A stretch of 64,000 nt of DNA from a virus. Taxonomy: Duplodnaviria > Heunggongvirae > Uroviricota > Caudoviricetes. The notes below the pieces were generated by a model. That model searched no databases, was not told where the DNA came from, and was given only the letters and a program-made list of their open reading frames with translations. The stretch is taken from the IMG/VR virus record IMGVR_UViG_3300017992_000015, positions 21,367 to 85,366 of that record; one strand, given 5' to 3'. Of this stretch, positions 1 to 64,000 are shown piece by piece. Made by a program: the position numbers and the translations under genes. Numbering within the stretch: position 1 is the stretch's first letter; each line of letters starts with the position of its first letter.

Positions 1-803
1 GTGGGCGAGATACCGCTGTAGAGTTCGAGGAACTCCACCTCGTAGCGGTTTTCGGCAACGCCACCTCCGCCGACGGTTGTCGCGCCCATTTGTCTGGGTG
101 CGCCGCCTTGGGGTTGCGCTTGGGTGCCGGCTTGGTGGAACTGGACGAACATGCCAGCGTCAAGACTGGTAAGGTCGGGCCAGCGCCAGTTACCTTGGTC
201 ATCGCGTTCGCCGAGCTTGTCCATCAGGGCTTGGCCTGCGGACTGGCTCATCAGCAGCACGACCGGTTGATGGTCGGGCAAGCACCCGCGCGGCGGGTTC
301 TGCGGCTGCGATTTGTGTTCCATCAGGATGCCTTGCATGATGTAGCCATCCTTCGGAGAACTCAGAGGTGCGGCGCGACCCGCGCCGCCGAAGACAAGCG
401 GATTCCAGCTGGGATGCCCGGTGCCGGCTTTCACGGCTTGCTGAATGCTGCGATACAGCATCCAGACGGGGTTCTGCTGGTCGTCCAGCGTGCCGTCCCG
501 CGGATCCTTCATAACGAAGGTAATCCCGGGGTTACCGATGCTGAATGCCATGTCGTATCGACGGATCCAGTCACCGAAGTCCCGATCTTCATCACTCAGC
601 CGGAACGGGTCCCAGGCTGCGAGGTTCTCGGGATCCTTACCCGGGAACGGCCGGAAGATAGTCCGGGTGCCGTTCCAGGTTGGCCGGTAGATTTGACAAC
701 CGGCGTTGTCGTTCAGGATATGCATACCCTGAATTCCACGTTGCGAGGCTTGACCCTCGTTGCGCATACGATAGCGGCCAGCGGCCGCACCTTGGCGTGA
801 CAT
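1..803 (-). CDS. Hypothetical protein, partial (3' end runs off window); start ATG at 803
   Basis: Reverse-strand ORF not in track because it has no in-window stop; AGGAGGT 7 nt upstream of ATG (plus 811-816 'cctcct'); protein-like translation MSRQGAAAGRYRMRNEGQ...; the + ORF 90..800 is its antisense shadow. Confidence 0.5.
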   Translation of the reverse strand, partial: MSRQGAAAGRYRMRNEGQASQRGIQGMHILNDNAGCQIYRPTWNGTRTIFRPFPGKDPENLAAWDPFRLSDEDRDFGDWIRRYDMAFSIGNPGITFVMKDPRDGTLDDQQNPVWMLYRSIQQAVKAGTGHPSWNPLVFGGAGRAAPLSSPKDGYIMQGILMEHKSQPQNPPRGCLPDHQPVVLLMSQSAGQALMDKLGERDDQGNWRWPDLTSLDAGMFVQFHQAGTQAQPQGGAPRQMGATTVGGGGVAENRYEVEFLELYSGISP

Positions 804-927
804 TCGTCACCTCCTACAAAAACGGGTTACAAGTAAACAGTCAGTCGGTTTAGAAGTTGCAAGTCAATCGGTTTAACGGTTGATACCCTGATTATCCCAC
901 ACGGGCGGTGCCATTTCAAGCACCCCG

Positions 928-3900
928 CTAGATATAATCGGGACTAATTCCCAACCGCTCACACTCCTCTTCTGTCAACTTCAAGCCCCATCGCGTGAAC
1001 ACGTCCTGATCCAACCCAAATCGGTAGATCGGACTGTCCGCATACGGAGCTCCGTCTAAGTCACATGCCTGGAAGGACACTTTGTCGACCATGCACTCTG
1101 GCAGGATCTCGTTGTGTACCACGTCCAAGCTGCGACATGGGACCTCCAGCACGATCGCATCGTGGATCTGGAGGACAATCTTGTACCCAAGTTCCTCTTT
1201 ACGAGGATGGTTGTGTAGCCAATATAGCGCCGTCGAAACGGCATCGGCTACCATACTCTGAAACGGAAAATTCAGTGCCTGGCGCTCCAATTCGCCCATC
1301 GCCGCTCGATCAGACGTGCTGATGAATCGACGATACCTACCGAAACAATTTCTAAGCCATCCCGGGTTAGCGACGCGGGCACGGAGTGCCTCTTGCAACG
1401 CTGGAATACCCGGATAGAGCTCGAAGATCGTGTCGATAATGCTTTGCGCTTCCGCAACGGTGATAGGAGCATTTTCTTCCTGGCACTGCCTGGCGCACGC
1501 CTCCGCGGTGCGTCCATAGCCTACGCCGAAGATGATGTTTTTCGCAGCAACGCGCTTGCCCTTCTGCTTGATCGATGCGAGTCCAGCTTTGCTAGCCTCG
1601 CAGTCAAGTTGAAAGGAAGTCACAGCGATATTTGAGTGGATATCATATTGCTGCGGATCGCCATCGGGCAGGTTTGCGCGTAAGCAGTGATCCAACATTT
1701 GCGCATCGCGAGCCATCACCGCCATCCCCATAAGTTCCGCGCCCTTATAGTCTGACTCTACAAGGACGGTAGGTTCGGCATAGCCGGGGTCGGTGTTGCT
1801 GACGATAAATGACCGGATTGGCCAGCGGTATTGGTCACCCAGGATTCTCGAGTAATCGTCTTCGCGACGCTTACTGATATTCTGTAATGGCGGCCTCGCA
1901 CTTGACGCACGTCCAGTTTCCTTCACTTGTTGGAACGAACTTCTCACACGCTGGTCATGGCATATGTACTTAGCGATGCCACCGCCGTAGATCCGTCGGC
2001 CATTGCTGTCGAGTTCGATCTCCGTCGATTTTGCCTTGTACTTAGGCGGACGGAATACGGACTTCAACACTTGGTCGATCAGCCTCACGTCGCGTAGCTG
2101 TAACGCCATTGGGTGTTGTAAACCCAAAATGCCACATGTCTCTTTATCTGTACTCGGCGTGTACTTCTCCTGTTCGCCTCTGGACATCACCCAGCCCCAC
2201 GGCTTACCTTTGCCAGTGGACTTGATGGGCTCCAGGTTGAGCGTCATGGCGCCCGCTGGACGCACGCTGAGCCGCTCTCCTGTGTCCTTGTCACGGCGCG
2301 TAGAGTAGCGCTCGCCGAACAGGAATTCCACACACTGCTGTGAACTTCGAGGGTTGAACGCCGGCCAGTTGATGTCCTCCTGAAGCTTCTTCAGCTTCTG
2401 GGCGCTCACTTCGATGAATTGGTCGGTGAGCTCATCAATGCGTTCGGGGTCGATCTTGACGCCGATCGTGCCCATCTCGTTGAAGGCCGGGAATGCCATC
2501 ATGGACAGATGGAACGGGATCCAGCAGTCGTTGCCGTAGCGATCGCCGTTCAGCAGGTTGCAATGCCTGTCCATCAGCTGACGTGTGTAGGCAGCATCTT
2601 TGCCGCCGTAGGGCAGTAGGACCTCGTCGGGGCACTCTCCGTACCCTTCGAGCTCCTCGTCCTTCATCTTCCGCTCCTTGAGGTACGCCTTCTTCCACTC
2701 GCCCAGCGCAACGTCCCAGCGAGGCGCACCGCACAACCGAGAGGCCATGACTTCCAGCTTGAAGTCACCGGTCTCGTTGTAGGCGTGGTGGGCCAAGCCG
2801 ATGTCGAAGCCGCCTGCGTAGTTACCGCCGCGGATCTCGTCGACCGTGGGCGGTACCTTGAAGCGGTGGGCGATGTTCAGGCCGTTGTGTTCAAGCCACG
2901 GAAGGTCAGCAGCGAAGAAGCTGCCGCCAATCTGGACGTCGTCACGATCGAGCAGCCGGTTAAGGTGATCGATCGCGCGCGAAATGCCTGGTCGAAACGC
3001 AGTACCACCGCCCTGCCCTCGCAGGACGATGACGGCGGCATACTTGCCGGTGTGGCTTACCTGTATCGTACGGAGGTACGACCCCGGCTCGCCGGGATGC
3101 TGGCCGTGCCACTCACCGTCAACTGCTATCTTTTTCAACCCAGGGCGAGAAAGGACGTAGTCAACGTACTCCTTCAACTCCCTTTCCTTGTACATGTATT
3201 GGATCGTGATGTTGTCGTTCTCTGCGCTCGTAAACTCCTCGCCACGGATCAACTGGATGAAGTTCCGCAGGGTGGCTTCGAACGCCGGGTACAACTCCGT
3301 GGTACGCAGCACAGCCGCCGGATGCGTGATGGCCATCACCTTGGAGGTATGCAGGTCATCAGGCTCGCCATACTCTTGCAGCATCTCAGTGCGCTCGACG
3401 TAACGGCCCACCATGGTATTCACTGTGTTGCCCGGGATGACCGCTTTGGTCGCTTCGGCCCCGAGGCACAGGATATAGTCAGGCCGGTACAGCCGGATCT
3501 CCTGGTGCAGCAGCGGAAGACAGTCCTTGATCCACGCCTGCGGCAACGCGCCGCTCTGCGGATTGACGTTCATCCAACGCACCAGGTTACACACGTACCA
3601 ATCATTGAGCTCGGCATCACTCAGACCGAGCGCGGTCAACGTGTCCTTCAGTTGCCGGCCAGACGGGCCGACGAAGTTGCGTCCCTCGCCTATCTCTTCG
3701 AGGCCAGGGTGCTTTCCAACAACCATCACACGCGGTCGTCCCCGCAGCTCCTCGTTCTCGAGGTACTTGGGACCTTCGGCATGATCGCCCCAGAGATGCC
3801 CGGGCAGGATGCGCACCGTCTCGGTACGCCCTTTCACCTTGATGGGCATGTGGAGTTCGTTCGAGTACAGCGCCTTCAGATACAGGCACTGCAGCTTGAA

Positions 3901-4113
3901 TCCGGCTTCGATGCCGCGCTTGTTCTTGCCCGTACCCTCTACGACGTAGGGGTTAGCATCGCCGAGCGCTTTCGCGTGGGCGATGAAGTCCGGGCCAGGC
4001 GGCGGCATGCCGGGAGACACGAGGGGGTACATCGGAAAGCGCCGACTGTACTCGTTGTCCTCGTCGTTGCGGAAAATCGCTTGAAGGTCGTCGAGACCTA
4101 GTTCAGGAATCAT
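928..4113 (-). CDS. DNA polymerase I (family A) with N-terminal family-4 uracil-DNA-glycosylase-like domain and 3'-5' exonuclease domain
   Basis: UDG-4 motif GKHPGLEEIGEGRNFVGPSGRQL near N-term; PolA motif B RVAAKNIIFGVGYG and motif C LQIHDAIVLEV; 1061 aa. Confidence 0.85.
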   Translation of the reverse strand: MIPELGLDDLQAIFRNDEDNEYSRRFPMYPLVSPGMPPPGPDFIAHAKALGDANPYVVEGTGKNKRGIEAGFKLQCLYLKALYSNELHMPIKVKGRTETVRILPGHLWGDHAEGPKYLENEELRGRPRVMVVGKHPGLEEIGEGRNFVGPSGRQLKDTLTALGLSDAELNDWYVCNLVRWMNVNPQSGALPQAWIKDCLPLLHQEIRLYRPDYILCLGAEATKAVIPGNTVNTMVGRYVERTEMLQEYGEPDDLHTSKVMAITHPAAVLRTTELYPAFEATLRNFIQLIRGEEFTSAENDNITIQYMYKERELKEYVDYVLSRPGLKKIAVDGEWHGQHPGEPGSYLRTIQVSHTGKYAAVIVLRGQGGGTAFRPGISRAIDHLNRLLDRDDVQIGGSFFAADLPWLEHNGLNIAHRFKVPPTVDEIRGGNYAGGFDIGLAHHAYNETGDFKLEVMASRLCGAPRWDVALGEWKKAYLKERKMKDEELEGYGECPDEVLLPYGGKDAAYTRQLMDRHCNLLNGDRYGNDCWIPFHLSMMAFPAFNEMGTIGVKIDPERIDELTDQFIEVSAQKLKKLQEDINWPAFNPRSSQQCVEFLFGERYSTRRDKDTGERLSVRPAGAMTLNLEPIKSTGKGKPWGWVMSRGEQEKYTPSTDKETCGILGLQHPMALQLRDVRLIDQVLKSVFRPPKYKAKSTEIELDSNGRRIYGGGIAKYICHDQRVRSSFQQVKETGRASSARPPLQNISKRREDDYSRILGDQYRWPIRSFIVSNTDPGYAEPTVLVESDYKGAELMGMAVMARDAQMLDHCLRANLPDGDPQQYDIHSNIAVTSFQLDCEASKAGLASIKQKGKRVAAKNIIFGVGYGRTAEACARQCQEENAPITVAEAQSIIDTIFELYPGIPALQEALRARVANPGWLRNCFGRYRRFISTSDRAAMGELERQALNFPFQSMVADAVSTALYWLHNHPRKEELGYKIVLQIHDAIVLEVPCRSLDVVHNEILPECMVDKVSFQACDLDGAPYADSPIYRFGLDQDVFTRWGLKLTEEECERLGISPDYI

Positions 4114-5224
4114 TCTGTAGTCCTAACAGATCAACATTCTGGTTTACGGAACTTTGCCATACAAGATCCCAGAAGCGATCCTGATCCATGTCAGCTGGAT
4201 CGCAACCGTCTGGGAGTTTCACGACCACCGTCGGCATACTGCCCAGCTGCTGCTGGATACGCTCGACTCGGTCCATTGCGTCAGGGTCGAGAGCGATCAC
4301 GGCTGCTTTCCAGTTCTGCGCGATCAGCTCTGCCTGCTGCGGGGATATGTGCTTGCCGAGGAGCGAGATCGCCCCCTGGCCGACAGCCCACACGTCGGTG
4401 ACGCCCTCGGTTATGACGCAGTACGGATACGCCCTGGCTATGTCGAAGCCGTACAACATGAGTCGCCGGTTGATGCCGGGACAGTTGTAGTACTTGGCGG
4501 TGGTCTTCCAGTCTGCTTCATATGGCGGGCGGGCTTGCCAGCCAACCATATCGCCGTTCATCACGATCGGGATCACCAACCGTCCGAACGCCATCGGGAA
4601 GCGCGCCGAACCACTCTCGCAGTACGTCACGCCGTAGCGTGGGCCAACTGCCGCGGGGTCAAAGCCGCGGGTCGCCAGGTACTGCCATGCGTGGTGCTCC
4701 GGTCGCAGCTGGTCCACCCGCAAGCAGCGGCCAGGCCAGTCGACGAGTCCGAGCGACGCCATCGGCACAGTGTGGAACTGCAGCTTGACGGCGGGCGCGT
4801 GTAGCTCCCGGCCGATACCGCCGTAGACCCAGGTCTGCAACTGTTTGGTGTTCGCCGGGTTCTCTTCGCAATGCTCGTTGTAGCACACCCACGCCCACCA
4901 AAACCGATCGTTCGGCTTCAGTTTGGTCTGCGGGTCATCCTCGTCGAGGCCGACGCCCCAGCGATGGCTGATCCACAGTCGGTGTTTGGTATCCACCGCG
5001 CGCTTCTGCTCGCAGAACGGGCAGCAGACGCGATAATACTCTCCGCCGAGGGTGTCGTACTTGAAGCCGCTGCCGTCATACGTGTAGTTCCCGTAGATCG
5101 GCTCGCCTTGCTTGGCGATGATAACATCGCCGAAGCGTTTCTGGAGCTTCTCGTAAAGGAACGGGTTGATGACGTGTGCGCCTGCGGCATCGTTGCCCAG
5201 GGTCACGCCGGTAACCGATTTCAT
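4103..5224 (-). CDS. DNA primase (zinc-ribbon + TOPRIM, T7 gp4/DnaG-like primase domain)
   Basis: CCPFCEQ...CYNEHC zinc ribbon; TOPRIM motifs CVITEGVTDVWA and ALDPDAMD; 11-nt overlap with polymerase start. Confidence 0.8.
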   Translation of the reverse strand: MKSVTGVTLGNDAAGAHVINPFLYEKLQKRFGDVIIAKQGEPIYGNYTYDGSGFKYDTLGGEYYRVCCPFCEQKRAVDTKHRLWISHRWGVGLDEDDPQTKLKPNDRFWWAWVCYNEHCEENPANTKQLQTWVYGGIGRELHAPAVKLQFHTVPMASLGLVDWPGRCLRVDQLRPEHHAWQYLATRGFDPAAVGPRYGVTYCESGSARFPMAFGRLVIPIVMNGDMVGWQARPPYEADWKTTAKYYNCPGINRRLMLYGFDIARAYPYCVITEGVTDVWAVGQGAISLLGKHISPQQAELIAQNWKAAVIALDPDAMDRVERIQQQLGSMPTVVVKLPDGCDPADMDQDRFWDLVWQSSVNQNVDLLGLQNDS

Positions 5225-6876
5225 GATGTGACCTCGTCCCAGTAGTCGTCAGATTCGTTTTGGATGTTGTCGTGGTAGTTCGCAACATCGTCACGCGGCA
5301 CGATCTGTCGTCGGACATGGTCCGGCTCAAACTGGTCCGACACGTCGGTCAGCTTGCAAAACCCGCCGTCTACGCGTACGATCGCCGGAGGCATACCTTC
5401 ACCGTGGCGCGTCTTCGTAGCGACCAGCTGGCAGACATTATGCTGCTTGTCCTTGGTCCCTATGCAGAACGCATACCACGCCATATTGGCGAAGGAGGCA
5501 CACCACTCGGCCTCATTGTGGTTTGGGGCAACCGATGGAGACCTGCCTGTCGCCTGTCCGCGAAGCTGGTGCGGCAGCCATACAGTGCAGTTGAACTCGG
5601 CAGCGACTTGCTCTTTCAGCTCAGCGACCAAGCCGCCCAGCATCACAGCCATGTTGCTGCCGTCGACCTGACGGTTCGTCTCCAGCAGGTGCTTCCGCAC
5701 CATCAGGCCCGCCCAGTCCAGCACCACGGTGCGGATGGGTATGTCGGACTTGCCCTGGATGGCGAGTAACCGTTGCCGTGCCTCCATAACGCCGCCTCCG
5801 CCGCCTTCCTTACCGTCGTGGAAGTCGACGAACTTCATGTACCTGTTGAGCCACCCACGGGCAGCTTGCAGGCGCTCACGTTCGCCCAGCAGCTCACCAG
5901 TGGCGGGCGCTGCACGATACATGGTCTGCTCGTAGCTCTTCAGATTGCCCGTAGTGCTCAGCGGCTCTTGCATGAAGCGCAGCTGGTTCTTCGGGACCTG
6001 CGCCGCACAGGATGCAGCACGGATCTGTAGCATTCGACGGTTATCCTCGTAGCTGATGAAGACCACCAGGCCGGGCTCACCGTCTCCGGTCATCTCGATC
6101 TGGTTCTGGATGCGTGCGATCGACACCGCCATCTGCATGGACAGTGTAGTCTTGCCGCCGCCCGTGGCTCCGATGATGACGTTGACGTCACCCGGCTCGG
6201 AACCGCCTTCCATCGCGCGATCGATAAACGACACGCCAGTCGGCCAGCGTGGCCGCGCTACTTGGTCCCATTCCATCGGTATTGTCTCCTCTTCGTTGAC
6301 ACGTCCGATAGTTTCGATCACCTCGATCTGCTTCTGTGCTGCGAGCACCAGCTTTGGGAGATCGTTGATGTGGCTGTAGCCCGCTCTGGCGACGGCGTCC
6401 TTCAACCTGCGGCCGGGGCCGCGGTCAACCAGGACCTTCCGCAGGATGTCCAGCGCGGCGTCGGGCTCGAACGACGAGATTGGGTTGACGTTCTCGTCGA
6501 AGATCCAGTCCATCACGCCCTCTGCCACCTTGAACACATCGGCGTGCAGGTTTGGCATGGCGTTAAGCTCGTCGATCACTCGGATCCAGATGCTCTGCCG
6601 ATTGGGTAGGCGGTTGTACTTGTCGAAATACTCGTACAACGCCTTCAGGTACACCCGATACGGCAGCTCTTGCGGGAAGCCGAGATGCTCAGGCTCCAGG
6701 TGCTGACGCACAGCATAGTAGACTTCGCGGTCACGAGAAGCGTGCAGCAACAGGAACTCGATCGAGAAGTCGTCGATCGGATTGGGATCGATATCGTCCT
6801 TCTTGGTTTCCTGGAGTTGCCCGGGCTCGTTGACAGGAGCTACCGGCGCTTCCACTTTGACCATAGGGTTCTCCAT
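5221..6876 (-). CDS. DnaB-like replicative DNA helicase (start re-assigned to Met45; track ORF extends to 7008)
   Basis: RecA-fold Walker A VIIGATGGGKTTLSMQMA, Walker B VVLDWAGLM; AAAGGGG SD 5 nt before ATG at 6876; 4-nt overlap with primase. Confidence 0.8.
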   Translation of the reverse strand: MENPMVKVEAPVAPVNEPGQLQETKKDDIDPNPIDDFSIEFLLLHASRDREVYYAVRQHLEPEHLGFPQELPYRVYLKALYEYFDKYNRLPNRQSIWIRVIDELNAMPNLHADVFKVAEGVMDWIFDENVNPISSFEPDAALDILRKVLVDRGPGRRLKDAVARAGYSHINDLPKLVLAAQKQIEVIETIGRVNEEETIPMEWDQVARPRWPTGVSFIDRAMEGGSEPGDVNVIIGATGGGKTTLSMQMAVSIARIQNQIEMTGDGEPGLVVFISYEDNRRMLQIRAASCAAQVPKNQLRFMQEPLSTTGNLKSYEQTMYRAAPATGELLGERERLQAARGWLNRYMKFVDFHDGKEGGGGGVMEARQRLLAIQGKSDIPIRTVVLDWAGLMVRKHLLETNRQVDGSNMAVMLGGLVAELKEQVAAEFNCTVWLPHQLRGQATGRSPSVAPNHNEAEWCASFANMAWYAFCIGTKDKQHNVCQLVATKTRHGEGMPPAIVRVDGGFCKLTDVSDQFEPDHVRRQIVPRDDVANYHDNIQNESDDYWDEVTS

Positions 6877-6887
6877 GATGCCCCTTT

Positions 6888-7601
6888 CTAGAGTTTGAGC
6901 TGCAGTAGTTCTTCGGCTTCGGCTTTCATTTCGGCAGGAATGGTCGCTTCCCACGTACGCGTATACCCGATCGGATCGGACATGAACTGCTGAAAGCCTT
7001 CTTCCCACAAGTCCTTGGCACAGGCGAGCCCCTCGGAAGAGGCCACGCAGTACCGGAACAGCGGCGGGAGATCCAACATTTTATTCATGAGAATAAGTTC
7101 CCAGCGCTCCCTGGTGGGCAGGTGCGGGTACTGTCCCGCGCATTCAGCGCTAGCACACTTGAACTCGAGTTTGGCAGACTCCAACTGCTGTACCAGCATG
7201 CTGTCGGCACGGACGATGTACTGCGTGTACTGCTTCATCGCCTTTTCGGACGTGAGCATGTTCACCAGCGGTCCGTGCTCGAGCGTCTGCAGCTTCTCGC
7301 TGCTCGGCCCGTACTTGAACTGCACGTGGATGAACCGCTCGGCATTCGACCAGCCCGACTGCATGATGAGGCGTGCCAGCCGCGGCCAGCAGTCACCCAG
7401 CTCGCGCGTGTTGAAGTTCGGTAGCTTGACATTCTCCACGCGCATAGCACGCCAGTATGTCTCGCGTTTGTACGCTTGGTAGAGCCGCCTGGCCATGTGA
7501 CCAGCGGGGTTGGTGGAGAACATGTTGCGTTCCGGCAGCGCCTCGTATTCTTCCGGCGGCGGCCGCTGCATACGCAACGAGCTATTTCTGTGTTCCGACA
7601 C
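6888..7601 (-). CDS. Hypothetical protein (237 aa)
   Basis: Long ORF with protein-like composition in replication operon. Confidence 0.45.
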   Translation of the reverse strand: MSEHRNSSLRMQRPPPEEYEALPERNMFSTNPAGHMARRLYQAYKRETYWRAMRVENVKLPNFNTRELGDCWPRLARLIMQSGWSNAERFIHVQFKYGPSSEKLQTLEHGPLVNMLTSEKAMKQYTQYIVRADSMLVQQLESAKLEFKCASAECAGQYPHLPTRERWELILMNKMLDLPPLFRYCVASSEGLACAKDLWEEGFQQFMSDPIGYTRTWEATIPAEMKAEAEELLQLKL

Positions 7602-9249
7602 GGTTCACTCTCATGCCTGGGGTCCACAATTTGCCGTCAGCCAGCAGCTGCGTCCATCCGCGTTTGTGATAATCGCGTCGACGGTCTGCGGCTCGGCCTT
7701 TGAACTTCGTATCCCATACGTCATTGAAGTCGATGAGAATGCCACACTGCTTGCCGCTCGATGGGTCGATTCGACACACGCGGCCGGGCAGTTGGATGTT
7801 GGTAGTTTCGCTGGCGCCGGCATCGGCGCGGATCAAGACGTTCAGCGAATCGAAAGACACGCCGACGGACCAGACACCTGTAGCGATGACCAGCTTGATT
7901 TCACGGTTCTCGAACTGGTGCCGCAGACTGTTGCGCAGCGCCGTAGTCATCTGTTCGTCCTCGTCGAGCAAACCGTTCCGTATGAACATGGCCCGCTTCG
8001 ATCCGTCGGTGAGAGCACCTTCAGAGTAACACAGCGCCGCCTCCGGCAACAGCTTTCGCAGATGCAATGCATGGTCCACTGTGTCGACGAGGATGAGCAC
8101 CTGATCGTCGCCCTCTCGGAACGCCCGAGCGGTTTCAGCGATGACCTGGTTGCGGTATTGATTCCTCCAGATCCCGTTGCGCTTCTGCGCCACGAGAGTC
8201 TTGATGTTGGCGATCGGGTTGTGCGACAGCCGAACATCGATCCACTGTACGAAGACAGGCGACACGAGTCCCGCCTGCTCTGCCTCTTGCTGAGACATCT
8301 TGAAGACGCACGGCCCAAAGATGCCCTCCATGCGGAAGTGGGCATTGTCGAGGCGCGTGTCCGGGGTAGCAGAGAATGCGAAGTTGCGAGAGTAGTGATA
8401 GTTGCCCAGCAGCTTGGCTAGACGATCTGTCATCAACTCGTGCCCTTCGTCGGCCAGCATGATATGCGCGTCGAAGTCAGAGTGGTGCAAGCTGTCAGCG
8501 GTGTAGACCGTGACTCGCCCCTTCTGCTTCTTGCCTCCGCCGACCATACCGACGCTAGGGACCCAACGCGTCAGGAGATCGCGTATACGGCCCACCACGT
8601 CCTTTCTCTTGGCCACGATGTCAATCTTGGCCCTCGGGTACATGGAACTCACCATGGCCATTACGTGCGTCTTACCGAACGCTGGAGGCGCATCGATATA
8701 GCCACCGTCGTGCATGTCGATCTGGGCGAGACACTCGTCCTGCTTCGCACGGAGTTGGAAGCGTTCGAAGATCCGATCCCAGTCGGGCGTGTAGATGACA
8801 GGATCCACAGGCGGATCCGTGTCGACGAAGGTGATGGTATACCCGGCTTCCTCAAGTAACCCCCTAACCCGGGGGTAGAAGCCGCGCTGGCAGATGAAAT
8901 GTCCGTTATTGTCGTACTGATAGAGCTTTCGGCGCTCGCCGGACATGCTCTGCCGATCCCCCGTATGGGGGTCATAGGCAGCTGCACCGTAGTGAAACGT
9001 GAGCTTGGTGTACCAGAGCTGGTTTTCAAGGATCCGGTATTCGTTCGGCGTGAGCGAAGCTACGCCGTCCTGCGAGACCGCAATGAACGGTCCGCTTTTG
9101 CGGATCATTGCCACTTTTGACATTCTGCGTCCTTTGGTCCCCCCAACGGGGTTGACCACATGCGCAGGGTCCGCTATCATTGGCAGTAACATACCGCCAT
9201 GACCGCATGCCCCTGCAGGTCGTGAAACACAAAAGGCTCGCTGTGCCAC
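7582..9249 (-). CDS. Superfamily-2 DEAH-box DNA helicase
   Basis: Walker A APPAFGKTHVMA, motif II MLADEGHELM, C-terminal helicase domain (LVIATGVWSVGVSF...QLPGRVCR). Confidence 0.7.
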   Translation of the reverse strand: MAQRAFCVSRPAGACGHGGMLLPMIADPAHVVNPVGGTKGRRMSKVAMIRKSGPFIAVSQDGVASLTPNEYRILENQLWYTKLTFHYGAAAYDPHTGDRQSMSGERRKLYQYDNNGHFICQRGFYPRVRGLLEEAGYTITFVDTDPPVDPVIYTPDWDRIFERFQLRAKQDECLAQIDMHDGGYIDAPPAFGKTHVMAMVSSMYPRAKIDIVAKRKDVVGRIRDLLTRWVPSVGMVGGGKKQKGRVTVYTADSLHHSDFDAHIMLADEGHELMTDRLAKLLGNYHYSRNFAFSATPDTRLDNAHFRMEGIFGPCVFKMSQQEAEQAGLVSPVFVQWIDVRLSHNPIANIKTLVAQKRNGIWRNQYRNQVIAETARAFREGDDQVLILVDTVDHALHLRKLLPEAALCYSEGALTDGSKRAMFIRNGLLDEDEQMTTALRNSLRHQFENREIKLVIATGVWSVGVSFDSLNVLIRADAGASETTNIQLPGRVCRIDPSSGKQCGILIDFNDVWDTKFKGRAADRRRDYHKRGWTQLLADGKLWTPGMRVNRVGTQK

Positions 9250-9265
9250 CAGCGGGCCTTTTCTT

Positions 9266-9718
9266 TTACTTGGGTTTTGTCCTGATCCTCCGCGTCACAG
9301 CAATGACATCAAAGGTGCCGTACTTCTGATCCTTGCGATAGGGACTGATGCCTCTGTACTTGCCGGCCACCTCAAGCAACTCCTTGAAGTCGTCGATAGG
9401 AAGTTCCGTCGGCAGCACTGCGTGTACGATGATCTCGTCCCCTGGAAAGAACGCCTCGTGAAGTGTGAACTTCTGCGGGGCGTAGAATCGTTTGTACTCC
9501 CTTGGAGTTCCCTCGATGACGGGCGCCCAGTCGATGTCTTTGACAGCATCGTGGTGTCTATTGACAACTTGAGCCGCATAACGCATCAATGCCTTCCACC
9601 AGGTCGGCATGAACATTACACGGCCGTCAGGGTCGCGCAGCATCTGGTTGAGCTGCTTAGTTCGGCGGTCTCCGAGTGAGTGCTGATTGAACCGCAGCTG
9701 TATCCTTACTTCGATCAC
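9266..9718 (-). CDS. Hypothetical protein (start moved to GTG Val41; alternative ATG at 9751 or 9838)
   Basis: AAGGAAG SD 7 nt upstream of GTG; sigma70-like promoter just upstream on minus strand. Confidence 0.4.
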   Translation of the reverse strand: MIEVRIQLRFNQHSLGDRRTKQLNQMLRDPDGRVMFMPTWWKALMRYAAQVVNRHHDAVKDIDWAPVIEGTPREYKRFYAPQKFTLHEAFFPGDEIIVHAVLPTELPIDDFKELLEVAGKYRGISPYRKDQKYGTFDVIAVTRRIRTKPK

Positions 9719-9749
9719 GGGAACTTCCTTTTGCCCGTTGGCAGTATGC

Positions 9750-9779
9750 ATACTACCTGCCGTTGTTGAGCCTGTCAAC
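9750..9779 (-). promoter_or_regulatory. sigma70-like promoter on minus strand (-35 TTGACA, ~18-nt spacer, -10 TAGTAT) upstream of gene 9266..9718; overlaps a GTATGCATAC palindrome
   Basis: Reverse complement reads TTGACAGGCTCAACAACGGCAGGTAGTATGCATAC. Confidence 0.4.
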
Positions 9780-9847
9780 GGATAAACACCGGCAGTTTTG
9801 ACAATCCCATATTTTGTGGTCAGAAACTTCAACACCACTAGATACGG

Positions 9848-10888
9848 TCAGCAGTAACTGTCTCCTTCGGTCGCTTCCACGTGCTGTTGGTAAGCGATGA
9901 TCTCCTTGTGTTGCTTGAAGAAATCGCCGGGTCGGAACAGTTCGGTATTGACGCCTGGCAAGGCACTCGAATCGCGATAAAGCGCATCCAGCCACGTATG
10001 CCTCAGGAAGGCCACGAAGCGTTGTGACGCACGCAGATCCGCCTTGACAGGATTGGGTTCGATGTCGGTGTCCATGCCGATACCCATGTGCAATCCCCAC
10101 TGACGCCACGAGAAGTCATACGGTGCGAGCCCGAGTTCGGAGCTGCCTGTCACGGCGACAGGCGCGGTGACTTCGAACTTGCTGCGCACCTCGCCCTCAC
10201 GTGTTCTGTCTTTCCAGCAACGCAGTACCAGCGCACAGCGTTTGTGGTTACGGTGCTGCGCACCGCCCAACGTCACCCCAGCCTGCGTCTTTGGATGCAG
10301 CCCGAGACTCATGTACAGCTTACTCAAACGGTCCGGGTAGCACGGGTCAACGAACCACCGCGGATCGAGCATGTAGCTGAGCAGGCCAGCGACAGCCATG
10401 GGGTTGACGCTGTGGATGAACGACACTGCGCGCCACGCTGGATGGGCACGCAGAAGTCGTAACGCCTGCTGGGTTGTTGGCATGTTGTTAAAGACGCTCT
10501 GCATGGTTTCGACCGCGAGGGCATATGCACGGTAGTCGTTCTCAGTGACGGTATGAAAGCCGCCGACACTCGGAGCGCGTTCGAAGAGGCGCATGCGATA
10601 CAGCACAGCCTCTGGGTTATGACGCTCCGCAACAGACGCGCACGCCAACGGCGATGCGACTTCAATCTCCAAGGGCTGACCTTTGAGCTTGCGGTCGTAC
10701 AACGCCGTAATGAGCCTCGCATTGGCATGGAGACCGAGCAGGCGGACCCGCTCGGCGCACTGTAGCCGGCTTGTATCGAGGAAGTCCTCGATCGCGTGGC
10801 CATCGGTCCGTGCTATATCCATGCCATCCAAATACCACACTTGCTTGTGAGCAACATGCAGCTTAAGGATCTGCGAATCAGTTTTCAT
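9848..10888 (-). CDS. Hypothetical protein (start re-assigned to Met60 MKTDSQ to limit overlap with sbcC-like gene)
   Basis: Track ORF 9848..11065 overlaps upstream gene by 188 nt; Met at 10888 leaves an 11-nt overlap. Confidence 0.45.
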   Translation of the reverse strand: MKTDSQILKLHVAHKQVWYLDGMDIARTDGHAIEDFLDTSRLQCAERVRLLGLHANARLITALYDRKLKGQPLEIEVASPLACASVAERHNPEAVLYRMRLFERAPSVGGFHTVTENDYRAYALAVETMQSVFNNMPTTQQALRLLRAHPAWRAVSFIHSVNPMAVAGLLSYMLDPRWFVDPCYPDRLSKLYMSLGLHPKTQAGVTLGGAQHRNHKRCALVLRCWKDRTREGEVRSKFEVTAPVAVTGSSELGLAPYDFSWRQWGLHMGIGMDTDIEPNPVKADLRASQRFVAFLRHTWLDALYRDSSALPGVNTELFRPGDFFKQHKEIIAYQQHVEATEGDSYC

Positions 10889-13022
10889 GGGCTCGTAACG
10901 TAATGACGTTGTCAAACAGGTGCTGAATCCGCGGTTCGTGCGTGACGAACAAAACCTGGAGTCCACGCTCTGCAGATAGTACCTGCAGACGTTCCAGGGC
11001 GTGCGGTAGACAGCCGAGGTTGTGTTCGTCAAGGCCGGCAGTGGGCTCGTCCAGAATGAGGACACCCACCTGACCTGCGAACGTAGAGTTTACTGTAATG
11101 CGGAACGCCATAGCAAGAACGATCCGCTCGCCGACCGAGAGCCGACTGTCGGGCTGCACCCGAATACCATCGGTAAACCGGCAGATGAAGCCCAGATCCT
11201 CGTCCATCTCCACCCGGAAAGGCGCCTCGAATAGCTCCAGTGTTCGGTTCACCTCGTCGAGCATGTTCTCGATATAGGTGTAGGACACCAAGCGCGGGGC
11301 CTCGTTGCGGTGGTACATGTCTCGGATACGCTGCAGGTGGTCGACAGCCTGCCGAGTGCGGATGCTCTTTTGCTCCACACGCCGCACGTCGTCGATCTTC
11401 GACTCCACGCCGTCGAGCGTGGCGCGCAGCACAGCGATCTGCTTGTCGAGCTCGGCGGCCTGCGCCAGCCGGCCTTTCAGCTGCTGCAACTCCTGGCGAG
11501 CAATGGTAGCGGCCTCCGCCGTGTACTTATGCAGCGAGTCGATCTCCGCGGTCTGCTCAAAGTGCGTCTGGTTTTGCTGGTCCAGCTTCGCGTCGAGGCT
11601 GGCCTCAGTAGCAAGCGCCACCTTAAGCTTCTCCTGGATCTCCTTATGCGCCGCACAGAACTCGGTGTGCTCGTCGATGACGGCCTGGAGAGCGTCACGC
11701 GCGCTGCGTGGTTGCTCAACCAGCTGCAGGGCCTCTTTGCGTTGCTCCAAGGCTTCCTGCTCTTTATCCATCTCCTCGCACTGCCGTTGCCAGTGTAACA
11801 GCTCGGCGCAGTACTGATCGTACGCACGTTGCTGTTCCTCGAGCGGCTGTCGTTCCATCTCGCACTCACGCAGCTGATCGTGCAGCTCCTGCAAGCGTGC
11901 CGTGGCCTGGTCGGCCTCGGGCAGTGGCTGGCCACACGTCGGACAGTTGTCGTCCTCATCCTCCAGGCCTTTGATGCTGTTGGTGAGACTGTTACGCACT
12001 GCACGATAGCCCTTCAACGCCTCGACAAGGTCCTCACCGAGCGGTGCGACCTCGCGCGGCTGCTTCGGATGACTCGGCCACTTGGTACGAAAAGCCAGCT
12101 CGTCGGCGACGAACTGCTCGCGCGCTGTCAGCGACTTATCGTACGCGTCCCAACGTGCCAGCTCGCCGTGCGCGTCATTGGCTTCGACGCTGACGGCGGC
12201 CATAGCGTTCTCCAGCAGCGTAGCCTCTGTCTGCAACTGTTGCCGGTACGACATCGCAGCCTTGGCAGAAGCGAGCGTCTCTTCACGCGTCTTCTCCAGG
12301 ACCGCCTGCTTGTTCATCAGCATCTCACGCTGCTTACAGCCGTCGATCACGGTTTGATGTTCCGCAAGCTTGGCGTCGCCGTCGAGTGGTAGATGGAGCG
12401 CCGCGAACTGGTTGTTGAGCTCGGTGATCTGCACCTGTATGTCAGCGTGCTGCGCGTTCAGCTCATCCAGACTCAACGTCGTGGTCGGCACCTCGATCGT
12501 TTTGAGGAAGTCGCCGGTCTGCTTCCAGATCTTCTCAGCCTTGTCGAGGCCGAAGAGGGATGCCAGCGATGCGGCCCGCTCGGCGGGCTTTTGGTCGAAC
12601 ATCTCGTCGATGCCGCGTTGGCGGACGAAGATGTAGTCGTGGATCTGCTTCTTCGTCGTGCCCAGCCGTCGGAACAGCTCGCTGTTAATGGCATTGACAG
12701 ACGTCCAGGTCTCGTCGCCGATCTCCATGAGATTGGCTGTCGCCGGCTGGAGCGCACGCTTGAGGGTAATGACTGTTCCCTCGTGCAACAGCTGGCCGCT
12801 CACAAAGGACTCCTCGTTTGAGCCGAACACGCCTTGGTAGACGTCGTCCGCCTTGGGGCGATTGCCGCCCGAGTCCCCCGTGACGAGAAACTGCGTAGCA
12901 CGCAGGAGGTTGGTCTTCCCGCTGCCGTTGGGCCCAACGATCATGTTGAGCCCAGGCGACAGCGTGAATTCTTCCTGGATGTGCTGGCAGAAATGTCGAA
13001 GGTTGACCTTCTGGATTATCAT
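10878..13022 (-). CDS. sbcC: SbcC/Rad50-like recombination ATPase
   Basis: N-terminal P-loop MIVGPNGSGKTNLLRA, long coiled-coil middle, C-terminal signature/D-loop LILDEPTAGLDEHN. Confidence 0.8.
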   Translation of the reverse strand: MIIQKVNLRHFCQHIQEEFTLSPGLNMIVGPNGSGKTNLLRATQFLVTGDSGGNRPKADDVYQGVFGSNEESFVSGQLLHEGTVITLKRALQPATANLMEIGDETWTSVNAINSELFRRLGTTKKQIHDYIFVRQRGIDEMFDQKPAERAASLASLFGLDKAEKIWKQTGDFLKTIEVPTTTLSLDELNAQHADIQVQITELNNQFAALHLPLDGDAKLAEHQTVIDGCKQREMLMNKQAVLEKTREETLASAKAAMSYRQQLQTEATLLENAMAAVSVEANDAHGELARWDAYDKSLTAREQFVADELAFRTKWPSHPKQPREVAPLGEDLVEALKGYRAVRNSLTNSIKGLEDEDDNCPTCGQPLPEADQATARLQELHDQLRECEMERQPLEEQQRAYDQYCAELLHWQRQCEEMDKEQEALEQRKEALQLVEQPRSARDALQAVIDEHTEFCAAHKEIQEKLKVALATEASLDAKLDQQNQTHFEQTAEIDSLHKYTAEAATIARQELQQLKGRLAQAAELDKQIAVLRATLDGVESKIDDVRRVEQKSIRTRQAVDHLQRIRDMYHRNEAPRLVSYTYIENMLDEVNRTLELFEAPFRVEMDEDLGFICRFTDGIRVQPDSRLSVGERIVLAMAFRITVNSTFAGQVGVLILDEPTAGLDEHNLGCLPHALERLQVLSAERGLQVLFVTHEPRIQHLFDNVITLRAHEN

Positions 13023-13357
13023 GGCCAGCTCTCACTTGTTAGGGGGTGCAGTAGTGATAGCGCTTCGGCGAGCGTCATGGCGTCAGGCGGCGCAGCCTTC
13101 ATACCTTTGATCTCTGGAAGCAACGAAAAGTCGACAAGGGCGAGCGCGAAGCTCTCCGGGATGCCAAAAGTCTCGGCGGCTTTCTTGGCGAGGAACTCGT
13201 CCTCGTCCTCCACACCTTCGAGGTCTTGGTCGTCCCACCAGTCGTTGAGATTATCGCTGGCATCCTTGAGGGCCAGCAGCGACGCCTTCACAAGTCGCAT
13301 AGCGTTAGCAAGACTCGTGAAAGTGGTTGCGTACTTCAACGTGAGGTCCGCACTCAT
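13019..13357 (-). CDS. Hypothetical acidic protein (112 aa)
   Basis: ATGA overlap with sbcC; ATGA overlap with next ORF. Confidence 0.5.
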   Translation of the reverse strand: MSADLTLKYATTFTSLANAMRLVKASLLALKDASDNLNDWWDDQDLEGVEDEDEFLAKKAAETFGIPESFALALVDFSLLPEIKGMKAAPPDAMTLAEALSLLHPLTSESWP

Positions 13358-13623
13358 TCTATGATCACCCTCCCTTCTTCGATCAGGTCCGGCGCATACA
13401 TCCGGAGCGCCTGCACACAGGTCATTCCGTACGACCGATCAGCGGATTCAGTCGCGGGCGGATGGCTTATGTGCACCGGGAGTGATTGTGCAGCCGACCG
13501 GATTCGGTCCAAGAAAATCGGCAACGCCGGGGTCAGATGGCTTGGGTAATGTTCCATGGGGGCTCCTATTGGGGCAATTTGGTGCGCGGTAATGGGTTTC
13601 ACCGATAACGCACGGACATTCAT
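13354..13623 (-). CDS. Small hypothetical protein (89 aa; start uncertain)
   Basis: Stop overlaps downstream start in ATGA arrangement; overlaps an alternative-frame ORF 13448..13747. Confidence 0.3.
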   Translation of the reverse strand: MNVRALSVKPITAHQIAPIGAPMEHYPSHLTPALPIFLDRIRSAAQSLPVHISHPPATESADRSYGMTCVQALRMYAPDLIEEGRVIIE

Positions 13624-13747
13624 GGCTACAGCGGGCTGCCACTGCTTCCGTAGAGAACTCGTCGACGGCTTTTATAGCCCCCGACTCGGTATCCACGGCA
13701 AGCAGTGTCGTCGGCATGTTCTTGATGCGTTCCATAGCTTCCCGCAT
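13448..13747 (-). CDS. Small hypothetical protein (C-terminal ~100 aa of track ORF 13448..14185; start at Met147)
   Basis: N-terminal 2/3 of the track ORF is a shadow frame of gene 13809..14423; GAGG SD 5 nt before ATG at 13747; overlaps 13354..13623 in another frame. Confidence 0.25.
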   Translation of the reverse strand: MREAMERIKNMPTTLLAVDTESGAIKAVDEFSTEAVAARCSHECPCVIGETHYRAPNCPNRSPHGTLPKPSDPGVADFLGPNPVGCTITPGAHKPSARD

Positions 13748-13808
13748 CGCAGCCTCGGTTTCCTTCACAGCCTGCTCGATAATGTTCGGAAGCACTATCG
13801 GCGGCAGC

Positions 13809-14423
13809 TCACTTCTTCTTATCGTGTGTGACACGGGCGGTCTCCACCTTTCTAGGAGTCCGGGCGTCGGGATCACTGGGCTCGAAGTTGCCCAGCTCTT
13901 CGACAACCTCCTCCCATAATGTCTCCATCTTTGCGTGCGATGCGCACGCAATGATGCGATCTCGGTAATGGTCAACGCGGTCCTTGAGTTCAGCAAGAGC
14001 GCGTCCAATGGGATGCTCTGCCCGGAGTTTTTCGAACTCGTATTGAAGCTGGCAGCGCATTGGCTGTCGGCAGTTCTCCGGGTAGCGTGCGAATTCCTGG
14101 CGTTCATGGCGGTTACGGCTGTAGTAACGCCTATCGTCCTCGACCCAGGGTGCGTCATCTGACAGCAGGCCGTGGATTTTCTCATAGATCTCGGTGTCGA
14201 GCTGCTCTAGTTGTCTGCCTAGCTCGCGCCGCTGACGCCGAATTTCCATTTGTTTATTCAGAAGTTCCGCGACGCCGAACTGCTGTTCGACGACCTTAGC
14301 TGCCTTGTTGCGGAGCCGTGGCTCCCACGCTGGCGCGTCGGCCGTCAGTTGTGCAGTCGCTCGATCGTGGATCTCCTGGAGTCTCGTCTTGAAATGTTCC
14401 TTCTCGGTGACCGTTAGGGACAC
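13809..14423 (-). CDS. Hypothetical protein (204 aa; GTG start with AAGGAG SD)
   Basis: Track ORF 13809..14570 trimmed: AAGGAG 7 nt upstream of in-frame GTG at 14423, placing the start about 125 nt downstream of the sbcD stop. Confidence 0.5.
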   Translation of the reverse strand: MSLTVTEKEHFKTRLQEIHDRATAQLTADAPAWEPRLRNKAAKVVEQQFGVAELLNKQMEIRRQRRELGRQLEQLDTEIYEKIHGLLSDDAPWVEDDRRYYSRNRHERQEFARYPENCRQPMRCQLQYEFEKLRAEHPIGRALAELKDRVDHYRDRIIACASHAKMETLWEEVVEELGNFEPSDPDARTPRKVETARVTHDKKK

Positions 14424-15513
14424 TAACTTGCTCCTTGAAGATTGAAAGTAGCTCGGTTTGGATGTCTTTGCTACGGTAGAGCCGCACGGCATCTGCGCAT
14501 GCGCGAGGGTCATCTCCGTAAAACTCGTTGATGCATCCGACCATGCCCGCACCAAGTACAGCCTGGACACGCCGCTCGGCGTCGACCGTCTGTGCCTGGT
14601 CTTCGACAGGGATCATCGTTGTAAATAGGTGGGCCGATGAGCCGATCCTACCTTCCAACCGCGGCTTGGCGTCGGGAATATCCGAACGGTACCAAACGCG
14701 GATGATGTTTGTTGCGACGGCGGGCGGCACGCCAACCTGCGGGATCTTCGCCGGGGAGGCGTCCCACTCGTCGAGGAATTGCTCGAGTTGCGCTTCCTCG
14801 TACAGGCGTGCCTCATAGTAGCCGCGCGATCGCAATTTGTATGGCGTGACGGTGAGATCAGAGTTCAGCATGAACACGAACTTCTCGTGATCCTCGCCGA
14901 TGTTCTGCATGCAGAGCGGTCCCGGTGACAGGATCTTCTGCGTCCCACGCGTCTCGAATTTCGCTTTGTGGAAATCTCCCGTGGCAATGAACTGCGTCGG
15001 CGCCCAGTGGAACCAGGCATCGCCGCGCTCCTCGCCAAGGTAATCCTTCCAAACCTGATGAGTCGCCAAAATGTCAGCGTTTGTAGGCACGGCACGCAGC
15101 GCCTCCTCAACCTCGACCGGATTGCGATAATCCAGGCCGTACATGAGCAGGTTGCCGTTGTCCAACTCCACCATCCGCTCGTCGATATGCTGTGACCAGC
15201 TGTGGATCGACTTCATCAGCGTCGGTGAAGACCGCTCGTGCTGTCCTTGAATGAACTGCACTTGGATATTGTTCTCCTGGAAATCAGCCATAGCTCGTCG
15301 CATGAGCATCAGAGAATCTGACTGCTGCAGCCGCTGGTCGAACAGGTCGCCCAGCAGGATCAGACAATCAGGCATTTGCTCGGCCGCAATGTCGCATACC
15401 TGTCGGACGCCCCACGCGGCGTCGCCGCGCAGCGTGTCACGTCGGTACCACACGCGGTCGTACTTACGAAGATGCCAGTCAGCCGATACCAGTGCTAGCG
15501 GTCTCGCTGCCAT
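14296..15513 (-). CDS. sbcD: SbcD/Mre11-like nuclease (calcineurin-like metallophosphoesterase)
   Basis: Motifs SADWHL (D-x-H), LLGDLFD (GD-x-D), ATGDFH (GNH[DE]-like); 405 aa. Confidence 0.8.
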   Translation of the reverse strand: MAARPLALVSADWHLRKYDRVWYRRDTLRGDAAWGVRQVCDIAAEQMPDCLILLGDLFDQRLQQSDSLMLMRRAMADFQENNIQVQFIQGQHERSSPTLMKSIHSWSQHIDERMVELDNGNLLMYGLDYRNPVEVEEALRAVPTNADILATHQVWKDYLGEERGDAWFHWAPTQFIATGDFHKAKFETRGTQKILSPGPLCMQNIGEDHEKFVFMLNSDLTVTPYKLRSRGYYEARLYEEAQLEQFLDEWDASPAKIPQVGVPPAVATNIIRVWYRSDIPDAKPRLEGRIGSSAHLFTTMIPVEDQAQTVDAERRVQAVLGAGMVGCINEFYGDDPRACADAVRLYRSKDIQTELLSIFKEQVSVPNGHREGTFQDETPGDPRSSDCTTDGRRASVGATAPQQGS

Positions 15514-15514
15514 T

Positions 15515-15530
15515 TTATTCTCCTGAATAA
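15515..15530. repeat. Conserved inverted-repeat element, copy 1 (TTATTCTCCTGAATAA + GATTCAG flank); lies in the 20-nt gap between stop of 15534..15908 and sbcD ATG; RNA form is a hairpin with AGGA loop containing the SD
   Basis: Minus-strand reading GAATCTTATTCAGGAGAATAAAATG; same element at 39438, 22845, 50423. Confidence 0.6.
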
Positions 15531-15533
15531 GAT

Positions 15534-15908
15534 TCAGGCCGAGTGCTCGATCAGCTTTTCAGCCAATGTAAAGAACTGCTCCGGGCCTACTATCGGGTCA
15601 TCGAAATCGATCACGTCGGTGTCTCGGAGCCGATGGACGCGTCCATCTACAGGGTCCCGGACTAAGACGAGGATTTCACCATCCAATAGCATAAGCTTTA
15701 GTCGTTCCGAAAAACAGTCCCTCAGGTCAACAAGCCTGCGAGCCTTCTCGAACAGCACGTCGATGGTCAGGTCATCCCAATATCCCATCCCGCGTGCGTC
15801 CTTTTCAGCCGCCGTAACGGCTCCGATCATCAGCAACGCCTGCGGCATGGCAGCGCAGTCGCGCGCCGCGGCGTCGTTGTACATCTGCATGAAGTGAAAT
15901 TGTCCCAT
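15534..15908 (-). CDS. Hypothetical protein (124 aa; start at Met65 of track ORF)
   Basis: GGAG SD 7 nt upstream of ATG at 15908; upstream part of track ORF is compositionally non-coding and would overlap csrA. Confidence 0.45.
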   Translation of the reverse strand: MGQFHFMQMYNDAAARDCAAMPQALLMIGAVTAAEKDARGMGYWDDLTIDVLFEKARRLVDLRDCFSERLKLMLLDGEILVLVRDPVDGRVHRLRDTDVIDFDDPIVGPEQFFTLAEKLIEHSA

Positions 15909-15977
15909 TTGGTTGCTCCGGGGGTCCGAAGGTGATAAACTGGGCGTATTGTTACTGCAAGCACAAGGAGGTCTACC

Positions 15978-16151
15978 ATGTTGGTCCTGTCCCGCAAAGA
16001 AGGTGAGCAGATCAAGATTGGCGACGACATCACCGTCACGGTCATCCGCACTGGTCGTGATCGGATCCGCCTCGGTGTCGACGCCCCGCCGGATGTACAA
16101 ATCCTGCGAGAGGAGCTCACCTCTGCTGAAGCGCCTGCCGAATCTCGGTAA
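15978..16151 (+). CDS. csrA: Carbon storage regulator CsrA/RsmA homologue (57 aa) - missed by ORF track (<60 aa)
   Basis: MLVLSRKEGEQIKIGDDITVTVIRTGRDRIRLGVDAPPDVQILREEL matches CsrA family (MLILTRKVGESI.IGDDI.ITVL....QVRIGI.AP.DV.V.REEI); AAGGAGG SD 6 nt upstream of ATG; lone plus-strand gene among minus genes. Confidence 0.8.
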   Translation: MLVLSRKEGEQIKIGDDITVTVIRTGRDRIRLGVDAPPDVQILREELTSAEAPAESR

Positions 16152-16422
16152 ACAGCTTCTTCTTAGCGGCGATGGCCAGCTTCTGCGCTTGAGACGTGCT
16201 CACACAGTCGACGGAGTCTTGTGACCCTGTGAGCTGTCCCTTCGCAGAAGCTGGCCACCAGTCCGCCAAATGCTTGTCGCCATATTTGAACTGCCAGTGT
16301 CGTTGGAAGTCGCTGAGCGTTACGGTGATCTCGTCGAAGGCGAGTTCAGTCCGCAGCGTCTCCAGCTCCTCCAGCGCTGTCTTCAGTCTCTCCTGGCGCA
16401 GTGCTCTCTTTGAGGGCCTCAT
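16117..16422 (-). CDS. Hypothetical protein (101 aa); 3' end overlaps csrA convergently by ~35 nt
   Basis: Protein-like ORF; convergent overlap unusual, stop may be read through or ORF marginal. Confidence 0.35.
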   Translation of the reverse strand: MRPSKRALRQERLKTALEELETLRTELAFDEITVTLSDFQRHWQFKYGDKHLADWWPASAKGQLTGSQDSVDCVSTSQAQKLAIAAKKKLFTEIRQALQQR

Positions 16423-17857
16423 CTTCTTCCCGCAGTTGGGTACTACTGACGTCGACCTCTAGCTCGGCCAACCGCAGCTCGCCGCCCCATTCAGGCAGCA
16501 CCGCAGCTTCCGGTAGCAGGTCTTCCCTATCCTTGTAGTCCGGCCCTTTTACCATGATATCGGGCTGCAACGCCTGATACTCTGGTACTGCGTTATCGCC
16601 GTCGAACAGCAGCACCGCATCCACCAACGGATGCGCCGCCAGGCTGAGCGAACGGGCTATCTGACTGTGTTGCGGTCGGCGCTTGATGCGCTCCGCCGAT
16701 TCGTCAGTGTTCACGAGCACCGCCAGGAAGTCACAATGCTCCCTGGCCTGCCGTAGCAGCGAGGTGTGCCCGTCGTGGACGCCGTCGAACACGCCGTTGG
16801 CAACCCCGAAGATTTCGCCGGCGACGGCGACGGATTGCCGCAGGAGACGCAGCTCGTCGAGGGTCACGACCTTTCGATCGAGCCCGAGCGACAGCGTCAC
16901 GCGTTGGTTGAGGCGGTGCAGCGGGATGGGCATAGCACCAATGATCTCGCAGCATAGCGAACCGGACACGTTTGCAAAGCGCGTAGCCGTGCGTGCGTTC
17001 ATTCCGGTGGCAATCCCGTAGGTCATCGCCGACGCCACAGCATCTCCGCAACCGCACGTATCGATCGCAGCGGCGGGCAGCGCTTGCAGCGGGAACCGTT
17101 CCTGCCCGTGGGGCGGAACCAGCACCATTCCGTGGCTGCCGAGCGTGACGAGGACGTCACAATCGAACTTGTTGGCCAGGAAGTCAGCTGCTTCGACCGG
17201 ATCGGTTGCGCGATCTGCATACCCGCAGGCCGCTGCCATCCGCATTGCCTCGTCGGCGTTCGGCGTGAGTAGCGTAGCGCCCTGATAGCTCTCTGTGTGC
17301 GCCGGATCAGGGTCCACGATCACGGGGACGTTGTGATCCTCGCCGTAGAGCAGCACGGACCCGATGATGTCGGGCGTGCACACCCCCTTGTTGTAGTCGC
17401 TGATAAGTATCGCCAAAGGCGGCTTCTCTGCCACAGCGCTAAAAAATAAGGACGCAGTCGTAGACTCGAACGACCCTGTGTAAGGATCGTCCGCGTCAAA
17501 CCGTGCTACAAGGCGATTGTTGGCATAGACGCGGGTTTTTACGGGGGTGCTGTAGTTAGCGTATTTGCCAACCTTCAGCTGCAGGTTGGGAGGCATCGGT
17601 GCCTTGAGATACTCTTCGCCGGCGTCGTCGTCTCCGACCATGCCGACGAACGTCGTTGGGAGGGCCAGATGGGCCAAGCAGTTTGCGGCATTGCCGCCGC
17701 CACCGGGCGCCCAGAACTGTCCCGTGACGCCGATTAGAGGCACCGGCGCCGTACGGTCAAGTCGTCTGGGTTTGCCCACGAAGTAGCGATCGACAATGAC
17801 GGGACCAATGACGACGACGTAATCGTCAGAGGCCAGCTCTTCCGTCGAATTTGTCAT
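16346..17857 (-). CDS. hldE: HldE/RfaE-like bifunctional D-glycero-beta-D-manno-heptose-7-phosphate kinase / heptose-1-phosphate adenylyltransferase
   Basis: N-terminal pfkB kinase domain (VVVIGPVIVDRYFVG..APVP...PGGGGNAANCLAHLA, GCGDAVASA) and C-terminal cytidylyltransferase-fold domain (NGVFDGVHDGHTSLL...LAVLVNTD) colinear with E. coli HldE. Confidence 0.75.
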   Translation of the reverse strand: MTNSTEELASDDYVVVIGPVIVDRYFVGKPRRLDRTAPVPLIGVTGQFWAPGGGGNAANCLAHLALPTTFVGMVGDDDAGEEYLKAPMPPNLQLKVGKYANYSTPVKTRVYANNRLVARFDADDPYTGSFESTTASLFFSAVAEKPPLAILISDYNKGVCTPDIIGSVLLYGEDHNVPVIVDPDPAHTESYQGATLLTPNADEAMRMAAACGYADRATDPVEAADFLANKFDCDVLVTLGSHGMVLVPPHGQERFPLQALPAAAIDTCGCGDAVASAMTYGIATGMNARTATRFANVSGSLCCEIIGAMPIPLHRLNQRVTLSLGLDRKVVTLDELRLLRQSVAVAGEIFGVANGVFDGVHDGHTSLLRQAREHCDFLAVLVNTDESAERIKRRPQHSQIARSLSLAAHPLVDAVLLFDGDNAVPEYQALQPDIMVKGPDYKDREDLLPEAAVLPEWGGELRLAELEVDVSSTQLREEDEALKESTAPGETEDSAGGAGDAAD

Positions 17858-18044
17858 CCTTCTCTTTCTGACTCATATAGGTGTCAAGGTCGAAGTGCAC
17901 CCGACGCAGTCCGCTCACATTCGGCGGATGCGCGGTGCAGTCCGGGCATATGCGGTTGCCCGCATGTTTGGAAAGGAACATGTTCATGCACCGGAGGCAC
18001 CTTCGTGGCTTCTCACAGTGTCTGTCGTCGTTGTACCTGGACAT
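17826..18044 (-). CDS. Small zinc-ribbon protein (72 aa)
   Basis: CLRCMNMF...CPDC Cys4 pattern; overlaps hldE start by ~30 nt. Confidence 0.4.
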   Translation of the reverse strand: MSRYNDDRHCEKPRRCLRCMNMFLSKHAGNRICPDCTAHPPNVSGLRRVHFDLDTYMSQKEKDDKFDGRAGL

Positions 18045-18721
18045 TCCTGTTGGCCAGCTGCGGATACGAGTTTGATTACGCGATACGTGCCATCAGGATA
18101 CTGGAACTCGAAGATCTGGTCCATATCCCTTGTGGCAGGCAACGACGGATTCAGCGTATCCGGAAACTTGTCCGGGGGCAGGCACAGCCACGCATCAAGG
18201 TACGGCCCGCCGTTAGCGGGGGTGGCGTGGACGAGAGCGACAGCAGCGATAGAACCGTCATCAAAACGGGTGTAACACCCGGTGACAATAGCGCCTTCGT
18301 GGTAGGCCGAGTCGAAGTCGGTCATGGTGAGATGGGAGCGCATCTGCTCGTAGTCGAACGGCGTCATTGCTAGCACCGCTGATTTGATGAGATCGGTCGA
18401 CGGCATCTCTGGCACGTCACCGGAGCTCTCAAGTTCGGTGAGGTTGTTCAGCGACGCCAACGACAGGTCGCGGTCGAAGAAAGCCTCGAGGTCAGCCACA
18501 GGGTTCTGCAGCATGTCTTTGACCTCTGCAACCGCCATCTGCGGCGACTGCAGCTCCTCGTCCATGATGTCGATGAACTGTACGAACGCCAACGGCGAGT
18601 TCTTCGCGAAGTCGACGGCGTTGGAGATAATGTCGAACTGCTCTTGAGCCGACAGGGAATGTCTGGACTCGAGCGATGCTAATCGCTCGATAGGATCATA
18701 CTGACCCACGTAAGTCTCCAA
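17984..18721 (-). CDS. Hypothetical acidic protein (245 aa)
   Basis: Long well-formed ORF. Confidence 0.5.
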   Translation of the reverse strand: METYVGQYDPIERLASLESRHSLSAQEQFDIISNAVDFAKNSPLAFVQFIDIMDEELQSPQMAVAEVKDMLQNPVADLEAFFDRDLSLASLNNLTELESSGDVPEMPSTDLIKSAVLAMTPFDYEQMRSHLTMTDFDSAYHEGAIVTGCYTRFDDGSIAAVALVHATPANGGPYLDAWLCLPPDKFPDTLNPSLPATRDMDQIFEFQYPDGTYRVIKLVSAAGQQECPGTTTTDTVRSHEGASGA

Positions 18722-19523
18722 AAATTTCTTTGAATCGTCTGCCTTTCATAGCCTCCAGCAGGTCACGCATGATGCACGGATCGCTGGTAAGCCAGTGTTG
18801 CGGATACCGAAACGCCCGCCCAACCTGGTATGCCAAGTCGTGGGGATCGGGATTTGTGCGTACGACTGCACGCTTGCGAATACCTCTGGGTGGACGCCAA
18901 TAGCGCGGCACAACAGCAAGAACGCTCTGCTGTACGAGCCAGCGGCCACAGGCACCCTCCGGCGAAGGGTGGTCGAATGTATGCGGAGCGATCGTGACCA
19001 TCTGTGCACCACCGTATGCAGCCTGCAGCTGCGTTCTGCGGATCTCGCGTCGGCGGCCGTTATGCTCTGCAAAGACTTCACCCAACCCCGTTACACGGCC
19101 GTGTTCGTTCAGGTAGATCATGTCGACGGCAGCCCGACCGTGTTTTCGTCGCCAACTGATTACGCGGACGTTACCGAGCTTGATGATCAGCTTTTGGGCG
19201 CGCATGTAGATATCGGCAACCTTCCTGGCGTGGCAGAAAGGGCACGGTATCAGTTTGCACGTCTGTGTTATCGGGTCTGATGTGCAGATGCACGGCAGAC
19301 AGTTTTGCGCATAGGCGAGCTTGGGGCTTTGCAAAACAGACCAGCCAGCATTAAAGAGCGCTATGACACGGGCGACCCATGCGCGACGGATATTGGCGAT
19401 CCGCGGCACGAGATAGGTTCGCCAGTCTTCGACTACACCACCATTTGGGATAACGGTGGCATGGTACGCCGCCATGGCCGCAGGGGACCGTGACGGCGTA
19501 CCGAGAATCAGGTCTTTGACCAT
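18696..19523 (-). CDS. Hypothetical Cys-rich protein (275 aa)
   Basis: CLPCICTSDPITQTCKLIPCPFCH cysteine cluster; long ORF. Confidence 0.5.
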   Translation of the reverse strand: MVKDLILGTPSRSPAAMAAYHATVIPNGGVVEDWRTYLVPRIANIRRAWVARVIALFNAGWSVLQSPKLAYAQNCLPCICTSDPITQTCKLIPCPFCHARKVADIYMRAQKLIIKLGNVRVISWRRKHGRAAVDMIYLNEHGRVTGLGEVFAEHNGRRREIRRTQLQAAYGGAQMVTIAPHTFDHPSPEGACGRWLVQQSVLAVVPRYWRPPRGIRKRAVVRTNPDPHDLAYQVGRAFRYPQHWLTSDPCIMRDLLEAMKGRRFKEIFGDLRGSV

Positions 19524-19769
19524 GAGTCACCACCTTGTGAAAAAAGGTAGTAGGAAAGTGAGATGCTGGTAGGCTTACTTGAGCTGCCCCCTCATATAAT
19601 CTCGATGCCATGGACCCCTTAATCACGCACGATTTGCGAGGGACGAGGTCATATAGCCGCCGAGGTTTTACCAGGGCTTACACAGGCGTTTCCGCGCATT
19701 TGGACATGCGTATCACCGCTCTCGCGGTAATTAGGTACTTTCCCACTACCCGCAAGCGGCCGAAGCCGC

Positions 19770-20324
19770 CTACATTTCAGTCAACACTTTAACAGCGCGA
19801 TCAAAGTCCTCCTGGGGGAGGCCAGTGTTCTCAGCTGTAAGTTCTCGTTGCTCTTGATTGCCACGACCGATGGCGCGACGCATCTGCGTCACCTCCTTCT
19901 CAGCCGTCTCAATCAAACTCTCAGCGACCGGTCGTGGCACCATGACCTTCTTCACGATCGTCTCGGACGTCCGCTCGTTGCGACCGTACCAATTGTCCGA
20001 CCCGTCGGCCTTCAGTGCCTTCCTCAGCAGGTTCTTGTCCTCTCCGAGTATACCGATCATCTTGACCGCCGTAGACAGTAGCATGCTTTTGTCCCCGACG
20101 GTGATCGACACCATCCGGTTGTACGCTTGCTGCATCTCCATGATCAAGACGTAATCGTACTGCAGTCCGCGGCGCGTCCCCCGATGGTCGAGTGGATCGC
20201 CGAGATCCTCGTCGTCGTACTGCTTAAGACTCACCTGGTACGTGTCGGTCGCGCGTGCGATGCTGCTCTTGAGCAAGAGCAGGACGTCACGGATCTGCTG
20301 ACCGTCGGTCACGAAACCTGACAT
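19770..20324 (-). CDS. Hypothetical protein (184 aa)
   Basis: Well-formed ORF following 250-bp non-coding gap. Confidence 0.5.
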   Translation of the reverse strand: MSGFVTDGQQIRDVLLLLKSSIARATDTYQVSLKQYDDEDLGDPLDHRGTRRGLQYDYVLIMEMQQAYNRMVSITVGDKSMLLSTAVKMIGILGEDKNLLRKALKADGSDNWYGRNERTSETIVKKVMVPRPVAESLIETAEKEVTQMRRAIGRGNQEQRELTAENTGLPQEDFDRAVKVLTEM

Positions 20325-20337
20325 TGCCGCCTCCTTT

Positions 20338-20742
20338 CTAGTCGACTGCGAATCCTCCGCAATGGAGGAGAAATTGTACCCAACTTTTCAGATGGGCATC
20401 ACTTGTACGGTGTGCGGTTTCAACCGGATCGCCGCGGGCGAGCTCTTCATCGCCTACGAAGCGTCCGGTACCCTCTGCACAATAGCACCCCAGATCGACA
20501 GCGTGCCCATTGTGGTTCTTCTCCAACCACTGGGAGAACCTGATGGCCATTTGCGTGCAGGTTTCCTGGTCGTCAGGGCCTGCGCCGTCGTTATAGCTCA
20601 TCTGCTCCAGCAACCCCTCAGAGAGCAGGTCGCCGCAAAGCTTGCACATCAGCTGGTGGATTGGTCGCCAGCTCCACACGTTCGCACGGAAGTACTCACC
20701 GACGGGGGCGTCGGGGTTCTTTCCAGAAACGTCCATTCCCAT
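20338..20742 (-). CDS. Hypothetical protein (134 aa)
   Basis: ORF in tight operon spacing. Confidence 0.45.
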   Translation of the reverse strand: MGMDVSGKNPDAPVGEYFRANVWSWRPIHQLMCKLCGDLLSEGLLEQMSYNDGAGPDDQETCTQMAIRFSQWLEKNHNGHAVDLGCYCAEGTGRFVGDEELARGDPVETAHRTSDAHLKSWVQFLLHCGGFAVD

Positions 20743-20973
20743 CTACATCCTCTTCTTCCAGAGTCTGCGCACGAAGTCCGGGATGAGACGCCGAAGCACG
20801 TTGCGCATTTTTGATCCGCTGATTGGAAAGTCCAAGCACTCGCGACAGACGTCCCATGTGCGGATGTGTTTGCCACGCCCGTTAAAACTACGGGGCGGCA
20901 GCAGGTTTATCGTAAAGCACTCACCTTTTTCGATGTCGGCTCCACACAGGTCACAGATTGTTTTTTTACCCAT
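20743..20973 (-). CDS. Small zinc-ribbon protein (76 aa)
   Basis: CDLCGADIEKGEC...CRECLDF; abuts neighbours with 0-nt gaps. Confidence 0.45.
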   Translation of the reverse strand: MGKKTICDLCGADIEKGECFTINLLPPRSFNGRGKHIRTWDVCRECLDFPISGSKMRNVLRRLIPDFVRRLWKKRM

Positions 20974-21207
20974 CTATACCTCCACGACCACGTGGATGAA
21001 CCCCTCGCGGTCATTGCATGAAACGCGCTCCGGATACGGCCCGTCGCGCTGGATGTGCCACCCATCGAAAGCACCGGCCGGGTGCTCTTGTTCAGCGAAC
21101 TCTTCGATCTCCTCGTCAGTCCACGTGGCAGGCACGCAGACCTGAAGAGCGAACACGGAACACCGAATGATCTCCGGGTCGAAGCCGGGTTTCGCTCGCG
21201 CGATCAT
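20974..21207 (-). CDS. Hypothetical protein (77 aa; start at Met41 of track ORF)
   Basis: AAAGGAGAGGAG SD directly upstream of ATG at 21207. Confidence 0.4.
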   Translation of the reverse strand: MIARAKPGFDPEIIRCSVFALQVCVPATWTDEEIEEFAEQEHPAGAFDGWHIQRDGPYPERVSCNDREGFIHVVVEV

Positions 21208-21626
21208 AACTCCTCTCCTTTTGTAAAAATGTGCGTGGGGTGTGCTGTCACGCCAAAGGCTCCACGGGCTACGAATACAGCATTGGAAGAGCATTGTTTT
21301 CCCGACACTTCGATTGTCGTCTCTCAACCTTAACTACGGACTCCGCTGGTACTACCGTAGCAAACTGCATCCCTCTGACTTCACGAACTCTGATTCGCTA
21401 CGGCGACCGAAGCCTTTCGGTAGTACGTGGCCGGTCGTAGCGTCGCATCCGCTGTCGCTTCCCGGTGGTGACACCATGCCCAGTCGAAGCCGCCGATCCG
21501 TTGCCAACGGTCATGCTGCACGGTTATCTTGTGGTGGCCGGGCGGCTAACCCGGTCCAGAGCACTTCCACTCGCCACTCCTTAGCTGATGGCTGCTTCTA
21601 AGCCCACAGCCCCACACGCACATGTA

Positions 21627-21905
21627 TCAACTGATTTTCGTGAGACCGGCGCGGATGCCGACCAGCAGCGTAAACGCCTGCCCGTCGCTGAAGCCAGCGT
21701 CCAAAAACGATTGATACTGCATCCGACACAGCTTCGCGATGTGGTCGGCCGTCACTTTCGCACGCGGGGCGTCGGCGATAGCGCCAAGCACGTGTTCGAC
21801 CAGCTGTACGCCGCGGGCGAGCACTTCGTCGATCTCGTCAACGGTCTCCGGGTCGTCCAGCAGGGCGCCCATAGCGTTGAGCATCTCGAGTTTTTCCTTG
21901 TTCAC
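21627..21905 (-). CDS. Hypothetical protein (92 aa; GTG start)
   Basis: AGGAGAGG SD 4 nt upstream of GTG at 21905. Confidence 0.4.
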   Translation of the reverse strand: MNKEKLEMLNAMGALLDDPETVDEIDEVLARGVQLVEHVLGAIADAPRAKVTADHIAKLCRMQYQSFLDAGFSDGQAFTLLVGIRAGLTKIS

Positions 21906-22231
21906 TTGTCCTCTCCTATGTGTGAGAAATGACGCCGCCCCACGACGATGTGGGGCGGCGCTGTACATGAACGCATCTTCCCACGCGCCTCTGAGGGCAT
22001 CAAGAAGGCGCGCATTTTGATGCTTTGTGACCTGGGGTTTGGCGGTACCACTGGTTAAATTGGGGGGAATTCAACTAGCGTTCGTCACAAACCGACCGAA
22101 CCCCAGGTCGAGGCCGCGGCCGCCCAATGAAGGACGAACCGCGGAGCCTGATCACCTTCCCTCGGGTTAGGAGGGGGTAACCGGCACGCTCTCTGTGGCA
22201 AGTGTAGGACAGAGAGTGGCAAACGCCCGGG

Positions 22232-22765
22232 TTAGCTGATCAGATCGGACACCGTGGTTTTCGATGCCCATTCCGTCGCTTTGTCCATCTGCGTCGTCAT
22301 CTCGGCCATGAACTGACCGAAGAGTCGCGGCATGGCGGTGGGTTTCGCAGTCTTCATCTGTTCGAAGAGGGTCTGCGACTTTTCCAGCGACATGCCATTG
22401 AGGTCCACGCTCTTCTGCGGGGTCGTGGTCTCGGGCGTCTGTGCCTCTGCCCGTGCCGGCGTCTTCTTGGACTTGCCCACCGGCTTCGATTTCTTCCCGT
22501 TCTTGACGTCCGAGTCGAAGTTGTAGATGTTCTGCGCGGTGACCCCGCTGTGGGGGTAATCTCGCAGGATCTTCTCGTTCAACAGAACGGTGGCCGGCAT
22601 GCCTTTGATTCGGCGCTTCCGGCCATTGCTCATCTTGATGACACGGTCAGTCTTGGGGAACTTCTTCCGATACCGCCGGATCAAGAGGGTCCGGTCGTTC
22701 GGGCCAAGCTCCTCGGTCTTGCTGATCATCGGAGCACGCTTCTTCTTTCGCTTTCCTTTGGCCAT
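22232..22765 (-). CDS. Lys-rich basic protein (177 aa), putative DNA-binding/histone-like
   Basis: AAGGAGG SD 4-5 nt upstream of ATG at 22765; KRKKKRAP...KKSKPVGKSKKTPAR tracts. Confidence 0.5.
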   Translation of the reverse strand: MAKGKRKKKRAPMISKTEELGPNDRTLLIRRYRKKFPKTDRVIKMSNGRKRRIKGMPATVLLNEKILRDYPHSGVTAQNIYNFDSDVKNGKKSKPVGKSKKTPARAEAQTPETTTPQKSVDLNGMSLEKSQTLFEQMKTAKPTAMPRLFGQFMAEMTTQMDKATEWASKTTVSDLIS

Positions 22766-22844
22766 ATGAGGCCTCCTTCTGGGAAAGAACAACACTTATG
22801 GGGGCGGCCACATACCGCCCCCTGGGAACGCTTCTTATTCACGT

Positions 22845-22860
22845 GAATAAAATTGGACGG
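22845..22860. repeat. Conserved inverted-repeat element, copy 2 (perfect 16-bp palindrome TTATTCACGTGAATAA) about 80 nt upstream of gene 22232..22765
   Basis: Flanks conserved with copy at 50423 (ATTTTATTCACGTsAATAAGA on minus strand); followed by GC hairpin GGGGCGG-N7-CCGCCCC at 22801..22822 in the 5' leader. Confidence 0.55.
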
Positions 22861-22898
22861 GTCCCTCAGCAGAGGGAGCACATCCATACCCCGCCTTA

Positions 22899-22952
22899 TA
22901 ATAAACGACTAAAGTGCCTTTGGCCCTCTGGACCAACTTTAGTCGTTTATTA
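22899..22952 (-). terminator. Long perfect inverted repeat (17-bp arms TAATAAACGACTAAAGT, 20-nt loop) plus two CCTTCC/GGAAGG hairpins downstream of gene 23019..23357; putative transcription terminator/insulator
   Basis: Arms at 22899..22915 and 22936..22952 are exact reverse complements; additional hairpins 22956..22975 and 22994..23010. Confidence 0.4.
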
Positions 22953-23018
22953 CATTACCTTCCTTACGGAAGGCAATGCAATGGAGTCAGTACCTTCCTT
23001 CGGAAGGAACTAACTCCT

Positions 23019-23357
23019 TCATCCGGAAGAAAATTTCGTTTCGGTCGACGAGGTGTCACGTGGTCCATCCAAACAGAGTTCCTCAATGTCAGGTGTCGGT
23101 TCCCAGTCATCTGGGTCGAACCGAGTTATGAGTTCCTCCATTCGGACCTCCAACTGCAACAGTTCGCTTCCCGTCTGTCGACGGTCCGCAGGAGACAGCT
23201 TACGATACTCCTCATTCAGCTGCAGCTGTTCTTTACGAGCCAAGCGGTCTTCACGCATGCAGAGCATACGTTGTTTTGTCACTGCATCGATGCAGTCGGC
23301 GATACACGCTTCGATGATCGCCCGTTCCTCCTCGCTGATCGTCATCATGCGGTCCAT
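23019..23357 (-). CDS. Hypothetical acidic coiled-coil protein (112 aa)
   Basis: Well-formed ORF. Confidence 0.45.
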   Translation of the reverse strand: MDRMMTISEEERAIIEACIADCIDAVTKQRMLCMREDRLARKEQLQLNEEYRKLSPADRRQTGSELLQLEVRMEELITRFDPDDWEPTPDIEELCLDGPRDTSSTETKFSSG

Positions 23358-23453
23358 GGCGGCTCCTTGTATAAGACCAGCCTACCGAGTGGGCTTTTGG
23401 CACAGGCCACACTCGGTGGCTGGCTGACGCAACTTCGACCCCGCGAAGTGCTG

Positions 23454-23963
23454 TCACTTCGGTTGGAAGTCGCGCAGTGCCCGGCGTGCGGTTCCAGGCA
23501 TATCTTTGGGGTAAAGCTCCACTCGATCGAGATCGAGTCGGTTGGTTACGAACATGAACTCAAGTAGGCAGATGCGGAACATGCGTTCCTTGTCCGCCCC
23601 ATCGGGCAGCTGCTCGTACGCCTCGACCATCTTGAACAGGTTCAGGCGATAGCGATGCTGCTCGCTGGGTATGAAGTTCAGAAAGGCCTGTCGATCGGCC
23701 GCGCGCTTTCGCATCGCCTCGGCCCACGTCAGGTATCGCTTCTCCTGGCCGTCATAGTGGCCAGGCGAAATTTTGTATTCCTCGGGCAGCAGTACGTCCG
23801 AGAACCACACTTCAGGCTCAAGCATGATAGCGCTCGCTTTGCTGGTCGGCTCAGCGCCGTCCGATTGCGTGCACATGACTGCTCCAAGGACCAGTATCAC
23901 GCCGGCAAGCATGAGTGCGAAGATCAGCACGGTGAGCAAGTCACGTCGTGTCTGCGGTTTCAT
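23454..23963 (-). CDS. Membrane-anchored hypothetical protein (169 aa)
   Basis: N-terminal TM helix LLTVLIFALMLAGVILVLGAV. Confidence 0.5.
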   Translation of the reverse strand: MKPQTRRDLLTVLIFALMLAGVILVLGAVMCTQSDGAEPTSKASAIMLEPEVWFSDVLLPEEYKISPGHYDGQEKRYLTWAEAMRKRAADRQAFLNFIPSEQHRYRLNLFKMVEAYEQLPDGADKERMFRICLLEFMFVTNRLDLDRVELYPKDMPGTARRALRDFQPK

Positions 23964-24336
23964 CCTCTAACTCCTCCTCGTCTTCCATCGGGTCGAAGGG
24001 TTCGTCGCCGTCGATCAAATCACCGGTATACGTCGATTCGTCATGATCAGGCACGTCGCCAAACACAGCCGCAGGCAGCCCCCACGAAAACTGCGGGTAT
24101 GCGAAGGTGCTCTTCGACTGCGCTGCCTGCTGCATCGTCATGATGCCGTGGATGGTGTACCACACGAAGTACGGCTTCCCGGTAGTGTGGTTGGTCTCCC
24201 ATCGTGCGAGCTTCAGCTTCACGGCAAGCCGTTGGAGCTTCTCATTCTCGCTAATCTGGCCGAAGGCGAAGCCGCCCATCCAGCCCATAGAAATGCCGAC
24301 GACGAAGCCGATGAGGATGTACCCAAAAATTGCCAT
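23941..24336 (-). CDS. Small membrane protein with acidic C-terminus (131 aa)
   Basis: N-terminal TM helix AIFGYILIGFVVGISMGWMGGFAF; DE-rich tail. Confidence 0.5.
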   Translation of the reverse strand: MAIFGYILIGFVVGISMGWMGGFAFGQISENEKLQRLAVKLKLARWETNHTTGKPYFVWYTIHGIMTMQQAAQSKSTFAYPQFSWGLPAAVFGDVPDHDESTYTGDLIDGDEPFDPMEDEEELEDETADTT

Positions 24337-24765
24337 TCAGTTTGCCCTCACTTCAGGTAGTAGTAATCGGTTTGCCCACTGATCATCCAGGATACGCATC
24401 CAGGGAGCGAGCAGTATGTTAGAAGGACTGTGCTTCTTCTTCCGAAGCTTCCCTTTTACATCAACCTCGCAGATCACAAGGTCATCGATGTTTCGGAACC
24501 GGTTCGAGAAGCGCAGTATGTCCTCGTAGGTGGGCATGACGTGGAATCCCGACGTGTAGTGCGTCGCTTTCCGTTTGTCACCGTCCCACGCAATCTTCTC
24601 TTCCGCCCTGTACCAAAGGTCGAGGTGCAGAAGCCGGCTTCCCCGTACGCCGTGGAACAGCGTTGCAGGGAGTCCGTCGCGGTCGCGCAGCATTCGCCAG
24701 GCCCTAGTCGCCGACATCTCCAGGGAACCCCGGGAAGAATATCTCGATTTCGACTTTGGCCGCAC
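24337..24765 (-). CDS. Hypothetical protein (142 aa)
   Basis: 0-nt junction with upstream gene. Confidence 0.45.
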   Translation of the reverse strand: MRPKSKSRYSSRGSLEMSATRAWRMLRDRDGLPATLFHGVRGSRLLHLDLWYRAEEKIAWDGDKRKATHYTSGFHVMPTYEDILRFSNRFRNIDDLVICEVDVKGKLRKKKHSPSNILLAPWMRILDDQWANRLLLPEVRAN

Positions 24766-25129
24766 TTGGCGAGTCGCTGGCGTGTATCAGGTTCTTTTCG
24801 CGGACAGCGCCGAAGTCACCACGGATGGTGCCTGCAGCGGGTGCCGTGAAGCTGCCAACAGCAGACCGTACGATCGTGATCGTGTCGTCGGGCGCGTGCG
24901 GCGCGTGCGCCACACGGGCCTCGATCGGGCCGCTGGTCATAAATTCTTGGATGCGAGGCAGGTAGGGCTCGCCCTTGAATTTTGCGTACAACTCCTCGCA
25001 GTGGCGGGGGAGCATGATCAACTCTTTCACCCGCAGGAAGCGGATGCCCCGATCCTCGAGCCTGGTGAGGACGCGCCCCACCAGGCCCCGTTTGAGCGTA
25101 TCGGGTTTAAGCAGTACCAGCGTCTCCAT
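24704..25129 (-). CDS. ndk: Nucleoside diphosphate kinase
   Basis: EFMTSGPI identical to E. coli Ndk; active-site NLIHASDS (NIIHGSDS consensus); LLKPD...RGLVG N-terminal motif. Confidence 0.8.
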   Translation of the reverse strand: METLVLLKPDTLKRGLVGRVLTRLEDRGIRFLRVKELIMLPRHCEELYAKFKGEPYLPRIQEFMTSGPIEARVAHAPHAPDDTITIVRSAVGSFTAPAAGTIRGDFGAVREKNLIHASDSPSAAKVEIEIFFPGFPGDVGD

Positions 25130-25877
25130 CGATTTGCTCTTTCAAGACGTGATTGTGGATGATATTTTCGGCTTTGATGATCAACTGCCGAACACGTTCG
25201 CGGGTGATTCCGTAAACTTTACCGATCTCCCAAAGCTTGTCGCCGAGATAGCGACGCCGCAGTATGTCGACTTCACGCTCCGTCAACTTCTCGAACGCCT
25301 CGTAGACCATATCGGCTTGGTCCTCGCTCTCGACGTCGGCAACGAAGTCGCGCAGCGTCTCGTCTTCAATCATCTCGTACACGAATATCCCGGGATTTCG
25401 CCTATTGCCCGTGCCCACGCGTTTATGCAACGACACGTAGTCTGCAAACAGCTCCGGACAGTCTTTAGTCCAGTCCGGCCGCTTGACACCCTTTTCGTCC
25501 CAGCGGGGCGGGTAGTATACGAGGCGCCTATGGCACTTTTTGTACCATGAGATTGCGGCATGGATCGAGAACCAAGCAGCGGTTACGAATCGGTTGCCCG
25601 TTTCTGGTCGCCAGCGCTCGACTGCCTTCATGAGGCCGATCACGGCCTCCTGGAAGAGATCGTCGACGGAGAAGTGGGGATCGTTGTACGCTGCGCGCCA
25701 GGCCTGTTGAAAGGCCAGCCTGTAGCAACCAGCAATCCCGCGGTTCCGCGCGTCGTCGTCCCCTGCCTTACCCCTCTTAATGAGGGCCTCCATCTCCTCG
25801 ACTTCCATCAGTTTGCCGTGTCGCTGCAGTAAGGCTGTCGCCCAGTCCTGCTGCGCATGCGCACATTTTGTTTCCAT
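25107..25877 (-). CDS. Sigma-70 family RNA polymerase sigma factor (regions 2 and 4; start uncertain, Met25 used)
   Basis: Region 2 DLFQEAVIGLMKAVERW...FVTAAWFSIHAAI; region 4 HTH ITRERVRQLIIKAENII. Confidence 0.7.
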   Translation of the reverse strand: METKCAHAQQDWATALLQRHGKLMEVEEMEALIKRGKAGDDDARNRGIAGCYRLAFQQAWRAAYNDPHFSVDDLFQEAVIGLMKAVERWRPETGNRFVTAAWFSIHAAISWYKKCHRRLVYYPPRWDEKGVKRPDWTKDCPELFADYVSLHKRVGTGNRRNPGIFVYEMIEDETLRDFVADVESEDQADMVYEAFEKLTEREVDILRRRYLGDKLWEIGKVYGITRERVRQLIIKAENIIHNHVLKEQIDGDAGTA

Positions 25878-25927
25878 TAACAAAATTGGTCCTCCCCGGA
25901 TCCCGAAAGAACGGTATATTTGACGCC

Positions 25928-26800
25928 ATGAAACTATCACGACGGGCATTCATAGCGGCGTCAGCCGGCAGCGTACTGGCGGGACCAATGTACGCTGCCG
26001 GCGACGATCGCTCCAATGAGGCTGCCCGTGAACCGCTGTGGACCTACGCGCCGGTTGTCAGAGCGGTAGACGACACACGGTTGGGGCAGGTATTGGCGGA
26101 CATTGATTCGCGGCTGCCCGCAACGGGCCTGACAAGCTCCGCGACTTACCGTGACTCAGATCTGGGCACGTGGGCGCATGAAGCGACCCATGGTGTGAAC
26201 TCGCTCATGAGGAACGAGCATGGTGCCGGCACGGGTGTGGAAAACGCACTCTATTGTTTGAACGGCAGGACCGCGCTCATCGAAGAGCCGCGGCCCTGCA
26301 CTATCAGGGATGCTGCCCGGTATGTCCCAACCGGACTCAGATCGCGAATGTACGCGCAGTACATGATCGGCAGAACTCGCCAATGGAATCAGATCCCCCT
26401 CTACATCCTAGACGAGTGGGTCGCTTACCTGAACGGCGCGACGCATAACGTGTGGATGGCGAAGAATGGTGGTTCCATCGGCGACGGTGCTGGCGACCTG
26501 CTTTTCACAGCAGAGTCAGCAATCAACGCACTGGCGATTGTCTGTCATGTACAACAAGAGATTCAGGCGGGCCGCGTGTCCTACAACGACACCCAGCTGC
26601 GCCATGCCTTCGCGTTCAATTGGTCCAGGATGATGACACTATTTGCCGAGGCAAAACCCGTCAGTCAGCTCTTTATGGACCCGATAGCGTACTATCGGAA
26701 GTTCTCAGAGGGCCGTGACGGTGACGCACTGCGACGGTGGTGTCGCACACACCTGGGAGCAGCCTGGTCTTCAGAAGTTATGTGGCTTGTGGCCACATGA
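25928..26800 (+). CDS. Putative Tat-secreted protein (start at Met21 MKLSRRAFIAAS)
   Basis: Twin-arginine motif SRRAFIA + hydrophobic stretch + AAG cleavage-like site; 290-aa plus-strand ORF divergent from sigma factor gene. Confidence 0.45.
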   Translation: MKLSRRAFIAASAGSVLAGPMYAAGDDRSNEAAREPLWTYAPVVRAVDDTRLGQVLADIDSRLPATGLTSSATYRDSDLGTWAHEATHGVNSLMRNEHGAGTGVENALYCLNGRTALIEEPRPCTIRDAARYVPTGLRSRMYAQYMIGRTRQWNQIPLYILDEWVAYLNGATHNVWMAKNGGSIGDGAGDLLFTAESAINALAIVCHVQQEIQAGRVSYNDTQLRHAFAFNWSRMMTLFAEAKPVSQLFMDPIAYYRKFSEGRDGDALRRWCRTHLGAAWSSEVMWLVAT

Positions 26801-27005
26801 CGCTGGAACCACTAGGCACCAGTCGTTTGATTAATGCCGCCTTTTCGTCCCCGTATTCAGCACGCACGGCTTTGACCAAACTCCCGTGGCACGCCTCGAG
26901 CATCTCGTCGCAGAAGCGCTGGATGTCGAAGCCGCGTACATTGTTGATCCAGAAGTCGTGTAAGGGACGTTTGAATGCCGCCTTGAAGTTTTTGGCCTCC
27001 TTCAT
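26778..27005 (-). CDS. Small hypothetical protein (75 aa; track ORF 26778..27224 trimmed, upstream part is Lys/Pro-rich frame shadow)
   Basis: N-terminal 70 aa of track ORF is an alternate frame of the Lys-rich tail of gene 27031..28176. Confidence 0.3.
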   Translation of the reverse strand: MKEAKNFKAAFKRPLHDFWINNVRGFDIQRFCDEMLEACHGSLVKAVRAEYGDEKAALIKRLVPSGSSVMWPQAT

Positions 27006-27030
27006 GAACAGCGTGCCGAGTCGAATGATC

Positions 27031-28176
27031 TCAGCGCGCAGCTTTGGACTTACGTCGGGACGGCCGCTTCTTTGCGGGGGCTTTCTTTTTGGTCGGCCTT
27101 TTGGCTTTGGCGTTGCCTTTGCCTTTTTTGCCACCGACTTTGGCTTTCTTTTTGGCGGCGGCTTTTTTGGCTTCGGCTTCTTTTTTGGCTTGCGCTTTTT
27201 CGTCGCGCGCCCTTTGTTTGGCATAGGCTTTGTGGCCGAACGCCTTGAACGTGCCCGGCGGGGGCTTCCAACGTTCGCCGCGTTTTCGCCACTCCTTTTC
27301 GGTCAGTACGGGCGAGTTACGGACCTTGATCTCTTCGGCCATGAAGTTGGCGAAGACGGCCCGCGGATCGTTGTCATTGTATTCGACCTGCGCGTCACGA
27401 TACCACGCTTTGCGCGACGCCTCTGCACGCTCCTTCCACTTCTTTTTGAGTTCGCGGAAGTGCTTGTTGCGACGATGTGCGTTCTTGCCGAAGACGGCGT
27501 TGAACCACTTGATCGTCTCTAATGCGCAGATGCAGCAGGAGTAGCGGCTATTCCAATCGCTGCCGACGCCGCGGATGCGTACAACATCGTTGAGTTGCAT
27601 CGCAAGCTGCCAGATCGCCGAAGCCACGTCGCTAACGAGGACGGCCCCCGTCTTTTGGCGTGTCGCTGCGGCTTTCTTCGCACGTAGCAGGCCTTTGGGA
27701 TCATACTTGATCTTCTTAATGCCGGTGTACCAACCGACACTCGTCACAATACAACCCTCCTCCTCCCACTTCGGCCCGTCGTAGCAGTAGCCTTCCGTAG
27801 TCAGATTGCGAGTTTCAATCGTGCCGAGTTTCTTAGCAAGCGCAAGAGCTTCCCACGGATCGGCTCCGCAGTAGCGCTCCGTCTCGCTCACGTCGATGGA
27901 GTCGTCCTTATCCCAATTCGTAGACGGGTCGCCGCTGATTGACTGGTGACGCGGATGCGTTTGCCAGCGATACTCCACGAGCGACATATTGGGATCCGAT
28001 GCCGGGTATTTGGCGTGAATCTGGGCAAGACAATCTTCCCGAGTCTCGCCAAACACCACGTCATCGATCGGCGCGTTGAGCGTTACGCTCTCTTGATCTT
28101 CAGAAAATGGTTTCCACCGCGTGGCGTCCGGCTGTCGCCAGAATCCAAGCAGTTTTAGATCACCACTGGCAGGCAT
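27031..28176 (-). CDS. Hypothetical protein with Lys/Ala-rich C-terminal tail (381 aa)
   Basis: Globular N-terminal region; tail AKKEAEAKKAAAKKKAKVGGKKGKGNAKAKRPTKKKAPAKKRP. Confidence 0.5.
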   Translation of the reverse strand: MPASGDLKLLGFWRQPDATRWKPFSEDQESVTLNAPIDDVVFGETREDCLAQIHAKYPASDPNMSLVEYRWQTHPRHQSISGDPSTNWDKDDSIDVSETERYCGADPWEALALAKKLGTIETRNLTTEGYCYDGPKWEEEGCIVTSVGWYTGIKKIKYDPKGLLRAKKAAATRQKTGAVLVSDVASAIWQLAMQLNDVVRIRGVGSDWNSRYSCCICALETIKWFNAVFGKNAHRRNKHFRELKKKWKERAEASRKAWYRDAQVEYNDNDPRAVFANFMAEEIKVRNSPVLTEKEWRKRGERWKPPPGTFKAFGHKAYAKQRARDEKAQAKKEAEAKKAAAKKKAKVGGKKGKGNAKAKRPTKKKAPAKKRPSRRKSKAAR

Positions 28177-28183
28177 TGCAATA

Positions 28184-28819
28184 TCAACAGATGCCGAGCA
28201 GCTTCACGGAGTTGTCGAGATCGCCGTTGAGCATGTCGACCAGCTTTTGGCCCTCTTTCGTGGACTTGAGCCGGGACTCGGCGACGGCCGCCTTGGCACG
28301 GCGTTCCATCGACGGCAGATCGGCCAGCTTGCGCCGCCATTCGATCCACTGCTTCTTGTTGTCGTCGATCTCCTTGCGCTTCTTCTCGCCGGTCTGGTAG
28401 GCCTTCTTCAGCGCAGCCGTGGCCTTGAAGGACGTACTCACCTCCCAGCGCACACGCGGCTTTTGGGCGTTGAGGCTCATGCTTGCCGCGACCATGTTGT
28501 TGTGGAGCGTGAATCCGCCCGAGTACACTTCCGTGCTGATATTCTTGCACTTCAGCGCAGTGGCCGCTTCGGTGAGGGTCTCGACGGTGTCCTCCATCTT
28601 CTCCTTTGCGAACTCTTCGCAGAGGTCGTTGAAGGCTTCGCGCAGCTCGTCGTGCTCCTTCGTCAGAACCTTTTCACGGTCCTGACAAGCTTTAATGGCC
28701 AGCTTGATGCGCTCTTCAGCGCGGGACATCAAAATGGCCGCGACGTCGTCCTTGTCCATATCCATGGTGACAGTGACGAGGTCAGTGGGAACGAGATCAG
28801 TCTCTGGCTGTTTCGCCAT
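28184..28819 (-). CDS. Hypothetical coiled-coil protein (start at Met35)
   Basis: Track ORF 28184..28921 trimmed to the first Met that reduces the overlap with 28797..29132 to ~23 nt. Confidence 0.45.
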   Translation of the reverse strand: MAKQPETDLVPTDLVTVTMDMDKDDVAAILMSRAEERIKLAIKACQDREKVLTKEHDELREAFNDLCEEFAKEKMEDTVETLTEAATALKCKNISTEVYSGGFTLHNNMVAASMSLNAQKPRVRWEVSTSFKATAALKKAYQTGEKKRKEIDDNKKQWIEWRRKLADLPSMERRAKAAVAESRLKSTKEGQKLVDMLNGDLDNSVKLLGIC

Positions 28820-29132
28820 TGGTTCGTCTCCCGGCGGGCTTGTACCTCTGCTGGTACCAGTCCCACCAAATCTTTTTGTCTCTAACGAATTCGGTGGCGT
28901 CCATAGCCGCTGCGATGCCACGGCTGCCTACCACCATTATTTTTGTAGTGCCTCTGCCACGAATCGCGCGATCTGAGACTACGACGTATTCGGACGCCGC
29001 CTCGCGCGGACAGAAGCGAAAGTAGATGACTGACCCCAGCTTCAACTCATGCCCGTCGAATGTGACCACCTTCTCGTTCGGGAGTTTCGTCAACTCCACG
29101 TCCGGACAATGATCCACTGGAATATGGTGCAT
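28797..29132 (-). CDS. Hypothetical protein (111 aa; start at Met13)
   Basis: AAGGAG SD 6 nt upstream of ATG at 29132; first gene of leftward operon. Confidence 0.45.
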   Translation of the reverse strand: MHHIPVDHCPDVELTKLPNEKVVTFDGHELKLGSVIYFRFCPREAASEYVVVSDRAIRGRGTTKIMVVGSRGIAAAMDATEFVRDKKIWWDWYQQRYKPAGRRTNGETARD

Positions 29133-29151
29133 GGTAGCTCTCCTTGGGGGT

Positions 29152-29166
29152 GCTTGCATTGCAAGC
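29152..29166. promoter_or_regulatory. Perfect 7-1-7 palindrome GCTTGCATTGCAAGC in divergent promoter region; operator candidate
   Basis: 20 nt upstream of leftward gene start and 30 nt upstream of -35 of rightward promoter. Confidence 0.4.
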
Positions 29167-29195
29167 AAAATTGTCAGATTTTTTCAGGTAAGACA

Positions 29196-29225
29196 CTTGA
29201 CACACGATCGACAGATCTGGTAGAC
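29196..29225 (+). promoter_or_regulatory. Strong sigma70-like promoter (-35 TTGACA, 18-nt spacer, -10 TAGACT) for rightward early operon
   Basis: TTGACAcacgatcgacagatctggTAGACT about 50 nt upstream of ATG at ~29278; GAGGA SD follows. Confidence 0.55.
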
Positions 29226-29277
29226 TCACATGATATCGCAAGTCGTAACAGATGCATCTTCAACACGAGGACAATCA

Positions 29278-30390
29278 ATGGCTAGCTCGAAGACGGCTGA
29301 AGCACGCGAAAAGCTTGCGCAGCTGCAAACCCTCGCTGACATGAGCGAGGACGAGAAGATCCGCGAAATCCGCAAACTCGAACGGAAGCTCGCTTCTGCC
29401 AACGCGGCCAAAAAGGACGCGGAGAAGAAGTACAAGCAGGCCGAGGCGGACTTGCAGGTCTCCGAGGACAACTGCGAAAGGCTCCTGGCCTCGCAGGACC
29501 AGGCGACGCTCCGAAAGCTGGAGCGGAGTCGTAAACGCAAGGGACGCGGCAAAGCGTCCGCCATCATCTGTGTCAACGATTGGCACCTTGAAGAGGTCGT
29601 CGACCCGAAAATGGTTAACGGGGTCAACGAGTTCAACGAGCGTGTTGCTAATCGGCGCATTGCTACTACCTGGCAAAAGTCGCTCTACCTTCTCGACTTC
29701 GCTCGCTCGATTGCGAATATCAACGAAGTCGTCTTATGGGCCGGCGGTGACATGATCACTGGTTACATCCATGAAGAGCTCATGGAGGGCAACCGTAAGG
29801 GCCCGGCCGAAGCCTCGATCGAAGTGCAAAACCACCTGATCCAGGGTATCGACCTCCTTAAGCGGGAATCCAAAGCTGACCACGTGTTGTTCACGACCAG
29901 CTTGGGCAATCACGGGCGCTCCACCAAGGATCGCCGCATCGCCACTGAGCCCCGCAGTTCTTGGGAGTGGTTGATCTACAACAACGTCGCCAATTTCTTC
30001 CGCGACGACGACAAGGTCCAGTGCAAACTGGAGCCTGGGTATCACAACATTTTGCCCGTTCAAGGGCACACTGTTCGATTCCACCACGGCCACGCCATCA
30101 AGTACGGCGGCGGGATCGGTGGTGTCCACGTGCCTCTGCGCCGGAAGATCGCGCAGTGGAACGAGCCGCCGGCGACGCCCGCTGAGCTCGACGTGATGGG
30201 GCACTTCCACCAGTACGGCTGTGACTGGAACTATGTCCTGTGTGGCTGCCTGATCGGCATCAGTCCGTACGCCAAACGCGGCGGATTCAAAGCCCAGCCG
30301 CCCACGCAGACGTTCATAGTTATAGACTACGAACACGGCATGACGATGTCCATGCCAATTTTCTGTGATGACAAGCCCACGAAGAGCTGA
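29278..30390 (+). CDS. Calcineurin-like metallophosphoesterase with N-terminal coiled coil
   Basis: Motifs ICVNDWHLEE (D-x-H), WAGGDMITG (GD), SLGNHG (GNH), FHHGH, MGHFH; start MASSKTAEAREKLAQ. Confidence 0.7.
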   Translation: MASSKTAEAREKLAQLQTLADMSEDEKIREIRKLERKLASANAAKKDAEKKYKQAEADLQVSEDNCERLLASQDQATLRKLERSRKRKGRGKASAIICVNDWHLEEVVDPKMVNGVNEFNERVANRRIATTWQKSLYLLDFARSIANINEVVLWAGGDMITGYIHEELMEGNRKGPAEASIEVQNHLIQGIDLLKRESKADHVLFTTSLGNHGRSTKDRRIATEPRSSWEWLIYNNVANFFRDDDKVQCKLEPGYHNILPVQGHTVRFHHGHAIKYGGGIGGVHVPLRRKIAQWNEPPATPAELDVMGHFHQYGCDWNYVLCGCLIGISPYAKRGGFKAQPPTQTFIVIDYEHGMTMSMPIFCDDKPTKS

Positions 30391-30959
30391 TGCGTTTCGA
30401 CGAAGTCTACCTAGATGTTGACGATGTCCTCGCGGACTTCCTACCGGCAGTGCTGCGCCTTCACGGGCGTTCAGACCTGATCGGCACGCTTGAGACGCAC
30501 GACGTGGCGGTACTCGGCAAGACCGACTCGGAGATCTGGACACCGATCGTGGATCAGAAGCACTACTTCTGGGACGAACTCGAGGTACTACCGTGGGCGG
30601 TAGAGTTGTTTCATTTCTGCCGCCAGATCGGGCCAGTGACGTTCCTGACCCGGAATATCTGCAAACCAGAGTTCGGCGGTGCTGACTCTGGCTATGCCGT
30701 GCGAGGCAAGCTCACATGGCTACGACGCGTCTACGGCCAGGAGATCGACGACAGCGACGTGATCTTCACCGGACGCAAGGAGAGCGTGGCCCGCCCTGGT
30801 GCCCTGCTCATCGATGACTCCGAGGGCTACGAACCCAAGTTCCGGGAGCGTGGCGGTCGGCAGATCGTCTTCCCTAAAAGCTGGAATCGGTTCCGTCTAC
30901 GTCGAGACGACCCGATGGACTGTGTGATTGAACAATACGAAGGACTGCTCGAAGAATGA
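30390..30959 (+). CDS. HAD-superfamily 5'(3')-deoxyribonucleotidase-like phosphatase
   Basis: Motif I YLDVDDVLADF (DxDxV...ADF as in NT5C family); ATGA overlap with upstream gene. Confidence 0.6.
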   Translation: MRFDEVYLDVDDVLADFLPAVLRLHGRSDLIGTLETHDVAVLGKTDSEIWTPIVDQKHYFWDELEVLPWAVELFHFCRQIGPVTFLTRNICKPEFGGADSGYAVRGKLTWLRRVYGQEIDDSDVIFTGRKESVARPGALLIDDSEGYEPKFRERGGRQIVFPKSWNRFRLRRDDPMDCVIEQYEGLLEE

Positions 30960-31273
30960 TGACCATTGAGAATCCTGCGCTCTCGCAGGACGTGATCGAC
31001 GCTATCAACAGCGAACTTGAGTACCAAAACTCATTCGCTGATACCGACCGCAGCGACGGCCTGGACCACGGTGTCGTGGGACAGCTTACTACGTTGCGGG
31101 TCTACATGCGCAAGGCCGAGGAGGCCTGGGTGCACGGTGCCGACGAAGAGAAGACGTTGCGGGCGCTGCGTAAGGTTGCAGCGATCGCCTGCCGCGCCAT
31201 GCTGCTCTACGGCGCCCATCCGCGGACGTTTCGTATCGATGCCACTGGGAAGAAGGTTTACAACGACTCATGA
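30956..31273 (+). CDS. Hypothetical all-alpha protein, possibly MazG-like NTP pyrophosphohydrolase
   Basis: Acidic helical motifs ELEYQ...EEAWVHGADEEK; overlaps neighbours by 4 nt on each side. Confidence 0.35.
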   Translation: MMTIENPALSQDVIDAINSELEYQNSFADTDRSDGLDHGVVGQLTTLRVYMRKAEEAWVHGADEEKTLRALRKVAAIACRAMLLYGAHPRTFRIDATGKKVYNDS

Positions 31274-31761
31274 AAATCGCCATTTGTGGGCCAGGGCGCT
31301 GCGGCAAAGACACCGCCATGCAATGGCTCACCGAGAACACGATTCTGACAGATGCTGGCAGTACTAGCGAAGCTGCCGCACCCATGATTTTTGAGCGATT
31401 CGGCAAGACCCTGGGGTACAAAACCGTCCGGGAATGCTGGGAAGATCGCCATAATCACCGGGTACGGTGGGCAAACGCGATCTGGGAGTACAATCAGCCC
31501 TTTGGGATCACGCTGTACGAGGATATGCTGAAGGACAGCGATATTCTCAACGGAATCCGACGGGCGGGAGAACTGCAAGCATTGCTAGAACGGGACATGC
31601 TTGACCTGATCGTCTGGGTCAGCCGTGCCGTCCCCAACGATCCGTCGCTCGAGATGGATCTAGACGTTGCAGACATCGTCATCCCGAACTACGGGACGCT
31701 CGACGAGTTCTACGGGAAATTGGAAAGACTCTCGAAGTCTCTTGGCATACGGAACGGGTAA
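31270..31761 (+). CDS. P-loop nucleotide kinase (putative deoxynucleoside monophosphate kinase)
   Basis: Walker A ICGPGRCGKDT at N-terminus; 163 aa. Confidence 0.55.
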   Translation: MKIAICGPGRCGKDTAMQWLTENTILTDAGSTSEAAAPMIFERFGKTLGYKTVRECWEDRHNHRVRWANAIWEYNQPFGITLYEDMLKDSDILNGIRRAGELQALLERDMLDLIVWVSRAVPNDPSLEMDLDVADIVIPNYGTLDEFYGKLERLSKSLGIRNG

Positions 31762-31762
31762 T

Positions 31763-32341
31763 ATGGACATCGGTCTTGGATGGCTGAGCGACCTCCTGCG
31801 TTGGGCATCTCGGATCTTCCCTCGTGGGCTCCACGTCGACAGGACCCAGATGGGAGTCATGTTCACGCTCGGCAGAGTGAAGGCCATTGGCCCTGGCTTT
31901 CATCTCTACTGGCCACCCATCCAACGACCGGTGGTCCATCCCGTTATCCGTGACACGATCAATCTTGAAGCTCAAACACTGCCGCATGATACCAAAGAAG
32001 CTATCGGACTGACAATATCAGTGACAGTGGTTTTCACAATCGACGACATCGTCAAGGCGCTGGCCCACACGTACGACTTCAACGTCACGATCCGTGATCG
32101 CGCACAAGAGGGCGTCGTCGAATCCGTTATCGGTAAAGACGTCGAGACGTTGATCCGGAAGTTCCGGAGCATCAACAACTCGCTCACCAAAAAGATCCGC
32201 GAGGATTTAGAACCGTTTGGCGTCAACGTGGAGCGCGCATTCATGTCCGACTTCCACCTGACGAACATGCACCGGGTGATCGGTTCAACTGCCGTCATGC
32301 CGTTGCACGAGTATCCTGCTGAAGAACAAGAGGAAGAATAG
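31763..32341 (+). CDS. SPFH/band-7 (stomatin/prohibitin-like) domain protein
   Basis: GPGFHLYWPPIQRPV..V..R...LEAQTL.T.D...I.ISVTVVF.I.D matches SPFH core; start MDIGLGW 1 nt after upstream stop. Confidence 0.5.
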   Translation: MDIGLGWLSDLLRWASRIFPRGLHVDRTQMGVMFTLGRVKAIGPGFHLYWPPIQRPVVHPVIRDTINLEAQTLPHDTKEAIGLTISVTVVFTIDDIVKALAHTYDFNVTIRDRAQEGVVESVIGKDVETLIRKFRSINNSLTKKIREDLEPFGVNVERAFMSDFHLTNMHRVIGSTAVMPLHEYPAEEQEEE

Positions 32342-32343
32342 TC

Positions 32344-32601
32344 ATGGCCAAAGCCACCAAGAAAAACAACAAGGACGCCCTCGCCGCTCTCGCTGCGAAA
32401 CCGCGTCTGGTCACCCCGCGCGTCCTCCAAGGCGAGGAACGCGAGCTGTGGGAAGAGTTCGTCAAGAACTGGTCCGACGGCAAATACCAAGGTCTCTCGA
32501 TGAAGGACCTGTTCGATTGGGCGAAGGAGCATCTCAGCTTCAACTGCTCGATCAGCTGCTTCCGCGGCGAGCTTCTCAAAGCCGCCGGCGTGGAGGAGTA
32601 G
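32344..32601 (+). CDS. Hypothetical protein (85 aa) beginning MAKATKK
   Basis: Last gene of rightward operon; followed by nested hairpins. Confidence 0.45.
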   Translation: MAKATKKNNKDALAALAAKPRLVTPRVLQGEERELWEEFVKNWSDGKYQGLSMKDLFDWAKEHLSFNCSISCFRGELLKAAGVEE

Positions 32602-32610
32602 TTAAAACAA

Positions 32611-32699
32611 CAGGCGGCACGACGAGCAGGATAAAACCCTGTAAACAGGGCCCAAAAGGAACCCGCCGCACCGCCTGTTCGCTCTCCCTTGGCTTTTCG
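32611..32699. terminator. Putative bidirectional terminator between convergent operons (nested stems CAGGCGG/CCGCCTG and CCCTG/CAGGG, then T-rich CTTGGCTTTTCG)
   Basis: Inverted repeats at 32611..32617 / 32671..32677 and 32637..32650. Confidence 0.35.
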
Positions 32700-32707
32700 A
32701 GCGTAAA

Positions 32708-33382
32708 TTACAGTAATCCTTTTGATTGGCCGTATGCCAGCGTCTTGGACGACATCTTGCTGTTCGTGCACACCCAGTTGTACATCCACGACCAGTCGTC
32801 GTCCCAATACGCGGCGAATTGTTCTTCTGTGATTTCCATCGATTCGTCCGTGCAGGCGTCAAGCATACGCAAAACCCGCTCGTAGTCCTCGGAGTGATCG
32901 GTAGGCGGCTCGAGGTCGAACCGTAGTCGGATGAGCTTGCCATCCTTCAGGCGATCAACAGCTTCACACAGCTGCGCCTTCGCCTTCTCGCAGTAGCCAT
33001 CTCTGGCTTCTTGGTAAAGGTCCTTGTGCCGCGCCAGGTTCGCCTGCAGTTTGGTCCGCAGCGCCTCGACGGTGACATTGATCTTGAATCCCAAGGTATC
33101 TCCTGTACTGAAATCAGCCCTCGCAAGCGCTCCGGTGTGGCCGATGACCCCGCCAAGCGTCTCGAAGGCGTAAAACTCGACTTTGTAACGCGGCCCCTGT
33201 ATGTACACATCCCGCGGGACGGTGCCAAAGGGGATCGAAATACCGGCAGGTGCCGGCACCCGGTACGATTCAATCCGGTGTGCCGGCACGCCGTTACCAA
33301 ATAGTCGCCGAGGGTCGATGTTACGACTTTTCCCGACGTTACTTACTGGCGGATTCTTGCTGCTCGACCGATATGAGGTCAT
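32708..33382 (-). CDS. Hypothetical protein (start uncertain; Met9 used)
   Basis: Track ORF 32708..33406 overlaps ligA stop; well-formed C-terminal 200 aa. Confidence 0.4.
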   Translation of the reverse strand: MTSYRSSSKNPPVSNVGKSRNIDPRRLFGNGVPAHRIESYRVPAPAGISIPFGTVPRDVYIQGPRYKVEFYAFETLGGVIGHTGALARADFSTGDTLGFKINVTVEALRTKLQANLARHKDLYQEARDGYCEKAKAQLCEAVDRLKDGKLIRLRFDLEPPTDHSEDYERVLRMLDACTDESMEITEEQFAAYWDDDWSWMYNWVCTNSKMSSKTLAYGQSKGLL

Positions 33383-35462
33383 TGAACTCCGCTTCGTTGA
33401 CGACACGAACGCCCAGGTCCTGGGCCTTCTTCAGTTTGCTGCCGGCTTTTTCGCCGGCGACGAGCATGTCGGTCTTCGCCGAGACCGCGCTGGCGACTGT
33501 ACCGCCGTGTTGCACGATCGTCTCCTTGATGCTTTCGCGAGAGTACCCGACCAGTTTCCCGGTCGCACAGATCTTCATACCGGCGAGCGGCTTCGGAGAT
33601 CCGTCGTCTACTTCGGGCACCGGGTCGTTGACGCCCATGTTGACGCCGTAGTCCCGGAGGCGCTTCAGCAGCTTCAGGTTTTTCTCGCTGTGCATCCACG
33701 TCCAGATCGATCGAGCGGCGGCTTCGCCAACCCCCTCAATCTGGGTATAGTCGTCGATCGACCACAAGGACACCATCACTTGGAAGGGGTCGGCGGGTTC
33801 CTTCAGCTCGGCGCCAGCAGCGCTAGCAGCCTTGCAGATGGCCTCCGACATGGTCCTTCCGACGTGCTTGATGTTCAAAGACGCCAATAATCGCCAGGAA
33901 GGCCGCTCACGCGCCGTTGCGAGGGCTTCGAAGAGCTTGTCGGCTTTCTTCTCGCCCATGCGTGCAAGCCTCAGAACGCTGTCTCTGCGATGCTCAAGCG
34001 TGAAGAGGTCCGAGAGGTCCTCAACCAGCTCTGCCTCCGCCAATTGGGTGGCTAGGGTCTCCCCCAAACCATCTATATCTAGGCGGGACCGGTCAGCGGC
34101 CGATCGGAGCAGGGCGGCGATCTGTGCGGGGCACGAATCACCTGAGCAGCGCAGGAACGGACCATCCTCGATGGCGTCGCTGCCGCAGGACGGGCAGGTA
34201 GCGGGCGGCAGGAACGGCGCGACCGGTCCGGTGCGCTTCTCCTTGACCACACGTACGACGTGCGGAATGATCTTGCCGGCCTTTTCCATGACGATCGAGT
34301 CACCGTGGGCGATGCCCAGGCGCAAGACTTCGTGCCAGTTGTGCAGCGACGCCTTGCCGACCATCGTCTCAGCGATCTCCACCGGTTTGCAGTAAACCAC
34401 CGGCGTCAGCGTGCCCTGCTTGCCTACCTGTACGTCGAAGCGCTCGACCTCGGTTACGGCCTCGTACTTCTCCCACTTGTAGGCCAGCGCCCAGCTCACG
34501 TGCTTCTTGGACTCTTGGCCCATGGCTTCACGATCGCTGAACTTGTCCAGCTTCAGGACGATCCCGTCGACCGGAATGCTCAGTTCTGGCAGCATGGCAA
34601 CCATCTCTGCGACGGTCTTCAGCGCCTTATCCATCGGGGCGGGCAGGCCATAGTGATCTGTGATCGGCATCCCGCAAAGATGAAAGGCAAACAGCGTCTC
34701 GAAGTACGACTCGATATCGACGTCGCCTTCGTACTCACACTTGCCGATGCCGTGCGCCATAAAACGTACACGCCGCTCGTGACAGTCGGCCGGATCGACG
34801 CTACGGATAGCGCCGGACGTGGCGTTGCGGGAGTTGGCGAACGTCTCCTCACCAGCGTTGTTGCGCGCACAGTTGACCTGCGTGAAGTCATCGTGCGTGA
34901 TGAACGCTTCGCCACGGATCTCCAAGAGCTTCGGCAACGGCTTGGGATTCCCCATCACATTGCCTTCCTCGTCGTAGAGACGGTCCAGCTTGAGAGGGAC
35001 GCCGCGCATTGCCTTGGCAGCGTGCGTGATGTCGTCGCCGACTGCACCGTCGCCGCGGGTTATGGCATGGGTGAGTACGCCGTCCTCATAGATCAGATTG
35101 ACAGCGCAACCGTCAATCTTCCATTCGGGCGTCCAGAGCGGCTCGTGGCCGAGCTTCTTCACCACACGCTGATGAAACTTCTTGACCTCATCGAGGTCGA
35201 AGCAGTTGTCGATAGAAAACATGAGCGACGGGTGCTCCATGGACTCGAGGCCCTCAACAGGAGCGCCGCCCACACGTTGGGTCGGGCTATCTGGCAGCGC
35301 CAGATCCGGGAATTCCTGCTCTAGTGCAACCAGTTCCTTGAGGAGCTCGTCGAACACCCTATCCGGGATCGCTGGTTCACCATAGCAATAGTACAACATG
35401 TTGTGCCGATCCACGTCCGCTGACAGTTCAGCGATTCTGGCGGCAGCCGCTTTCTTGTTCAT
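33339..35462 (-). CDS. ligA: NAD+-dependent DNA ligase (LigA) with C-terminal BRCT domain
   Basis: Adenylation motif KIDGCAV, OB/Zn/HhH regions, BRCT ICATGKL...VNEAEF; AGGAGG SD 6 nt upstream of ATG at 35462. Confidence 0.85.
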   Translation of the reverse strand: MNKKAAAARIAELSADVDRHNMLYYCYGEPAIPDRVFDELLKELVALEQEFPDLALPDSPTQRVGGAPVEGLESMEHPSLMFSIDNCFDLDEVKKFHQRVVKKLGHEPLWTPEWKIDGCAVNLIYEDGVLTHAITRGDGAVGDDITHAAKAMRGVPLKLDRLYDEEGNVMGNPKPLPKLLEIRGEAFITHDDFTQVNCARNNAGEETFANSRNATSGAIRSVDPADCHERRVRFMAHGIGKCEYEGDVDIESYFETLFAFHLCGMPITDHYGLPAPMDKALKTVAEMVAMLPELSIPVDGIVLKLDKFSDREAMGQESKKHVSWALAYKWEKYEAVTEVERFDVQVGKQGTLTPVVYCKPVEIAETMVGKASLHNWHEVLRLGIAHGDSIVMEKAGKIIPHVVRVVKEKRTGPVAPFLPPATCPSCGSDAIEDGPFLRCSGDSCPAQIAALLRSAADRSRLDIDGLGETLATQLAEAELVEDLSDLFTLEHRRDSVLRLARMGEKKADKLFEALATARERPSWRLLASLNIKHVGRTMSEAICKAASAAGAELKEPADPFQVMVSLWSIDDYTQIEGVGEAAARSIWTWMHSEKNLKLLKRLRDYGVNMGVNDPVPEVDDGSPKPLAGMKICATGKLVGYSRESIKETIVQHGGTVASAVSAKTDMLVAGEKAGSKLKKAQDLGVRVVNEAEFNDLISVEQQESASK

Positions 35463-35481
35463 GTACATCCTCCTGAAGGGG

Positions 35482-35805
35482 TTAGTCGCCGTCATCCGGC
35501 GGCGCGAGTTTGATCCGTTGCATCTCGAGGAACGGCGTCGGTGCGTCGTCCTCGCCGGTCGCTTCGACCCAGTGCGGACGCTCCACCAGCCATTCGTCGA
35601 TAGTAACGGTCTTGTCATAAGCCGCTCCGTCCAGGCACGCTACCAGGACGTCACGCTTTCCGTCGTAGATCACGGTGCCGATGGGCATCAGCCCGCTGGT
35701 CACCTTGTGATATATGTAGTGCCCAGCAACCAGTTGGAACTGGTCGGGGACCTCGAGTTCAGTCTCCACCACATGGATCTTCTCCTGGTGGACTAGGACC
35801 GGCAT
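35482..35805 (-). CDS. Hypothetical protein (107 aa; start at Met40)
   Basis: Upstream part of track ORF is Arg/Ser-rich shadow. Confidence 0.4.
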   Translation of the reverse strand: MPVLVHQEKIHVVETELEVPDQFQLVAGHYIYHKVTSGLMPIGTVIYDGKRDVLVACLDGAAYDKTVTIDEWLVERPHWVEATGEDDAPTPFLEMQRIKLAPPDDGD

Positions 35806-36037
35806 CTGAATCTTGATCCGGTACAGTTTGTGGCTCCTTATACGTGTCCTTCTTCTCCCGCTCCTGCAGCTTGTCGAACGGGACGATCCCGTCGTGGACA
35901 GCGGCACGCACCTCGCGCTCAAAGCACTCGGCGCAGCGGACGTGTTTAAGGCGAGCGCCTCCAGTGATCGGGTACCAATCCGTGGTCCACTGTCGGCAGT
36001 CCTTGTGTGTGCACTGCCTAAGCTCCTTCTTTGACAT
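35759..36037 (-). CDS. Small Cys-rich zinc-finger-like protein (92 aa)
   Basis: CTHKDC...CAEC pattern. Confidence 0.4.
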   Translation of the reverse strand: MSKKELRQCTHKDCRQWTTDWYPITGGARLKHVRCAECFEREVRAAVHDGIVPFDKLQEREKKDTYKEPQTVPDQDSDAGPSPPGEDPCGGD

Positions 36038-36266
36038 GACGCTCCTCCTTATATTCTTCGAAAAGCGCCTCGATCAGCGCCATGAACCGTTTAACAGGGG
36101 CGCCGGAGAAGTTGAGGAGATCCGGGCGGTTGAACATGATCCACCGGATAGCGGCTGTCCGCTTCTTGGCGTGCATGTTCGTGTCCCAGTACTCCTCCAC
36201 CTTCTCGGCCCCGTGTGAGATGCGGAGGTCAAGGGCTACCTGGATGTCCCAAGGTAGCCCGTTCAT
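36018..36266 (-). CDS. Small hypothetical protein (82 aa; C-terminal part of track ORF 36018..36950)
   Basis: ATGA overlap with upstream 648-aa gene; remainder of track ORF is an Arg-rich shadow frame. Confidence 0.4.
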   Translation of the reverse strand: MNGLPWDIQVALDLRISHGAEKVEEYWDTNMHAKKRTAAIRWIMFNRPDLLNFSGAPVKRFMALIEALFEEYKEERHVKEGA

Positions 36267-38083
36267 TCCTCTGCCTCTCGCGAAGTGGGCGCCAAATCCG
36301 GGTGTGACATGACACCCAGGTCGTCCCAGTTCTGTGCGTAGATTTGCTGCTCTTCGGCCGCATCGACAGTCGCCAACTCCTTGCTGGTCAGGCGACGACG
36401 CACGCTGCGCGCATTGGCGGGCAGCCGCATCATGCAGTTCCAGCAGAAGACGCCCATGAAGTGCTGTTGCACGAGATTGTGGTACGCCTCGTAGAAGTCC
36501 TTCTTGTGCATATGCGCGTCCTGCGTCGCATCTGTGTGCAGATACTCGTGCAGGAGCAGCGTAGCGTAGCGCCACCAGCTGGAAGGCCCGACCTTGACAG
36601 CAGCAATCACCCGGCGGTTGATCGCAATGAACGTACGGCCGTCGGTCCACGAATCGAACGGACCGATGCCGACCACAATGCGCCGCTGCGCGTTGCGGTT
36701 CTGCTGGACATTGACACGGCAGGCTGCCCAGTGGATGTTGCTGATATTGGCGCTCATAGTCGCCGTGGCGATGCGTTCGAGGCGTGTCATCTTGTTCGCG
36801 TCGATGACCGTGTTCGATCCTTGCATCGTCTTCACGATCTTGTCCGCATCGACGTACTTCAGCCGGACGTCGTTTGCGTACTTGCCGAACTGCTCGTCGA
36901 ACGTGGCGTTGATGTTCTCGACTAGCTTTTCCGGGAACTCCGGTTTCCATCCCCAGCGGTTGAACATGACGGGATCGAGCACGACCGCCAGGCGGTGATC
37001 CGCCAGCGATTTGGGTAGGCTCGAGTACGCCGGTGTCTCGTCTGGGAGGAACGTGACGTTCCCCTTGGCGATCTTGTATACGGCGGAGATCGTCGAGTGC
37101 GTTTCCTTACGCCACATCGTGAAGACCTTGGCGGCCTTCATCTGGCGCTTGTTCAACGACCCGTCTTTCATCTCGCGCACGACGCGGCAGCGGTCCTGCT
37201 CGGTCAGCGTCGGACGCCGCCGATTGGTTGCCCGGGCACGTGTGCGCGTCGGGGTATTCCGTTGCCGGCCGGCCGTTTCTTGCTGGGCCAACGTCCGTGC
37301 GTTGACGTGGTCGCGCACGGTCTTTCTGATCGCCTGCCACGTCTCACAGCTGTCCATGACGTCGTTTCGGGCGAAGTTCACGTCCAGCTGCTTTTTGGAC
37401 ACGATGTCGCCGCCGGTGCCGTACCGGTAGCGCGGGTAAGAGCAGACACGGATGCCCTGGTTGAACAGCTCCAGGTTCCCGTTGTCACGCCACTTGAAGT
37501 CCGCCTCGGCCGTCGAGAGGTCCCAGGCGATCTTGTCGGGCTTCTTGTTGAACTGCTTCTCGTCGCCATTCAGATGGAACGGGATCTGGACGAACTTGAT
37601 GTTCTTCTTGATCTCGTCGAGGATCTCGTTGTGCTGGACATGCGACAGCGGCCGATAAAGCTCCACTGTCACGATGCAGCCGTTGTGATACTCGAGGCCA
37701 GATCGTAGCTCATAATCCAGGCCGTTCTCCTCAATATCGACGATCATCTCGAACTCGCCGGACCGCCAGACGTTACGCCCGAAGGCGAACAGCTGGCCGC
37801 GGCCCATGCGGTACTGTCCAAAGACTTTCTGCTCTCTTTCTTCGTGCGGTTTGCCGAAGACTTCGAAGAAGTTCTCAATGTCCGCCTTGGACCGGAACCC
37901 CTTTCCGTTATCGCGAATCTGCACCATCTGTGGCGTGCAATCGATCTCGCACTTGCGGGCGGCAGCGTCGATGACGTTCTGCCCGCCTTCCACAACGGCT
38001 TTCCACAGGCTGCCTGCCTGCTTCTTGATCACGCTGACCAGCAAACTCTGGTCCATCTTGAAACTACGTGTCTCCGTCGGCAT
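36263..38083 (-). CDS. GHKL-family (HATPase_c) ATPase domain protein with C-terminal HExxH motif
   Basis: N-box/G1 motifs LVSVIKKQAGSLWKAVVEGGQNVIDAA...IRDNGKGF; C-terminal LLLHEYLHTD; start Met43 (GAGG SD) or Met52. Confidence 0.55.
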   Translation of the reverse strand: MPTETRSFKMDQSLLVSVIKKQAGSLWKAVVEGGQNVIDAAARKCEIDCTPQMVQIRDNGKGFRSKADIENFFEVFGKPHEEREQKVFGQYRMGRGQLFAFGRNVWRSGEFEMIVDIEENGLDYELRSGLEYHNGCIVTVELYRPLSHVQHNEILDEIKKNIKFVQIPFHLNGDEKQFNKKPDKIAWDLSTAEADFKWRDNGNLELFNQGIRVCSYPRYRYGTGGDIVSKKQLDVNFARNDVMDSCETWQAIRKTVRDHVNARTLAQQETAGRQRNTPTRTRARATNRRRPTLTEQDRCRVVREMKDGSLNKRQMKAAKVFTMWRKETHSTISAVYKIAKGNVTFLPDETPAYSSLPKSLADHRLAVVLDPVMFNRWGWKPEFPEKLVENINATFDEQFGKYANDVRLKYVDADKIVKTMQGSNTVIDANKMTRLERIATATMSANISNIHWAACRVNVQQNRNAQRRIVVGIGPFDSWTDGRTFIAINRRVIAAVKVGPSSWWRYATLLLHEYLHTDATQDAHMHKKDFYEAYHNLVQQHFMGVFCWNCMMRLPANARSVRRRLTSKELATVDAAEEQQIYAQNWDDLGVMSHPDLAPTSREAEE

Positions 38084-38531
38084 TTCCTCTGAGCACGATG
38101 CGTCGCGGCCGCCGTTCAGGCTGCACTTCCGCTTTTGCAACGCGCGCTTCCTCCTCGTGGGTGTGATATGTGGGATGTCTGTACACCTGCTCGACCGAGC
38201 GGCCAGCAAGCTTATCGATCCGTACGATCGACCCAGTCAGGACCAGCGGCCCCTCCTTCGTAGACGGCGTCGCGAGCATCATCAGGCCCTGTGGCTCCTC
38301 GTTGTTGAGTGCCACAGTGCCTTCGTCGTACTCGCCCCAGCAACGCCCTGTGATGGTGTTACCGTAATGGACACGGTAGCGGACGTTCTCGTGCCAGTCG
38401 CGGTCGCTGTCGGGCGTCCGGTTGAGCTGGGCTTCGAAGAACTTGATGATGGCAAGCGGCGTATCGTCCTCGTAGAGGTCTTTGTGATACGTCGCCAGCG
38501 TGGGATCAGTTGAAGTCATAGATGGTGGCAT
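38064..38531 (-). CDS. Hypothetical protein (155 aa)
   Basis: Well-formed ORF. Confidence 0.5.
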   Translation of the reverse strand: MPPSMTSTDPTLATYHKDLYEDDTPLAIIKFFEAQLNRTPDSDRDWHENVRYRVHYGNTITGRCWGEYDEGTVALNNEEPQGLMMLATPSTKEGPLVLTGSIVRIDKLAGRSVEQVYRHPTYHTHEEEARVAKAEVQPERRPRRIVLRGNADGDT

Positions 38532-39150
38532 CCTCCGGGAGGCCTGGGTATCGTTTGCACAGCGTTTCCATGGCGGTACTGTATGTCTCCTCCATGTCTT
38601 TGCGTGCTTGACGCGAAATCTCGTCGACCAGGACGTTCAAGTTGATCACGTCCCGGGCAACGAAGTGGAACTGCAAGGCAAAGCCGTTGCTGCGGTACTC
38701 GTCGAACGCTTTCCAGAGCTCGCGATGCGAGCGCCGGGATGCGGGGTTGTTTCCGCACGTTGCGACGGTTTGGGAATCGGTAACGATGTGCACCTGCATG
38801 TCACGGCCCAGTTGCTGGACCTCTTGTCGGCGGTTACGCCCTGGCCCGTCTCGGCCGGCGTACCACGATAGGGCATGCAGATACGGGAACATCTCGCCAA
38901 GAGTGACGGTCCCAGTGTTCATGGCGCCATAGAAGAGTTTGCGGGCGCCTGAGGACTGGTCGATGAGTACGGAGGCCCAGCCGGCCCCTTGTTTCCACCC
39001 GGTCCCAGACCCGTCACCCACTATCAGGGTGTCCCACGTCTGGATGTGCAGGTGTTTCAGGAGGTCGTCCAGCGTCGCTATCCCCTTGATCTGGGGTTTC
39101 TTCCGCTTGGTTCCCTTCCTGGTCTTTGGCTTTTGCGATGTGTTCGTCAA
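38506..39150 (-). CDS. rnhA: Ribonuclease H (RNase HI-like), start uncertain
   Basis: LIVGDGSGTGWKQGAGWA (DG-box), TNNRMEL-like NTGTVTLGEMF, VHIVTDSQTVA; N-terminal 45 aa overlap the next ORF in another frame. Confidence 0.6.
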   Translation of the reverse strand: MTNTSQKPKTRKGTKRKKPQIKGIATLDDLLKHLHIQTWDTLIVGDGSGTGWKQGAGWASVLIDQSSGARKLFYGAMNTGTVTLGEMFPYLHALSWYAGRDGPGRNRRQEVQQLGRDMQVHIVTDSQTVATCGNNPASRRSHRELWKAFDEYRSNGFALQFHFVARDVINLNVLVDEISRQARKDMEETYSTAMETLCKRYPGLPEDATIYDFN

Positions 39151-39436
39151 TTTGCGCCTTGAGGTTCGATAGAACGGTCTCGGCCACGGTGAACTTTTCC
39201 TGCAACGCTGCGGTCACAGTGCGCTGGAGCTTTGTGAGTTGCTTACCAGCCTTAGCGAGAAAGATCGGGTCGTCAGGCCCGATAAGCACGTTCGAGGGCT
39301 CGGACTCCGTAAGGCCGTCGGCGTAGATAAACGTGAATGCCACGCCTTCGACCTCCGGAATGTCCCTTAGAGTCTCCTCGCATGCGTCAACAGCAGCCTG
39401 AAGCTGCTCATTGAACGGTACTTTGCGTTCGGACAT
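39014..39436 (-). CDS. Hypothetical acidic protein (140 aa; start at Met15), 3' third overlaps RNase H ORF
   Basis: ATG at 39436 directly follows conserved element copy 3; 137-nt out-of-frame overlap with 38506..39150 unresolved. Confidence 0.35.
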   Translation of the reverse strand: MSERKVPFNEQLQAAVDACEETLRDIPEVEGVAFTFIYADGLTESEPSNVLIGPDDPIFLAKAGKQLTKLQRTVTAALQEKFTVAETVLSNLKAQIDEHIAKAKDQEGNQAEETPDQGDSDAGRPPETPAHPDVGHPDSG

Positions 39437-39437
39437 A

Positions 39438-39453
39438 TTATTCTCGTGAATAA
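39438..39453. repeat. Conserved inverted-repeat element, copy 3 (TTATTCTCGTGAATAA + GATTCTG flank) spanning stop of 39438..39833 and abutting ATG of 39014..39436
   Basis: Minus-strand reading GAATCTTATTCACGAGAATAATATG; 21/23 identical to copy 1. Confidence 0.55.
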
Positions 39454-39833
39454 GATTCTGCTTTCGCCTCGAGCGCATCCATCAGATACGTCGCGGCACT
39501 AGCAATGCATGCAGCAGCCAGTGCGTACACCGGCACGTAGAGGATTTCACCCCAGATGGCTGGAAGCCAATAGCCGGGGAGCCAGAAGAGTACCAGAAGC
39601 CAAAAGCAGGCCTGGCAGGTTAGGCAGAAACGACATTCTGCCAAGTATGCGATCTTCATACGAACCATTGACCAACGGGTGGGCATTTCGTACGAGCTGT
39701 GCTGGCGCATCGTGGGCGTTGCCCAGGCACGAAGCCAATCGCGCCAGCTTTCGAATAGCCCGCCGTCTTGCAACCACACGCTGACGAGGGTATGTGCCGC
39801 CATAGCGAGCACCAAAAGATCGATTAAAGTCAT
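39438..39833 (-). CDS. Integral membrane protein (131 aa; start at Met72)
   Basis: Multiple hydrophobic helices (LIDLLVLAMAAHTLVSVWL, CFWLLVLFWLPGYWLPAIW, VPVYALAAACIASAA). Confidence 0.45.
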   Translation of the reverse strand: MTLIDLLVLAMAAHTLVSVWLQDGGLFESWRDWLRAWATPTMRQHSSYEMPTRWSMVRMKIAYLAECRFCLTCQACFWLLVLFWLPGYWLPAIWGEILYVPVYALAAACIASAATYLMDALEAKAESYSRE

Positions 39834-40456
39834 TCTTCCCACTCTCCGCAGCCCTTCGCACTTGCGAAGCCTCTTGCTACATGGAAAAATCCGTAAAGAA
39901 CGAAGCCAATAATGATGGCTGGTACAAGCTTGAAAGGCCCGTCGAAGATGACGGCTCCAAGCAAGGCCAGCACGATCAACCATATGGCCACGCGAAACCA
40001 ACTTGCAAACATGGTTACTCTGTAGATCCAAGATGCCATGGGTCATTCTGAGTCGAAGACCTGTCCGGCGGAGGCCATCCGTCCCGTATCAATTCCGCCG
40101 GTGGTAGTGGCGGATCCAACGGGAGGGAGAAGATGGGATTATCCTCCGGGACTGTGGTCGGGACCGGTCGCCTGAATGTTGGCCGGAGACCCGCACGCTC
40201 AAGAAACAACCTCGCATTCATTGTTACTGCCATTAGCAGCTCCTCCCAGGCTGGAGTGTATCAGACTTCGCGTTTTAGCATGTCTGTGCTATCATGTCAC
40301 AGATAGCAGACCACCATTATGATCACCCAAGCGATCAAAACAGTGACCCAGAACGGGCGGGTTCGTCGAGCGACCTCGCCACAGAAGTGACCAGCAGCAT
40401 CGAACTTTGCAAGCTCGCGCTGACGATACCTCTCTACCTCAAACGGAGTTCTATCC

Positions 40457-42340
40457 ATGGATGTACCCTTTCAAGAACCTGAAGCACTGGCACGACTGCA
40501 GATGCGGATGAGGGCCGCATTCAGTCCCCAGAATATCGAGGAGTTGTCAGCTAACGAAAGAGTCAGGCTCTTCACGCAGCTGTTGCAGTCGGGCCGGTTG
40601 GACTCACTTGCCAACGGGCTCATGCTGCTCCTCAATCTCAAGGGTAAGCCGTACACCTTGGCGAACCACTTCCCCTTTGAAGAGATCTTCAGATTCCGTA
40701 TGCCGTCCGCCATAGTCTACAAGACGGGGCGGCAGGTGAGCAAGAGCACATCGCTCGCTGCCCACGGGGTAATCACATCCACCTCCATCCCGAACTTCAG
40801 CACACTCTACGTGATGCCGCTGTTCGAGCAGGTTCGGCGCTTCAGCACGATGTTCGTCCAGCCCTTCATCGACCAAAGTCCGGTGAAGTTCTTGTGGTCG
40901 GACACGACCACCGTGAACAGCGTGCTGCACCGCTCCTTCCGTAACGACTCCAAAATGCTCTTTTCGTTCGCATTCCTCAACGCTGACCGTGTCCGGGGTA
41001 TTTCCGCGGACAAAGTGGCCATCGACGAGGTCCAGGATATGAACCATGAACATATCCCGATCATCCGCGAAACGATGTCGGCATCCGACTGGGCGATCCG
41101 GCAGTTCACCGGCACGCCGAAGACGTTGGACAACACTCTAGAGGCCCTGTGGACCGAGTCCAGCCAGGCCGAGTGGTTTATTCCCTGTTTTCATTGTACC
41201 CAGAACGGCAAGCCGCGCTGGAACATACCGTCCATGGAGTTCCATCTCGAGAAGATGATCGGCGAGTATCACACCGACATCAGCGAGAAGTGCCCGGCGA
41301 CGATTTGTTATCATTGCGGCAAGCCGATTAGTCCCCGACTGGGGCGCTGGGTACACCGGCATCCCGACCGGGTATGGCTACAGGCGGGATACCATGTTCC
41401 ACAGGTGATCATGCCTTTGCACTATGCCAAGCCTGACAAGTGGGCTGAACTCCTCGCCAAGATGGCGGGCAAAGGCAACACGCCTGCGAACGTGTTTTGG
41501 AACGAGGTTCTCGGCGAGTCTTACGACACGGCCGCCAAACTCGTTACGCTGACTGAAATTGACCGGGTGTCTGACCTCGGGCCCAACACAGTTGCACGTG
41601 CCCGTGGTCGCTGCGGGCAATACAAATTTCGCGTGCTGGGCGTTGACTGGGGAGGGGGCGGTGAAAAGAAGATCAGCTTTACGACGATCGCTCTCCTTGG
41701 TGTGAAGCACGATGGCTCGATCGACGTACTGTGGGGCAAGCGGCTCCTTACACCCCACGACCACCTGCGCGAAGCCAAAGAGGTCAAACACTACTGGGAT
41801 ATCTTCAAGCCCGAGATTCTCGCACACGACTACACTGGTGCCGGCTCTCTGCGGGAGACGTTCCTGATTCAAGCGGGCATTCCGACTCGCAAAGTGATGC
41901 CCTGTCAGTACGTCCGCTCCGCTAACCAGCAGCCCTGCTACCACGTTGCTCCTACGATGCAGCATCCGCGTAGCCACTACCGTGTCGACAAGAGCCGAAC
42001 GCTCTTGCTGACGTGTGCGATGATCAAGTGCCAGAAGCTCCGTTTCTTCGACAAGGACTACAACTCCCAAGAGGATCCGGGCCTGATCCGGGACTTTCTG
42101 GCCTTGACCGAAGACAAAATCACCACGATGGCCGCCGGTGAGATCTACCGGATCACCCGGCAGGAAGGATTCACTGACGACTTCGCCCAGGCTGTCAATT
42201 TGGGCTGCGTGGCGGTGTGGTACCGCACCAAGCGGTGGCCACGACTCGACGAGCTCGCCTCCTACGCGATCACCGACGAACAACTGCGGGCATCGGTGCC
42301 GCTTACGGATGGTGAGTGGGATGACGAGCTGCTCGAGTAA
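40457..42340 (+). CDS. terL: Terminase large subunit (ATPase + RNase-H-like nuclease)
   Basis: Deviant Walker A YKTGRQVSKST, Walker B KVAIDEVQDM, C-terminal nuclease RVLGVDWGGGGEKK; 627 aa; isolated on plus strand after 410-bp non-coding region. Confidence 0.7.
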   Translation: MDVPFQEPEALARLQMRMRAAFSPQNIEELSANERVRLFTQLLQSGRLDSLANGLMLLLNLKGKPYTLANHFPFEEIFRFRMPSAIVYKTGRQVSKSTSLAAHGVITSTSIPNFSTLYVMPLFEQVRRFSTMFVQPFIDQSPVKFLWSDTTTVNSVLHRSFRNDSKMLFSFAFLNADRVRGISADKVAIDEVQDMNHEHIPIIRETMSASDWAIRQFTGTPKTLDNTLEALWTESSQAEWFIPCFHCTQNGKPRWNIPSMEFHLEKMIGEYHTDISEKCPATICYHCGKPISPRLGRWVHRHPDRVWLQAGYHVPQVIMPLHYAKPDKWAELLAKMAGKGNTPANVFWNEVLGESYDTAAKLVTLTEIDRVSDLGPNTVARARGRCGQYKFRVLGVDWGGGGEKKISFTTIALLGVKHDGSIDVLWGKRLLTPHDHLREAKEVKHYWDIFKPEILAHDYTGAGSLRETFLIQAGIPTRKVMPCQYVRSANQQPCYHVAPTMQHPRSHYRVDKSRTLLLTCAMIKCQKLRFFDKDYNSQEDPGLIRDFLALTEDKITTMAAGEIYRITRQEGFTDDFAQAVNLGCVAVWYRTKRWPRLDELASYAITDEQLRASVPLTDGEWDDELLE

Positions 42341-42387
42341 CTAACGTACATTCGTTCCGGCCTTGTTGTAGCAGGTCCGGCATAGGG

Positions 42388-42681
42388 TCACATGCTCAGT
42401 GTGTGTGTGCATGTCGGGATAATCTCGTCATCTTTCTCTGCGAAGACATATCCGCAGTGGTCGCAGTGGTCGGTCTGGTGGTTGGGATCCACACCAGCCG
42501 CTATGACACTGAGACTGCCTACGTGATCGTCCCGCACCCACGACCGCGGTAAGAGTTCGAGTTTACCTTCGGAATGCATCTGCACAGCTAACCATGCTAT
42601 CGGTAGGGGCACAAACTCCCCGTCCAGATTGCCGTGGCCGTCAAGTACAGAATGCTCCCGCAAATACGTCTCTACATCCAT
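42388..42681 (-). CDS. Hypothetical His/Cys-rich protein (97 aa)
   Basis: HQTDHCDHCGYVF...PTCTH metal-binding-like cluster. Confidence 0.45.
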   Translation of the reverse strand: MDVETYLREHSVLDGHGNLDGEFVPLPIAWLAVQMHSEGKLELLPRSWVRDDHVGSLSVIAAGVDPNHQTDHCDHCGYVFAEKDDEIIPTCTHTLSM

Positions 42682-42684
42682 AAT

Positions 42685-43281
42685 TCAAGTCCACATATAC
42701 CGGTGAATGTTGACGAGGCGGTGCATCATCTCCGCCTTCTCTTCTTCAACGAGCTGCTCGCGTTCGCTGCACTCCGAGTACAGCTTCGAGACAAACTCTT
42801 TCTTAGAAGCATCGTCGTACTGCGGGTCCCACTCGACGAGGTCGTCGCTGTCTCCGTACGGAACGAAGTGTGCTTTCAGATGCTGCTCGTCGATCGCGCG
42901 GATGCGATCGTAGATCATCTCCTCGGCTTCCGGGTAGGCCTTCATGTACTTCTCAGTGAACCACTCCCACAGGGCTTTCATCTCGTCCATGACGTAGACT
43001 TCCTCGCCATCGACTTCGATCTTGTGGCCGTGCTCGCCGTACCACTCGACATGGCCGGGCGAGCACTCCTTCTCGATGAACTCGCCCAAGATCTCGAACA
43101 TCATGTGCGGGAGTAGTTCACAGCGATCGCACCACGTATGGTCGAGATTGCGTGGCTTGATCGTGGTATACCTCTTCCAGGCCCAACATTTGAACCGGTA
43201 CCAGAGGTTTGATGGGTGCCACTTGGAGCGGCACAGGCGCTTGAGGCTCTTGAAAAAGTCCTCGTGCACAATCGATTTCAA
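42685..43281 (-). CDS. Hypothetical protein (198 aa)
   Basis: Well-formed ORF, Trp/His-rich. Confidence 0.5.
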   Translation of the reverse strand: MKSIVHEDFFKSLKRLCRSKWHPSNLWYRFKCWAWKRYTTIKPRNLDHTWCDRCELLPHMMFEILGEFIEKECSPGHVEWYGEHGHKIEVDGEEVYVMDEMKALWEWFTEKYMKAYPEAEEMIYDRIRAIDEQHLKAHFVPYGDSDDLVEWDPQYDDASKKEFVSKLYSECSEREQLVEEEKAEMMHRLVNIHRYMWT

Positions 43282-43529
43282 GCGTCTTCCTTTCTGTAGA
43301 CGAAGTCATCGCCGACGGCGTCAATAGTAAGATGTCCTGACGAGATGGCTGCGAGCATGCCTTCGAGGCCGAGGTCGGCAAACGTGATCTTGACGGTGTT
43401 GCGGGGCAAAACAATGTTGCCTCCGCCGGCCAAATGTTTGATGTGAGCCTCGCCGAGAGTTACGTTGCGGGGACTGGGTTCTCCGGCCGCAAAACATCGC
43501 AAATCGCGCCAGAATTTTCTCCATGACAT
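43278..43529 (-). CDS. Hypothetical protein (83 aa)
   Basis: ATGA overlap with upstream gene. Confidence 0.45.
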   Translation of the reverse strand: MSWRKFWRDLRCFAAGEPSPRNVTLGEAHIKHLAGGGNIVLPRNTVKITFADLGLEGMLAAISSGHLTIDAVGDDFVYRKEDA

Positions 43530-43541
43530 CGTATCCTCCTT

Positions 43542-43760
43542 TTAGTACCACCAAGGCCAAGCGGCCTCGGCCTTTTTGATGCGTTCCGCCTTGGTGCGTG
43601 TACGCCACCAGAGTTTCCAGGGGCCGATGTACACACTCACAAGGATGAAGTCCAAGCAGTCGACGCGGCTGAGCGCCAGGCCGAGCGAGAAGCGGTTGCG
43701 GCTGTAGTCGCTGCCGCACCGTTTCGTCCACAAGTCAGTGTCGATATACTCGACGCTCAT
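43542..43760 (-). CDS. Hypothetical protein (72 aa; start at Met35)
   Basis: Start shares one nt with stop of upstream gene (TGATG). Confidence 0.35.
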   Translation of the reverse strand: MSVEYIDTDLWTKRCGSDYSRNRFSLGLALSRVDCLDFILVSVYIGPWKLWWRTRTKAERIKKAEAAWPWWY

Positions 43761-44113
43761 CACGTTTGTCTCTCTTCTGGGACTGCGTGATCGTGGCAGT
43801 CGGTTCGCATGGAATCGGGCGAATGCCCGCACAGGAATAGCAAGCACCTGCCGCATGTCCATGTCTGGTCGGGCTCGAGCTCGTGCACCTCGGCTTTGTC
43901 GGGATACTGCTGGCGGAGCACCATAAGCTGCTCTTCGCCACGTTCGAGCATCGCTTCCTTGTAATCAGCGTCGACGGCGTGCGGCTCAGCACACCAGTTG
44001 CACACCAACGTCTCCGACTTGTCGTTTTTCGGCGTGAGGTCGATGTGTACGTTCAGTTCCGATCCGTCGTCGGACGGCGAGATGTCGGTACTGGTATCGA
44101 GTTCTTCGGACAT
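43760..44113 (-). CDS. Hypothetical acidic Cys-containing protein (117 aa)
   Basis: AGGAGG SD 5 nt upstream of ATG at 44113; first gene after 515-bp non-coding region. Confidence 0.5.
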   Translation of the reverse strand: MSEELDTSTDISPSDDGSELNVHIDLTPKNDKSETLVCNWCAEPHAVDADYKEAMLERGEEQLMVLRQQYPDKAEVHELEPDQTWTCGRCLLFLCGHSPDSMRTDCHDHAVPEERQT

Positions 44114-44552
44114 GTCGTCCTCCTTTCTATGAGAGCGCCGACCCGGGATCGCACCGGGCTACCGCAAGGCTGTGAAGCCACGGCTGTCGACTATTGACTC
44201 GGCACTGGCGGGCCCCTAACCCATATTGTCCTGACAGGGGGGGCCCTGGGTTCGGTTTAGCGTAAACGCAGATATGCACTGTCCACCGTTTAAGCCACGA
44301 GGTTAGTCTGAGTATGTTGAACGTATTAACATTATACGACCCGGCCCTTATGGGTAGCGTGTGGACAATAAGGAGGCCGGGACGGGAATCTAACCCGTAT
44401 ATTCAAAATGGGTTTCTCGTAGCGATTGATTGCACATCATGACAAACCTATGTGAGCCTAGGAGTAAGCTGTCGAAGTCTGCTGGGAGGGGACCTGCGTT
44501 TTCCAATTTCGCCACACGGACAGTCGAAAAAGTGCCCGCGTCAGGACTCGAA

Positions 44553-44574
44553 CCTAAAAGTGCGCAGAGCGCAC
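44553..44574 (-). terminator. Rho-independent terminator (GTGCGC-TCT-GCGCAC + TTTT) after gene 44629..45414
   Basis: Minus-strand reading GTGCGCTCTGCGCACTTTTAGG; immediately followed by tRNA T-arm-like GGTTCGAGTCC. Confidence 0.55.
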
Positions 44575-44628
44575 GGGTCCCTCTAACATAAATCTAAACC
44601 TGACTCTAAAGCTCTGTTATGCCTGCGC

Positions 44629-45414
44629 CTATGCCTCGCTGGGCTGTTGGGCTGCAGGCTTCACTCCCCGAAGGATCCAATCAAAGATCGGCTTGGCGAT
44701 CTTTCTCTCTTGCATTTCGGCCGTGTTGGCCTTCTGCACAGCTTCGCCGATTGCGTATTTGAATGCAATGGCGCGCGCCTCCATGGCCGCCACTTCGGCT
44801 GCCGGACGGCAGGACGTGGTCCAAACCGTTCGCCAGGTACCGATCGGGCGGTCCTCGGTGTACGTATGCGTCTGCGCCGGGTGGAATTCGGTGGGCTCGA
44901 CGACGATCTGGTGGCGGTGCACCTTTTCGGTCTTGTCCGTGAACTCCTCATCCGACACGTAGCAGTTTGCGTTGTCGTCCCACGTCCACGTACGGCTCAT
45001 CGAGAGCGTCGGGATGTGGCGGATGAGTGTGAGGATGTCGTCTGCTTTCTTCTGCAGCGGCATCAGCGTCGTGACGGGCACGCGCTCGGCGATGACGAAC
45101 GGGTCGCCGGCTTCGTCGCGGACCACGATGTCCGCTGCGGCCGTGCAGTTCGTCTTGTCGCAGCCCGCCATCATGTCGAAAAGTGCGGTCCACTCTTTCT
45201 CGACGCGGGCGACGAGATCGCGCGGGTCCTGCTTGATCGTCTGCCCCTCGCTGGGCAGCTGACGACCGTCTTCGTCCAGCGGCGTGTACGACTTGTCATA
45301 CCCACCGAAGGACTGCGAGACCTGCAGCAACTGGTACTGCTTGGTCACGACTTTTTCACAGTCGTTCTTCATCTTCTTGAGGGTGTTCACCCCCTGGCCC
45401 AGTAGTTTGGCCAT
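44629..45414 (-). CDS. Hypothetical protein (261 aa; start at Met43)
   Basis: Upstream track-ORF extension is compositionally non-coding. Confidence 0.45.
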   Translation of the reverse strand: MAKLLGQGVNTLKKMKNDCEKVVTKQYQLLQVSQSFGGYDKSYTPLDEDGRQLPSEGQTIKQDPRDLVARVEKEWTALFDMMAGCDKTNCTAAADIVVRDEAGDPFVIAERVPVTTLMPLQKKADDILTLIRHIPTLSMSRTWTWDDNANCYVSDEEFTDKTEKVHRHQIVVEPTEFHPAQTHTYTEDRPIGTWRTVWTTSCRPAAEVAAMEARAIAFKYAIGEAVQKANTAEMQERKIAKPIFDWILRGVKPAAQQPSEA

Positions 45415-45696
45415 CGTCTTTCTCCTTCTCGAACTCCTCCAAGCGCCCTCGGTCGCGCATCTCGAGTTCGTCTTTGCGTTTGAATCTACCCGAGGCGTTG
45501 CCCAGCCACCGAACGTCGGTGCACAGGGTGCAACGTACACTTTTCCGGCGTTTGCCGCCGGTTTTGCGTCGTCGGTTTCCCATGGTCAATCCCCATAGGC
45601 ATAAAGGATAGCATACGTCAGTACCAGCAGCGCCGGGATAAGCAGCGTGCCTATTAATACTGCCGCAAGCTGGTGGTGTTCCTTCATCTTAGTCTC

Positions 45697-46587
45697 CTAG
45701 ATGATGATAGCACCGGGATACTTCCAGTCGTACCTCAAATGGCCGTCCCGGAAGTAAATGAGCTGGCGGATCTCTTCTGGATTGAGCGTATCCGTCAAGC
45801 AATTGTTCGTGCAGACGTTCTGGCCTCCGACATCGTAGACCATTGCGCCATGTGGAAGTGCCAGCAGTTTCTGCCCACCCAGCTCCTCGACTGCGCGCTG
45901 GATGGCCAGATCGCCGGCGATCTTAGCGCCGTCACTGTCCTTTTGGTTGAGCTGATGCTCGTGGACCCATTTGGCGACGCCGGGATGTGCGACGCGTTCG
46001 TCAGCGTCCGGCGCAGTGACCTCGCGGATAGTGAACTGCTCGACATCGAAGCAGGCGCAGAAGTCGATCATGTCGTGGATGTGGTCGGACGTCTCAACGC
46101 CGCCTTTCATGGCCGTGCAGTTGATCCGCACGGACATACCGGCTTTGTGGATGCGCTCGATCAGCGTCGACAGCTCGAACTCCTTGCCTTTGTAGCCCAT
46201 CATGTCGCTGTTGATCAGTTTCTCGTGATGTACCACCGAGACACAGATGAGCGTCATGCCGGAGCACGCCCACTCGTTTATCCATCTGTCGTCCTTCTCG
46301 TGTGCCAGCATAATCCCGTTGGTCTGCAGTTCGATCAACGGGAAGTGCACGGCGAGGCGGCGGACGTAGGCGGAAATCTCTTTGGGGACGAGTGTGGGCT
46401 CGCCTTTACCGGTAATCAGCGCAGTGGTCACGCCGCTGCGCTTTGCCAATTCGCAGGCGACCTCACATCGCCTCCAGTTTGGCCTCTTTACGGTTTCTGC
46501 CTGCGTGGTCATCTTGCTCACGCAGAACGGGCAGCCGGCGTTGCATGCGGACGTGCCGCAAACGACGCTAAGAGTCCCGAATTTCAT
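45697..46587 (-). CDS. Radical SAM enzyme (CxxxCxxC; viperin/MoaA/QueE-like core), function unknown
   Basis: VCGTSACNAGCPFC 4Fe-4S motif near N-terminus, GKGEP SAM-binding (GGE-like) motif, IELQTNG; 296 aa. Confidence 0.65.
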   Translation of the reverse strand: MKFGTLSVVCGTSACNAGCPFCVSKMTTQAETVKRPNWRRCEVACELAKRSGVTTALITGKGEPTLVPKEISAYVRRLAVHFPLIELQTNGIMLAHEKDDRWINEWACSGMTLICVSVVHHEKLINSDMMGYKGKEFELSTLIERIHKAGMSVRINCTAMKGGVETSDHIHDMIDFCACFDVEQFTIREVTAPDADERVAHPGVAKWVHEHQLNQKDSDGAKIAGDLAIQRAVEELGGQKLLALPHGAMVYDVGGQNVCTNNCLTDTLNPEEIRQLIYFRDGHLRYDWKYPGAIII

Positions 46588-47077
46588 AGAGCTTACGTCC
46601 TTTCATTCTCCAGAGGCGTCCGCCGTAGGTTGCGTACGGCAGGCCGATCAGTTTGCCAGCACCCTCACGGTTCACGAAGCCGTCGGCCGGCTCCGGCGGA
46701 TCGGTATAGACCCAGAAGTCTCTAAGAGTGAGATCGTCACCGAAGCGCACCGACGGTATCTTCGCTACCATCCGCGGAGTAAAACCGTCTCCGACGGCCA
46801 CGGGCTTGAAGAACCGGTCGATGTCCTCTTCGGTTGCAACGACTATCCTGGCATTGCCGAGCAGCTGGCCGTCCTTCAACACGGACAGGCTGTAGTCACC
46901 GCGGTAGAGGCCCAGAACACGCCGGGCGGCCACGACTGGGATCGCATAGATCGTCGCGGCGTAATGTTCGATGATCTGTTTGTCGCCCGTCGGTGTGGGT
47001 TTGGCTTCCGCGCGCGGGAGCATCCCGGTGGCCGCAACGGCAGCGGCCGATGTCTTCAGCATGTCTCGTCTGTTCAT
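46568..47077 (-). CDS. Tat-signal secreted protein (169 aa)
   Basis: MNRRDMLKTSAAAVAATGMLPRAEA twin-arginine signal peptide. Confidence 0.55.
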   Translation of the reverse strand: MNRRDMLKTSAAAVAATGMLPRAEAKPTPTGDKQIIEHYAATIYAIPVVAARRVLGLYRGDYSLSVLKDGQLLGNARIVVATEEDIDRFFKPVAVGDGFTPRMVAKIPSVRFGDDLTLRDFWVYTDPPEPADGFVNREGAGKLIGLPYATYGGRLWRMKGRKLYEIRDS

Positions 47078-47107
47078 TGTGAACCCTCCCGGTAGTTGTA
47101 TGCTTGA

Positions 47108-47148
47108 AAGTAAAAGTAGGGGCGGCGGAAGCGGTCAACCGCCGCCCC
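47108..47148 (-). terminator. Rho-independent terminator (GGGGCGGCGG-N10-CCGCCGCCCC + T-rich) after gene 47185..48576
   Basis: Perfect 10-bp GC stem followed on minus strand by TACTTTTACTTTC. Confidence 0.55.
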
Positions 47149-47184
47149 TGTTGCCTTTCTTGAGAAAGACACTCTGATGGTTTG

Positions 47185-48576
47185 CTACATGCTGAGCGTA
47201 ACCTGCGCGTGACGGTCCATGTTGACCGACGGCTCGGCGAAGTATTGCTGATCTTCGCGGGCGTCGACTTCAACGACCTCGTCGCAGCAACGCTTCAACG
47301 TCGCGATATGCGCCGCGAGGTTGGCGATGTTCGGCCCCGAATACGTGGCGACCTTGACGTCCGCGCTGACGTGGCTCGTCGGGGCTTTCTCCACGCGTTC
47401 GGTGATCTTCGCCGAGCCTTCCTTGAGCGCCGCGGCGATGCTGGCATCGGCTTCTTTCTTGGCGGCCTCGCACTTGGTGAAGTGGGCCTCCAGCAACTTG
47501 ATATACTCTTCTCGATTGGCGTTGAATGACTGCATAGCGTCACAAGCTCCTTCTTTGGTTTCAGAAACAGTTTTGGTTCGACCGGTACTCATGGCTTTCA
47601 TAGGGTACCGGCTTGATTTCTTGGGCTTCTTGCGTCGAGGCCCAGCACCTCCGGCGACCGGTCGTCTGTACAGCACAATATCGCGGTGGTCCAACCAGGC
47701 CAAAGCCAGCTTGCCCTCCGCATTGATGTATTTATACGCGATGCCGCAGCTATCGCGATTGCTGACAGTGACCATGTCACCCTTGCGCAGCTGCCGATGC
47801 CCATCTGGGTGCATGCAACCGTGCGGATTTTTGACAACTACCACGTCTCTTGCGCGGCAGTCTTTGAACACATCATCACACCCGTCACGGCGGACGTCCT
47901 TATATGGGATATTGTGTTCTTGACCGTAGCCATCATTTACACGTTTGTACCAAACCGATTTACCGTCCGTGCGTAACACCCTCAGGTGGTCGCCTACCTC
48001 CAGCAAAGCGCCGATGTGTTGCTTCCGCGCTGAGACGTTGTTACGTAGCACAGTCACAGTGCACCCAGGTATAATCTCTGCATCGTCGGAACGCCAGAGC
48101 AAGCGGCAATCAGTCGCATGTATCGACTGTGTGCCGCCGCCCGGCAGATCGTAATGAATCCACCGGTCCTCAGCGTGTGATACCTGGATAACATGTCCGC
48201 GCTGCAGATACCCGGCGTGATGCGGGTTGTGCGCAGAAATCGGTTTCGATACGACGTGTACCAAATCACCGGATCTGAATTCCTGTGGGGCGTCCTCACC
48301 GCTCGCACGTGCGATGACTTCGACATCGCCGATCGGAAAGGTGTGAAGGTTGCCCTCGTACGTCCGGAATTCAACTCCGGGTCCGCCGTCAGCACGCACT
48401 CCGCGGACTCTGACAACGGTGAACGTGTCGCCGACTACTAAGTTGCCGGCACGATCTTCCGCACGAGCCCACATGCTGGCTTTGATGACTCGGCACCGGT
48501 CCCCTACACGTGGGGGACCAAGTCCGTCATTTGGCACTGTTTCTTTTCTCCTATTGGGGTGAACATTAACGATCAC
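47185..48576 (-). CDS. Hypothetical protein with tandem small beta-domain repeats (463 aa) and Lys-rich linker
   Basis: Recurrent ~60-aa units containing GD..V.V / RVGDRCRV, RSGDLVHV, GDHLRVLR, RKGDMVTV; PRRKKPKKSSRYP linker. Confidence 0.5.
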   Translation of the reverse strand: MIVNVHPNRRKETVPNDGLGPPRVGDRCRVIKASMWARAEDRAGNLVVGDTFTVVRVRGVRADGGPGVEFRTYEGNLHTFPIGDVEVIARASGEDAPQEFRSGDLVHVVSKPISAHNPHHAGYLQRGHVIQVSHAEDRWIHYDLPGGGTQSIHATDCRLLWRSDDAEIIPGCTVTVLRNNVSARKQHIGALLEVGDHLRVLRTDGKSVWYKRVNDGYGQEHNIPYKDVRRDGCDDVFKDCRARDVVVVKNPHGCMHPDGHRQLRKGDMVTVSNRDSCGIAYKYINAEGKLALAWLDHRDIVLYRRPVAGGAGPRRKKPKKSSRYPMKAMSTGRTKTVSETKEGACDAMQSFNANREEYIKLLEAHFTKCEAAKKEADASIAAALKEGSAKITERVEKAPTSHVSADVKVATYSGPNIANLAAHIATLKRCCDEVVEVDAREDQQYFAEPSVNMDRHAQVTLSM

Positions 48577-48868
48577 GGGATACGCGATGAGCCACCCGAT
48601 CGATCGGGCGGATCACCAACGGAGTGGACGCTATCTTCGAACGCGCTACATGACCATCTAACTGCATACCGTCCTCGTCGGCGGTATTAACCCCTGGGGG
48701 ATAGGTCGAACCGCATTTGAGATATCCCATCTCCAATAATCGATTTTTGAGCCAGATTAACACGTGGCCGCCGGTGATCCGGATGCCGCACCGTGCTGCT
48801 GGATAAGTAAACCCGCGGGCAACCATACCCTCGGATAGATATTCGGCCTGTGCCAGGGTGACAAGCAC
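48566..48868 (-). CDS. Hypothetical protein (100 aa)
   Basis: ORF overlapping upstream gene end by 11 nt. Confidence 0.35.
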   Translation of the reverse strand: MLVTLAQAEYLSEGMVARGFTYPAARCGIRITGGHVLIWLKNRLLEMGYLKCGSTYPPGVNTADEDGMQLDGHVARSKIASTPLVIRPIDRVAHRVSRDR

Positions 48869-49107
48869 GCCCAGTCGCCGAAAACGTAGACTAGCAGCGT
48901 AAACGGAGAATTACCTGCAGAACATGCGTCGTCCCACTTCGGAATATACATCGTTTAGCTGCACAGCCATCGCCCGAAAGACGTCGCAAGCGATAGCGCC
49001 GCCAAGCCCAGCAACACCAAGAAGATGAAGCAGCCGCAACCGAGGCAGCCGCCATCGTCGATGTGTACCAAGCTACGATCACCCGATTCCTCAGACATAG
49101 GGCACTC

Positions 49108-49377
49108 CTATTCGGGCATGAGTGGAACGAACTCAATCAGTCCGTTGTTGATGAGGTGATCATACAGACGCGACGCGTCCTCACGATCCCAGCGGGTGAT
49201 GTATCGTAGACGCTGGCGCAGCGCGTTCTTAGCCGGCCCGGTGCCGTGCCATGCGCTCTTACTGCCAAGCTTTAACCATTCACCCTGAAACTGTATGCCG
49301 ACAACTTTGTTCGGCTCACAACGTCCGACCTGTGCGTCGAACGCATCCTCAAGTTCTTCAATATCGCGTGTAGACAT
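49108..49377 (-). CDS. Hypothetical protein (89 aa; start at Met16)
   Basis: Short gap to upstream gene. Confidence 0.4.
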   Translation of the reverse strand: MSTRDIEELEDAFDAQVGRCEPNKVVGIQFQGEWLKLGSKSAWHGTGPAKNALRQRLRYITRWDREDASRLYDHLINNGLIEFVPLMPE

Positions 49378-49384
49378 GTTTTCC

Positions 49385-50095
49385 TCACGTGGCTGGTACG
49401 GTTCCCAGCGCCAAGCGATCACGGCGTGACATCGATTTTTGAACGCACCACTGACAATCGCGGCAGTTACATCCTTCGACCAAACCCTGCGGGCAGGATC
49501 GTAGATACGGCTCTGGCCAGACTACACCACGGTGGTCGCACCAAACAACATCGGCGTACCACGGGATGGTCTCGTCGTCGGACGACCGGAGGTGCGCTAC
49601 GCGTACATACGGTACGTGCGGCGGCGCACCATTACGTGCATGCGTTTCGGCGTCTGTGGACCAGAACATGCTCATGTTTGGCAGCGCAGCTAGCTGTCGC
49701 AGGTGTCTGTACAGCCACGGAATCCGCCAGGAGCGAGTATACGTCCAGAACTTAATGTGCGGCGACGCCTGCACGATCTTACGCCATTTGTTGATGTAAG
49801 CCGCGCTGTAGAAGTCACCCACGGCATGGATGCGAAAGATGCCGGCACGCTTGCGTGCCAACTGCGCGATCATGCAATCGGCGAAGTCTTCGCGCAGTGT
49901 TGCCTTGTAGAAGCGTTCATATGACGCCACGGAATGCGGCTGCGCGCAGCACCCCTTTTTCCCGTAGCACAACTCATCGCAAAGATGCGACCGCCCCGGG
50001 CATGTTTTAGCTCTTGGTAGCGACACGTGGTGGCTGTTGCCGACTGTATCGTTGCGATACTGGATGATTGGCAAAGCCTCAGCAATCATTGCCAT
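49385..50095 (-). CDS. Cys-rich protein, paralogue A of 60634..61329 (TCPGxSxxCxxxCYGKKG motif family)
   Basis: Colinear similarity to 60634..61329: SLP..TCPG.S..C...CYGKKG, GDF...YI.KW, YTRSWRI, SDDE..P.Y.D.V; start at Met15 aligns with paralogue N-terminus and abuts tRNA-Gln. Confidence 0.5.
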   Translation of the reverse strand: MAMIAEALPIIQYRNDTVGNSHHVSLPRAKTCPGRSHLCDELCYGKKGCCAQPHSVASYERFYKATLREDFADCMIAQLARKRAGIFRIHAVGDFYSAAYINKWRKIVQASPHIKFWTYTRSWRIPWLYRHLRQLAALPNMSMFWSTDAETHARNGAPPHVPYVRVAHLRSSDDETIPWYADVVWCDHRGVVWPEPYLRSCPQGLVEGCNCRDCQWCVQKSMSRRDRLALGTVPAT

Positions 50096-50097
50096 AG

Positions 50098-50170
50098 AAG
50101 CCCCGGCAGGACTCGAACCTAGCAATACGGGAACCAAAATCCCGTGTGTTACCGATTACACCACAGGGCT
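50098..50170 (-). tRNA. tRNA-Gln (anticodon TTG)
   Basis: 73-nt cloverleaf: 7-bp acceptor AGCCCTG/CGGGGCT, anticodon stem CGGGA/TCCCG with loop TTTTGGT, T-loop TTCGAGT. Confidence 0.7.
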
Positions 50171-50410
50171 TTCCGTGCGATCGAGCCGCACGCCTCGTGG
50201 ATTCCGCTCGTCGGACGGCGGATCCGGCTCCGGTTCGGGTTTCCGGAGCAGCTCGTTAAGATCGACCATCGTGGTCGCCGTCGAAACGACGACGCCATTC
50301 ACGTAAAGGTCGAGAACCAAGTCAAGCAAGCCGTTGTCACGATCGAAGTGGCTCAGCGTGACCTGCAGGTTGCGTGCGCACCACTGGCGCAGAGCTTCCT
50401 CGAAATCCAT
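50156..50410 (-). CDS. Small hypothetical protein (84 aa); C-terminal 15 nt overlap tRNA-Gln
   Basis: ATG at 50410 preceded by GGAG and by conserved element copy 4. Confidence 0.35.
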   Translation of the reverse strand: MDFEEALRQWCARNLQVTLSHFDRDNGLLDLVLDLYVNGVVVSTATTMVDLNELLRKPEPEPDPPSDERNPRGVRLDRTESPVV

Positions 50411-50422
50411 CGGTCTCCAATC

Positions 50423-50438
50423 TTATTGACGTGAATAA
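50423..50438. repeat. Conserved inverted-repeat element, copy 4 (TTATTGACGTGAATAA) 12 nt upstream of ATG of 50156..50410
   Basis: Minus-strand reading ATTTTATTCACGTCAATAAGATTGGAGACCGATG; flanks match copy 2. Confidence 0.5.
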
Positions 50439-50877
50439 AATCATGCGTACCATGGACCACCCCGACCGTTGCGACACATAGCCGTGGTATGGTGGTCACT
50501 GTTGGCGGACCAGCGACGACGCAATTCAATCCCGCTGGCTACTCCCGCAACCTATGCACCGCGGCGCTCTTGACGGACCCGTCCAGCTAATCCCGACTCC
50601 TCGCGGAATTGGTTTCACCTACCTAGGGCGGCAACCGCTCCCGAAGAACGGCCGGCTCTCCCGTACCTACATAGCCCGTACGCATGTGATTTGTGCGCTT
50701 AGGTGGTATCAACCCGTTGCCACGGCTTTAACACCCACCTCTATTGCTCCCAGCGTTGGGCAAGCGTTCTTGCCGGAGTCAATAACTCGTTCATCTGCCA
50801 TCCTCTCCCAATGCGCGCCGAGAGGCCTGGTGCGATGCGCGATCGCATCTAAACAGACGGTGAACAAGCTGCGCAAG

Positions 50878-50950
50878 TGACCCGTGGGGGAATCGAACCC
50901 ACCCTTACCGGATCGAAAGTCCGGTGTCATAACCGATAGACCAACGGGCC
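50878..50950 (-). tRNA. tRNA-Glu (anticodon TTC)
   Basis: 73-nt cloverleaf: acceptor GGCCCGT/ACGGGTC, anticodon stem CCGGA/TCCGG loop CTTTCGA, T-loop TTCGATT. Confidence 0.7.
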
Positions 50951-51145
50951 ATTTAGGAGGTAAGTGATTAGGCCTAGCGCGCGCCATCCTATACCTCCAT
51001 TTTAGTCCTCAGACCTGACTTTGCCTCGCAGCGCACGTCATCTGAGCGACAACGACAGATGGATTGCACAGTCCTTGCTCATCGCCCTGCGCCGCTAAGC
51101 GCATAAACGGGCTCCCGCAGACTTCCCAACCGCCGCTTGTGCTTC

Positions 51146-52060
51146 CTATCGCTTCTGCGGCGCAGAGGCCTGAACCTCCATCGCCTTTTGCAGCGTCGTG
51201 AGCGCCTGACGATCCGCACTCGCCTCGACGGCCTTCTGCGAAATCTCTTTCGCGTCCGTCTGTGCGTCGCGTGCGGCGTTCTCGGCAGCTTCCAGTTGAT
51301 CCTGCAGGCTGCGGATCGTCGCTTCGAGCGCCTGGATCTGCTGGTGCGCCAGCGCCAGTTTGCCCTCGGCGTCCTTCTTGAGGATCGTCCGCTCATGGCC
51401 GAACGCCTGTTGAGCTTTCGTCTCGGCTGCCTCCGTCGCAGCAGCGACAGCAGCCTCCAGCTTAGCCGGGAAGGCGGCAATCTCTTCCTCCTTCTCCGAC
51501 ACCGCAGCCTCACGCGCTTCGACAGCCTCGATCTTGTCCGACATCTGCCGGTTCACGTCTTCCATCCGAAAGCGTTCTTGGCGCTGACGTTCGGTGACGC
51601 TGGCGTTGAATTCCTCAAGCGCACGCTTCTCGCGTTGCTCGCGCTGGTACTGTGCCTGTTCGGATTCGCGGGTCAGCAACTGCAATCGTGCGGCGTCCTG
51701 TTCGGCCCACTCGAGTGCCCTCGCTTCCGCAGCCTTTTCGTGAGCCGTGAGGCGCTCCTGTTCGCGCTCCTCGAGCTCGGCCAGCGTTTCCGCTTGTACT
51801 TCGATATCGTGGAGCTCTTTCAACGCATCTTTCTGCACGTCGATGGCAGTGTTGAGTTGTCCGAGCTCCTCAATCTTGGACACCATCGTGGCACCAAGAC
51901 CTGCCAGCGTACCTTGCATGCTGGCTTGTAAATCACCGATCTGATCAAGCGTCTGCTTGACGTCGGCTTCTGAGACGGCGGCCAGTGCCGCCACGGGGTC
52001 GACTTTTCGTCGAGCTTTTGCCAAGAGTCTTTCTCCTATGGCACAACAATGTGGCGCCAC
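51146..52060 (-). CDS. Long coiled-coil protein (Ala/Glu/Gln-rich, 304 aa), possible scaffold/structural role
   Basis: Heptad-like AEAR/ELEE/QLEA repeats throughout; shadow ORFs on both strands. Confidence 0.5.
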   Translation of the reverse strand: MAPHCCAIGERLLAKARRKVDPVAALAAVSEADVKQTLDQIGDLQASMQGTLAGLGATMVSKIEELGQLNTAIDVQKDALKELHDIEVQAETLAELEEREQERLTAHEKAAEARALEWAEQDAARLQLLTRESEQAQYQREQREKRALEEFNASVTERQRQERFRMEDVNRQMSDKIEAVEAREAAVSEKEEEIAAFPAKLEAAVAAATEAAETKAQQAFGHERTILKKDAEGKLALAHQQIQALEATIRSLQDQLEAAENAARDAQTDAKEISQKAVEASADRQALTTLQKAMEVQASAPQKR

Positions 52061-52268
52061 CGCGGCGCCGTTATTTCATGGTCGGTACGGGACATCTCGC
52101 TCCCGCATCAGTCTTTACGGCGATCAGCACGGGTCCATCCGGATTCCGGGTCTGCTCCCGGGCCGGCCCGCTTCAGTGCGCAGGCGGTACCCGCTACATG
52201 CGGGCCCATACCGTTGCACTATGCTGACTGCAGCTTTCGCTCGCATGATCCTTGATATACCGACCAAT

Positions 52269-52342
52269 TTGCGGAGGCGGGATTCGAACCCGCGACTTCG
52301 AGCTTATGAGGCTCGCGTGCTAGGCCTCTGCACCACTCCGCG
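52269..52342 (-). tRNA. tRNA-Met (anticodon CAT) with initiator-like C1xA72 mismatch and A73
   Basis: CGCGGAGTGGTGCAGAGGCCTAGCACGCGAGCCTCATAAGCTCGAAGTCGCGGGTTCGAATCCCGCCTCCGCAA; similar to E. coli tRNA-fMet acceptor and T-arm. Confidence 0.7.
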
Positions 52343-52423
52343 TTATTCCTATTGTACGTTACGACAGCTACCGGCATAATTAGGTTAGAAACTGCACTGT
52401 GTATTCTAACCATGGAGGGACCA

Positions 52424-52750
52424 ATGCCAGCTAAAGATCCCAAGAAATACGCCTCAAAACACTATCAAGCAAACAAGGCGCAGTATAAGGCGCGCTGCGC
52501 ACGCGCACGACAGCGCAACCGCGAGTTTGTCGAGGAGGTCAAAAAACGTAGCGTATGCCTACATTGCGGCTGCGACGACTTTCGGTGCTTATGCTTCCAC
52601 CACGAGGATCCAGCTGTAAAAACGCACGAGGTTAGTGAGATGATCAATCGCTCATTCTCTATCGCGAGGATCCAAGTAGAGATTGACAAATGCATTGTCC
52701 TGTGCGCCAACTGTCACCGAATCGTACACTACGAGCATGGTTATAGGTAG
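52424..52750 (+). CDS. HNH homing-type endonuclease (paralogue of 53273..53620)
   Basis: CLHCGC...CFHHEDP...LCANCHRIVH HNH motif; GGAGGG SD 4 nt upstream of ATG at 52424. Confidence 0.7.
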   Translation: MPAKDPKKYASKHYQANKAQYKARCARARQRNREFVEEVKKRSVCLHCGCDDFRCLCFHHEDPAVKTHEVSEMINRSFSIARIQVEIDKCIVLCANCHRIVHYEHGYR

Positions 52751-52874
52751 TCCGCCGAACCGGTCAGTCCGGTTGAGCAGTCGGTACTGCCGGTCGGGGC
52801 TACCAGTTTTCTCAAGGGGGCACAATCCCTTGAGTTCCCACGTGGGGAAACGCGTTTCTGTATCAAAAGCGCGT

Positions 52875-52940
52875 CGGTATCGAAGGGGAATCGAACCCCA
52901 ACAGGCCTGGTCGTGGCCCTTTCGGGCGCCAACCGATACC
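52875..52940 (-). other. tRNA-like 66-nt element (acceptor GGTATCG/CGATACC + canonical T-arm GGGGTTCGATTCCCC, but short GNRA-capped hairpin replaces D/anticodon arms)
   Basis: GGTATCGGTTGGCGCCCGAAAGGGCCACGACCAGGCCTGTTGGGGTTCGATTCCCCTTCGATACCG. Confidence 0.3.
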
Positions 52941-53208
52941 TCGGCGCTCGTTGTTCGACCTGCCAGGTGCACCTGACTATTGCCCGGCCGCGGCTAGACA
53001 CCTTCGCCACACGCTGCACTAACGCCAACCGTTTGTCCTTCGCATCGCGATTTATGGACTCGCGGGACGCTCCCCCATGAGGTGTCATATGGGGTGGCGA
53101 GTGCTTGTGCTGGTTCGGCTTGCTCAACCTATGGGCGTCCACAGGTTGGCCGGCGTACGATACCGTTACAGACCACCTCTGCCTTCTTGTTTACATGGTC
53201 ACCAGCAG

Positions 53209-53282
53209 TAGCGGGGACAGGATTCGAACCTGCGATTTCAGGGATATGAGCCCTGCGTGTTAGGCCACTACACTACCCCGCA
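53209..53282 (-). tRNA. tRNA-Met (anticodon CAT), second copy; GGG/CCC anticodon-stem triplet and 1x72 U-U mismatch (initiator-like) or possible tRNA-Ile2
   Basis: TGCGGGGTAGTGTAGTGGCCTAACACGCAGGGCTCATATCCCTGAAATCGCAGGTTCGAATCCTGTCCCCGCTA; 5' end overlaps stop of HNH gene by ~10 nt. Confidence 0.65.
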
Positions 53283-53620
53283 TCATTTTCTTCCCAGTGC
53301 AACAGCATATGGCAATTTGCACACAACACGTCGCACTTCTCGATCTCCTTCTCAATACGGCGCAAGCCCCATCCGCGACTGATCATGTTCGCGACTTCCA
53401 AATCTTTTGCCGTAGGGTCGCGATGATGAAATACCAAGTACGCAGGGTGGTCGGCCCCGCACTCAATACACGGATGCGTCTGCTTGTACTCAAAGACCCA
53501 CTGTTTGACCCGGGCCTTATGCTCTTTAGTCTTCTGCCTGTAGTAGGCCTTGTTCTTCTGGTAGTATTTGTTCTGCGCTTTCCGCTGGCTAGCGCGACGT
53601 TTCTCTGAATTACGCGACAT
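53273..53620 (-). CDS. HNH homing-type endonuclease (paralogue of 52424..52750)
   Basis: CIECGADHPAYLVFHHRDP...LCANCHMLLH; basic N-terminus KYYQKNKAYYRQKTKEH parallels the paralogue. Confidence 0.7.
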   Translation of the reverse strand: MSRNSEKRRASQRKAQNKYYQKNKAYYRQKTKEHKARVKQWVFEYKQTHPCIECGADHPAYLVFHHRDPTAKDLEVANMISRGWGLRRIEKEIEKCDVLCANCHMLLHWEENDAG

Positions 53621-54118
53621 GGCGGGCTCCGATACGGTTGATTTTCCGTATCATACCCGCCATGTGTGGTTATGAGCAATATCAAAAATGGGCTGCGGCG
53701 CTACGACTAATGCTGCACCCTTGCGGGCTTTCCCTTAGCACACGCCGCCGAGGCATAAGTAGCTTTAACTGTCCTCACCCAAAGGGCGCTCGTAGGTTTT
53801 ATTCGGTTCCCGGTGCCCTCCCGCGTTTAGCGCGGCGGCTGCCTACCGGTTTATCGCCTACGTCTGTCCTACCAACAGTCCCAGTCGAAGCTGGCTAGCG
53901 CTGTACCCTCGACCATATAGGCCCGGCCGCTCGGTTTACCGAGGGTATCTCAAGCGACTGTTGAACCGTCTGGCGGGAGTTGCGCCCGCTTAGCCGAGAC
54001 CTACAGCCCCAGCCAGATACTGACCTGCCCAGTGGTTCGTGTGGTCACCGGAGTCGAACCGGCCGGCAAGCGGGCACTGGACCTAAAAGCCATTCCCGCC
54101 GCAGATTTCCGTCTACCA

Positions 54119-54394
54119 CTAGTCTCCGAACTCTTTTCGTATGTCCTCAGGAACCATGTTCCTAAGCTTATTGATTCTGCCCTGGATCGTCCGAATGTGC
54201 AAGGCCTGTTCGGAGGTGACGTTGTCCACCGTCTCGAACTTTGCGATGAGCTGCAGCTCCGTCACGGCTCCGCGGCTCTCGTGGATGAACTGATCCGCAC
54301 GCTGGTCGCCCGGGATGAAGGGCAACATCTCCTCGAGATCCTCCAGTTCCTGGAGCACGAGCTTGCACGTCCTCAGCATCTTGGTGGCCTTCAT
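54119..54394 (-). CDS. Hypothetical protein (91 aa)
   Basis: Well-formed ORF; plus-strand ORF 54032..54427 is its antisense shadow. Confidence 0.5.
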   Translation of the reverse strand: MKATKMLRTCKLVLQELEDLEEMLPFIPGDQRADQFIHESRGAVTELQLIAKFETVDNVTSEQALHIRTIQGRINKLRNMVPEDIRKEFGD

Positions 54395-57192
54395 TCGTCA
54401 CCTCCTATTACCTTTAACCGGTGTTGAGGATTAGAGTTGCAGCGGTCGATCTGCTTGTTCCACCATGACTCTGATATAAACCAGCCCCTTTCATTATCAT
54501 ACTCGCATTCGCCATCCAGTGCATTGGCAGCTTTGAATGCGTCGCTTACCCTGGCCGGATCGGGGGGCATCACACCACGCTTCTCACAGATGCCAGTGAT
54601 AGCAACTCTAGGGATGAAAATGCCTGGCGCACGGTCTTTCGGCGCACACCGCACGATCGTCGCGCCTCGCCCTTTGGTCGTGTCGCCCGGGCGTGCGAAT
54701 CGAATGTATCCGTCACAAATTTGCTCATGCAGCAGGGCTACCAGCTTCTGCGCGGGCTTCTTGGGTAGCTCCGCCACGTTATCTACACGGCTGCCAGCCT
54801 CGTAGATCACCTTGACTGGCCCATGCTCTTGCATCATGGACGCCATGTCGTCGATCACGCGGATCAGGTATTCGTCCGCATGTGATTCCAGTTTGAACTT
54901 GCGCTGGCTGATACGCCTGAGCCACAGAGGCAGCACGCGCGGCAATAACTGCCTCACATGCGCCCCCGGCTCTACGGCCTTGGGTCCGTTTATAAACCGC
55001 CACGAACCAACGAGTGACCAGACGTCGGCGTGCCATTTATCGGTGCACAGGATGGTGTTTGCTTCGTAGCCGCCGTGTGCCATGACGTCCTGGACACGAC
55101 GAGCTTGGTTTTGCATGTTCACCATTAACGGCCAGCGATGCCGGGCTGTGACATCAGTTATCACTCCCAAAGATTTGTCTATGCCCGCCGGCGTCGCAGA
55201 CGCACTACTGTACTCACAACATCCGCACGTTCTTGCAGTCTCTTTCCCGCAGAGCACAGCACCATGACCGATGAGCCCTATACCGGTCACGTGCTGCCCT
55301 ACTGCAGGCGCCAAGATATTCGCTCCGATACAGGCGGCGGTTGCCCACACCAGAGCGTTTGCTGGGCTGTCCTCCAGCAGCGGAGAGAGATCGGGAATCA
55401 CCGCTGTAGGCGCATCCAGATCCTGGCCTGGTGCCCATGCGTCGACAACATGAGCGGGCTCGTCGCACACCTCACCTCCGACGTGCACGGCGAACTTAGG
55501 GAGGCTGAAGCAGCTGTCGCGTGGCTTCCAGCCGAACTTTCCGTCTTCACGGATGACCTCGGGGGTGTGTAGCCCACGAGCAATATCGAAAATGTGCGGT
55601 GCCCATGCTCGCTTGATGACGACCATCTTGCCGAGCTTGGACAGCACCTTCTTCTTGAGCCATGTCCCTGGGTCGCTCTCGATCTTGCTCATGGGCTCAA
55701 CGAATTCCACCTGCTCATTACCATAGATGATCCTCCCCTGATAGTAGGGGTCGGCGTCCTCGTCGTCTTCGATGCAGATGACCTTCTCCACCCTGAGAAT
55801 GGCGTCACAGACACACTCGCCGGTTTTGGCGACGTGCCAGCCATTGCTCATCTCTTCAATGCCCTGGCCCCTGACTGTCGTGTTGTGGAACTGCGTGGCC
55901 GCCTTTCGGTGGCGCTCCAGCAGCTCCTGCACCTCGTCGCAGCAGCCATCCGTGAATTGCATCAACATGTCGGGAGGGATGTCGATGTTTTGCAGCAGCG
56001 TCGCAGCCGCGTCCTCCGGGATTACGCGTAGATGCGCCTCTAGCGCCTCTGCCCAGGGTCGCGCCCGGCGCTGCATGTCTCGCAGCCACATGTGCGGCGG
56101 CCGCCGCCACGTGTATTGCGCAGCAGGGACGATGCTCACAAGCCCATCGGCACGCGCCGCCATGTTGAACAGGTTGGCCGACAGCACCTTGTCCCAGAAG
56201 ATGAATCGTTTGTCCGGTCGGGTACGCCAGAAGTCGTACGTGCGCAGCTCCCATTTACGGGTCTGCCGGCGGACCAGCGCGTTGTACGTGCCCACGATCG
56301 GCAGCGGGAGGTCCGCGTCCTTCATGTGCCGGGCCTGCAGCTTGAGCGCCGTGGCCGGATCGGGGATCACGAACACCTGATTTTTGAAGAGCTGCGCATG
56401 GGACGTCGGGCCGTTCAGCACGTCCGCCATGCACACGCCGATCTCCGCCACAGCTGCGGCAGCCCCGTGCGGCGCCAGCTTGGAGTCGACCAGCCGGAAC
56501 GTGTAGTCTTTGTCTCGCTCGGCGTGGCGGCCGATGAACAGCACACCGGCACAGCGCTCGGGCAGATCGTGGAAGGGCACCACGAGCATATCGTTCCAGC
56601 CCTTGCCGCGGAACATGTTCGCGTGCTCGTTGCGGCCCACAGAGTTCTCTTTGCGCGGACCGGCGTGCGGGTAGAACCCCTGGATGCAGCGGAGCTTGTC
56701 GGCCCCGCCGATGAAGCGCCCCATGCGCTTCCGCCAGTAGGCCCGCTGGTGGTCCTGCGGGAGGCCCATCTGCTGGAGGACGCGCTCGAGCTGGACGTCC
56801 CCGTCGGCCATCAGCCGGCGGCTGTCCTCGCGCAGCCGGCGAATGTGCGTTTGTTCGGCCACGTAGCCCTGCTCGTAGCGCCGGATTGCCTCCTGAGTGA
56901 CGGCGTCCGCCGGGAATGGGAGCCCGGAGGCGACCAATCGCCGGATTGTGTCCTCCAAACTGATCTTCCACGTTTTTGCTGCCAGTTCTATCATATCTCC
57001 AGAGGAATGGCAGTCAGGGCAGTAGTGCCAATTCCCGCCGAACTTGCTATCATTGTAGATAGTCAGGCGGGGTTTCCTGCACATCGGGCAGGGCACCATC
57101 AGCGGGATGGACGTGGAGGCGGCCTTGATTCCTAGCAATGGCAGCACCTGGTGCCATCCGATATGCGCGTTGATCGACCGGCGTCTTAACAT
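54391..57192 (-). CDS. Large (933 aa) protein with N-terminal primase-type CHC2 zinc finger; putative replication-initiation/primase-like protein
   Basis: CPMCRKPRLTIYNDSKFGGNWHYCPDCHSSGDMIELAAK resembles DnaG zinc-binding domain; Walker-A-like GHGAVLCGKET; internal shadow ORFs. Confidence 0.55.
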   Translation of the reverse strand: MLRRRSINAHIGWHQVLPLLGIKAASTSIPLMVPCPMCRKPRLTIYNDSKFGGNWHYCPDCHSSGDMIELAAKTWKISLEDTIRRLVASGLPFPADAVTQEAIRRYEQGYVAEQTHIRRLREDSRRLMADGDVQLERVLQQMGLPQDHQRAYWRKRMGRFIGGADKLRCIQGFYPHAGPRKENSVGRNEHANMFRGKGWNDMLVVPFHDLPERCAGVLFIGRHAERDKDYTFRLVDSKLAPHGAAAAVAEIGVCMADVLNGPTSHAQLFKNQVFVIPDPATALKLQARHMKDADLPLPIVGTYNALVRRQTRKWELRTYDFWRTRPDKRFIFWDKVLSANLFNMAARADGLVSIVPAAQYTWRRPPHMWLRDMQRRARPWAEALEAHLRVIPEDAAATLLQNIDIPPDMLMQFTDGCCDEVQELLERHRKAATQFHNTTVRGQGIEEMSNGWHVAKTGECVCDAILRVEKVICIEDDEDADPYYQGRIIYGNEQVEFVEPMSKIESDPGTWLKKKVLSKLGKMVVIKRAWAPHIFDIARGLHTPEVIREDGKFGWKPRDSCFSLPKFAVHVGGEVCDEPAHVVDAWAPGQDLDAPTAVIPDLSPLLEDSPANALVWATAACIGANILAPAVGQHVTGIGLIGHGAVLCGKETARTCGCCEYSSASATPAGIDKSLGVITDVTARHRWPLMVNMQNQARRVQDVMAHGGYEANTILCTDKWHADVWSLVGSWRFINGPKAVEPGAHVRQLLPRVLPLWLRRISQRKFKLESHADEYLIRVIDDMASMMQEHGPVKVIYEAGSRVDNVAELPKKPAQKLVALLHEQICDGYIRFARPGDTTKGRGATIVRCAPKDRAPGIFIPRVAITGICEKRGVMPPDPARVSDAFKAANALDGECEYDNERGWFISESWWNKQIDRCNSNPQHRLKVIGGDE

Positions 57193-57218
57193 GTAGACCT
57201 CGAAACAGGGAACAAACC

Positions 57219-58436
57219 ATGTCCAGCGTAATGGATCAAACAGAAGACCTCAACGGACAGGAGATTCATCGTATCAACTCCATCTATCCGTTGCCAGCCT
57301 TTGTCAAGTCCGCGAGCCAACGTGACATCTGCGGAGATGACGACGTCGCCCCCCATCAGTACGCCGACCTCTCTCGTCGGCGCTATCCCTGCCATACCGG
57401 CGCAGCCACGGTCATGTCCTCGATCTTCTTCCACGAGAAGCGGGCCGAGATGAGTGTCGGGCAGGCCGATCTGGTCGAGAGCCGTCTGATGCATGCCGCC
57501 CAGTTCCATGGCGTGGCCGATCAGGTGACCGAGATGAAAGAAAAGGTTGCCGCGGCCCGACGCTACGATTCGACTGAACTTCCGGATTCGGATTTCGCGG
57601 TCGTTTTCGATGACGGTCAGGGACAGCGTGAACGGCACTACCCGATGCGCAACATCGGTGAGGTCAAGGCCGCGGCAGATTGGCTCGCCGAGTATCGCGA
57701 CCAGCTTCCGTATGCGGATCGGAACAAGTTCGCGACGAAGATACTCCAGAAACGTGCTGCATTCGGCGCGGACCTGCCGGAGCACATCGACATGCTGGAG
57801 AAAATGGCGGGCCTCGGTGTGTGTTCGGGTAAGCAGGCTGCGGAGATCATCCGCACCCGCATCAAAGCCGCAGGGAATACACACCAGCCGAGCGAGCTGC
57901 AACAGGAGTTGGAAAAGCTCGCCCGGCTGTGTGAGGAATCCTCGGATAGTATCCGGCACTACAGCGTTCTCACAAAGATCGCAGCGGTCGTGGACCAATT
58001 CGATCGTGAGACTGGCCTCAACCGCCGGTATGACAATGTCATCCAGCGACCCGAGGAGCTGTTCGCCGTCACCGAGAAACTTGCTGCCGAACTGTCGGAC
58101 GACCTGGTGGGGTCGCCGCTCTCCGGCAATTATTACAAAAAGGCGGACTTGCAGCGTCTGCCTGTCAACGATCTCGCTGACGCGCTTGGCGATGATTTCA
58201 CAGACGAGGTTGCGCCCGCAGGCGCGTGGGTCGACACCGAGAAGCTGGCCTCTATCGTTCCGACGTTGCCGCGGGGCGACATCGAGCTTTTTGATGAGGT
58301 TGCGGCTGCTTCAGGGGTTGAGCCTTTTGCTGTGAAGTCGGCGTCTTTCGGGCGAGCAATTTCTCCCGACGAGCAAGCGCGGCTCGCCGCGCAGCATAAT
58401 CCTCGTCCGGGGAGCCTCTGGGATGGTGTGAACTAG
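57219..58436 (+). CDS. Hypothetical protein (405 aa), plus strand, divergent from 933-aa gene with ~27-bp spacer
   Basis: Long well-formed acidic ORF; start MSSVMDQTEDL. Confidence 0.5.
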   Translation: MSSVMDQTEDLNGQEIHRINSIYPLPAFVKSASQRDICGDDDVAPHQYADLSRRRYPCHTGAATVMSSIFFHEKRAEMSVGQADLVESRLMHAAQFHGVADQVTEMKEKVAAARRYDSTELPDSDFAVVFDDGQGQRERHYPMRNIGEVKAAADWLAEYRDQLPYADRNKFATKILQKRAAFGADLPEHIDMLEKMAGLGVCSGKQAAEIIRTRIKAAGNTHQPSELQQELEKLARLCEESSDSIRHYSVLTKIAAVVDQFDRETGLNRRYDNVIQRPEELFAVTEKLAAELSDDLVGSPLSGNYYKKADLQRLPVNDLADALGDDFTDEVAPAGAWVDTEKLASIVPTLPRGDIELFDEVAAASGVEPFAVKSASFGRAISPDEQARLAAQHNPRPGSLWDGVN

Positions 58437-58532
58437 TGCACCGATCGTAGAGACCCAATAGAAACCAGCTCGCGACGCCTGACACGATCACGAATACTGC
58501 GACGCACAACTCGAGCGGGGTGAGGGAGGCCA

Positions 58533-58790
58533 TCAGTCCTCCTCATCGTCGTCGAAGTCGTTCCATTCGTCGTCTTCTTCGTCTTCATAGTCGTCGTCGA
58601 AGTCGTCGTCGAAATCGTCGTCTTCGTCTTCATCATCGTCGTCGTAGTCGTCGTCATCGTCGTAGTCGTCGTAGTCGTCGTCGAAGTCTTCGTCTTCGTC
58701 GTCGTACTCGTCACCCCCGCTGCTCTGTAATAGGGGTTCCGGCAACCATTTTTGATGGCGACCCGTTCTCGGAAAGGTTGTTGCTGACAT
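58533..58790 (-). CDS. Hyper-acidic D/E/Y/F-repeat protein or frameshifted C-terminal tail (DNA-mimic candidate)
   Basis: GGDEYDDEDEDFDDDYDDYDDDDDYDDDDEDEDDDFDDDFDDDYEDEEDDEWNDFDDDEED; only Met is at 58790 inside preceding gene; different frame from 58711..59595. Confidence 0.3.
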   Translation of the reverse strand: MSATTFPRTGRHQKWLPEPLLQSSGGDEYDDEDEDFDDDYDDYDDDDDYDDDDEDEDDDFDDDFDDDYEDEEDDEWNDFDDDEED

Positions 58791-59595
58791 TCGTCGTGGA
58801 CTCCTTGTCACCGAACCGTCTGTCCCAGCACCGAGTCGCCAGTTGGATCGTCGTGATGATCGCAGTCCTGGTGGTCGGCGGAAATACGGGGCGGCTAAGC
58901 GGTTTCTCGCAGATGGGACAGCACACCTTTCGCCGTCCCTGAATGATCCTCGTAAACGGTTTCTTATCCGCTTCGAACCAGTGGAACTCCGTGTGGGCAC
59001 ACGTGCGTCCCTCCTGGATGACGAAGTCCCACGGAGGCGGGACCTTCTCCTTCAGCTTCTCCGTGCTGTGCTTGCTCATCAGCAGGTGGGCCAGCTCGGT
59101 GTCGAGCGGGAGCGCCTTCATCTGATGTGCCAGCTGCCACGGGACAGGCTGCATGTTCTGGATCGCCAGCCAGAGACCGACGTGGCGGTTCCAGGTGTCG
59201 AGGTAGTTGCAGAAACTACCGCCGACGAACAACGCGTTGCTACCGCGTTCGACCAGCGCCACGGCAACGCCGCGGGGACTGGAAATCATGTCCTTGGCGT
59301 GGACCTTGAGCATGAACCGGCTGCGCATCTTGCGGGCGCGGCAGCGGGTGAAGCTCTTGGAGTCCGTATCATAGATCATCATGTCGGTCGGCTTCTCGCC
59401 GTCTTCCGGCTTCACGATGTCCATGATCTGACGCCCGCTCGGCACTTCGACCACGTAGTTGACGAACAACTTCGAGTCGATCGCCGCGTGGTTGCGCACC
59501 GAATCAACGGCCTGCTTGCAGTGCTGAATCCAACCAGCCCTACTGGCCTCCGGTTTCACGTGCTCAGCATAGTGAGCAATCGCATCATCGAGCAT
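58711..59595 (-). CDS. Hypothetical protein (294 aa) with C-terminal CCPICEKP zinc-finger-like motif
   Basis: Well-formed ORF; stop lies at the start of the acidic-repeat tract. Confidence 0.5.
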   Translation of the reverse strand: MLDDAIAHYAEHVKPEASRAGWIQHCKQAVDSVRNHAAIDSKLFVNYVVEVPSGRQIMDIVKPEDGEKPTDMMIYDTDSKSFTRCRARKMRSRFMLKVHAKDMISSPRGVAVALVERGSNALFVGGSFCNYLDTWNRHVGLWLAIQNMQPVPWQLAHQMKALPLDTELAHLLMSKHSTEKLKEKVPPPWDFVIQEGRTCAHTEFHWFEADKKPFTRIIQGRRKVCCPICEKPLSRPVFPPTTRTAIITTIQLATRCWDRRFGDKESTTNVSNNLSENGSPSKMVAGTPITEQRG

Positions 59596-59631
59596 AGCAC
59601 AGCTCCTTGTTTGGGCGGATGATCCGCCGGT

Positions 59632-59853
59632 TTATAGGTATGGACATAACAATGCCCAGACCAAAAGAATAGCAAACGTCACGGGCATACATAGCCTCGT
59701 GAGACACACCTTCATCCGTTCCGCGGTCCGAATTCTGCTGAAGTCATCCGAGACCTTCTTGAGCGTCTCCGCTGCGATCGCAACGCTTACGACCAGCAGC
59801 AGCCACAGCGCAATCGAGACCATGCAGATGACGCTGAATACGATCTGCGTCAT
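59632..59853 (-). CDS. Small two-TM membrane protein (73 aa), holin-like topology
   Basis: IVFSVICMVSIALWLLLVVSVAIAA and VTFAILLVWALLCPYL hydrophobic helices. Confidence 0.4.
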   Translation of the reverse strand: MTQIVFSVICMVSIALWLLLVVSVAIAAETLKKVSDDFSRIRTAERMKVCLTRLCMPVTFAILLVWALLCPYL

Positions 59854-60641
59854 TCCGAAGTTCCTTCCGTTCGTTCGATGTTGACCTTGCGAAACTTACG
59901 ATTCTCCGCTGGCGTTTGATTTTCGGCGAGCCGGCCGGGCCGACCACCGAGCGCCAGTCGCGCCTCGTCAGATAGCTTCTGGCGTAGTAGCCATTCACGC
60001 ATCTTTTTCCATGTGCCTTTCGGCATCTGTTCACACGCATCCCGCAGCGCCCATAGATGACCGTCGTCCATCCACGTGTAATCCGTGATGAGCGGCTGGA
60101 ACATCGCGTTGATGATCCTGCGGAAGTCATTCGGCGTCTTGGCGTACGGCGTCAAGCCCGTAAGCTGTACGTTCATGAACATTTTGACATCCCAACTGAT
60201 GTCCTTGTGGTTGTTACGCACGGCGTCGAGCCAGTCGTTGGAGTGCTCGCCGTTGCGGGGTTGCAATTTCGTGTACCGCCAGGCGGTCGTCACACGATTG
60301 CCGTACCACCGGCCGATTATGTTGTTATCTTTTACTCGGCCGGACAGTGTTCCCGGATCTGCTGTGAGTAGCATCAACGCGCCGCCCATATTGAAAGGGC
60401 CGCGCCACGCATCGGCGATGATGTCGTGGCGCCAAAAGGCGGCGCCGTTGATGTACTCTTTCTTTTCCGGTGAGATAGCGATTATGCTTCCGAGATAGGG
60501 CCGGATCGGGAAGGAGCCGCTGGTCTGTGCCCAGCGTTGGAGGGTATTTTCTGCGACCCATCCTTCGACGTTACCGAAGTAATCACCGATATGCTCTTCC
60601 CAATGCGGCTCCTTTCGGAGGTCGCGTGGTCTTCTAGGCAT
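59850..60641 (-). CDS. Hypothetical Trp-rich protein (263 aa)
   Basis: ATGA overlap with downstream membrane protein. Confidence 0.5.
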   Translation of the reverse strand: MPRRPRDLRKEPHWEEHIGDYFGNVEGWVAENTLQRWAQTSGSFPIRPYLGSIIAISPEKKEYINGAAFWRHDIIADAWRGPFNMGGALMLLTADPGTLSGRVKDNNIIGRWYGNRVTTAWRYTKLQPRNGEHSNDWLDAVRNNHKDISWDVKMFMNVQLTGLTPYAKTPNDFRRIINAMFQPLITDYTWMDDGHLWALRDACEQMPKGTWKKMREWLLRQKLSDEARLALGGRPGRLAENQTPAENRKFRKVNIERTEGTSE

Positions 60642-61329
60642 TCACCTTTTTCCGGGTGCGAGCCTTGCGGGGCACCTTCTTGTCAGTCTGACAAATGCGG
60701 CAGCGCTCGCACGTCATTTTTCTTTTGTACGTCATCCCGTTCTCGCCAGGGCACACGAGGCGGCCGCTGGTGAACCGTACGAGCGTGGCGCGCTTGGTAC
60801 GCAGCACCATGTCGCAGTAGGCAGGGACAACTTCGTCGTCAGAGGTCTGCATGTAGGCGGACCGAACGCCCTTGAGGGTCGGCGGCTTGCCGTCGATCTC
60901 GTGGGTGTCCTCATCAACCGACCACCACAACTTGGTGTTGGGCAGCGCGTTGAAATCGGTCAGTGCGGGCATCAATCGCTTGATGCGCCAGGACCGGGTG
61001 TACGCGTAGAACGTCACGTCCGGGCACTGTTCGGCAACGGCAATCCACTTGCGGATGTATGGGGCGTCAAAGAAGTCGCCCGTGACGTGGATCCGCAGCG
61101 TCTTGACGTTCTTCCGCTGGATTTCATCCACCATCTTGCTTACGAAATTGTCCTTCTTCACCGCCTTGTGGTTCGCAGCGTGGCTGCTCTTCACGTTGGA
61201 GCGGCGGAAGTGACCTTTCTTTCCGTAGCAGTTTGCAGCACACACTTCTGTCTCACCAGGGCAAGTGATGCACGGTGGGAGACTGAATGTATGAATGTTA
61301 CCCAGTTTAGAGTTACCGGGCTGAAGCAC
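60634..61329 (-). CDS. Cys-rich protein, paralogue B of 49385..50095 (CITCPGETEVCAANCYGKKG)
   Basis: Shares motif set with paralogue A plus C-terminal CPGENG...CERCRIC cluster. Confidence 0.5.
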   Translation of the reverse strand: MLQPGNSKLGNIHTFSLPPCITCPGETEVCAANCYGKKGHFRRSNVKSSHAANHKAVKKDNFVSKMVDEIQRKNVKTLRIHVTGDFFDAPYIRKWIAVAEQCPDVTFYAYTRSWRIKRLMPALTDFNALPNTKLWWSVDEDTHEIDGKPPTLKGVRSAYMQTSDDEVVPAYCDMVLRTKRATLVRFTSGRLVCPGENGMTYKRKMTCERCRICQTDKKVPRKARTRKKVNA

Positions 61330-61417
61330 GAAGCACCTCCTGTCGATTGACGGAAGGACCGCCGTCTGGCCAACGTGGCTTCGACAGCAGGTCCAAATTC
61401 AATCGACTGGGTTGGTG

Positions 61418-61798
61418 CTAGTCTTCGGTATTGCGGAAACGAATGCCCCGCCATTGACGCTCGTCACTGAGATCCAGCTGCGTGCTGCGCGGCGCGTTGG
61501 CCGTGCCCGGCTGGAACTGATCGACAGCGGTCATGTCGTCGTAGTCGCTGGCCTCCGATGCCTTGCAGTGTTTGCACGTGCGGGGCTTGGGATTACCAGC
61601 AGAATCCTTCTTGAGGATCGCCCACCCGCGACAGTCGCAGGAGAGTGTGTCATCGGTCCACAGGATCGTCAGGTACTTGGTCAGCCCGTTCGACGATGTG
61701 GACTCTTTGCATTTGGATGGGTACGCCGTACTTCCGTCGGAGCCGTGCTTGACCCCGTTCTTGAAGGTGTACTTCACCGCACTACTGCGTGTCGGCAT
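61418..61798 (-). CDS. Hypothetical zinc-binding-like protein (track ORF 61418..61954 includes Lys-rich N-terminal extension of uncertain reality)
   Basis: CDCRGW...CKHCK; C-terminus ...RQWRGIRFRNTED; Lys-rich frame overlaps acidic tail of 61782..62258. Confidence 0.4.
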   Translation of the reverse strand: MPTRSSAVKYTFKNGVKHGSDGSTAYPSKCKESTSSNGLTKYLTILWTDDTLSCDCRGWAILKKDSAGNPKPRTCKHCKASEASDYDDMTAVDQFQPGTANAPRSTQLDLSDERQWRGIRFRNTED

Positions 61799-62258
61799 CT
61801 TTGCTTTCTTCTTGACCTTCTTCTTGGCTACCTTCTTCTTGAGCCGGGTCATCTTGACCTTGGCCTTCTTTTTGATCTGCACCTTCTTTGGGGCCGGGCG
61901 CTTCTTCTTGCCCGTCCGTTTGACTGGTGCCTTCTTCTTCGTGGCTTTCGCCATCGCCTGTCTCCCTGTCGAGGAACATCAGGATGTCGAGTGCCAGACC
62001 TTCGTCGGGCGTTCCGGTGTCCACGTAGAAGTACCCCTCGGCATCGATCTCCACCGTGCCTACGGTTCCGCCAGTAAGCTCGATCTCGAGCGTTACCTGG
62101 CCAGTCCCGCCGTACGATATGTCGACCGGCAGTGTGGGCACAACGTCCCAGAGTGCAGCTCCAAGCCGCAGTGCTGCTGTTTTTGCCTTCTGGCTTACCG
62201 GCAGCGAGATGTGCGCCAACTGCGTGCGCATCTGAATCAGGTTCTTTGCTGTGGACAT
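61782..62258 (-). CDS. Hypothetical protein with acidic E/G/Q-rich C-terminal tail (158 aa)
   Basis: Globular N-terminal 105 aa; tail SHEEEGTSQTDGQEEAPGPKEGADQKEGQGQDDPAQEEGSQEEGQEE is the alternate frame of the Lys-rich region. Confidence 0.4.
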   Translation of the reverse strand: MSTAKNLIQMRTQLAHISLPVSQKAKTAALRLGAALWDVVPTLPVDISYGGTGQVTLEIELTGGTVGTVEIDAEGYFYVDTGTPDEGLALDILMFLDRETGDGESHEEEGTSQTDGQEEAPGPKEGADQKEGQGQDDPAQEEGSQEEGQEESKDADTQ

Positions 62259-62338
62259 AGTATCTCCTATAGGAAAAGGAGGCCGCGGGTGGGGAAATGG
62301 GCAAGCAATAGTAAAACCACCCGCGGCACACCTGTTTG

Positions 62339-63454
62339 TTACGTGTCAGCGGTTTCCCGGAAACGGATTCCGCGGAACTGCCGTACGGCGGTCGCAGCGG
62401 ACCGCGCATTGGCAGCCTCGTCTCGCACGCCTTGCAAACCGGCGGCCAGCTTGGCCCCGATCTCGGCATCCGAGTTCAGCTGTTTGACTTCGTGCTCGTT
62501 CAGCCGCGAACGCACTCGCTTGATTTCAGCGAGCAGCTCATCGCCGGCCAGGAATGAGAAGCCTTCGACCATTTCGAAGGCGCGCTCGACCTGTGCGATG
62601 GTGCCGTTCTGTACTATGCGTTTGGGATCTGTGAGAGCCTCCATCAGGTTATCAGTCGCGTCGACCAGCAGTTGGCGCGGTTCGCGAGCCATGTCCTCGA
62701 GCATCTGCTCGGTGAACTTGTTCATCTGCTCACGCGCCTCGCCGATCAGCTCAGCCGCCTCTTCGTCGGTGATCGCCGACGAGGTCAGCTGCGACTCGAT
62801 CTGGTCGAGCATGAGCGACGCCTCCTCGATATCGACGGCGAGTATGTCGTTTGCGTTTGGCAGCGCCCTTCGGAGGATGCTGCGCAGCAAATCGATCTGC
62901 TCACCGTTGATGTTGCTGCCGCCACCAGCAGGCACGATCGCCCAAGTAAGCCCGAATTTCGTTGCGATTTCCTGCTTACTCGGCATCTTGCCGGAGGCTT
63001 GGTCGTAGACCTCAACTGCGAGGTCATCTTTTAGATCCGCCAAGATCTGCTCGTAGTCGCTGACGAAGTCCTCCTGATAGCCCATCAGCTCCTCGCGGAG
63101 CGTACGGAATCCAGAGAACACGTCAGCGGCACGGGTGACTGGTAGCACAGCCATTCCGCGCGTGGCAAACTTGATGGATGCGTTTGAGAGGCGTGTTCGG
63201 GCGCGGTACTCGAGGTTGCCGAGGCGTTTGCTCCAGTCCTCAGGACAGAACTTGAACTTCGGGTCTGTCCGGTACTTCTCCTGAACCTCCTTCTCCTTGT
63301 CTTGGCTACCGCCGTTGGCAGGGACCGACACTTTGGCGTTGTCGATCTTGAAGCTCAACCGCGGCCACGAGACGTGTAGCATCACGATAAAAACGTGTCG
63401 CGAGATGTGTTGTAAAAGCTGTCCGCCTTCGTAGGCTTCGCCGTCAGTCGGCAT
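62339..63454 (-). CDS. Hypothetical protein (371 aa; start at Met20)
   Basis: C-terminus ...AVRQFRGIRFRETADT shares motif with neighbouring protein. Confidence 0.5.
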   Translation of the reverse strand: MPTDGEAYEGGQLLQHISRHVFIVMLHVSWPRLSFKIDNAKVSVPANGGSQDKEKEVQEKYRTDPKFKFCPEDWSKRLGNLEYRARTRLSNASIKFATRGMAVLPVTRAADVFSGFRTLREELMGYQEDFVSDYEQILADLKDDLAVEVYDQASGKMPSKQEIATKFGLTWAIVPAGGGSNINGEQIDLLRSILRRALPNANDILAVDIEEASLMLDQIESQLTSSAITDEEAAELIGEAREQMNKFTEQMLEDMAREPRQLLVDATDNLMEALTDPKRIVQNGTIAQVERAFEMVEGFSFLAGDELLAEIKRVRSRLNEHEVKQLNSDAEIGAKLAAGLQGVRDEAANARSAATAVRQFRGIRFRETADT

Positions 63455-63833
63455 TGTCTTCCTTCGGCATGGGCAGGTTTTGTGATTGAAGCCATTTGAT
63501 TTCAGAACCAATGGCCTGCTCGTAGTTTACAAACGGTCCCTGGATGGGGCCGTTGCATGGCGTAAGATCCGCCCAGAAGTAGTTCTGGATGTCCACGATC
63601 CGGGTCGACCCGAAGACGCGTGCGTGGGGCACGCCATTCTTCAAACGAACCAGTCGCGTCTCCAGAAGCAGCTTCTTAGCGTCGTCAGTGAGACTCGACC
63701 ACGTCTCCACGTGCGAGGCGCGGCGAGTATCAATCTTCTCGCCAGCAATAGCCTGGCCGATGCGCTCAGAGTTGGCATCAACCAGATGACGAACTGTGCC
63801 GTCTCCCTCAATGACGATTTCGACATTTGGCAT
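63444..63833 (-). CDS. Hypothetical protein (129 aa)
   Basis: 11-nt overlap with downstream gene. Confidence 0.45.
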   Translation of the reverse strand: MPNVEIVIEGDGTVRHLVDANSERIGQAIAGEKIDTRRASHVETWSSLTDDAKKLLLETRLVRLKNGVPHARVFGSTRIVDIQNYFWADLTPCNGPIQGPFVNYEQAIGSEIKWLQSQNLPMPKEDNAD

Positions 63834-64000
63834 GTCGTCCTCCTTGAATAGTAAAAGTCCCAGGGCCGGCTTCCCCTTTAAGCTGGGCCGTGTGCGGCTA
63901 TGATGGGCTCACACTTTGGCATGTATCCAACACCCCGGCTCCCGTCCAGACACTCACACCGACACAACTACGTGCGCGTCACGTGGGTGTAAGGCAGAGG

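Follow-up and report, generated by a model that had tools for sequence, protein, structure and literature searches.

What does a short AT-rich palindrome do at the gene starts of a GC-rich phage genome? The question is raised by a 64,000-nt stretch of DNA (hereafter, the window) from an uncultured jumbo phage with a genome of ~220 kb, in which the original prediction had listed four copies of an inverted repeat, TTATTC-N4-GAATAA. The repeated element is real: the window contains 4 exact copies and 1 with a single mismatch (Table 1), against 0.00 exact copies expected from 100 dinucleotide shuffles. At up to 2 mismatches, 5 sites were observed against 0.77 expected, and sites with 3 mismatches are about as frequent as chance predicts (9 observed versus 8.25 expected). 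All 5 GAATAA hexamers of the window fall within copies of the palindrome, and 2 further hybrid copies located just beyond the window edge bring the total for this genome to 7. Three of the predicted positions (15515, 39438, and 50423) hold, whereas 22845 is the start of the second half-site of an element that begins at 22835; all four listed copies exist, but a fifth, also exact, had been missed at 7081-7096. The distance from the core to the downstream start codon is 12 nt for copy 4, as predicted, but 1 nt rather than 0 for copies 1 and 3, and 69 nt rather than ~80 for copy 2. The division into 2 sub-consensus types, A and B, proved correct, as did the count of 21/23 identical positions between copies 1 and 3.

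Table 1. Copies of the palindrome within the 64-kb window
Copy	Element	Core	Strand	Sequence	Match
0	7077..7100	7081-7096	minus	gGAAC TTATTC TCAT GAATAA aATG	exact core
1	15511..15534	15515-15530	minus	tGAATC TTATTC AGGA GAATAA aATG	exact core
2	22831..22854	22835-22850	minus	TTATTCACGTGAATAA	exact; perfect 16-bp palindrome
3	39434..39457	39438-39453	minus	aGAATC TTATTC ACGA GAATAA tATG	exact core
4	50419..50442	50423-50438	minus	tGATT TTATTC ACGT CAATAA GATTGGAGACCG ATG	core TTATTGACGTGAATAA, one mismatch

The genes that the copies precede, or just enter, belong to a replication, recombination, and nucleotide-metabolism block and include an SbcD-like nuclease gene, a gene pair leading into a DnaB-like helicase gene, NDK (in relatives), and small genes. 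Copy 0 is intragenic, lying within a conserved 227-aa gene (6888..7571), and encodes the peptide W-E-L-I-L-M-N-K-M; the DnaB-like helicase gene (5221..6864) starts ~215 nt further downstream. The predicted placement at gene junctions thus describes several copies but not all. Copy 1 occupies the entire gap from a 124-aa gene, whose TGA stop is at 15534-15536, to the start codon (ATG) of the gene for the SbcD-like nuclease (14296..15513), its spacer carrying the Shine-Dalgarno (SD) sequence, AGGAG. Copy 2 lies in a ~220-nt intergenic region rich in hairpins, is followed by a GC hairpin (22800-22822), and stands upstream of the ATG (22765) of a gene for a very basic 177-aa protein. Copy 3 includes, as had been noticed, the end of the upstream ORF (39438..40046), namely its TAA stop; a 140-aa gene begins 1 nt further on (ATG at 39436). 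Copy 4 precedes an 84-aa ORF (50156..50410) in the tRNA region, with the SD downstream of the palindrome; its right flank, GATTGGAGA, recurs at an extra site just outside the window (L089 2878-2893, equivalent to window 64300-64315).

Across the window genome and its relatives, the element has a 24-bp consensus, rAAty-TTRTTC-nnnn-GAAYAA-aATk, of which the window genome carries the form rAAty-TTATTC-nnnn-GAATAA-aATk; the 4-bp center differs among the window copies (AGGA, TCAT, ACGA). In most gene-start copies, the spacer contains SD-like bases (AGGA, CGGA, or xxAG plus GA) and the ATG follows 1 to 4 nt past the arm, whereas the remaining gene-start copies have GGAG directly after the palindrome and the ATG 11 to 20 nt on. 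The two-fold symmetry reaches 24 bp, including flanks that were not used in site selection: positions -4 to -1 (R-A-T-Y) mirror +16 to +18 (A-A-T) with similar information content. The sole asymmetry in the profile is the G of the ATG, and the earlier statement that all copies share one orientation is meaningless for the palindromic core.

Relatives in the clade (SbcD at least 47% identical) carry the form TTGTTC-N4-GAACAA at orthologous places: at the starts of SbcD and of the copy-3 gene, and inside the conserved 227-aa gene that precedes the DnaB-like helicase. Sites with TTGTTC/GAACAA arms orthologous to copy 0 are present in L005, L007, L010, L015, L018, L019, and L098, and those orthologous to copy 1 in 10 related genomes. 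The start codon downstream of copy 3 and the conservation of its site are confirmed by an orthologous site at L160 5146 (TTGTTC ACAG GAACAA gtATG; protein MAERK versus MSERK). Copy 2 has a positional counterpart at L007 4716 (TTGTTCAGCTGAACAA plus a GC hairpin), upstream of a homologous K/R-rich gene; L007 alone holds 4 copies with at most 1 mismatch versus 0.02 expected. GAACAA/TTGTTC hexamers in the clade have a partner arm with either 0 to 1 mismatches or a random-like 3 to 6 (2 in a single case), whereas every partner arm of the outgroup hexamers is in the random range (2 to 6). The genes bearing sites vary between genomes, a turnover resembling that of a regulon.

At the position that distinguishes the 2 forms, 12 of 14 half-sites of the window genome have A/T, whereas 60 of 61 tabulated half-sites of relatives have G/C and none has A/T. 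Since the relatives carry TTGTTC-N4-GAACAA at orthologous places, the change is assigned to the window lineage, which exchanged G:C for A:T in both half-sites of nearly all its copies. Even the intragenic copy 0 shares the switch, at the cost of a V-to-I substitution plus a synonymous AAC-to-AAT change. The switch in half-site specificity is a strong preference and not absolute, because the window genome contains 2 hybrid half-site combinations. The sites are non-random, symmetric, clade-specific, and orthologously conserved, and their half-sites changed together between lineages.

We give about even credence to the reading that the element is an operator-like DNA site through which a symmetric, phage-specified protein controls replication and recombination genes. 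The ~24-bp two-fold symmetric site would be bound as double-stranded DNA by a homodimeric sequence-specific protein, specified or exploited by this phage clade. It would overlie the translation-initiation region because intergenic space is nearly absent, so that the spacer would come to hold SD bases and the outer AAT of the palindrome would run into the ATG. The bound protein may serve as an operator or roadblock that turns the gene set on or off in infection, like the stoperators of mycobacteriophage L5. Protein binding, DNA rather than RNA as the target, and a regulatory outcome are all what we infer from the pattern of the sites.

Several observations favor the DNA operator. The symmetry extends into unselected flanks; half-site variants are uncompensated, without covariation; both half-sites changed together in the window lineage; the copies are non-random and their partner arms form a discrete class; and some copies are intragenic or distant from starts, which translation cannot explain (copy 0 and L003 8336 are intragenic, and copy 2 and L007 4716 lie 69 and 424 nt, respectively, before the next start). 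Spacers free of SD or coding constraint lean toward self-complementary ACGT or AGCT (3 of ~10 such sites), and the sites turn over as in a regulon. A distant relative, L072, has four copies of another AT-rich palindrome, CAAAATACGTATTTTG, of which one precedes its SbcD start by 13 nt. A symmetric profile, half-sites at fixed spacing, no covariation, recurrent uncompensated half-site variants, and several copies per genome are also what a generic dimeric transcription-factor operator displays, and the dimeric DNA-binding-protein operator named in the original prediction remains the best fit. Against it stand the tight phasing with SD and ATG, which is the expectation for a translational operator, the 2 hybrid half-site combinations, one of which (TTGTTT...GAATAA) is fully pairable as RNA via G:U, and the lack, upstream of the sites, of conserved promoter elements that would define a target of repression. 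Moreover, domain searches of the window genes that were checked (Pfam, PHROGs, and precomputed Pfam) revealed no DNA-binding protein for the site; the only helix-turn-helix or other transcription-factor domain was that of one sigma-70-like factor.

It is rather unlikely that the element acts as RNA, the transcribed palindrome forming a short hairpin whose loop would present the SD, the AU of the AUG and the spacer being paired, on which a phage RNA-binding protein, RegA-like or coat-protein-like in logic, would repress translation of early/middle genes. The SD-like bases in the spacer and the ATG 1 to 4 nt on in most gene-start copies would suit such a role, as would C-to-T changes that keep a G:U pair (3 to 4 times) and the pairable TTGTTT/GAATAA hybrid. 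However, covariation does not exceed that of shuffles (score 0.106 versus 0.096; 108 of 500 shuffles reach it), with 85.6% paired cells versus 85.0% in shuffles. Pair 3/12 shows 9 uncompensated mid-stem changes (A:A, U:U, or C:A), stably inherited across the SbcD sites of L005, L009, L010, and L011, the variant half-site TTGATC is found on either arm, and C(-1) accompanies A(+16) in 7 of 9 sites. The predicted hairpins, where formed at all, reach only -2.8 to -4.7 kcal/mol, copy 1 RNA is predicted to prefer another fold, and copies that are intragenic or remote from starts are not accounted for. The hairpin sequestering the SD is not supported as originally worded: the SD-like bases are in the 4-nt loop and not in the stem, the hairpins are weak, and the stem mismatches are uncompensated. 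Nor is a structured cis-regulatory RNA of the Rfam type supported, given covariation no higher than in shuffles, the weak free energies, and a search at the Rfam gathering threshold that returned only four tRNAs.

The RNA-binding protein could alternatively be a phage CsrA acting on the copies with a GGA loop. CsrA/RsmA sites are short hairpins that overlap the SD and carry GGA in the loop. Copy 1 resembles them, as do, in relatives, most of the copies at SbcD and NDK starts, with AGGA or CGGA in the 4-nt loop of a potential hairpin that overlaps the SD; a canonical CsrA gene lies antisense beside the SbcD site. GGA is present in copy 1 and in 22 of 37 clade sites but absent from 6 of the 7 window-genome copies, and the conserved part here is the stem sequence and not GGA. 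Presence of CsrA is uncorrelated with that of the motif among relatives: the protein is conserved in distant relatives without the motif, whereas L017 has the motif and no CsrA within 10 kb.

We regard as clearly unlikely that the palindrome serves a DNA transaction, whether as a core-type site of a tyrosine recombinase, as a hot spot of recombination, or as the site of an initiator or a partition protein. Conserved arms around a variable center are the layout of a recombinase core site. Copy 0 lies inside a gene just upstream of the helicase gene, an arrangement resembling that of lambda O and SPP1 gene 38, in which the origin lies within the initiator gene, and copy 2 lies in a hairpin-rich intergenic region. 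On the other hand, neither the window nor any clade locus yielded a tyrosine recombinase (Pfam). A core site of this type needs a crossover region identical between partner sites, and spacers that vary from copy to copy, as here, would prevent strand exchange. The half-sites are not clustered like iterons, and the 1.4-kb indel that distinguishes the related genomes L012 and L015 lies away from the sites. The ParB site, parS, is a 16-bp palindrome (TGTTNCACGTGAAACA) with a conserved CACGTG center. Copy 2 matches it at 12 of 16 positions, but the variable center of the phage element is unlike parS, and no ParB domain was detected in the window (Pfam, precomputed Pfam).

The 9-nt arm and the spacing of the phage palindrome are also identical to those of a palindrome, ATTTTGTTCC-CG-GGAACAAAAT, flanking ~35 bacterial RIT elements (recombinase-in-trio; defined in PMC10214605 and its references). 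The RIT core palindrome itself was found in the present analysis. It adjoins two direct GGCACAWAA half-site-like repeats, and the shared form, ATTTTGTTC-N4-GAACAAAAT, occurs at ~35 RIT loci in Acidobacteria, Betaproteobacteria, and Gammaproteobacteria. This match counts in favor of a DNA transaction, although it may be a coincidence, the chance of which we roughly estimate at 1% to 4%. In RIT elements, the center is fixed (CCGG-like), one copy per element stands beside further direct half-sites, and three tyrosine recombinase genes adjoin, whereas the phage copies are dispersed, their centers vary, and no recombinase was seen at their loci. It is very doubtful that the palindrome is the site of a DNA-binding module shared with RIT, such that the clade would have co-opted a core site of the tyrosine-recombinase type along with the protein that binds it, and spread the site over the initiation regions of replication and repair genes to serve as a signal for regulation or recombination. 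Were this so, the G:C-to-A:T change of the window lineage would record a natural re-targeting of the protein.

A purely cis-acting translation-initiation cassette without a trans factor, composed of a U-rich enhancer, SD, A-rich spacer, and ATG, or a cis hairpin, is very unlikely. A/U-rich flanks around the SD are known translation enhancers, and the outgroups L008 and L023 have the right half, GGAGAACAMAAT, with a start codon at their SbcD start but lack the left arm there. Nevertheless, a cassette explains neither the exact complementarity of the arms and the bimodal distribution of partner arms, nor the conserved left flank, nor the way in which nearly all copies of one genome switched from G:C to A:T in both arms together, nor the copies away from start codons.

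Finally, it is highly improbable that the element is a promoter for the host RNA polymerase with a phage sigma factor or for a phage RNA polymerase, even though this AT-rich motif is genome-specific and stands before genes of a GC-rich phage, which also encodes the sigma-70-like factor (25107..25949). The flank conservation profile of the sites reveals no conserved positions or promoter elements upstream of -4, the 4-bp spacer is unfit for -35/-10 geometry, and promoters do not have two-fold symmetry. For an SD that lies within the element or immediately behind it to be transcribed, transcription would have to start at or before the left arm. A scan for sigma-70 promoters, with -35/-10 hexamers 16 to 18 bp apart upstream of the transcribed SD, was empty at copy 2; its sole hit at copy 4, at chance rate, matches at 9/12 positions and overlaps the palindrome on the opposite strand. 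No link between the element and the phage sigma factor emerged. Intrinsic terminators, in which a T run follows a GC-rich stem, are rejected, as the stems are AT-rich and the terminator scan found none at the sites. The Gram-positive LexA box, GAAC-N4-GTTC, is likewise rejected, its half-sites having the inverted order to that seen here (GTTC-N4-GAAC; window variant ATTC-N4-GAAT).

Among known phage systems, the element is most likely a familiar kind of control element in a new form, the site of a phage-specific dimeric regulator. The conserved inverted repeats (CIRs) of the temperate Streptomyces phage phiC31 are bound by the phage repressor at early promoters. Like the sites described here, CIRs are dispersed ~17-bp palindromes near early-gene starts; unlike at CIRs, no promoter signal accompanies the sites here. 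L5 stoperators, which are repressor-binding sites acting on DNA and blocking transcription, are likewise many dispersed copies of one site, located in very short gaps or over stop and start codons in co-directional gene arrays. However, stoperators are asymmetric 13-bp sites that work in an orientation-dependent way, and the repressor of their temperate phage has been identified (gp71), whereas the present site is symmetric and no repressor or lysogeny function was recognized among the window genes checked; membership in the L5 type is therefore rejected.

In Cluster K mycobacteriophages, the start-associated sequence (SAS) is a 13-bp asymmetric consensus (GGGATAGGAGCCC) located 3 to 7 bp upstream of start codons, whereas extended SAS (ESAS) are separate 17-bp inverted repeats upstream of SAS; the function of both is itself unproven (PMC3203893). 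Shared with SAS/ESAS are short multi-copy repeats of one phage group confined to non-structural genes and, with SAS, the location a few nt before start codons (mostly ATG), the AGGAG core inside, and, sometimes, the stop of the upstream gene (PMC3203893). Here, by contrast, there is one 24-bp palindrome, with the SD inside its 4-bp spacer; sequence, phage, and host are unrelated, and some copies are intragenic. Given the unrelated sequence and the two-fold symmetry, membership in SAS is rejected, only the positional logic (SD inside, ATG a few nt on) being shared. The ESAS consensus differs between subclusters, and departures in its arms do not support RNA pairing, which its authors read as DNA-binding proteins of different specificity (PMC3203893).

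The palindrome TTATTC-N4-GAATAA is a real feature of this jumbo phage genome, exact in copies 1 to 3 and carrying one mismatch in copy 4. All four copies of the original prediction stand, but its count was incomplete, a fifth, exact copy (copy 0) having been overlooked, and copy 2 starts at 22835, the position first given for it, 22845, being that of its second half-site (half-sites, or arms, are the conserved hexamers flanking the 4-bp spacer). Four exact copies were observed against 0.00 expected from dinucleotide shuffles, three-mismatch matches in the window were at chance level by the same measure, and 5 of 5 GAATAA hexamers in the window lie within the element. Two further copies, both hybrids, are located in the same genome immediately outside the window. 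The genes surrounding the element are nearly all on the minus strand. Copy 1 holds AGGAG within its spacer, with 1 nt between arm and ATG, and the start codon of the copy 3 gene is confirmed by an orthologous site and start in a relative (MAERK versus MSERK).

Copies of the element and other features discussed; positions refer to the window unless a fetched locus (L-number) is named
Feature	Location	Strand	Remarks
Copy 0	7081	minus	Inside the conserved 227-aa gene, ~215 nt upstream of the DnaB-like helicase gene; encodes W-E-L-I-L-M-N-K-M
Copy 1	15515	minus	Whole gap between the 124-aa gene stop and the SbcD-like gene ATG
Copy 2	22835		16-bp perfect palindrome; intergenic region of ~220 nt, rich in hairpins; next gene 69 nt downstream
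Copy 3	39438	minus	Includes TAA of the upstream ORF; ends 1 nt short of the ATG of the 140-aa gene
Copy 4	50423	minus	Followed by GATTGGAGA, ATG 12-13 nt further
Hybrid TTATTC-ACGA-GAACAA	window-equivalent 64300-64315 (L089 2878)	minus	Followed by GATTGGAGA, ATG 12-13 nt further
Hybrid TTGTTT-CCAT-GAATAA	~2.5 kb ahead of window start (L296 16617)
Perfect 17-bp stem near copy 2	22899-22915 / 22936-22952
GC hairpin near copy 2	22800-22822
Family-A DNA polymerase	928-4113	minus	N-terminal uracil-DNA-glycosylase-superfamily (UDG) domain
HldE-like kinase/nucleotidyltransferase	16346-17857	minus	Bifunctional PfkB-kinase/cytidylyltransferase
CsrA homologue	15978-16151	plus	MLVLSRKEGEQIKIGDDITVTV...REEL
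Palindrome CAAAATACGTATTTTG	L072 3042, 7656, 8329, 9936		One of the four copies 13 nt before the L072 SbcD start
Palindrome TGGAGACGTCTCCA	L055 and L057		Three sites in each
Palindrome TAATACTCTnnAGAGTATTA	L049 5298-5833		Three times
RIT palindrome examples	L266 4092-4113; L222 2659-2680

The window belongs to a phage contig of ~220 kb from a metagenome (ENA ERZ27256770 k141_2006669, 220,266 bp), and genes identical to its own are also found on JGI 3300017991 Ga0180434_10000435. Its G+C content is ~58%, and in addition to the genes tabulated it encodes an NAD-dependent ligase, SbcC-like and SbcD-like proteins, SNF2-like and DnaB-like helicases, a large terminase, NDK, a sigma-70-like factor, and four tRNAs; a search of Rfam returned tRNAs only and no other RNA family. 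When 10 kb was compared with 50,697 phage records by megablast, no close phage relative matched, the DNA polymerase is at most 24% identical to those of isolated phages (tblastn), and the helicase protein had no match in IMG/VR. SbcD-like homologues delimit a family of uncultured jumbo phages, and relatives were fetched as 80 SbcD-anchored metagenomic loci together with loci from exact-protein look-ups. A pattern scan of IMG/VR returned mostly chance matches, the extra sites gained coming from known relatives.

Within this family, a sub-clade with SbcD at least 47% identical (L003 to L019 and IMG/VR fragments) carries the same element with TTGTTC/GAACAA arms; one of its loci, L007, has 4 sites with at most one mismatch against 0.02 expected. 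Conservation in related phages was borne out by orthologous sites at three gene positions, namely the SbcD start (10 related genomes), the interior of the 227-aa gene (7–8 genomes), and the copy 3 gene. Other positions turn over among genomes: a site at the NDK start is present in L003 and L005 (possibly also L007) and one at a small zinc-finger gene in L012 and L015, both absent in the window. At the site ahead of NDK in L003 (2283-2330), the usual ATG position is ATC, followed by the NDK N-terminus NTFAIIK, and in the possibly corresponding gene of L007 (3692-3720) it is ATT, which may mean that the start is shifted or its codon non-canonical. In the clade, the arm facing any GAACAA or TTGTTC hexamer has either 0–1 mismatches or a random-like 3–6 (one case of 2), whereas in outgroups, the relatives devoid of the motif (such as L008/L022, L023, and L026), it has 2–6 mismatches, all in the random range. 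Because mismatches of the opposite arm are bimodal in the clade and random in the outgroups, the palindrome is a discrete, clade-specific feature.

We aligned 37 non-redundant sites of the clade, whose selection constrained the 12 core positions only. The unselected flanks are nevertheless conserved as mirror images (R-A-T-Y on the left, A-A-T on the right), giving a 24-bp consensus with two-fold symmetry, in which the G of ATG is the sole asymmetry. A spacer free of Shine–Dalgarno (SD) or coding constraint shows a tendency toward ACGT or AGCT, both self-complementary. Counting pairs formally across this alignment revealed no covariation: paired cells amounted to 85.6% versus 85.0% in shuffles, and the covariation score was 0.106 versus 0.096, a value reached by 108 of 500 shuffles. 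Departures in the arms are single-sided, nine of them at pair 3/12, and the variant half-site TTGATC is found on either arm; four genomes have inherited it stably at their SbcD site. In 7 of 9 sites, C(-1) accompanies A(+16).

The arms have also changed in concert. The third position from the outside is A/T in 12 of 14 half-sites of the window genome, whereas among the 61 half-sites tabulated for the relatives it is G/C in 60 and A/T in none. The change extends to the intragenic copy 0, through a V-to-I replacement and a synonymous AAC-to-AAT change, and the peptide encoded at this position differs in motif-less outgroups. Independent drift of cis-acting hairpins would not give such a pattern, which a shifted preference of a recognition partner would produce; since two hybrid sites exist, the shift amounts to a strong preference and not to a complete switch.

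Taken as a whole, the evidence best fits a symmetric, sequence-specific site predicted to bind a protein, a reading favored by the symmetry, by the lack of selection for pairing, and by copies that are intragenic or distant from a start. Judged from sequence comparison, the chances are about even that the element is an operator-like DNA site for a regulator of replication, recombination, and nucleotide-metabolism genes. Since intergenic DNA is nearly absent from these genomes, such a site would be superimposed on translation-initiation regions.

The main rival is a translational operator acting as RNA, which we regard as unlikely. It would accommodate the SD, which consistently occupies the spacer or follows the element directly, and the ATG 1–4 nt beyond the arm, but the hairpins predicted for the RNA are weak, at −2.8 to −4.7 kcal/mol, and copy 1 prefers another fold. 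That fold, a 7-bp hairpin CCUGAAU/AUUCAGG involving the upstream flank (15534-15513, minus strand; predicted −7.1 kcal/mol), exceeds the motif hairpin in predicted stability and would pair part of the SD; its pairing is not kept in relatives. A purely cis-acting ribosome-binding cassette fares worse: it is consistent with the right half GGAGAACAMAAT, which predates the palindrome at the SbcD start, but leaves the left arm and the concerted change unexplained.

CsrA as the general binding factor also fares worse, because its distribution does not track the motif. A canonical phage CsrA is encoded on the strand opposite its neighboring genes, a short distance upstream of the SbcD-like gene, an arrangement shared by L005, L007, L010, L012, L015, L016, L019, L040, L042, L049, L053, L055, L058, and others and kept even where SbcD is only 25%–30% identical. 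CsrA adjoins SbcD in distant, motif-less relatives, is missing within 10 kb in motif-bearing L017, and would find GGA in only 1 of the 7 window-genome copies. Searches of ~45 window proteins (Pfam and PHROGs), together with precomputed annotations of the window genes checked, detected no transcription-factor domain except the sigma factor, the 227-aa and K/R-rich proteins had no significant match among PDB sequences, and comparing presence/absence profiles of neighboring genes with that of the motif gave no clean candidate. The AlphaFold2 model of the K/R-rich protein encoded downstream of copy 2 (pLDDT 62, pTM 0.29) was too poor for a fold search.

A promoter is disfavored, whether sigma-factor, T4-late-like −10, or leaderless-mRNA: the SD in or after the element has to be transcribed, conservation does not extend upstream of −4, the geometry is wrong, and promoter and terminator scans of copies 2 and 4 gave nothing above chance. 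An iteron or origin cluster (half-sites are unclustered and not over-represented beyond the palindromes), gene-cassette recombination (the L012/L015 indel does not coincide with a site), and likeness to parS, LexA, FNR/CRP, ArgR, or DnaA-box motifs (half-site order, spacing, or variable center) were rejected.

We file the element as a variant of phage regulatory repeat and place it in no named family. Its nearest described analogues are the SAS/ESAS repeats found in mycobacteriophages of Cluster K, the stoperators known from Cluster A phages, and the phiC31 CIRs; it differs from all of these in its unrelated sequence and in being a single palindrome enclosing the SD. SAS/ESAS repeats are start-associated, include the SD, and have no known function, and the inverted repeats among them, which are specific to subclusters, do not support RNA pairing (PMC3203893). 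The phage element provides an independent, non-mycobacterial case of these still unexplained "start-associated" repeats, one in which protein recognition over RNA pairing can be argued from comparative data. It offers a testable entry into gene regulation in an uncultured jumbo phage clade with hardly any proteins of recognizable function, supplying a defined 24-bp site and a set of targets (SbcD, the helicase block, NDK, and small genes), and TTGTTC versus TTATTC is a natural specificity variant usable in a co-variation search for the cognate protein.

A further lead came from scanning bacteria and archaea, each species represented by a single genome, for ATTTTGTTC-N4-GAACAAAAT, which yielded 86 loci against ~9 chance matches estimated assuming equal base frequencies. 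Approximately 35 of the 86 are recombinase-in-trio (RIT) elements, with three tandem tyrosine recombinase genes (Pfam and phmmer), from Acidobacteria, Beta- and Gammaproteobacteria (among bacterial contigs L210 to L295). The palindrome flanking them, ATTTTGTTCC-CG-GGAACAAAAT, has arms identical to those of the phage motif and lies beside two direct GGCACAWAA repeats. We regard this identity as unexplained because tblastn found no RIT-like recombinase in the window or clade loci and the phage spacers vary among copies; a recognition module shared by phage sites and RIT elements has a low probability. If more than coincidental, the identity would tie regulatory sites in phages to mobile elements of a class that is still poorly understood. 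In L266, the sequence past the palindrome can be read as part of an IS110-type DEDD transposase gene.

Several minor observations concern the surrounding DNA. The HldE-like gene is kept throughout the clade, and together with the UDG-fused polymerase it hints at unusual nucleotide or DNA-modification chemistry. The intergenic region at copy 2 (22796-23018) is densely filled with inverted repeats, including two imperfect hairpins of 15–16 bp besides those tabulated, and may represent a non-coding RNA, a group of terminators, or a region resembling an origin. The ~440 nt that separate tRNA-Glu from copy 4 (50439-50876, minus strand) contain no convincing gene-strand ORF and had no Rfam match at the gathering threshold; this stretch may be an unannotated RNA. 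Downstream of copy 4, an 84-aa ORF overlaps tRNA-Gln by 15 nt. Finally, distant relatives bear other recurrent palindromes, as listed in the table.

Follow-up and report, generated by a model that had tools for sequence, protein, structure and literature searches.

On the evidence of its sequence, the open reading frame at positions 15978-16151 (plus strand) of the 64-kb stretch of DNA analysed here, which we call the window, encodes a member of the CsrA/RsmA family. We consider it highly probable that this gene, csrA, is a functional, independently transcribed and minimal CsrA/RsmA gene of a large dsDNA phage whose probable host belongs to Planctomycetota. The evidence comprises family searches, conserved residues, a predicted fold, the selection acting on the gene, its transcription signals and its position in related phages.

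CsrA-family identity of the 57-aa protein

The csrA ORF starts with ATG at 15978 and stops with TAA at 16149-16151, and its product of 57 aa is MLVLSRKEGEQIKIGDDITVTVIRTGRDRIRLGVDAPPDVQILREELTSAEAPAESR. An earlier note on this DNA had described the ORF, its length and an AAGGAGG sequence six nucleotides before the ATG, and all of these are present exactly as it gave them (Table 1). The note had also stated that the ORF track missed the gene. This is explained by its 57 codons, which fall under the usual ORF cut-off of 60 aa. Public gene callers did call csrA on identical metagenome contigs and tagged it PF02599.

The HMM search that the note had proposed, against PF02599 (Pfam CsrA), gave a significant match of 79.6 bits at a cut-off of 27 (E = 1.6e-22), in which residues 1-49 of the phage protein align to positions 1-49 of the 53 profile positions. 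PHROG 9500 ("CsrA-like regulator") was matched at E = 1.2e-15, and RsmE, RsmA and CsrA chains in the PDB were matched from residue 1 to residue 48 or 49 at E = 4.7e-12 to 1.9e-08. The family identity claimed from the letters is borne out by these three kinds of match. The columns M1, L2, L4, R6, G33, A36, P37, R44 and E46, which are invariant in an alignment of 21 homologues (E. coli CsrA, P. fluorescens RsmE and B. subtilis CsrA among them), are all kept in the phage CsrA. The RNA-contacting set of beta1 and beta5 (L2, L4, R6, R/K7, V40, V/I42, R44, E46 and I/L47) is also present in full. It includes L4 and R44, whose loss the note had named as grounds for rejecting the assignment.

An AlphaFold2 monomer model built from 80 homologues has a mean pLDDT of 83.7, and the predicted fold is that of the CsrA family, with a five-strand beta core and a C-terminal helix. 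In the monomer model beta1 and beta5 were left without assignment, which is expected because these strands pair across the dimer. The C-terminal helix is predicted to be shortened to residues 45-48 and to be followed by a disordered tail. The top 15 Foldseek matches of the model were all CsrA, RsmA or RsmE, with TM scores of 0.55-0.75 and rmsd values mostly of 1.5-2.2 A (6.9 A for the NMR entry 1y00).

Compared with the bacterial CsrA/RsmA/RsmE proteins 1Y00, 1VPZ, 2BTI and 2JPP, the phage protein aligns end to end over residues 1-48 with 40-49% identity, matches them in beta1 (L2, L4, R6) and beta5 (V40, R44, E46), and has a predicted fold that superposes with TM 0.72-0.75. It differs from them in being virus-encoded and shorter, with a helix of about four residues and a Pro/Ala-rich tail predicted to be disordered, and H43 of the enterobacterial proteins is replaced by L. 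Its scores also stay below the NCBIfam equivalog cut-offs (67.1 against 70.1 for TIGR00202 and 63.6 against 73 for NF002469). It is thus a family member that should not be filed as a canonical carbon storage regulator orthologue. Furthermore, the surroundings of the phage csrA yielded neither a cognate sponge RNA nor FliW.

Gene calls on at least 24 metagenome contigs, from assemblies of JGI, ENA and Logan, include a protein identical to the window's CsrA. Over the 20 kb compared, a 220-kb contig from ENA is identical to the window, and csrA shows zero differences in the two identical-phage loci that were fetched (L001 and L002). Comparison with the syntenic orthologue of a diverged relative (L003) in a gapped alignment gave a dN/dS of 0.23 for the whole gene and 0.17 for the core, dS being close to saturation. 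The value of about 0.2 indicates that csrA is under purifying selection. The GC content of csrA and its GC content by codon position agree with the remainder of the phage. The ORF might be suspected to be a chance ORF or a decaying remnant without function, since it has just 57 codons, runs antisense inside an operon, overlaps a neighbour and is missing from some relatives. Besides the intact reading frame and the identical copies, however, full-length CsrA orthologues with a strong Shine-Dalgarno sequence occur in 10 distinct relatives. Together with the Pfam match and the dN/dS value these orthologues effectively refute that suspicion, to which we give practically no weight.

Gene neighbourhood and phage genome

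The window is a segment of a phage genome. It encodes DNA polymerase A, a primase, a DnaB-like helicase and a second helicase, an SbcC/SbcD-like nuclease, an NAD-dependent ligase and the large terminase (TerL), and further a sigma-70-family factor and NDK. A nucleotide search of 50,697 GenBank phage records gave no match to the window, so that no cultured phage is closely related to it. In protein searches TerL and PolA showed no more than about 32% identity to their counterparts in cultured phages.

The block of minus-strand genes spans 928 to about 25.9 kb in the ORF map. This leftward block opens with the phage sigma factor and holds replication and recombination genes. csrA had been described as the lone plus-strand gene of the region, and in the public calls on identical contigs all other genes within 10 kb on either side are indeed on the minus strand. 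Its placement between sbcD and hldE is right as to location, but the genes are not adjacent, because one gene intervenes on each side (Table 1).

Table 1. Features at and around csrA in the window
Feature	Position	Strand	Remark
SbcD-like gene	14296-15513	-	separated from csrA by the 124-aa gene
Hairpin UUAUUC-AGGA-GAAUAA	15515-15530	-	sbcD Shine-Dalgarno sequence (GGA) in the tetraloop, 1 nt before the AUG at 15513
p124, conserved 124-aa gene, function unassigned	15534..15908	-	divergent from csrA over a 69-nt spacer
Candidate sigma-70-type csrA promoter	15913..15941	+	positional conservation among relatives
Shine-Dalgarno sequence AAGGAGG of csrA	15965-15971	+	6-nt spacer TCTACC before the ATG
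csrA-family coding sequence	15978..16151	+	57 aa and stop; Pfam, PHROG and PDB matches, AlphaFold2, dN/dS
p101, conserved 101-aa gene, function unassigned	16117..16422	-	convergent with csrA
HldE-like gene	16346-17857	-	separated from csrA by p101

The gene on the 3' side of csrA, p101, shares 35 nt with the csrA 3' end and 77 nt with the HldE-like gene. It was left uncalled by public gene callers and has two database homologues, and in at least 12 related loci it recurs with 31-64% identity. Its AlphaFold2 model (pLDDT 54.9) was too poor for a fold search. Family searches with p124 gave no match. We considered p101 and p124 as obligate partners of CsrA and rejected the idea, since both are found in relatives lacking csrA and show no co-variation with it. 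Neither was detected in three distant csrA-carrying relatives (L130, L146 and L149), and p124 went undetected also in several closer loci with csrA.

Transcription signals

The roughly 15 kb before csrA hold no plus-strand gene, so that csrA needs its own promoter. The candidate consists of TTGCTC (15913-15918), a 17-nt spacer and TAAACT (15936-15941), with TG at 15933-15934 as in an extended -10 element. The -35 candidate overlaps the Shine-Dalgarno sequence of the divergent p124 (15916-19, complement). This promoter candidate is weak, with 7 of 12 consensus positions matched, yet it is in register with those of the relatives. A generic promoter and terminator scan around csrA reported no promoter, because only these 7 positions match.

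A best candidate of the form TTGnnn-17/18-TAnnnT is present in all of 10 distinct relatives with csrA, for example TTGAAA-17-TAAACT in L116, TTGATT-17-TATATT in L119 and TTGAAG-18-TACAAT in L146. From the end of the candidate -10 element to the ATG there are 29-36 nt in eight of them and 54-56 nt in two distant ones. It is therefore likely that csrA is independently transcribed from this positionally conserved sigma-70-like candidate promoter and translated from its strong Shine-Dalgarno sequence. Folding of the csrA leader gave no significant structure in the window (z = +1.8) or in L003 (z = +0.2).

The scan revealed no intrinsic terminator between csrA and p101. Terminator-like matches were found only on the plus strand at 15496-15510, where they are irrelevant. 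Because csrA and p101 overlap without a recognised terminator, read-through from hldE and p101 into p124 and sbcD would be antisense to the whole csrA mRNA.

Distribution of csrA among related phages

A scan of IMG/VR with the single SbcD protein found nothing. A metagenome scan with an SbcD alignment gave 39 related loci, in which SbcD is 26-54% identical to that of the window, and the CsrA HMM found csrA in 14 of these 39. In all 14, csrA lies just upstream of p124 or sbcD, on the strand opposite to hldE, p101, p124, sbcD and sbcC. In the distant relatives L130, L135, L146 and L149, in which SbcD is about 30% identical, csrA is directly divergent from sbcD. The overlap or abutment of csrA and p101, tail to tail (3'-3'), is also kept, with overlaps of 11-26 nt in the relatives.

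The diverged relative L003/L119, from the same JGI sample, is fully syntenic with the window and carries csrA in the same slot on the opposite strand. Its proteins are identical to those of the window at 62% (CsrA), 56% (p101), 51% (SbcD), 45% (SbcC), 36% (HldE-like) and 35% (p124) of positions.

csrA is missing in the close relatives L115, L120, L124, L125 and L127. In L120 and L124, p101 and p124 abut at a distance of about 30-45 nt without csrA, and in L115 the place of csrA is taken by a co-oriented protein with a Sigma70 region-4 domain. Its absence from several close relatives means that csrA is dispensable. Retention in one slot together with repeated absence shows that this regulatory slot is variable and that csrA is an old resident of it, often kept but not indispensable. 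The reverse orientation is a trait of this phage lineage, since csrA is co-oriented with its neighbours in most of the unrelated viral csrA contigs examined.

Probable host

Of the best 80 genomic CsrA matches, 79 are from Planctomycetota, with 47-66% identity, in a scan that was seeded with a peptide pattern derived from the family and hence was not unbiased. The named matches in the CsrA protein search were only Isosphaeraceae and Pirellulales, and, independently of CsrA, all named relatives of the ligase LigA were Planctomycetaceae. Since the nearest cellular relatives of both CsrA and LigA are from Planctomycetota, the host of the phage is probably a member of this phylum, an assignment based on just these two genes. 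CsrA occurs widely in Planctomycetota (PMC13443453), so the phage copy would enter an existing network.

The chromosomal CsrA paralogues of Planctomycetota are the nearest cellular kin of the phage protein and share with it the N-terminal MLVLSRKEGE and the APPDV motif. Each of the 72 genomic copies measured is longer than the phage protein (shortest 59 aa, median 68), and the base composition of the phage gene is that of the phage. Over the core, even the closest cellular sequences reach an identity of about 66% only, so the gene was not captured recently. The more general idea that phage CsrAs are shorter than cellular ones was set aside as weakly supported, the viral median being 65 aa and the genomic median 68 aa. 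The commonest families flanking Planctomycete csrA genes were MurB, a metallophosphoesterase, a xylose-isomerase-like TIM barrel and unknowns; FliW was absent among these commonest families, in what was a shallow test.

Candidate RNA targets and role of the phage CsrA

Most probably the phage CsrA works in the canonical way. It would form the usual strand-swapped dimer, and the dimer would bind GGA in mRNA leaders at or near the Shine-Dalgarno sequence and mainly repress the initiation of translation. The candidate promoter resembles the housekeeping type and csrA reads against a leftward block of about 25 kb. This suggests that csrA is probably made early by the unmodified host RNA polymerase and would later be damped by antisense read-through of the block. 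The principal targets of the protein are probably host mRNAs, so that the phage would add a dose under its own control to a network that already relies on CsrA paralogues. The Shine-Dalgarno sequence of csrA itself and a few hairpins at phage ribosome-binding sites (those of sbcD and polA) may be secondary targets.

The csrA Shine-Dalgarno sequence sits in ACAAGGAGG, where the core ACARGGA of the SELEX consensus for CsrA is present (motif match at 15963-15969), and is therefore a possible autoregulatory site. A[A/C]GGA is present at the Shine-Dalgarno position in all of 10 distinct orthologue leaders, which may equally be just a strong Shine-Dalgarno sequence. ACARGGA is enriched in the window (26 observed against 12.2 +/- 3.6 expected, with codon effects uncontrolled), most sites lying in coding sequence and about five at real gene starts. 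CANGGANG showed no enrichment in the window, and no ANGGA cluster above chance was found in its 64 kb. Neither an Rfam Csr/Rsm sponge RNA nor a second csrA was found in the 64-kb window, the contigs reaching 220 kb. A complete Csr/Rsm system, with a sponge sRNA or FliW nearby, was thus not seen within the window.

The GGA hairpin at sbcD, to which the earlier note had pointed, bears on a different role, in which CsrA would be mainly a phage-internal translational timer and antisense transcription of the operon would shut csrA off. T4 RegA, a small phage protein that represses translation at the ribosome-binding sites of early phage mRNAs, would be the model; to our knowledge it has no sequence or fold kinship to CsrA and is a functional analogue only. 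The hairpin is real and is conserved in the nine closest relatives, which carry UUGUUC-(A/C)GGA-GAACAA at the sbcD start with the Shine-Dalgarno sequence in the loop. The window differs from them by one compensatory change, with A-U in place of G-C on both sides. Similar perfect hairpins with the Shine-Dalgarno sequence in the loop abut the start codons of polA (4114-4130, minus strand) and of the gene at 803 (minus strand). In addition, csrA adjoins sbcD or p124 in every relative that carries it and is directly divergent from sbcD in L130, L146 and L149. Host takeover and the regulation of sbcD, both implied in the note, were overstated there and are hypotheses, however. The hairpin persists in relatives without csrA, namely L115 (AGGA loop intact) and L120 (loop AUGG), while the more distant L121 and L126 have csrA and no hairpin at sbcD. 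Paired cells amount to 88.9% in the nine relatives, with a U.U mismatch in four sequences, and the covariation is non-significant, as shuffled alignments reached the score in 62 of 500 cases and the paired cells in 156 of 500. The window also holds no excess of hairpins with GGA in the loop (327 observed against 328 simulated). Moreover, hairpins at ribosome-binding sites in phage replication modules have other known explanations, as autogenous operators (e.g. that of T4 gp43) or in translational coupling. The sbcD hairpin is thus a candidate CsrA site or translational operator, and those of polA and the 803 gene could equally be other translational operators. We regard the timer as a tentative and rather doubtful account of the main function of CsrA. 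Quite unlikely, in our estimate, is the fuller circuit for the clade, in which CsrA made early from a host-type promoter would delay sbcD, and perhaps polA, through the GGA-loop hairpins until antisense transcription driven by the phage sigma factor silences csrA. If true, it would make CsrA a phage developmental timer instead of, or besides, a means of host takeover.

Two other accounts also place the action of CsrA in the host. Extra CsrA might repress the translation of host immunity genes such as CRISPR-Cas. RsmA represses CRISPR-Cas in Serratia and in other genera. Repression of three such systems by RsmA has been demonstrated, and this role has been proposed for phage homologues (PMC8450108); a putative early host-type promoter would suit such a takeover gene. 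Nothing in the window bears on this account, however, PADLOC gave no match for csrA or its neighbours, and csrA was lost in several relatives, so we think it unlikely. The protein might instead act as a decoy or dominant modifier, soaking up host antagonists (sponge RNAs or FliW-like proteins) or forming heterodimers with host CsrA. Its very short tail (57 aa, against at least 59 in the Planctomycete homologues) and its truncated C-terminal helix would fit, as partners such as FliW bind that region in some species (PMC13443453), and the core identity of up to 66% to Planctomycete CsrAs might permit heterodimers. But this is purely structural speculation, the window holds no sponge-RNA family, and no FliW-like gene is among the commonest flanks of Planctomycete csrA. 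The RNA-binding residues are all intact, which makes direct regulation the simpler reading, and we hold a decoy to be highly improbable. Direct regulation, mainly of host mRNAs, is the reading that we prefer.

Relation to known mobile CsrA genes

Phage csrA genes are already documented; the present gene adds a case, and its novelty was overstated in the earlier note. By tblastn we found CsrA homologues in 82 GenBank phage records, mostly of Pseudomonas and Vibrio phages and annotated "carbon storage regulator", and 30 IMG/VR contigs carry homologues as well. Phage CsrAs were surveyed in 2020 and 2021 (PMC7366521, PMC8450108). Sobrero and Valverde listed 30 csrA-carrying phages among 2,517 (PMC7366521), and Campa et al. 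detected RsmA homologues in phages from both GenBank and IMG/VR, for which they suggested a part in host manipulation or an anti-CRISPR function (PMC8450108). The first loss-of-function phenotype of a phage csrA was reported in 2025, when CRISPRi-ART knock-down of the homologue of phage PTXU04 gave smaller plaques (PMC11879866).

The window's CsrA belongs to the same phage-borne family as these proteins (PHROG 9500; those of Pseudomonas phi297, the F116-like phages and the RsmM type, of Burkholderia DC1, and E. coli PTXU04 gp28), and the same hypotheses of host manipulation, anti-CRISPR function and contribution to fitness apply to it. It is at most 53% identical to the GenBank phage copies. 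Unlike the reported csrA phages, its lineage is uncultivated, with TerL at most 32% identical to that of cultured phages, and its probable host phylum differs. The position of csrA as a lone reverse-strand gene within a replication block also sets it apart from the reported homologues.

Mobile elements other than phages carry CsrA paralogues of their own that can be plugged into the host network, as do the plasmid pQBR103 (RsmQ) and the Legionella ICEs (CsrT) (PMC9928087, PMC7366521). RsmQ takes over host translation, which indicates that a mobile CsrA can gain global control (PMC9928087). These elements are long-term residents, whereas the window phage looks to be of virulent type, with its own replisome and sigma factor, so that its CsrA could have an effect only during the infection cycle. 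Of 555 natural CsrAs, about half did not repress a heterologous target (PMC13443453), and sequence similarity is thus no guarantee of a given activity.

Conclusion

The picture of what phage CsrA genes are is unchanged by this study, in which the present case serves as a comparative data point. The hairpin at the sbcD ribosome-binding site offers one concrete, testable candidate cis-target. For annotation, csrA and p101 are useful examples of genes that are easily lost when cut-offs on length and rules on overlap are applied. The study adds a phage clade, far from cultured phages, in which csrA is held in one slot and orientation across deep divergence, yet has been lost several times. It also gives a first hint that phage-encoded CsrA has a place in Planctomycetota, a phylum with many CsrA paralogues whose phages have hardly been studied.

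Gene neighbourhood of csrA

The junction between p101 and p124, the 101-aa and 124-aa genes that flank csrA, behaves as a variable site receiving regulatory cargo. In one close relative (L115), csrA is replaced between p101 and p124 by a co-oriented gene whose protein carries a Sigma70 region-4 domain, and two other related phage loci that lack csrA (L120 and L124) have no gene there. On a larger scale, csrA lies antisense within a leftward block of about 25 kb, which is headed by a sigma-70-family factor and a nucleoside diphosphate kinase (see the table).

The p101 gene is well conserved: at least 12 relatives carry it at 31-64% identity. Its reading frame shares 77 nt with the HldE-like gene, which is encoded on its own strand, and 35 nt with csrA, which is encoded on the other; public gene calls on identical contigs omit p101. 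Only two homologues of p101 were found in a database of 5.8 billion proteins, and structure prediction for p101 gave a model of unusable quality.

The HldE-like protein has the full-length bifunctional architecture and a divergent sequence, scoring 243.5 bits against NF008454, which is below the cut-off of 521. It is kept throughout the phage clade at 26-44% identity and is predicted to be an enzyme of the ADP-heptose-pathway type. Candidate purposes are supply of a nucleotide-sugar for modification of DNA or of a surface.

Features of the window and of the related locus L115
Feature	Position	Strand	Remark
Hairpin	803-820	-	directly 5' of the start codon of the gene starting at 803
Hairpin UCUGU-UAGGACU-ACAGA	4114-4130	-	directly 5' of the DNA polymerase gene start codon
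p101, 101-aa gene	16117-16422	-	unknown function; conserved across relatives
HldE-like gene	16346-17857	-	PfkB kinase and cytidylyltransferase-like domain
Nucleoside diphosphate kinase	24704-25129	-
Sigma-70-family factor, phage-encoded	25107-25949	-	regions 2 and 4
Hairpin	33411-33425	-	directly 5' of the start codon of the gene starting at 33406
Four tRNA genes (Gln-TTG, Glu-TTC, two Met-CAT)	50097-53282	-	3-kb stretch
210-aa protein with Sigma70 region-4 domain	L115 1342-1974	+	slot equivalent to window 15909-16116

Potential CsrA-binding motifs

ACARGGA, the core of the CsrA SELEX consensus, is found 26 times in the window; dinucleotide shuffles give an expectation of 12.2 ± 3.6. ACAAGGA is the predominant form, and since the majority of copies lie within coding sequence, the excess may reflect codon or amino-acid usage. 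The three hairpins listed in the table have a perfect 5-bp stem and present the Shine-Dalgarno GGA in the loop.

Phage size and host

Contigs that carry the phage or one of its relatives reach about 220-227 kb (ERZ27256770 k141_2006669, 220 kb; Ga0180433_10000027, 227 kb), and no internal repeats of at least 25 nt were found in the window; therefore, this may be a jumbo phage. Among the Planctomycetota csrA loci (L033-L112), several MAGs contributed two different loci apiece and genomic contexts were heterogeneous, a pattern that fits many CsrA paralogues per genome. In 14 of these loci, a co-oriented 100-aa ORF without a Pfam match is immediately upstream of csrA. Judged from sequence, the affinities of CsrA and LigA point to Planctomycetota, a phylum for which very few phages have been described.

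Follow-up and report, generated by a model that had tools for sequence, protein, structure and literature searches.

Among the early gene products of phage T5 is a dNMP kinase. At the start of infection, strong sigma-70 promoters drive the pre-early dmp-A1-A2 genes of this phage; Dmp turns dNMPs into nucleosides, and A1, a predicted metallo-phosphatase encoded in a common operon with dmp, is alone sufficient for degradation of the host DNA, while the DNA of T5 itself is canonical (bioRxiv 10.64898/2026.04.02.716235). Another example is the dU-DNA phage PBS1, whose dTMP phosphatase Dtm belongs to the Pfam family PF06941 (PMC12697855). Additionally, modified dNMPs require cognate dNMP kinases in phages RB69 and DLP3 (PMC13326640).

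Here we describe an operon from an uncultured phage, the host of which is probably a member of the Planctomycetota, within a 64-kb stretch of DNA that was analysed as a whole (the window). As in T5, the gene of a predicted metallophosphatase shares its transcript with that of a 5'-dNMP phosphatase, a logic analogous to that of A1, Dmp and Dnk, although the proteins are not homologous: comparison of the profile of the metallophosphoesterase (MPE) with T5 A1 by hhalign detected no homology (probability 0.2%), and T5 Dmp does not match PF06941 and thus is not a member of the Pfam NT5C family. Unlike in T5, the kinase is encoded inside the operon, and T5 has no equivalents of the SPFH, 105-aa and 85-aa proteins described below. 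The likeness does not imply a T5-style two-step DNA injection for the phage studied here.

Architecture of the operon and its promoter region

The operon consists of six translationally coupled plus-strand genes at positions 29278-32601 (+) of the window. Neighbouring genes overlap by 1 nt at 30390 and by 4 nt at 30956-30959 and at 31270-31273, or are separated by 1-2 nt (at 31762 and at 32342-32343). The other plus-strand genes called in the window (15978-16151, 25928-26800, 40457-42340, 52424-52750 and 57219-58436) each stand alone and, in agreement with the original prediction, this is the only multi-gene block on that strand. Four of the five gene identities proposed earlier (MPE, NT5C, dNMP kinase and SPFH) hold, whereas that of a MazG-like protein does not, and the sixth gene, encoding 85 aa, had been omitted. 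The order MPE-NT5C-kinase-SPFH-85-aa gene is kept in three related viral contigs (L005, L006/L029 and L007).

Upstream of the operon lies a sigma-70-type promoter (29197..29226, +; TTGACA-18 nt-TAGACT) with a TGn extended -10, which matches the consensus at 10 of 12 positions and has counterparts at the same position in L007 (TTGACG-17-TAGTAT) and L006 (TTGTTG-17-TAGGAT). Five sites scoring at least 10/12 occur in the window, compared with about two in shuffled sequences, and transcription is predicted to start at about 29233. Thus, the near-consensus promoter claimed earlier is present and conserved, but its description as strong and early is inferred from a site whose -10 element matches at 4 of 6 positions and whose spacer is 18 nt. 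The best reading of this host-type promoter is that host RNA polymerase would drive the operon. The same divergent intergenic region contains an inverted repeat, GCTTGCA-T-TGCAAGC (29152..29166), located upstream of both the ATG of the leftward gene (29132), at a distance of 20 nt, and the rightward -35, at a distance of 31 nt, with a variant (GCTTGC-AAG-GCAAGC) at the equivalent place in L007. This palindrome is exact, as had been reported, but statistically ordinary when taken alone, being one of nine perfect 7+1+7 palindromes in the window (33 when spacers of 0-3 are allowed, versus 17 in shuffles); it is a possible operator. Past the operon, the convergent intergenic gap contains an inverted repeat, AACAGGCGG...CCGCCTGTT (32609..32679), which has no T-run and a fold z-score of only -1.7, and is a possible, weak candidate for a factor-dependent or bidirectional stop.

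The metallophosphoesterase and its relatives

The first gene encodes MPE (370 aa; 29278..30390, +). Its start is at 29278, preceded by the SD sequence GAGGA, and not at the ORF start 29230; transcription is predicted to begin downstream of the latter position. A helical, coiled-coil-like N-terminal extension of ~75 aa precedes a calcineurin-like core, in which all seven metal ligands (D101, H103, D158, N211, H270, H309 and H311) are invariant. The structure model (pLDDT 92.9) places the N-terminal helices at residues 2-21 and 24-72, confirming the proposed architecture of a calcineurin-like MPE with an N-terminal coiled coil. The protein belongs to phrog_284; at the sequence level, searches retrieved neither Pfam Metallophos nor NCBIfam SbcD/Mre11 nor any PDB chain, even when its profile was used. 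In structural comparison, its nearest neighbours are DNA exonucleases, with the PolD proofreading subunit DP1 as the best match, and nucleases outscore phosphodiesterases. Several homologs carry a fused N-terminal Fis-type HTH (PF02954), which argues for DNA as the substrate. Judging from the modelled fold, MPE is predicted to be a DP1/Mre11-like exonuclease that would act on DNA. It differs from DP1 and Mre11/SbcD in lacking an OB-fold or capping domain, having instead the N-terminal helical extension, and in having no Rad50/SbcC or DP2 partner encoded beside it.

These comparisons bear on a second activity proposed for MPE, the degradation of cyclic-nucleotide immune signals (anti-CBASS, anti-Pycsar or anti-Thoeris type), which would make the operon an early anti-defence cassette. 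Its location behind a host-type promoter fits early expression, but the ranking of nucleases above phosphodiesterases, the HTH DNA-binding fusions, the lack of any match in a PADLOC/anti-defence family search, and the replication and nucleotide-metabolism genes that are the consistent neighbours of MPE make such a role very improbable. Moreover, phage Acb1 has a 2H fold and Apyc1 an MBL fold, both unrelated to that of MPE.

The match to DP1 is also what would be expected if MPE were a proofreader or end-processing nuclease acting on the phage's own DNA, with NT5C, the kinase and the other proteins being generic auxiliaries on a shared transcript and not parts of a coordinated pool-remodelling pathway. 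In line with this possibility, viral structural neighbours of MPE carry the annotation 'DNA polymerase II small subunit', and in many loci the MPE gene directly follows primase-helicase, helicase or RusA genes, or precedes that of a PD-(D/E)XK nuclease. Additionally, a distant homolog of the dNMP kinase adjoins another MPE and RecT, and L063 retains the NT5C-kinase adjacency without MPE. However, the PolA of this phage already contains a 3'-5' exonuclease domain, and the phage encodes a separate SbcC/SbcD-like pair, so that MPE is not needed as an Mre11 partner; the absence of the DP1 OB-fold and the helical N-terminus likewise set MPE apart from a DP1-like proofreader. The neighbourhoods of 49 viral MPE loci add to these objections. 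NT5C lies within one to three genes of MPE in about 10 of them, a PF18909 dATP/dGTP diphosphohydrolase is immediately downstream in 8, and a ribonucleotide reductase is nearby in 9; the MPE-PF18909 pair is found in a Pirellulaceae prophage as well. That these adjacencies recur across unrelated lineages suggests that the genes are functionally connected, and we consider a role confined to replication or recombination unlikely, albeit a serious contender.

The dNMP phosphatase, the dNMP kinase and the co-encoded proteins

The second gene encodes an NT5C-family HAD 5'(3')-deoxyribonucleotidase, i.e., a dNMP phosphatase (189 aa; 30390..30959, +), which matches PF06941 above the gathering score (E 1.3e-6; 28.9 bits versus 24.8) and phrog_2643 (E 5e-15). 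NT5C is the only match for all eight family members (8/8), and the HAD motifs D9/D11 (DxD), K130 and D142/D143 (DD) are invariant. The protein shares its Pfam family and HAD catalytic motifs with PBS1 Dtm and with the human mdN/cdN 5'(3')-deoxyribonucleotidases. The P-loop protein (163 aa; 31270..31761, +) has a Walker A motif, GPGRCGKDT, and matches phrog_139 'dNMP kinase' (E 1.4e-7); its best PDB sequence match is the T4 dNMP kinase 1DEK (E 3.6e-4). It falls below the Pfam cut-off for PF21448 DNMK (15 bits versus 27.1), a family matched by 24 of 30 of its relatives (best E 1.9e-8). Aligned with the T4 gp1-type kinase, it shares the Walker A GxxxxGKDT and the C-terminal region R...VIW..R...D..IPN.GTLEEL, but is much shorter (163 versus 241 aa) and differs in the middle, substrate-binding region. 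Collectively, this evidence upholds the assignment of both enzymes, the latter as a divergent dNMP kinase.

The 105-aa protein (30956..31273, +) is helical and belongs to an unannotated family, with 6 homologs found by word search and 614 representatives by exhaustive HMMER; its AF2 model, of poor quality (pLDDT 58), has three helices. It has no relative in Pfam, PHROG or PDB, no kinship with a family of NTP pyrophosphatases could be detected, and the acidic motif set is absent, so the MazG-like identity proposed for it was rejected. In the MazZ/PF18909 clusters of distant phages and of the Pirellulaceae prophage, the MPE gene is followed directly by that of PF18909. The 105-aa protein, encoded at roughly the corresponding place, is unrelated to PF18909-like proteins (hhalign probability 1.3%), and the operon is thus without a recognisable dNTP pyrophosphatase. 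The SPFH/Band-7 protein (192 aa; 31763..32341, +) was correctly recognised (PF01145, E 2.5e-18) and has a weak HflK match; conservation of its N-terminus, MDIGLGWLSDLLRWASR, in L006/L007 fixes its start codon. The last gene encodes the 85-aa protein (32344..32601, +), which has no match in family searches (Pfam and PHROG among them) and has counterparts, 49-55% identical, at the equivalent site of L005, L006 and L007.

Possible nucleotide exclusion and proposed DNA recycling

The original prediction held that a triad of dNMP phosphatase, NTP pyrophosphatase and dNMP kinase is typical of phages that exclude a canonical nucleotide in favour of a modified one. On this reading, the operon would exclude, e.g., dTMP through NT5C and channel a modified dNMP through the dedicated kinase, possibly in connection with an HldE-like enzyme, a GT9 glycosyltransferase and a radical-SAM protein, so that virion DNA would be non-canonical. 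PBS1 Dtm is a true precedent for such exclusion (PMC12697855), and the need for cognate kinases in RB69 and DLP3 would fit the channelling of modified dNMPs (PMC13326640). The genome encodes an HldE-like kinase/nucleotidyltransferase and a radical-SAM enzyme, with a Glyco_transf_9 protein just right of the window, and the N-terminal UDG-like domain of PolA has a variant motif A, GKHPG. Two members of the triad do stand beside MPE in a conserved operon, and MPE recurs near nucleotide-metabolism genes in unrelated phages. The NTP-pyrophosphatase leg, however, is missing because the 105-aa protein is not MazG-like; the gene of this protein is also an accessory one, which two of the three related operons lack. 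Nor do precomputed Pfam tables for the window and ~20 kb flanks (~84 kb, the contigs reaching 117-220 kb) contain a replacement-nucleotide enzyme: they lack dCTP/dCMP deaminase (dCTP deaminase being the companion enzyme in dU-DNA phages), a thymidylate-synthase-like hydroxymethylase or homolog, PurZ, DatZ, dUTPase and DpdA. Furthermore, T5 has the same phosphatase-kinase-metallophosphatase set and canonical DNA, and the prophage with the MPE-PF18909 cluster is temperate. A modified-base genome is thus improbable.

The explanation that we prefer, tentatively and with a little less than even confidence, combines a DNA-to-dNMP nuclease with a dNMP kinase for salvage and a dNMP phosphatase for disposal or balancing. 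Specifically, the two-metal MPE, with a core similar to that of the 3'-5' exonucleases DP1, SbcD and Mre11, would break down DNA, either of the host or nicked, to 5'-dNMPs. The kinase would convert these into dNDPs, and an NDK of the phage, whose gene lies 4 kb upstream (24704-25129), would finish the route to dNTPs. NT5C may strip surplus or unwanted dNMPs, most likely of the dUMP/dTMP type, to nucleosides and thereby balance the pool, with the 105-aa, SPFH and 85-aa proteins as putative co-expressed accessories. Several points speak against recycling. About half of the viral MPE loci have no nucleotide-metabolism neighbours, and if the phosphatase and the kinase used the same dNMPs, without a difference in specificity, the outcome would be a futile cycle. 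Disposal of dNMPs would also be costly, since the ~84 kb inspected showed no ribonucleotide reductase. No finding here shows the phage DNA to be unusual, and the operon most likely manages DNA precursors with canonical bases.

Architecture and promoter of the operon

Six plus-strand genes follow one another between 29278 and 32601, with junctions that either overlap by 1-4 nt or leave gaps of 1-2 nt, the signature of a single translationally coupled transcript. They encode, in order, a 370-aa metallophosphoesterase (MPE; 29278-30390), a 189-aa HAD 5'(3')-deoxyribonucleotidase-like protein (NT5C; 30390-30959), a 105-aa protein (g105; 30956-31273), a 163-aa P-loop protein (31270-31761), an SPFH protein (31763-32341) and an 85-aa protein (g85; 32344-32601). 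The operon is flanked by a leftward gene starting at ATG 29132 and by a convergent leftward gene with its stop at 32708, and it is indeed, as originally described, the only multi-gene plus-strand block, since every further plus-strand gene of the window stands alone. Gene calls made independently on metagenomic contigs of identical sequence recover these six genes and place the start of the 370-aa MPE at the same position. The window sequence recurs in many assemblies, including a 61-kb JGI contig and ENA contigs of 117-220 kb, and holds no internal 30-mer repeat; as one JGI contig reaches 9 kb past its left edge, the phage genome must be at least 73 kb. A megablast search with the operon found no match among 50,697 phage records.

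Ahead of the operon, the sequence TTGACA-18-TAGACT (29197-29226) matches the consensus at 10/12 positions and carries a TG one base upstream of its -10 element. Five sites scoring at least 10/12 occur on the two strands of the window versus about two in shuffles, so this count is weak evidence by itself. Position and conservation argue better for a promoter: the site occupies the sole divergent intergenic region, just where the operon begins, and equivalents precede the orthologous MPE gene in two related viral contigs (TTGACG-17-TAGTAT in L007; TTGTTG-17-TAGGAT, with TGG, in L006). Of the proposed "strongly promoted early operon", the promoter thus stands through its conservation in two relatives, while its strength and early timing are inferred. 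Since transcription is expected to start only downstream of the ATG at 29230, position 29278, which has the SD GAGGA, is supported as the true start of the MPE. The palindrome reported next to the promoter is exact (GCTTGCA-T-TGCAAGC; 29152-29166) and, being one of nine 7+1+7 palindromes in the window, statistically unremarkable; a variant at the equivalent place in L007 (GCTTGC-AAG-GCAAGC) makes it a possible operator.

The divergent intergenic region showed no sigma-70-like promoter pointing leftward. The phage encodes a sigma factor of its own (Sigma70_r2/r4; 25107-25877, minus strand), whose gene is overlapped at its 3' end by that of a nucleoside diphosphate kinase (NDK; 24704-25129, minus strand), and a CsrA homolog (15978-16151, plus strand) on the strand opposite to both. 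Within the SPFH gene, an antisense promoter-like site (TTGTCA-18-TATCAT with TG, 10/12; 32015-31986, minus strand) is probably a chance match. Past the operon, a 9-bp inverted repeat (AACAGGCGG / CCGCCTGTT; 32609-32617 and 32671-32679) spans the convergent gap; it lacks a T-run, and its fold stability is not significantly above that of shuffles (z -1.7). Farther right, in the leftward block between an NAD-dependent ligase (33339-35462) and a terminase gene (40457-42340, plus strand), lies the gene of a 597-aa protein (36263-38056, minus strand) with a weak HATPase_c_3 match only and no PHROG match.

The metallophosphoesterase and its gene neighbourhoods

The MPE is recognised by neither Pfam nor NCBIfam, including their SbcD/Mre11 models, and matches the "exonuclease" family phrog_284 over its full length (E 7e-37). 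It has 560 homologs at E <= 1e-5, and its tblastn matches are all distant ones, from cyanophages and Bacteroides phages and at no more than 33% identity. A profile of 35 homologs found nothing among PDB sequences, which made structure prediction necessary. The AlphaFold model, built from a 68-homolog alignment (pLDDT 92.9), places two N-terminal helices (2-21 and 24-72) ahead of a phosphoesterase core, in agreement with the coiled coil and calcineurin-like domain originally predicted. The motifs DxH / GD / GNH(D/E) / H / GH / GxH are complete, supplying seven metal ligands, and D101-W-H103, G157-D158, G210-N211-H212, H270 and H309-F-H311 vary hardly or not at all across the 68 homologs; the protein combines this superfamily motif with what is modelled as the beta-sandwich phosphoesterase fold. 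The generic fold is all that speaks for the earlier suggestion that the MPE degrades cyclic-nucleotide immune signals as an anti-CBASS/Pycsar factor. This is very improbable, as the predicted fold is calcineurin-like, neither 2H nor metallo-beta-lactamase as in Acb1 and Apyc1, and PADLOC returned no match.

The numerous viral structural neighbours of the MPE are mostly named "DNA polymerase II small subunit" or metallophosphatase. Its predicted phosphodiesterase domain is similar to that of DP1, the small subunit of PolD, but no OB-fold precedes this domain in the MPE, whose two N-terminal helices include no beta-barrel. Nor is there a DP2 partner, the sole polymerase seen in the phage being of family A. 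Besides a 3'-5' exonuclease domain, the polymerase itself (928-4113, minus strand) carries a UDG-superfamily domain at its N-terminus (PF03167, E 1e-21); motif A of this second domain is GKHPG, where GEAPG/GQDPY types are usual, and its motif B is HPAA. The MPE also differs from Mre11/SbcD, both in giving no match to these families in Pfam, NCBIfam or, with the 35-sequence profile, the PDB, and in having no adjoining Rad50/SbcC ATPase. An SbcC-like ATPase (10878-13022, minus strand; phrog_77, E 1e-36; SMC_N/AAA_23) is encoded 16 kb off, and a few small genes separate it from a weak SbcD/PdeM/Mre11-like phosphoesterase (14296-15513, minus strand; phrog_100, E 2e-5; TIGR04123, E 1.5e-6). Since the phage has these two proteins of its own, the MPE is a distinct enzyme, giving the phage two separate metallophosphoesterase nuclease candidates. 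A role for the MPE as SbcD to the SbcC-like ATPase was considered and rejected, the other SbcD-like gene adjoining that ATPase.

In several MPE homologs the N-terminus bears a Fis-type HTH (PF02954), which replaces the helices or is added to them and argues for DNA as the substrate. Gene neighbourhoods were surveyed by scanning IMG/VR with the MPE, which gave 52 loci, and neighbours were counted at 49 of these. The full operon recurs in related contigs (L005, L006/L029 and L007; g105 is missing from two of the three sister operons) at 42-80% identity and with the same flanking genes. A more distant group (L012-L018, L026 and L056) encodes a helicase, a primase-helicase, RusA, the MPE, a PF18909 dATP/dGTP diphosphohydrolase, NT5C and a DNA methylase; in these loci the MPE is followed by the MazZ-like PF18909 protein, after which NT5C and an N6/N4 DNA methylase often come. 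In another group, ribonucleotide reductase (RNR) directly precedes the MPE and a PD-(D/E)XK nuclease follows it, with a dCMP deaminase close by. A Pirellulaceae MAG (GCA_040219575.1) has a prophage (L066, 9001-10527) with an MPE 54% identical to that of the operon, likewise followed by PF18909, suggesting Planctomycetota as hosts.

Across the 49 loci, NT5C lies near about 10, PF18909 near 8 and RNR near 9, and roughly half have none of the three. The recurring neighbours of the MPE are enzymes that synthesise, degrade or interconvert deoxynucleotides. These neighbours, together with the nuclease-like fold and the DNA-binding fusions, favour a DNA exonuclease. In the main rival explanation the MPE would likewise be an exonuclease, one acting in replication or recombination, whose co-transcription with nucleotide enzymes is incidental; this seems rather unlikely. 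The recurrence of the phrog_284 MPE with NT5C and PF18909 could also mark a widespread host-depletion cassette, leading from DNA and dNTP to nucleoside, that evolved independently of the T5 genes discussed below.

The companion genes and the case for modified DNA

The identification of the second gene product as an NT5C-like HAD 5'-deoxyribonucleotidase is borne out by homology. The protein exceeds the PF06941 gathering threshold (28.9 bits vs 24.8), also matches phrog_2643, and has HAD motifs I-IV (DxDxV, S/T, K, DD) with D9, D11, V13, K130, D142 and D143 invariant; among HAD families, each of the eight aligned relatives matches NT5C alone. A single-sequence PDB search gave one weak, family-consistent match (3bwv, "putative 5'(3')-deoxyribonucleotidase", E 0.02). 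The fourth gene product likewise keeps its label of P-loop dNMP-kinase-like protein, and is best read as a short, divergent dNMP kinase. It scores 15 bits against PF21448 (DNMK), under the cut-off of 27.1, and matches phrog_139 (E 1.4e-7); 24 of 30 close relatives match PF21448 (best E 1.9e-8). A single-sequence PDB search was uninformative, and the best PDB sequence for the family profile is T4 gp1 (1DEK, E 3.6e-4), in an alignment that spans the P-loop and the C-terminal region, the middle region being different. Substrate specificities of the two enzymes are not readable from sequence. In a related phage (L063, 4547-6489) the NT5C and kinase genes adjoin without MPE, SPFH or g85, co-oriented with homologs of the window's leftward genes, and a distant kinase homolog in another viral locus (L064, 176-1395) lies directly ahead of a different metallophosphoesterase (phrog_221) and RecT.

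The third gene product, g105, had been called a MazG-like all-alpha protein, and this call fails. Neither g105 nor 141 members of its family match the MazG, PRA-PH, MazG-like, dUTPase_2 or PF18909 profiles of Pfam, the same members match no NTP-pyrophosphatase family in PHROGs, and hhalign against the PF18909 dNTP diphosphohydrolases encoded after the MPE in other phages yields a probability of 1.3%. The acidic ExxE...ExxD set is absent: the conserved residues are E20, Y23, A54, R72, K73, G86 and R90, only one of them acidic, within a family signature E-x-x-Y-Q ... A ... R-K ... G-x-P-x-R. A word search found six homologs and exhaustive HMMER 614 representatives at 50% identity, some in tandem two-copy form or with long extensions, so that g105 defines a sizeable family without a Pfam or PHROG model. 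The AF2 model, from 6 sequences, has three helices and is too poor (pLDDT 58.5) to justify a fold search. A single-sequence PDB search yielded chance-level matches only, and the "significant" match of the family profile, a designed repeat protein, was judged spurious, with no genuine PDB relative. In one viral locus (L065) a homolog lies ahead of terminase and portal genes, a context that offers no functional clue. On these comparisons g105 is best regarded as an accessory protein.

The SPFH assignment is secure (PF01145, 67.2 bits vs a gathering threshold of 23.6, E 2.5e-18), with weak similarity to HflK. The sixth gene, g85, which the original list of five overlooked, has no named relatives; both it and the SPFH gene are kept in the sister operons, neither with an evident nucleotide role. 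The operon is therefore genuine and conserved and its genes were mostly called correctly, the exceptions being the MazG-like call and this missed gene.

The gene set had been read as the logic of phages that exclude a canonical nucleotide and install a modified one. In such an undescribed hypermodification pathway, NT5C would remove one canonical dNMP and the short kinase would serve the modified one. There is real precedent for both steps: the PBS1 dTMP phosphatase Dtm is a PF06941 enzyme (PMC12697855), as is the operon NT5C, and modified dNMPs require cognate kinases (PMC13326640). The base itself might then be decorated by the HldE-like, radical-SAM and GT9 enzymes, the last encoded just beyond the window. 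Against this, Dcd, TS-like hydroxymethylase, PurZ and other enzymes for a replacement nucleotide are absent from Pfam tables that cover the window and extend about 10 kb beyond it to left and right, and the presumed pyrophosphatase, g105, is not one. With the decorating candidates present and the genome seen in part, we regard both the nucleotide arm and the decoration step as improbable, though not negligible. The MazG-like call was a false lead, and by itself this set of genes is no predictor of modified DNA.

The HldE-like enzyme is a bifunctional PfkB kinase and cytidylyltransferase-like protein (16346-17857, minus strand), and the GT9 enzyme, encoded some 7-10 kb to the right of the window (L067, 1-383), is a Glyco_transf_9 (heptosyltransferase-family) protein of 656 aa; the pair suggests that the phage encodes the synthesis and transfer of NDP-heptose, with the host envelope, a virion protein or DNA as possible targets. 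NT5C as a GmhB-type sugar-phosphate phosphatase acting with the HldE-like enzyme was largely, if not fully, set aside: it matches NT5C only, with no GmhB or other HAD match, and NT5C accompanies the MPE also in phages without HldE. Next to the radical-SAM protein (296 aa; 45697-46587, minus strand) lie two others, one of 169 aa that faintly matches a TAT signal and one of 450 aa.

A T5-like reading of the operon

The reading we tentatively prefer, at somewhat under even odds, is that the MPE is a DNA exonuclease feeding dNMPs to the pool, with the kinase and NT5C managing their fate. The MPE would digest DNA and supply dNMPs, the dNMP kinase and NDK (24704-25129) would provide a path back to dNTPs, and NT5C would dispose of dNMPs or balance them. 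This logic resembles that of the pre-early dmp-A1-A2 operon of phage T5, whose DNA has canonical bases. There, A1, a predicted metallo-phosphatase, is enough alone for host DNA degradation, and Dmp, a dNMP phosphatase encoded in the same strongly promoted operon, improves virulence (bioRxiv 10.64898/2026.04.02.716235). As here, a metallophosphatase and a dNMP phosphatase are co-transcribed from a sigma-70 promoter. The analogy is architectural only: no homology of A1 to the MPE was detected (hhalign probability 0.2%), and Dmp, unlike the operon NT5C, has no PF06941 match, so that any likeness to T5 would be functional.

The operon is an ordinary kind of phage module, serving nucleotide economy or host takeover, with a member of an uncharacterised and widespread DP1-like MPE family at its centre. 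If the preferred reading is true, T5-style destruction of host DNA and control of dNMPs from one early transcript arose independently, and a different, DP1-like family that is common in uncultured phages is used for the same tactic. The most useful by-product of this study is the MPE-PF18909-NT5C synteny, which provides a concrete, testable hypothesis for the MPE family and would better annotate genes now named "exonuclease" or "DNA polymerase II small subunit".
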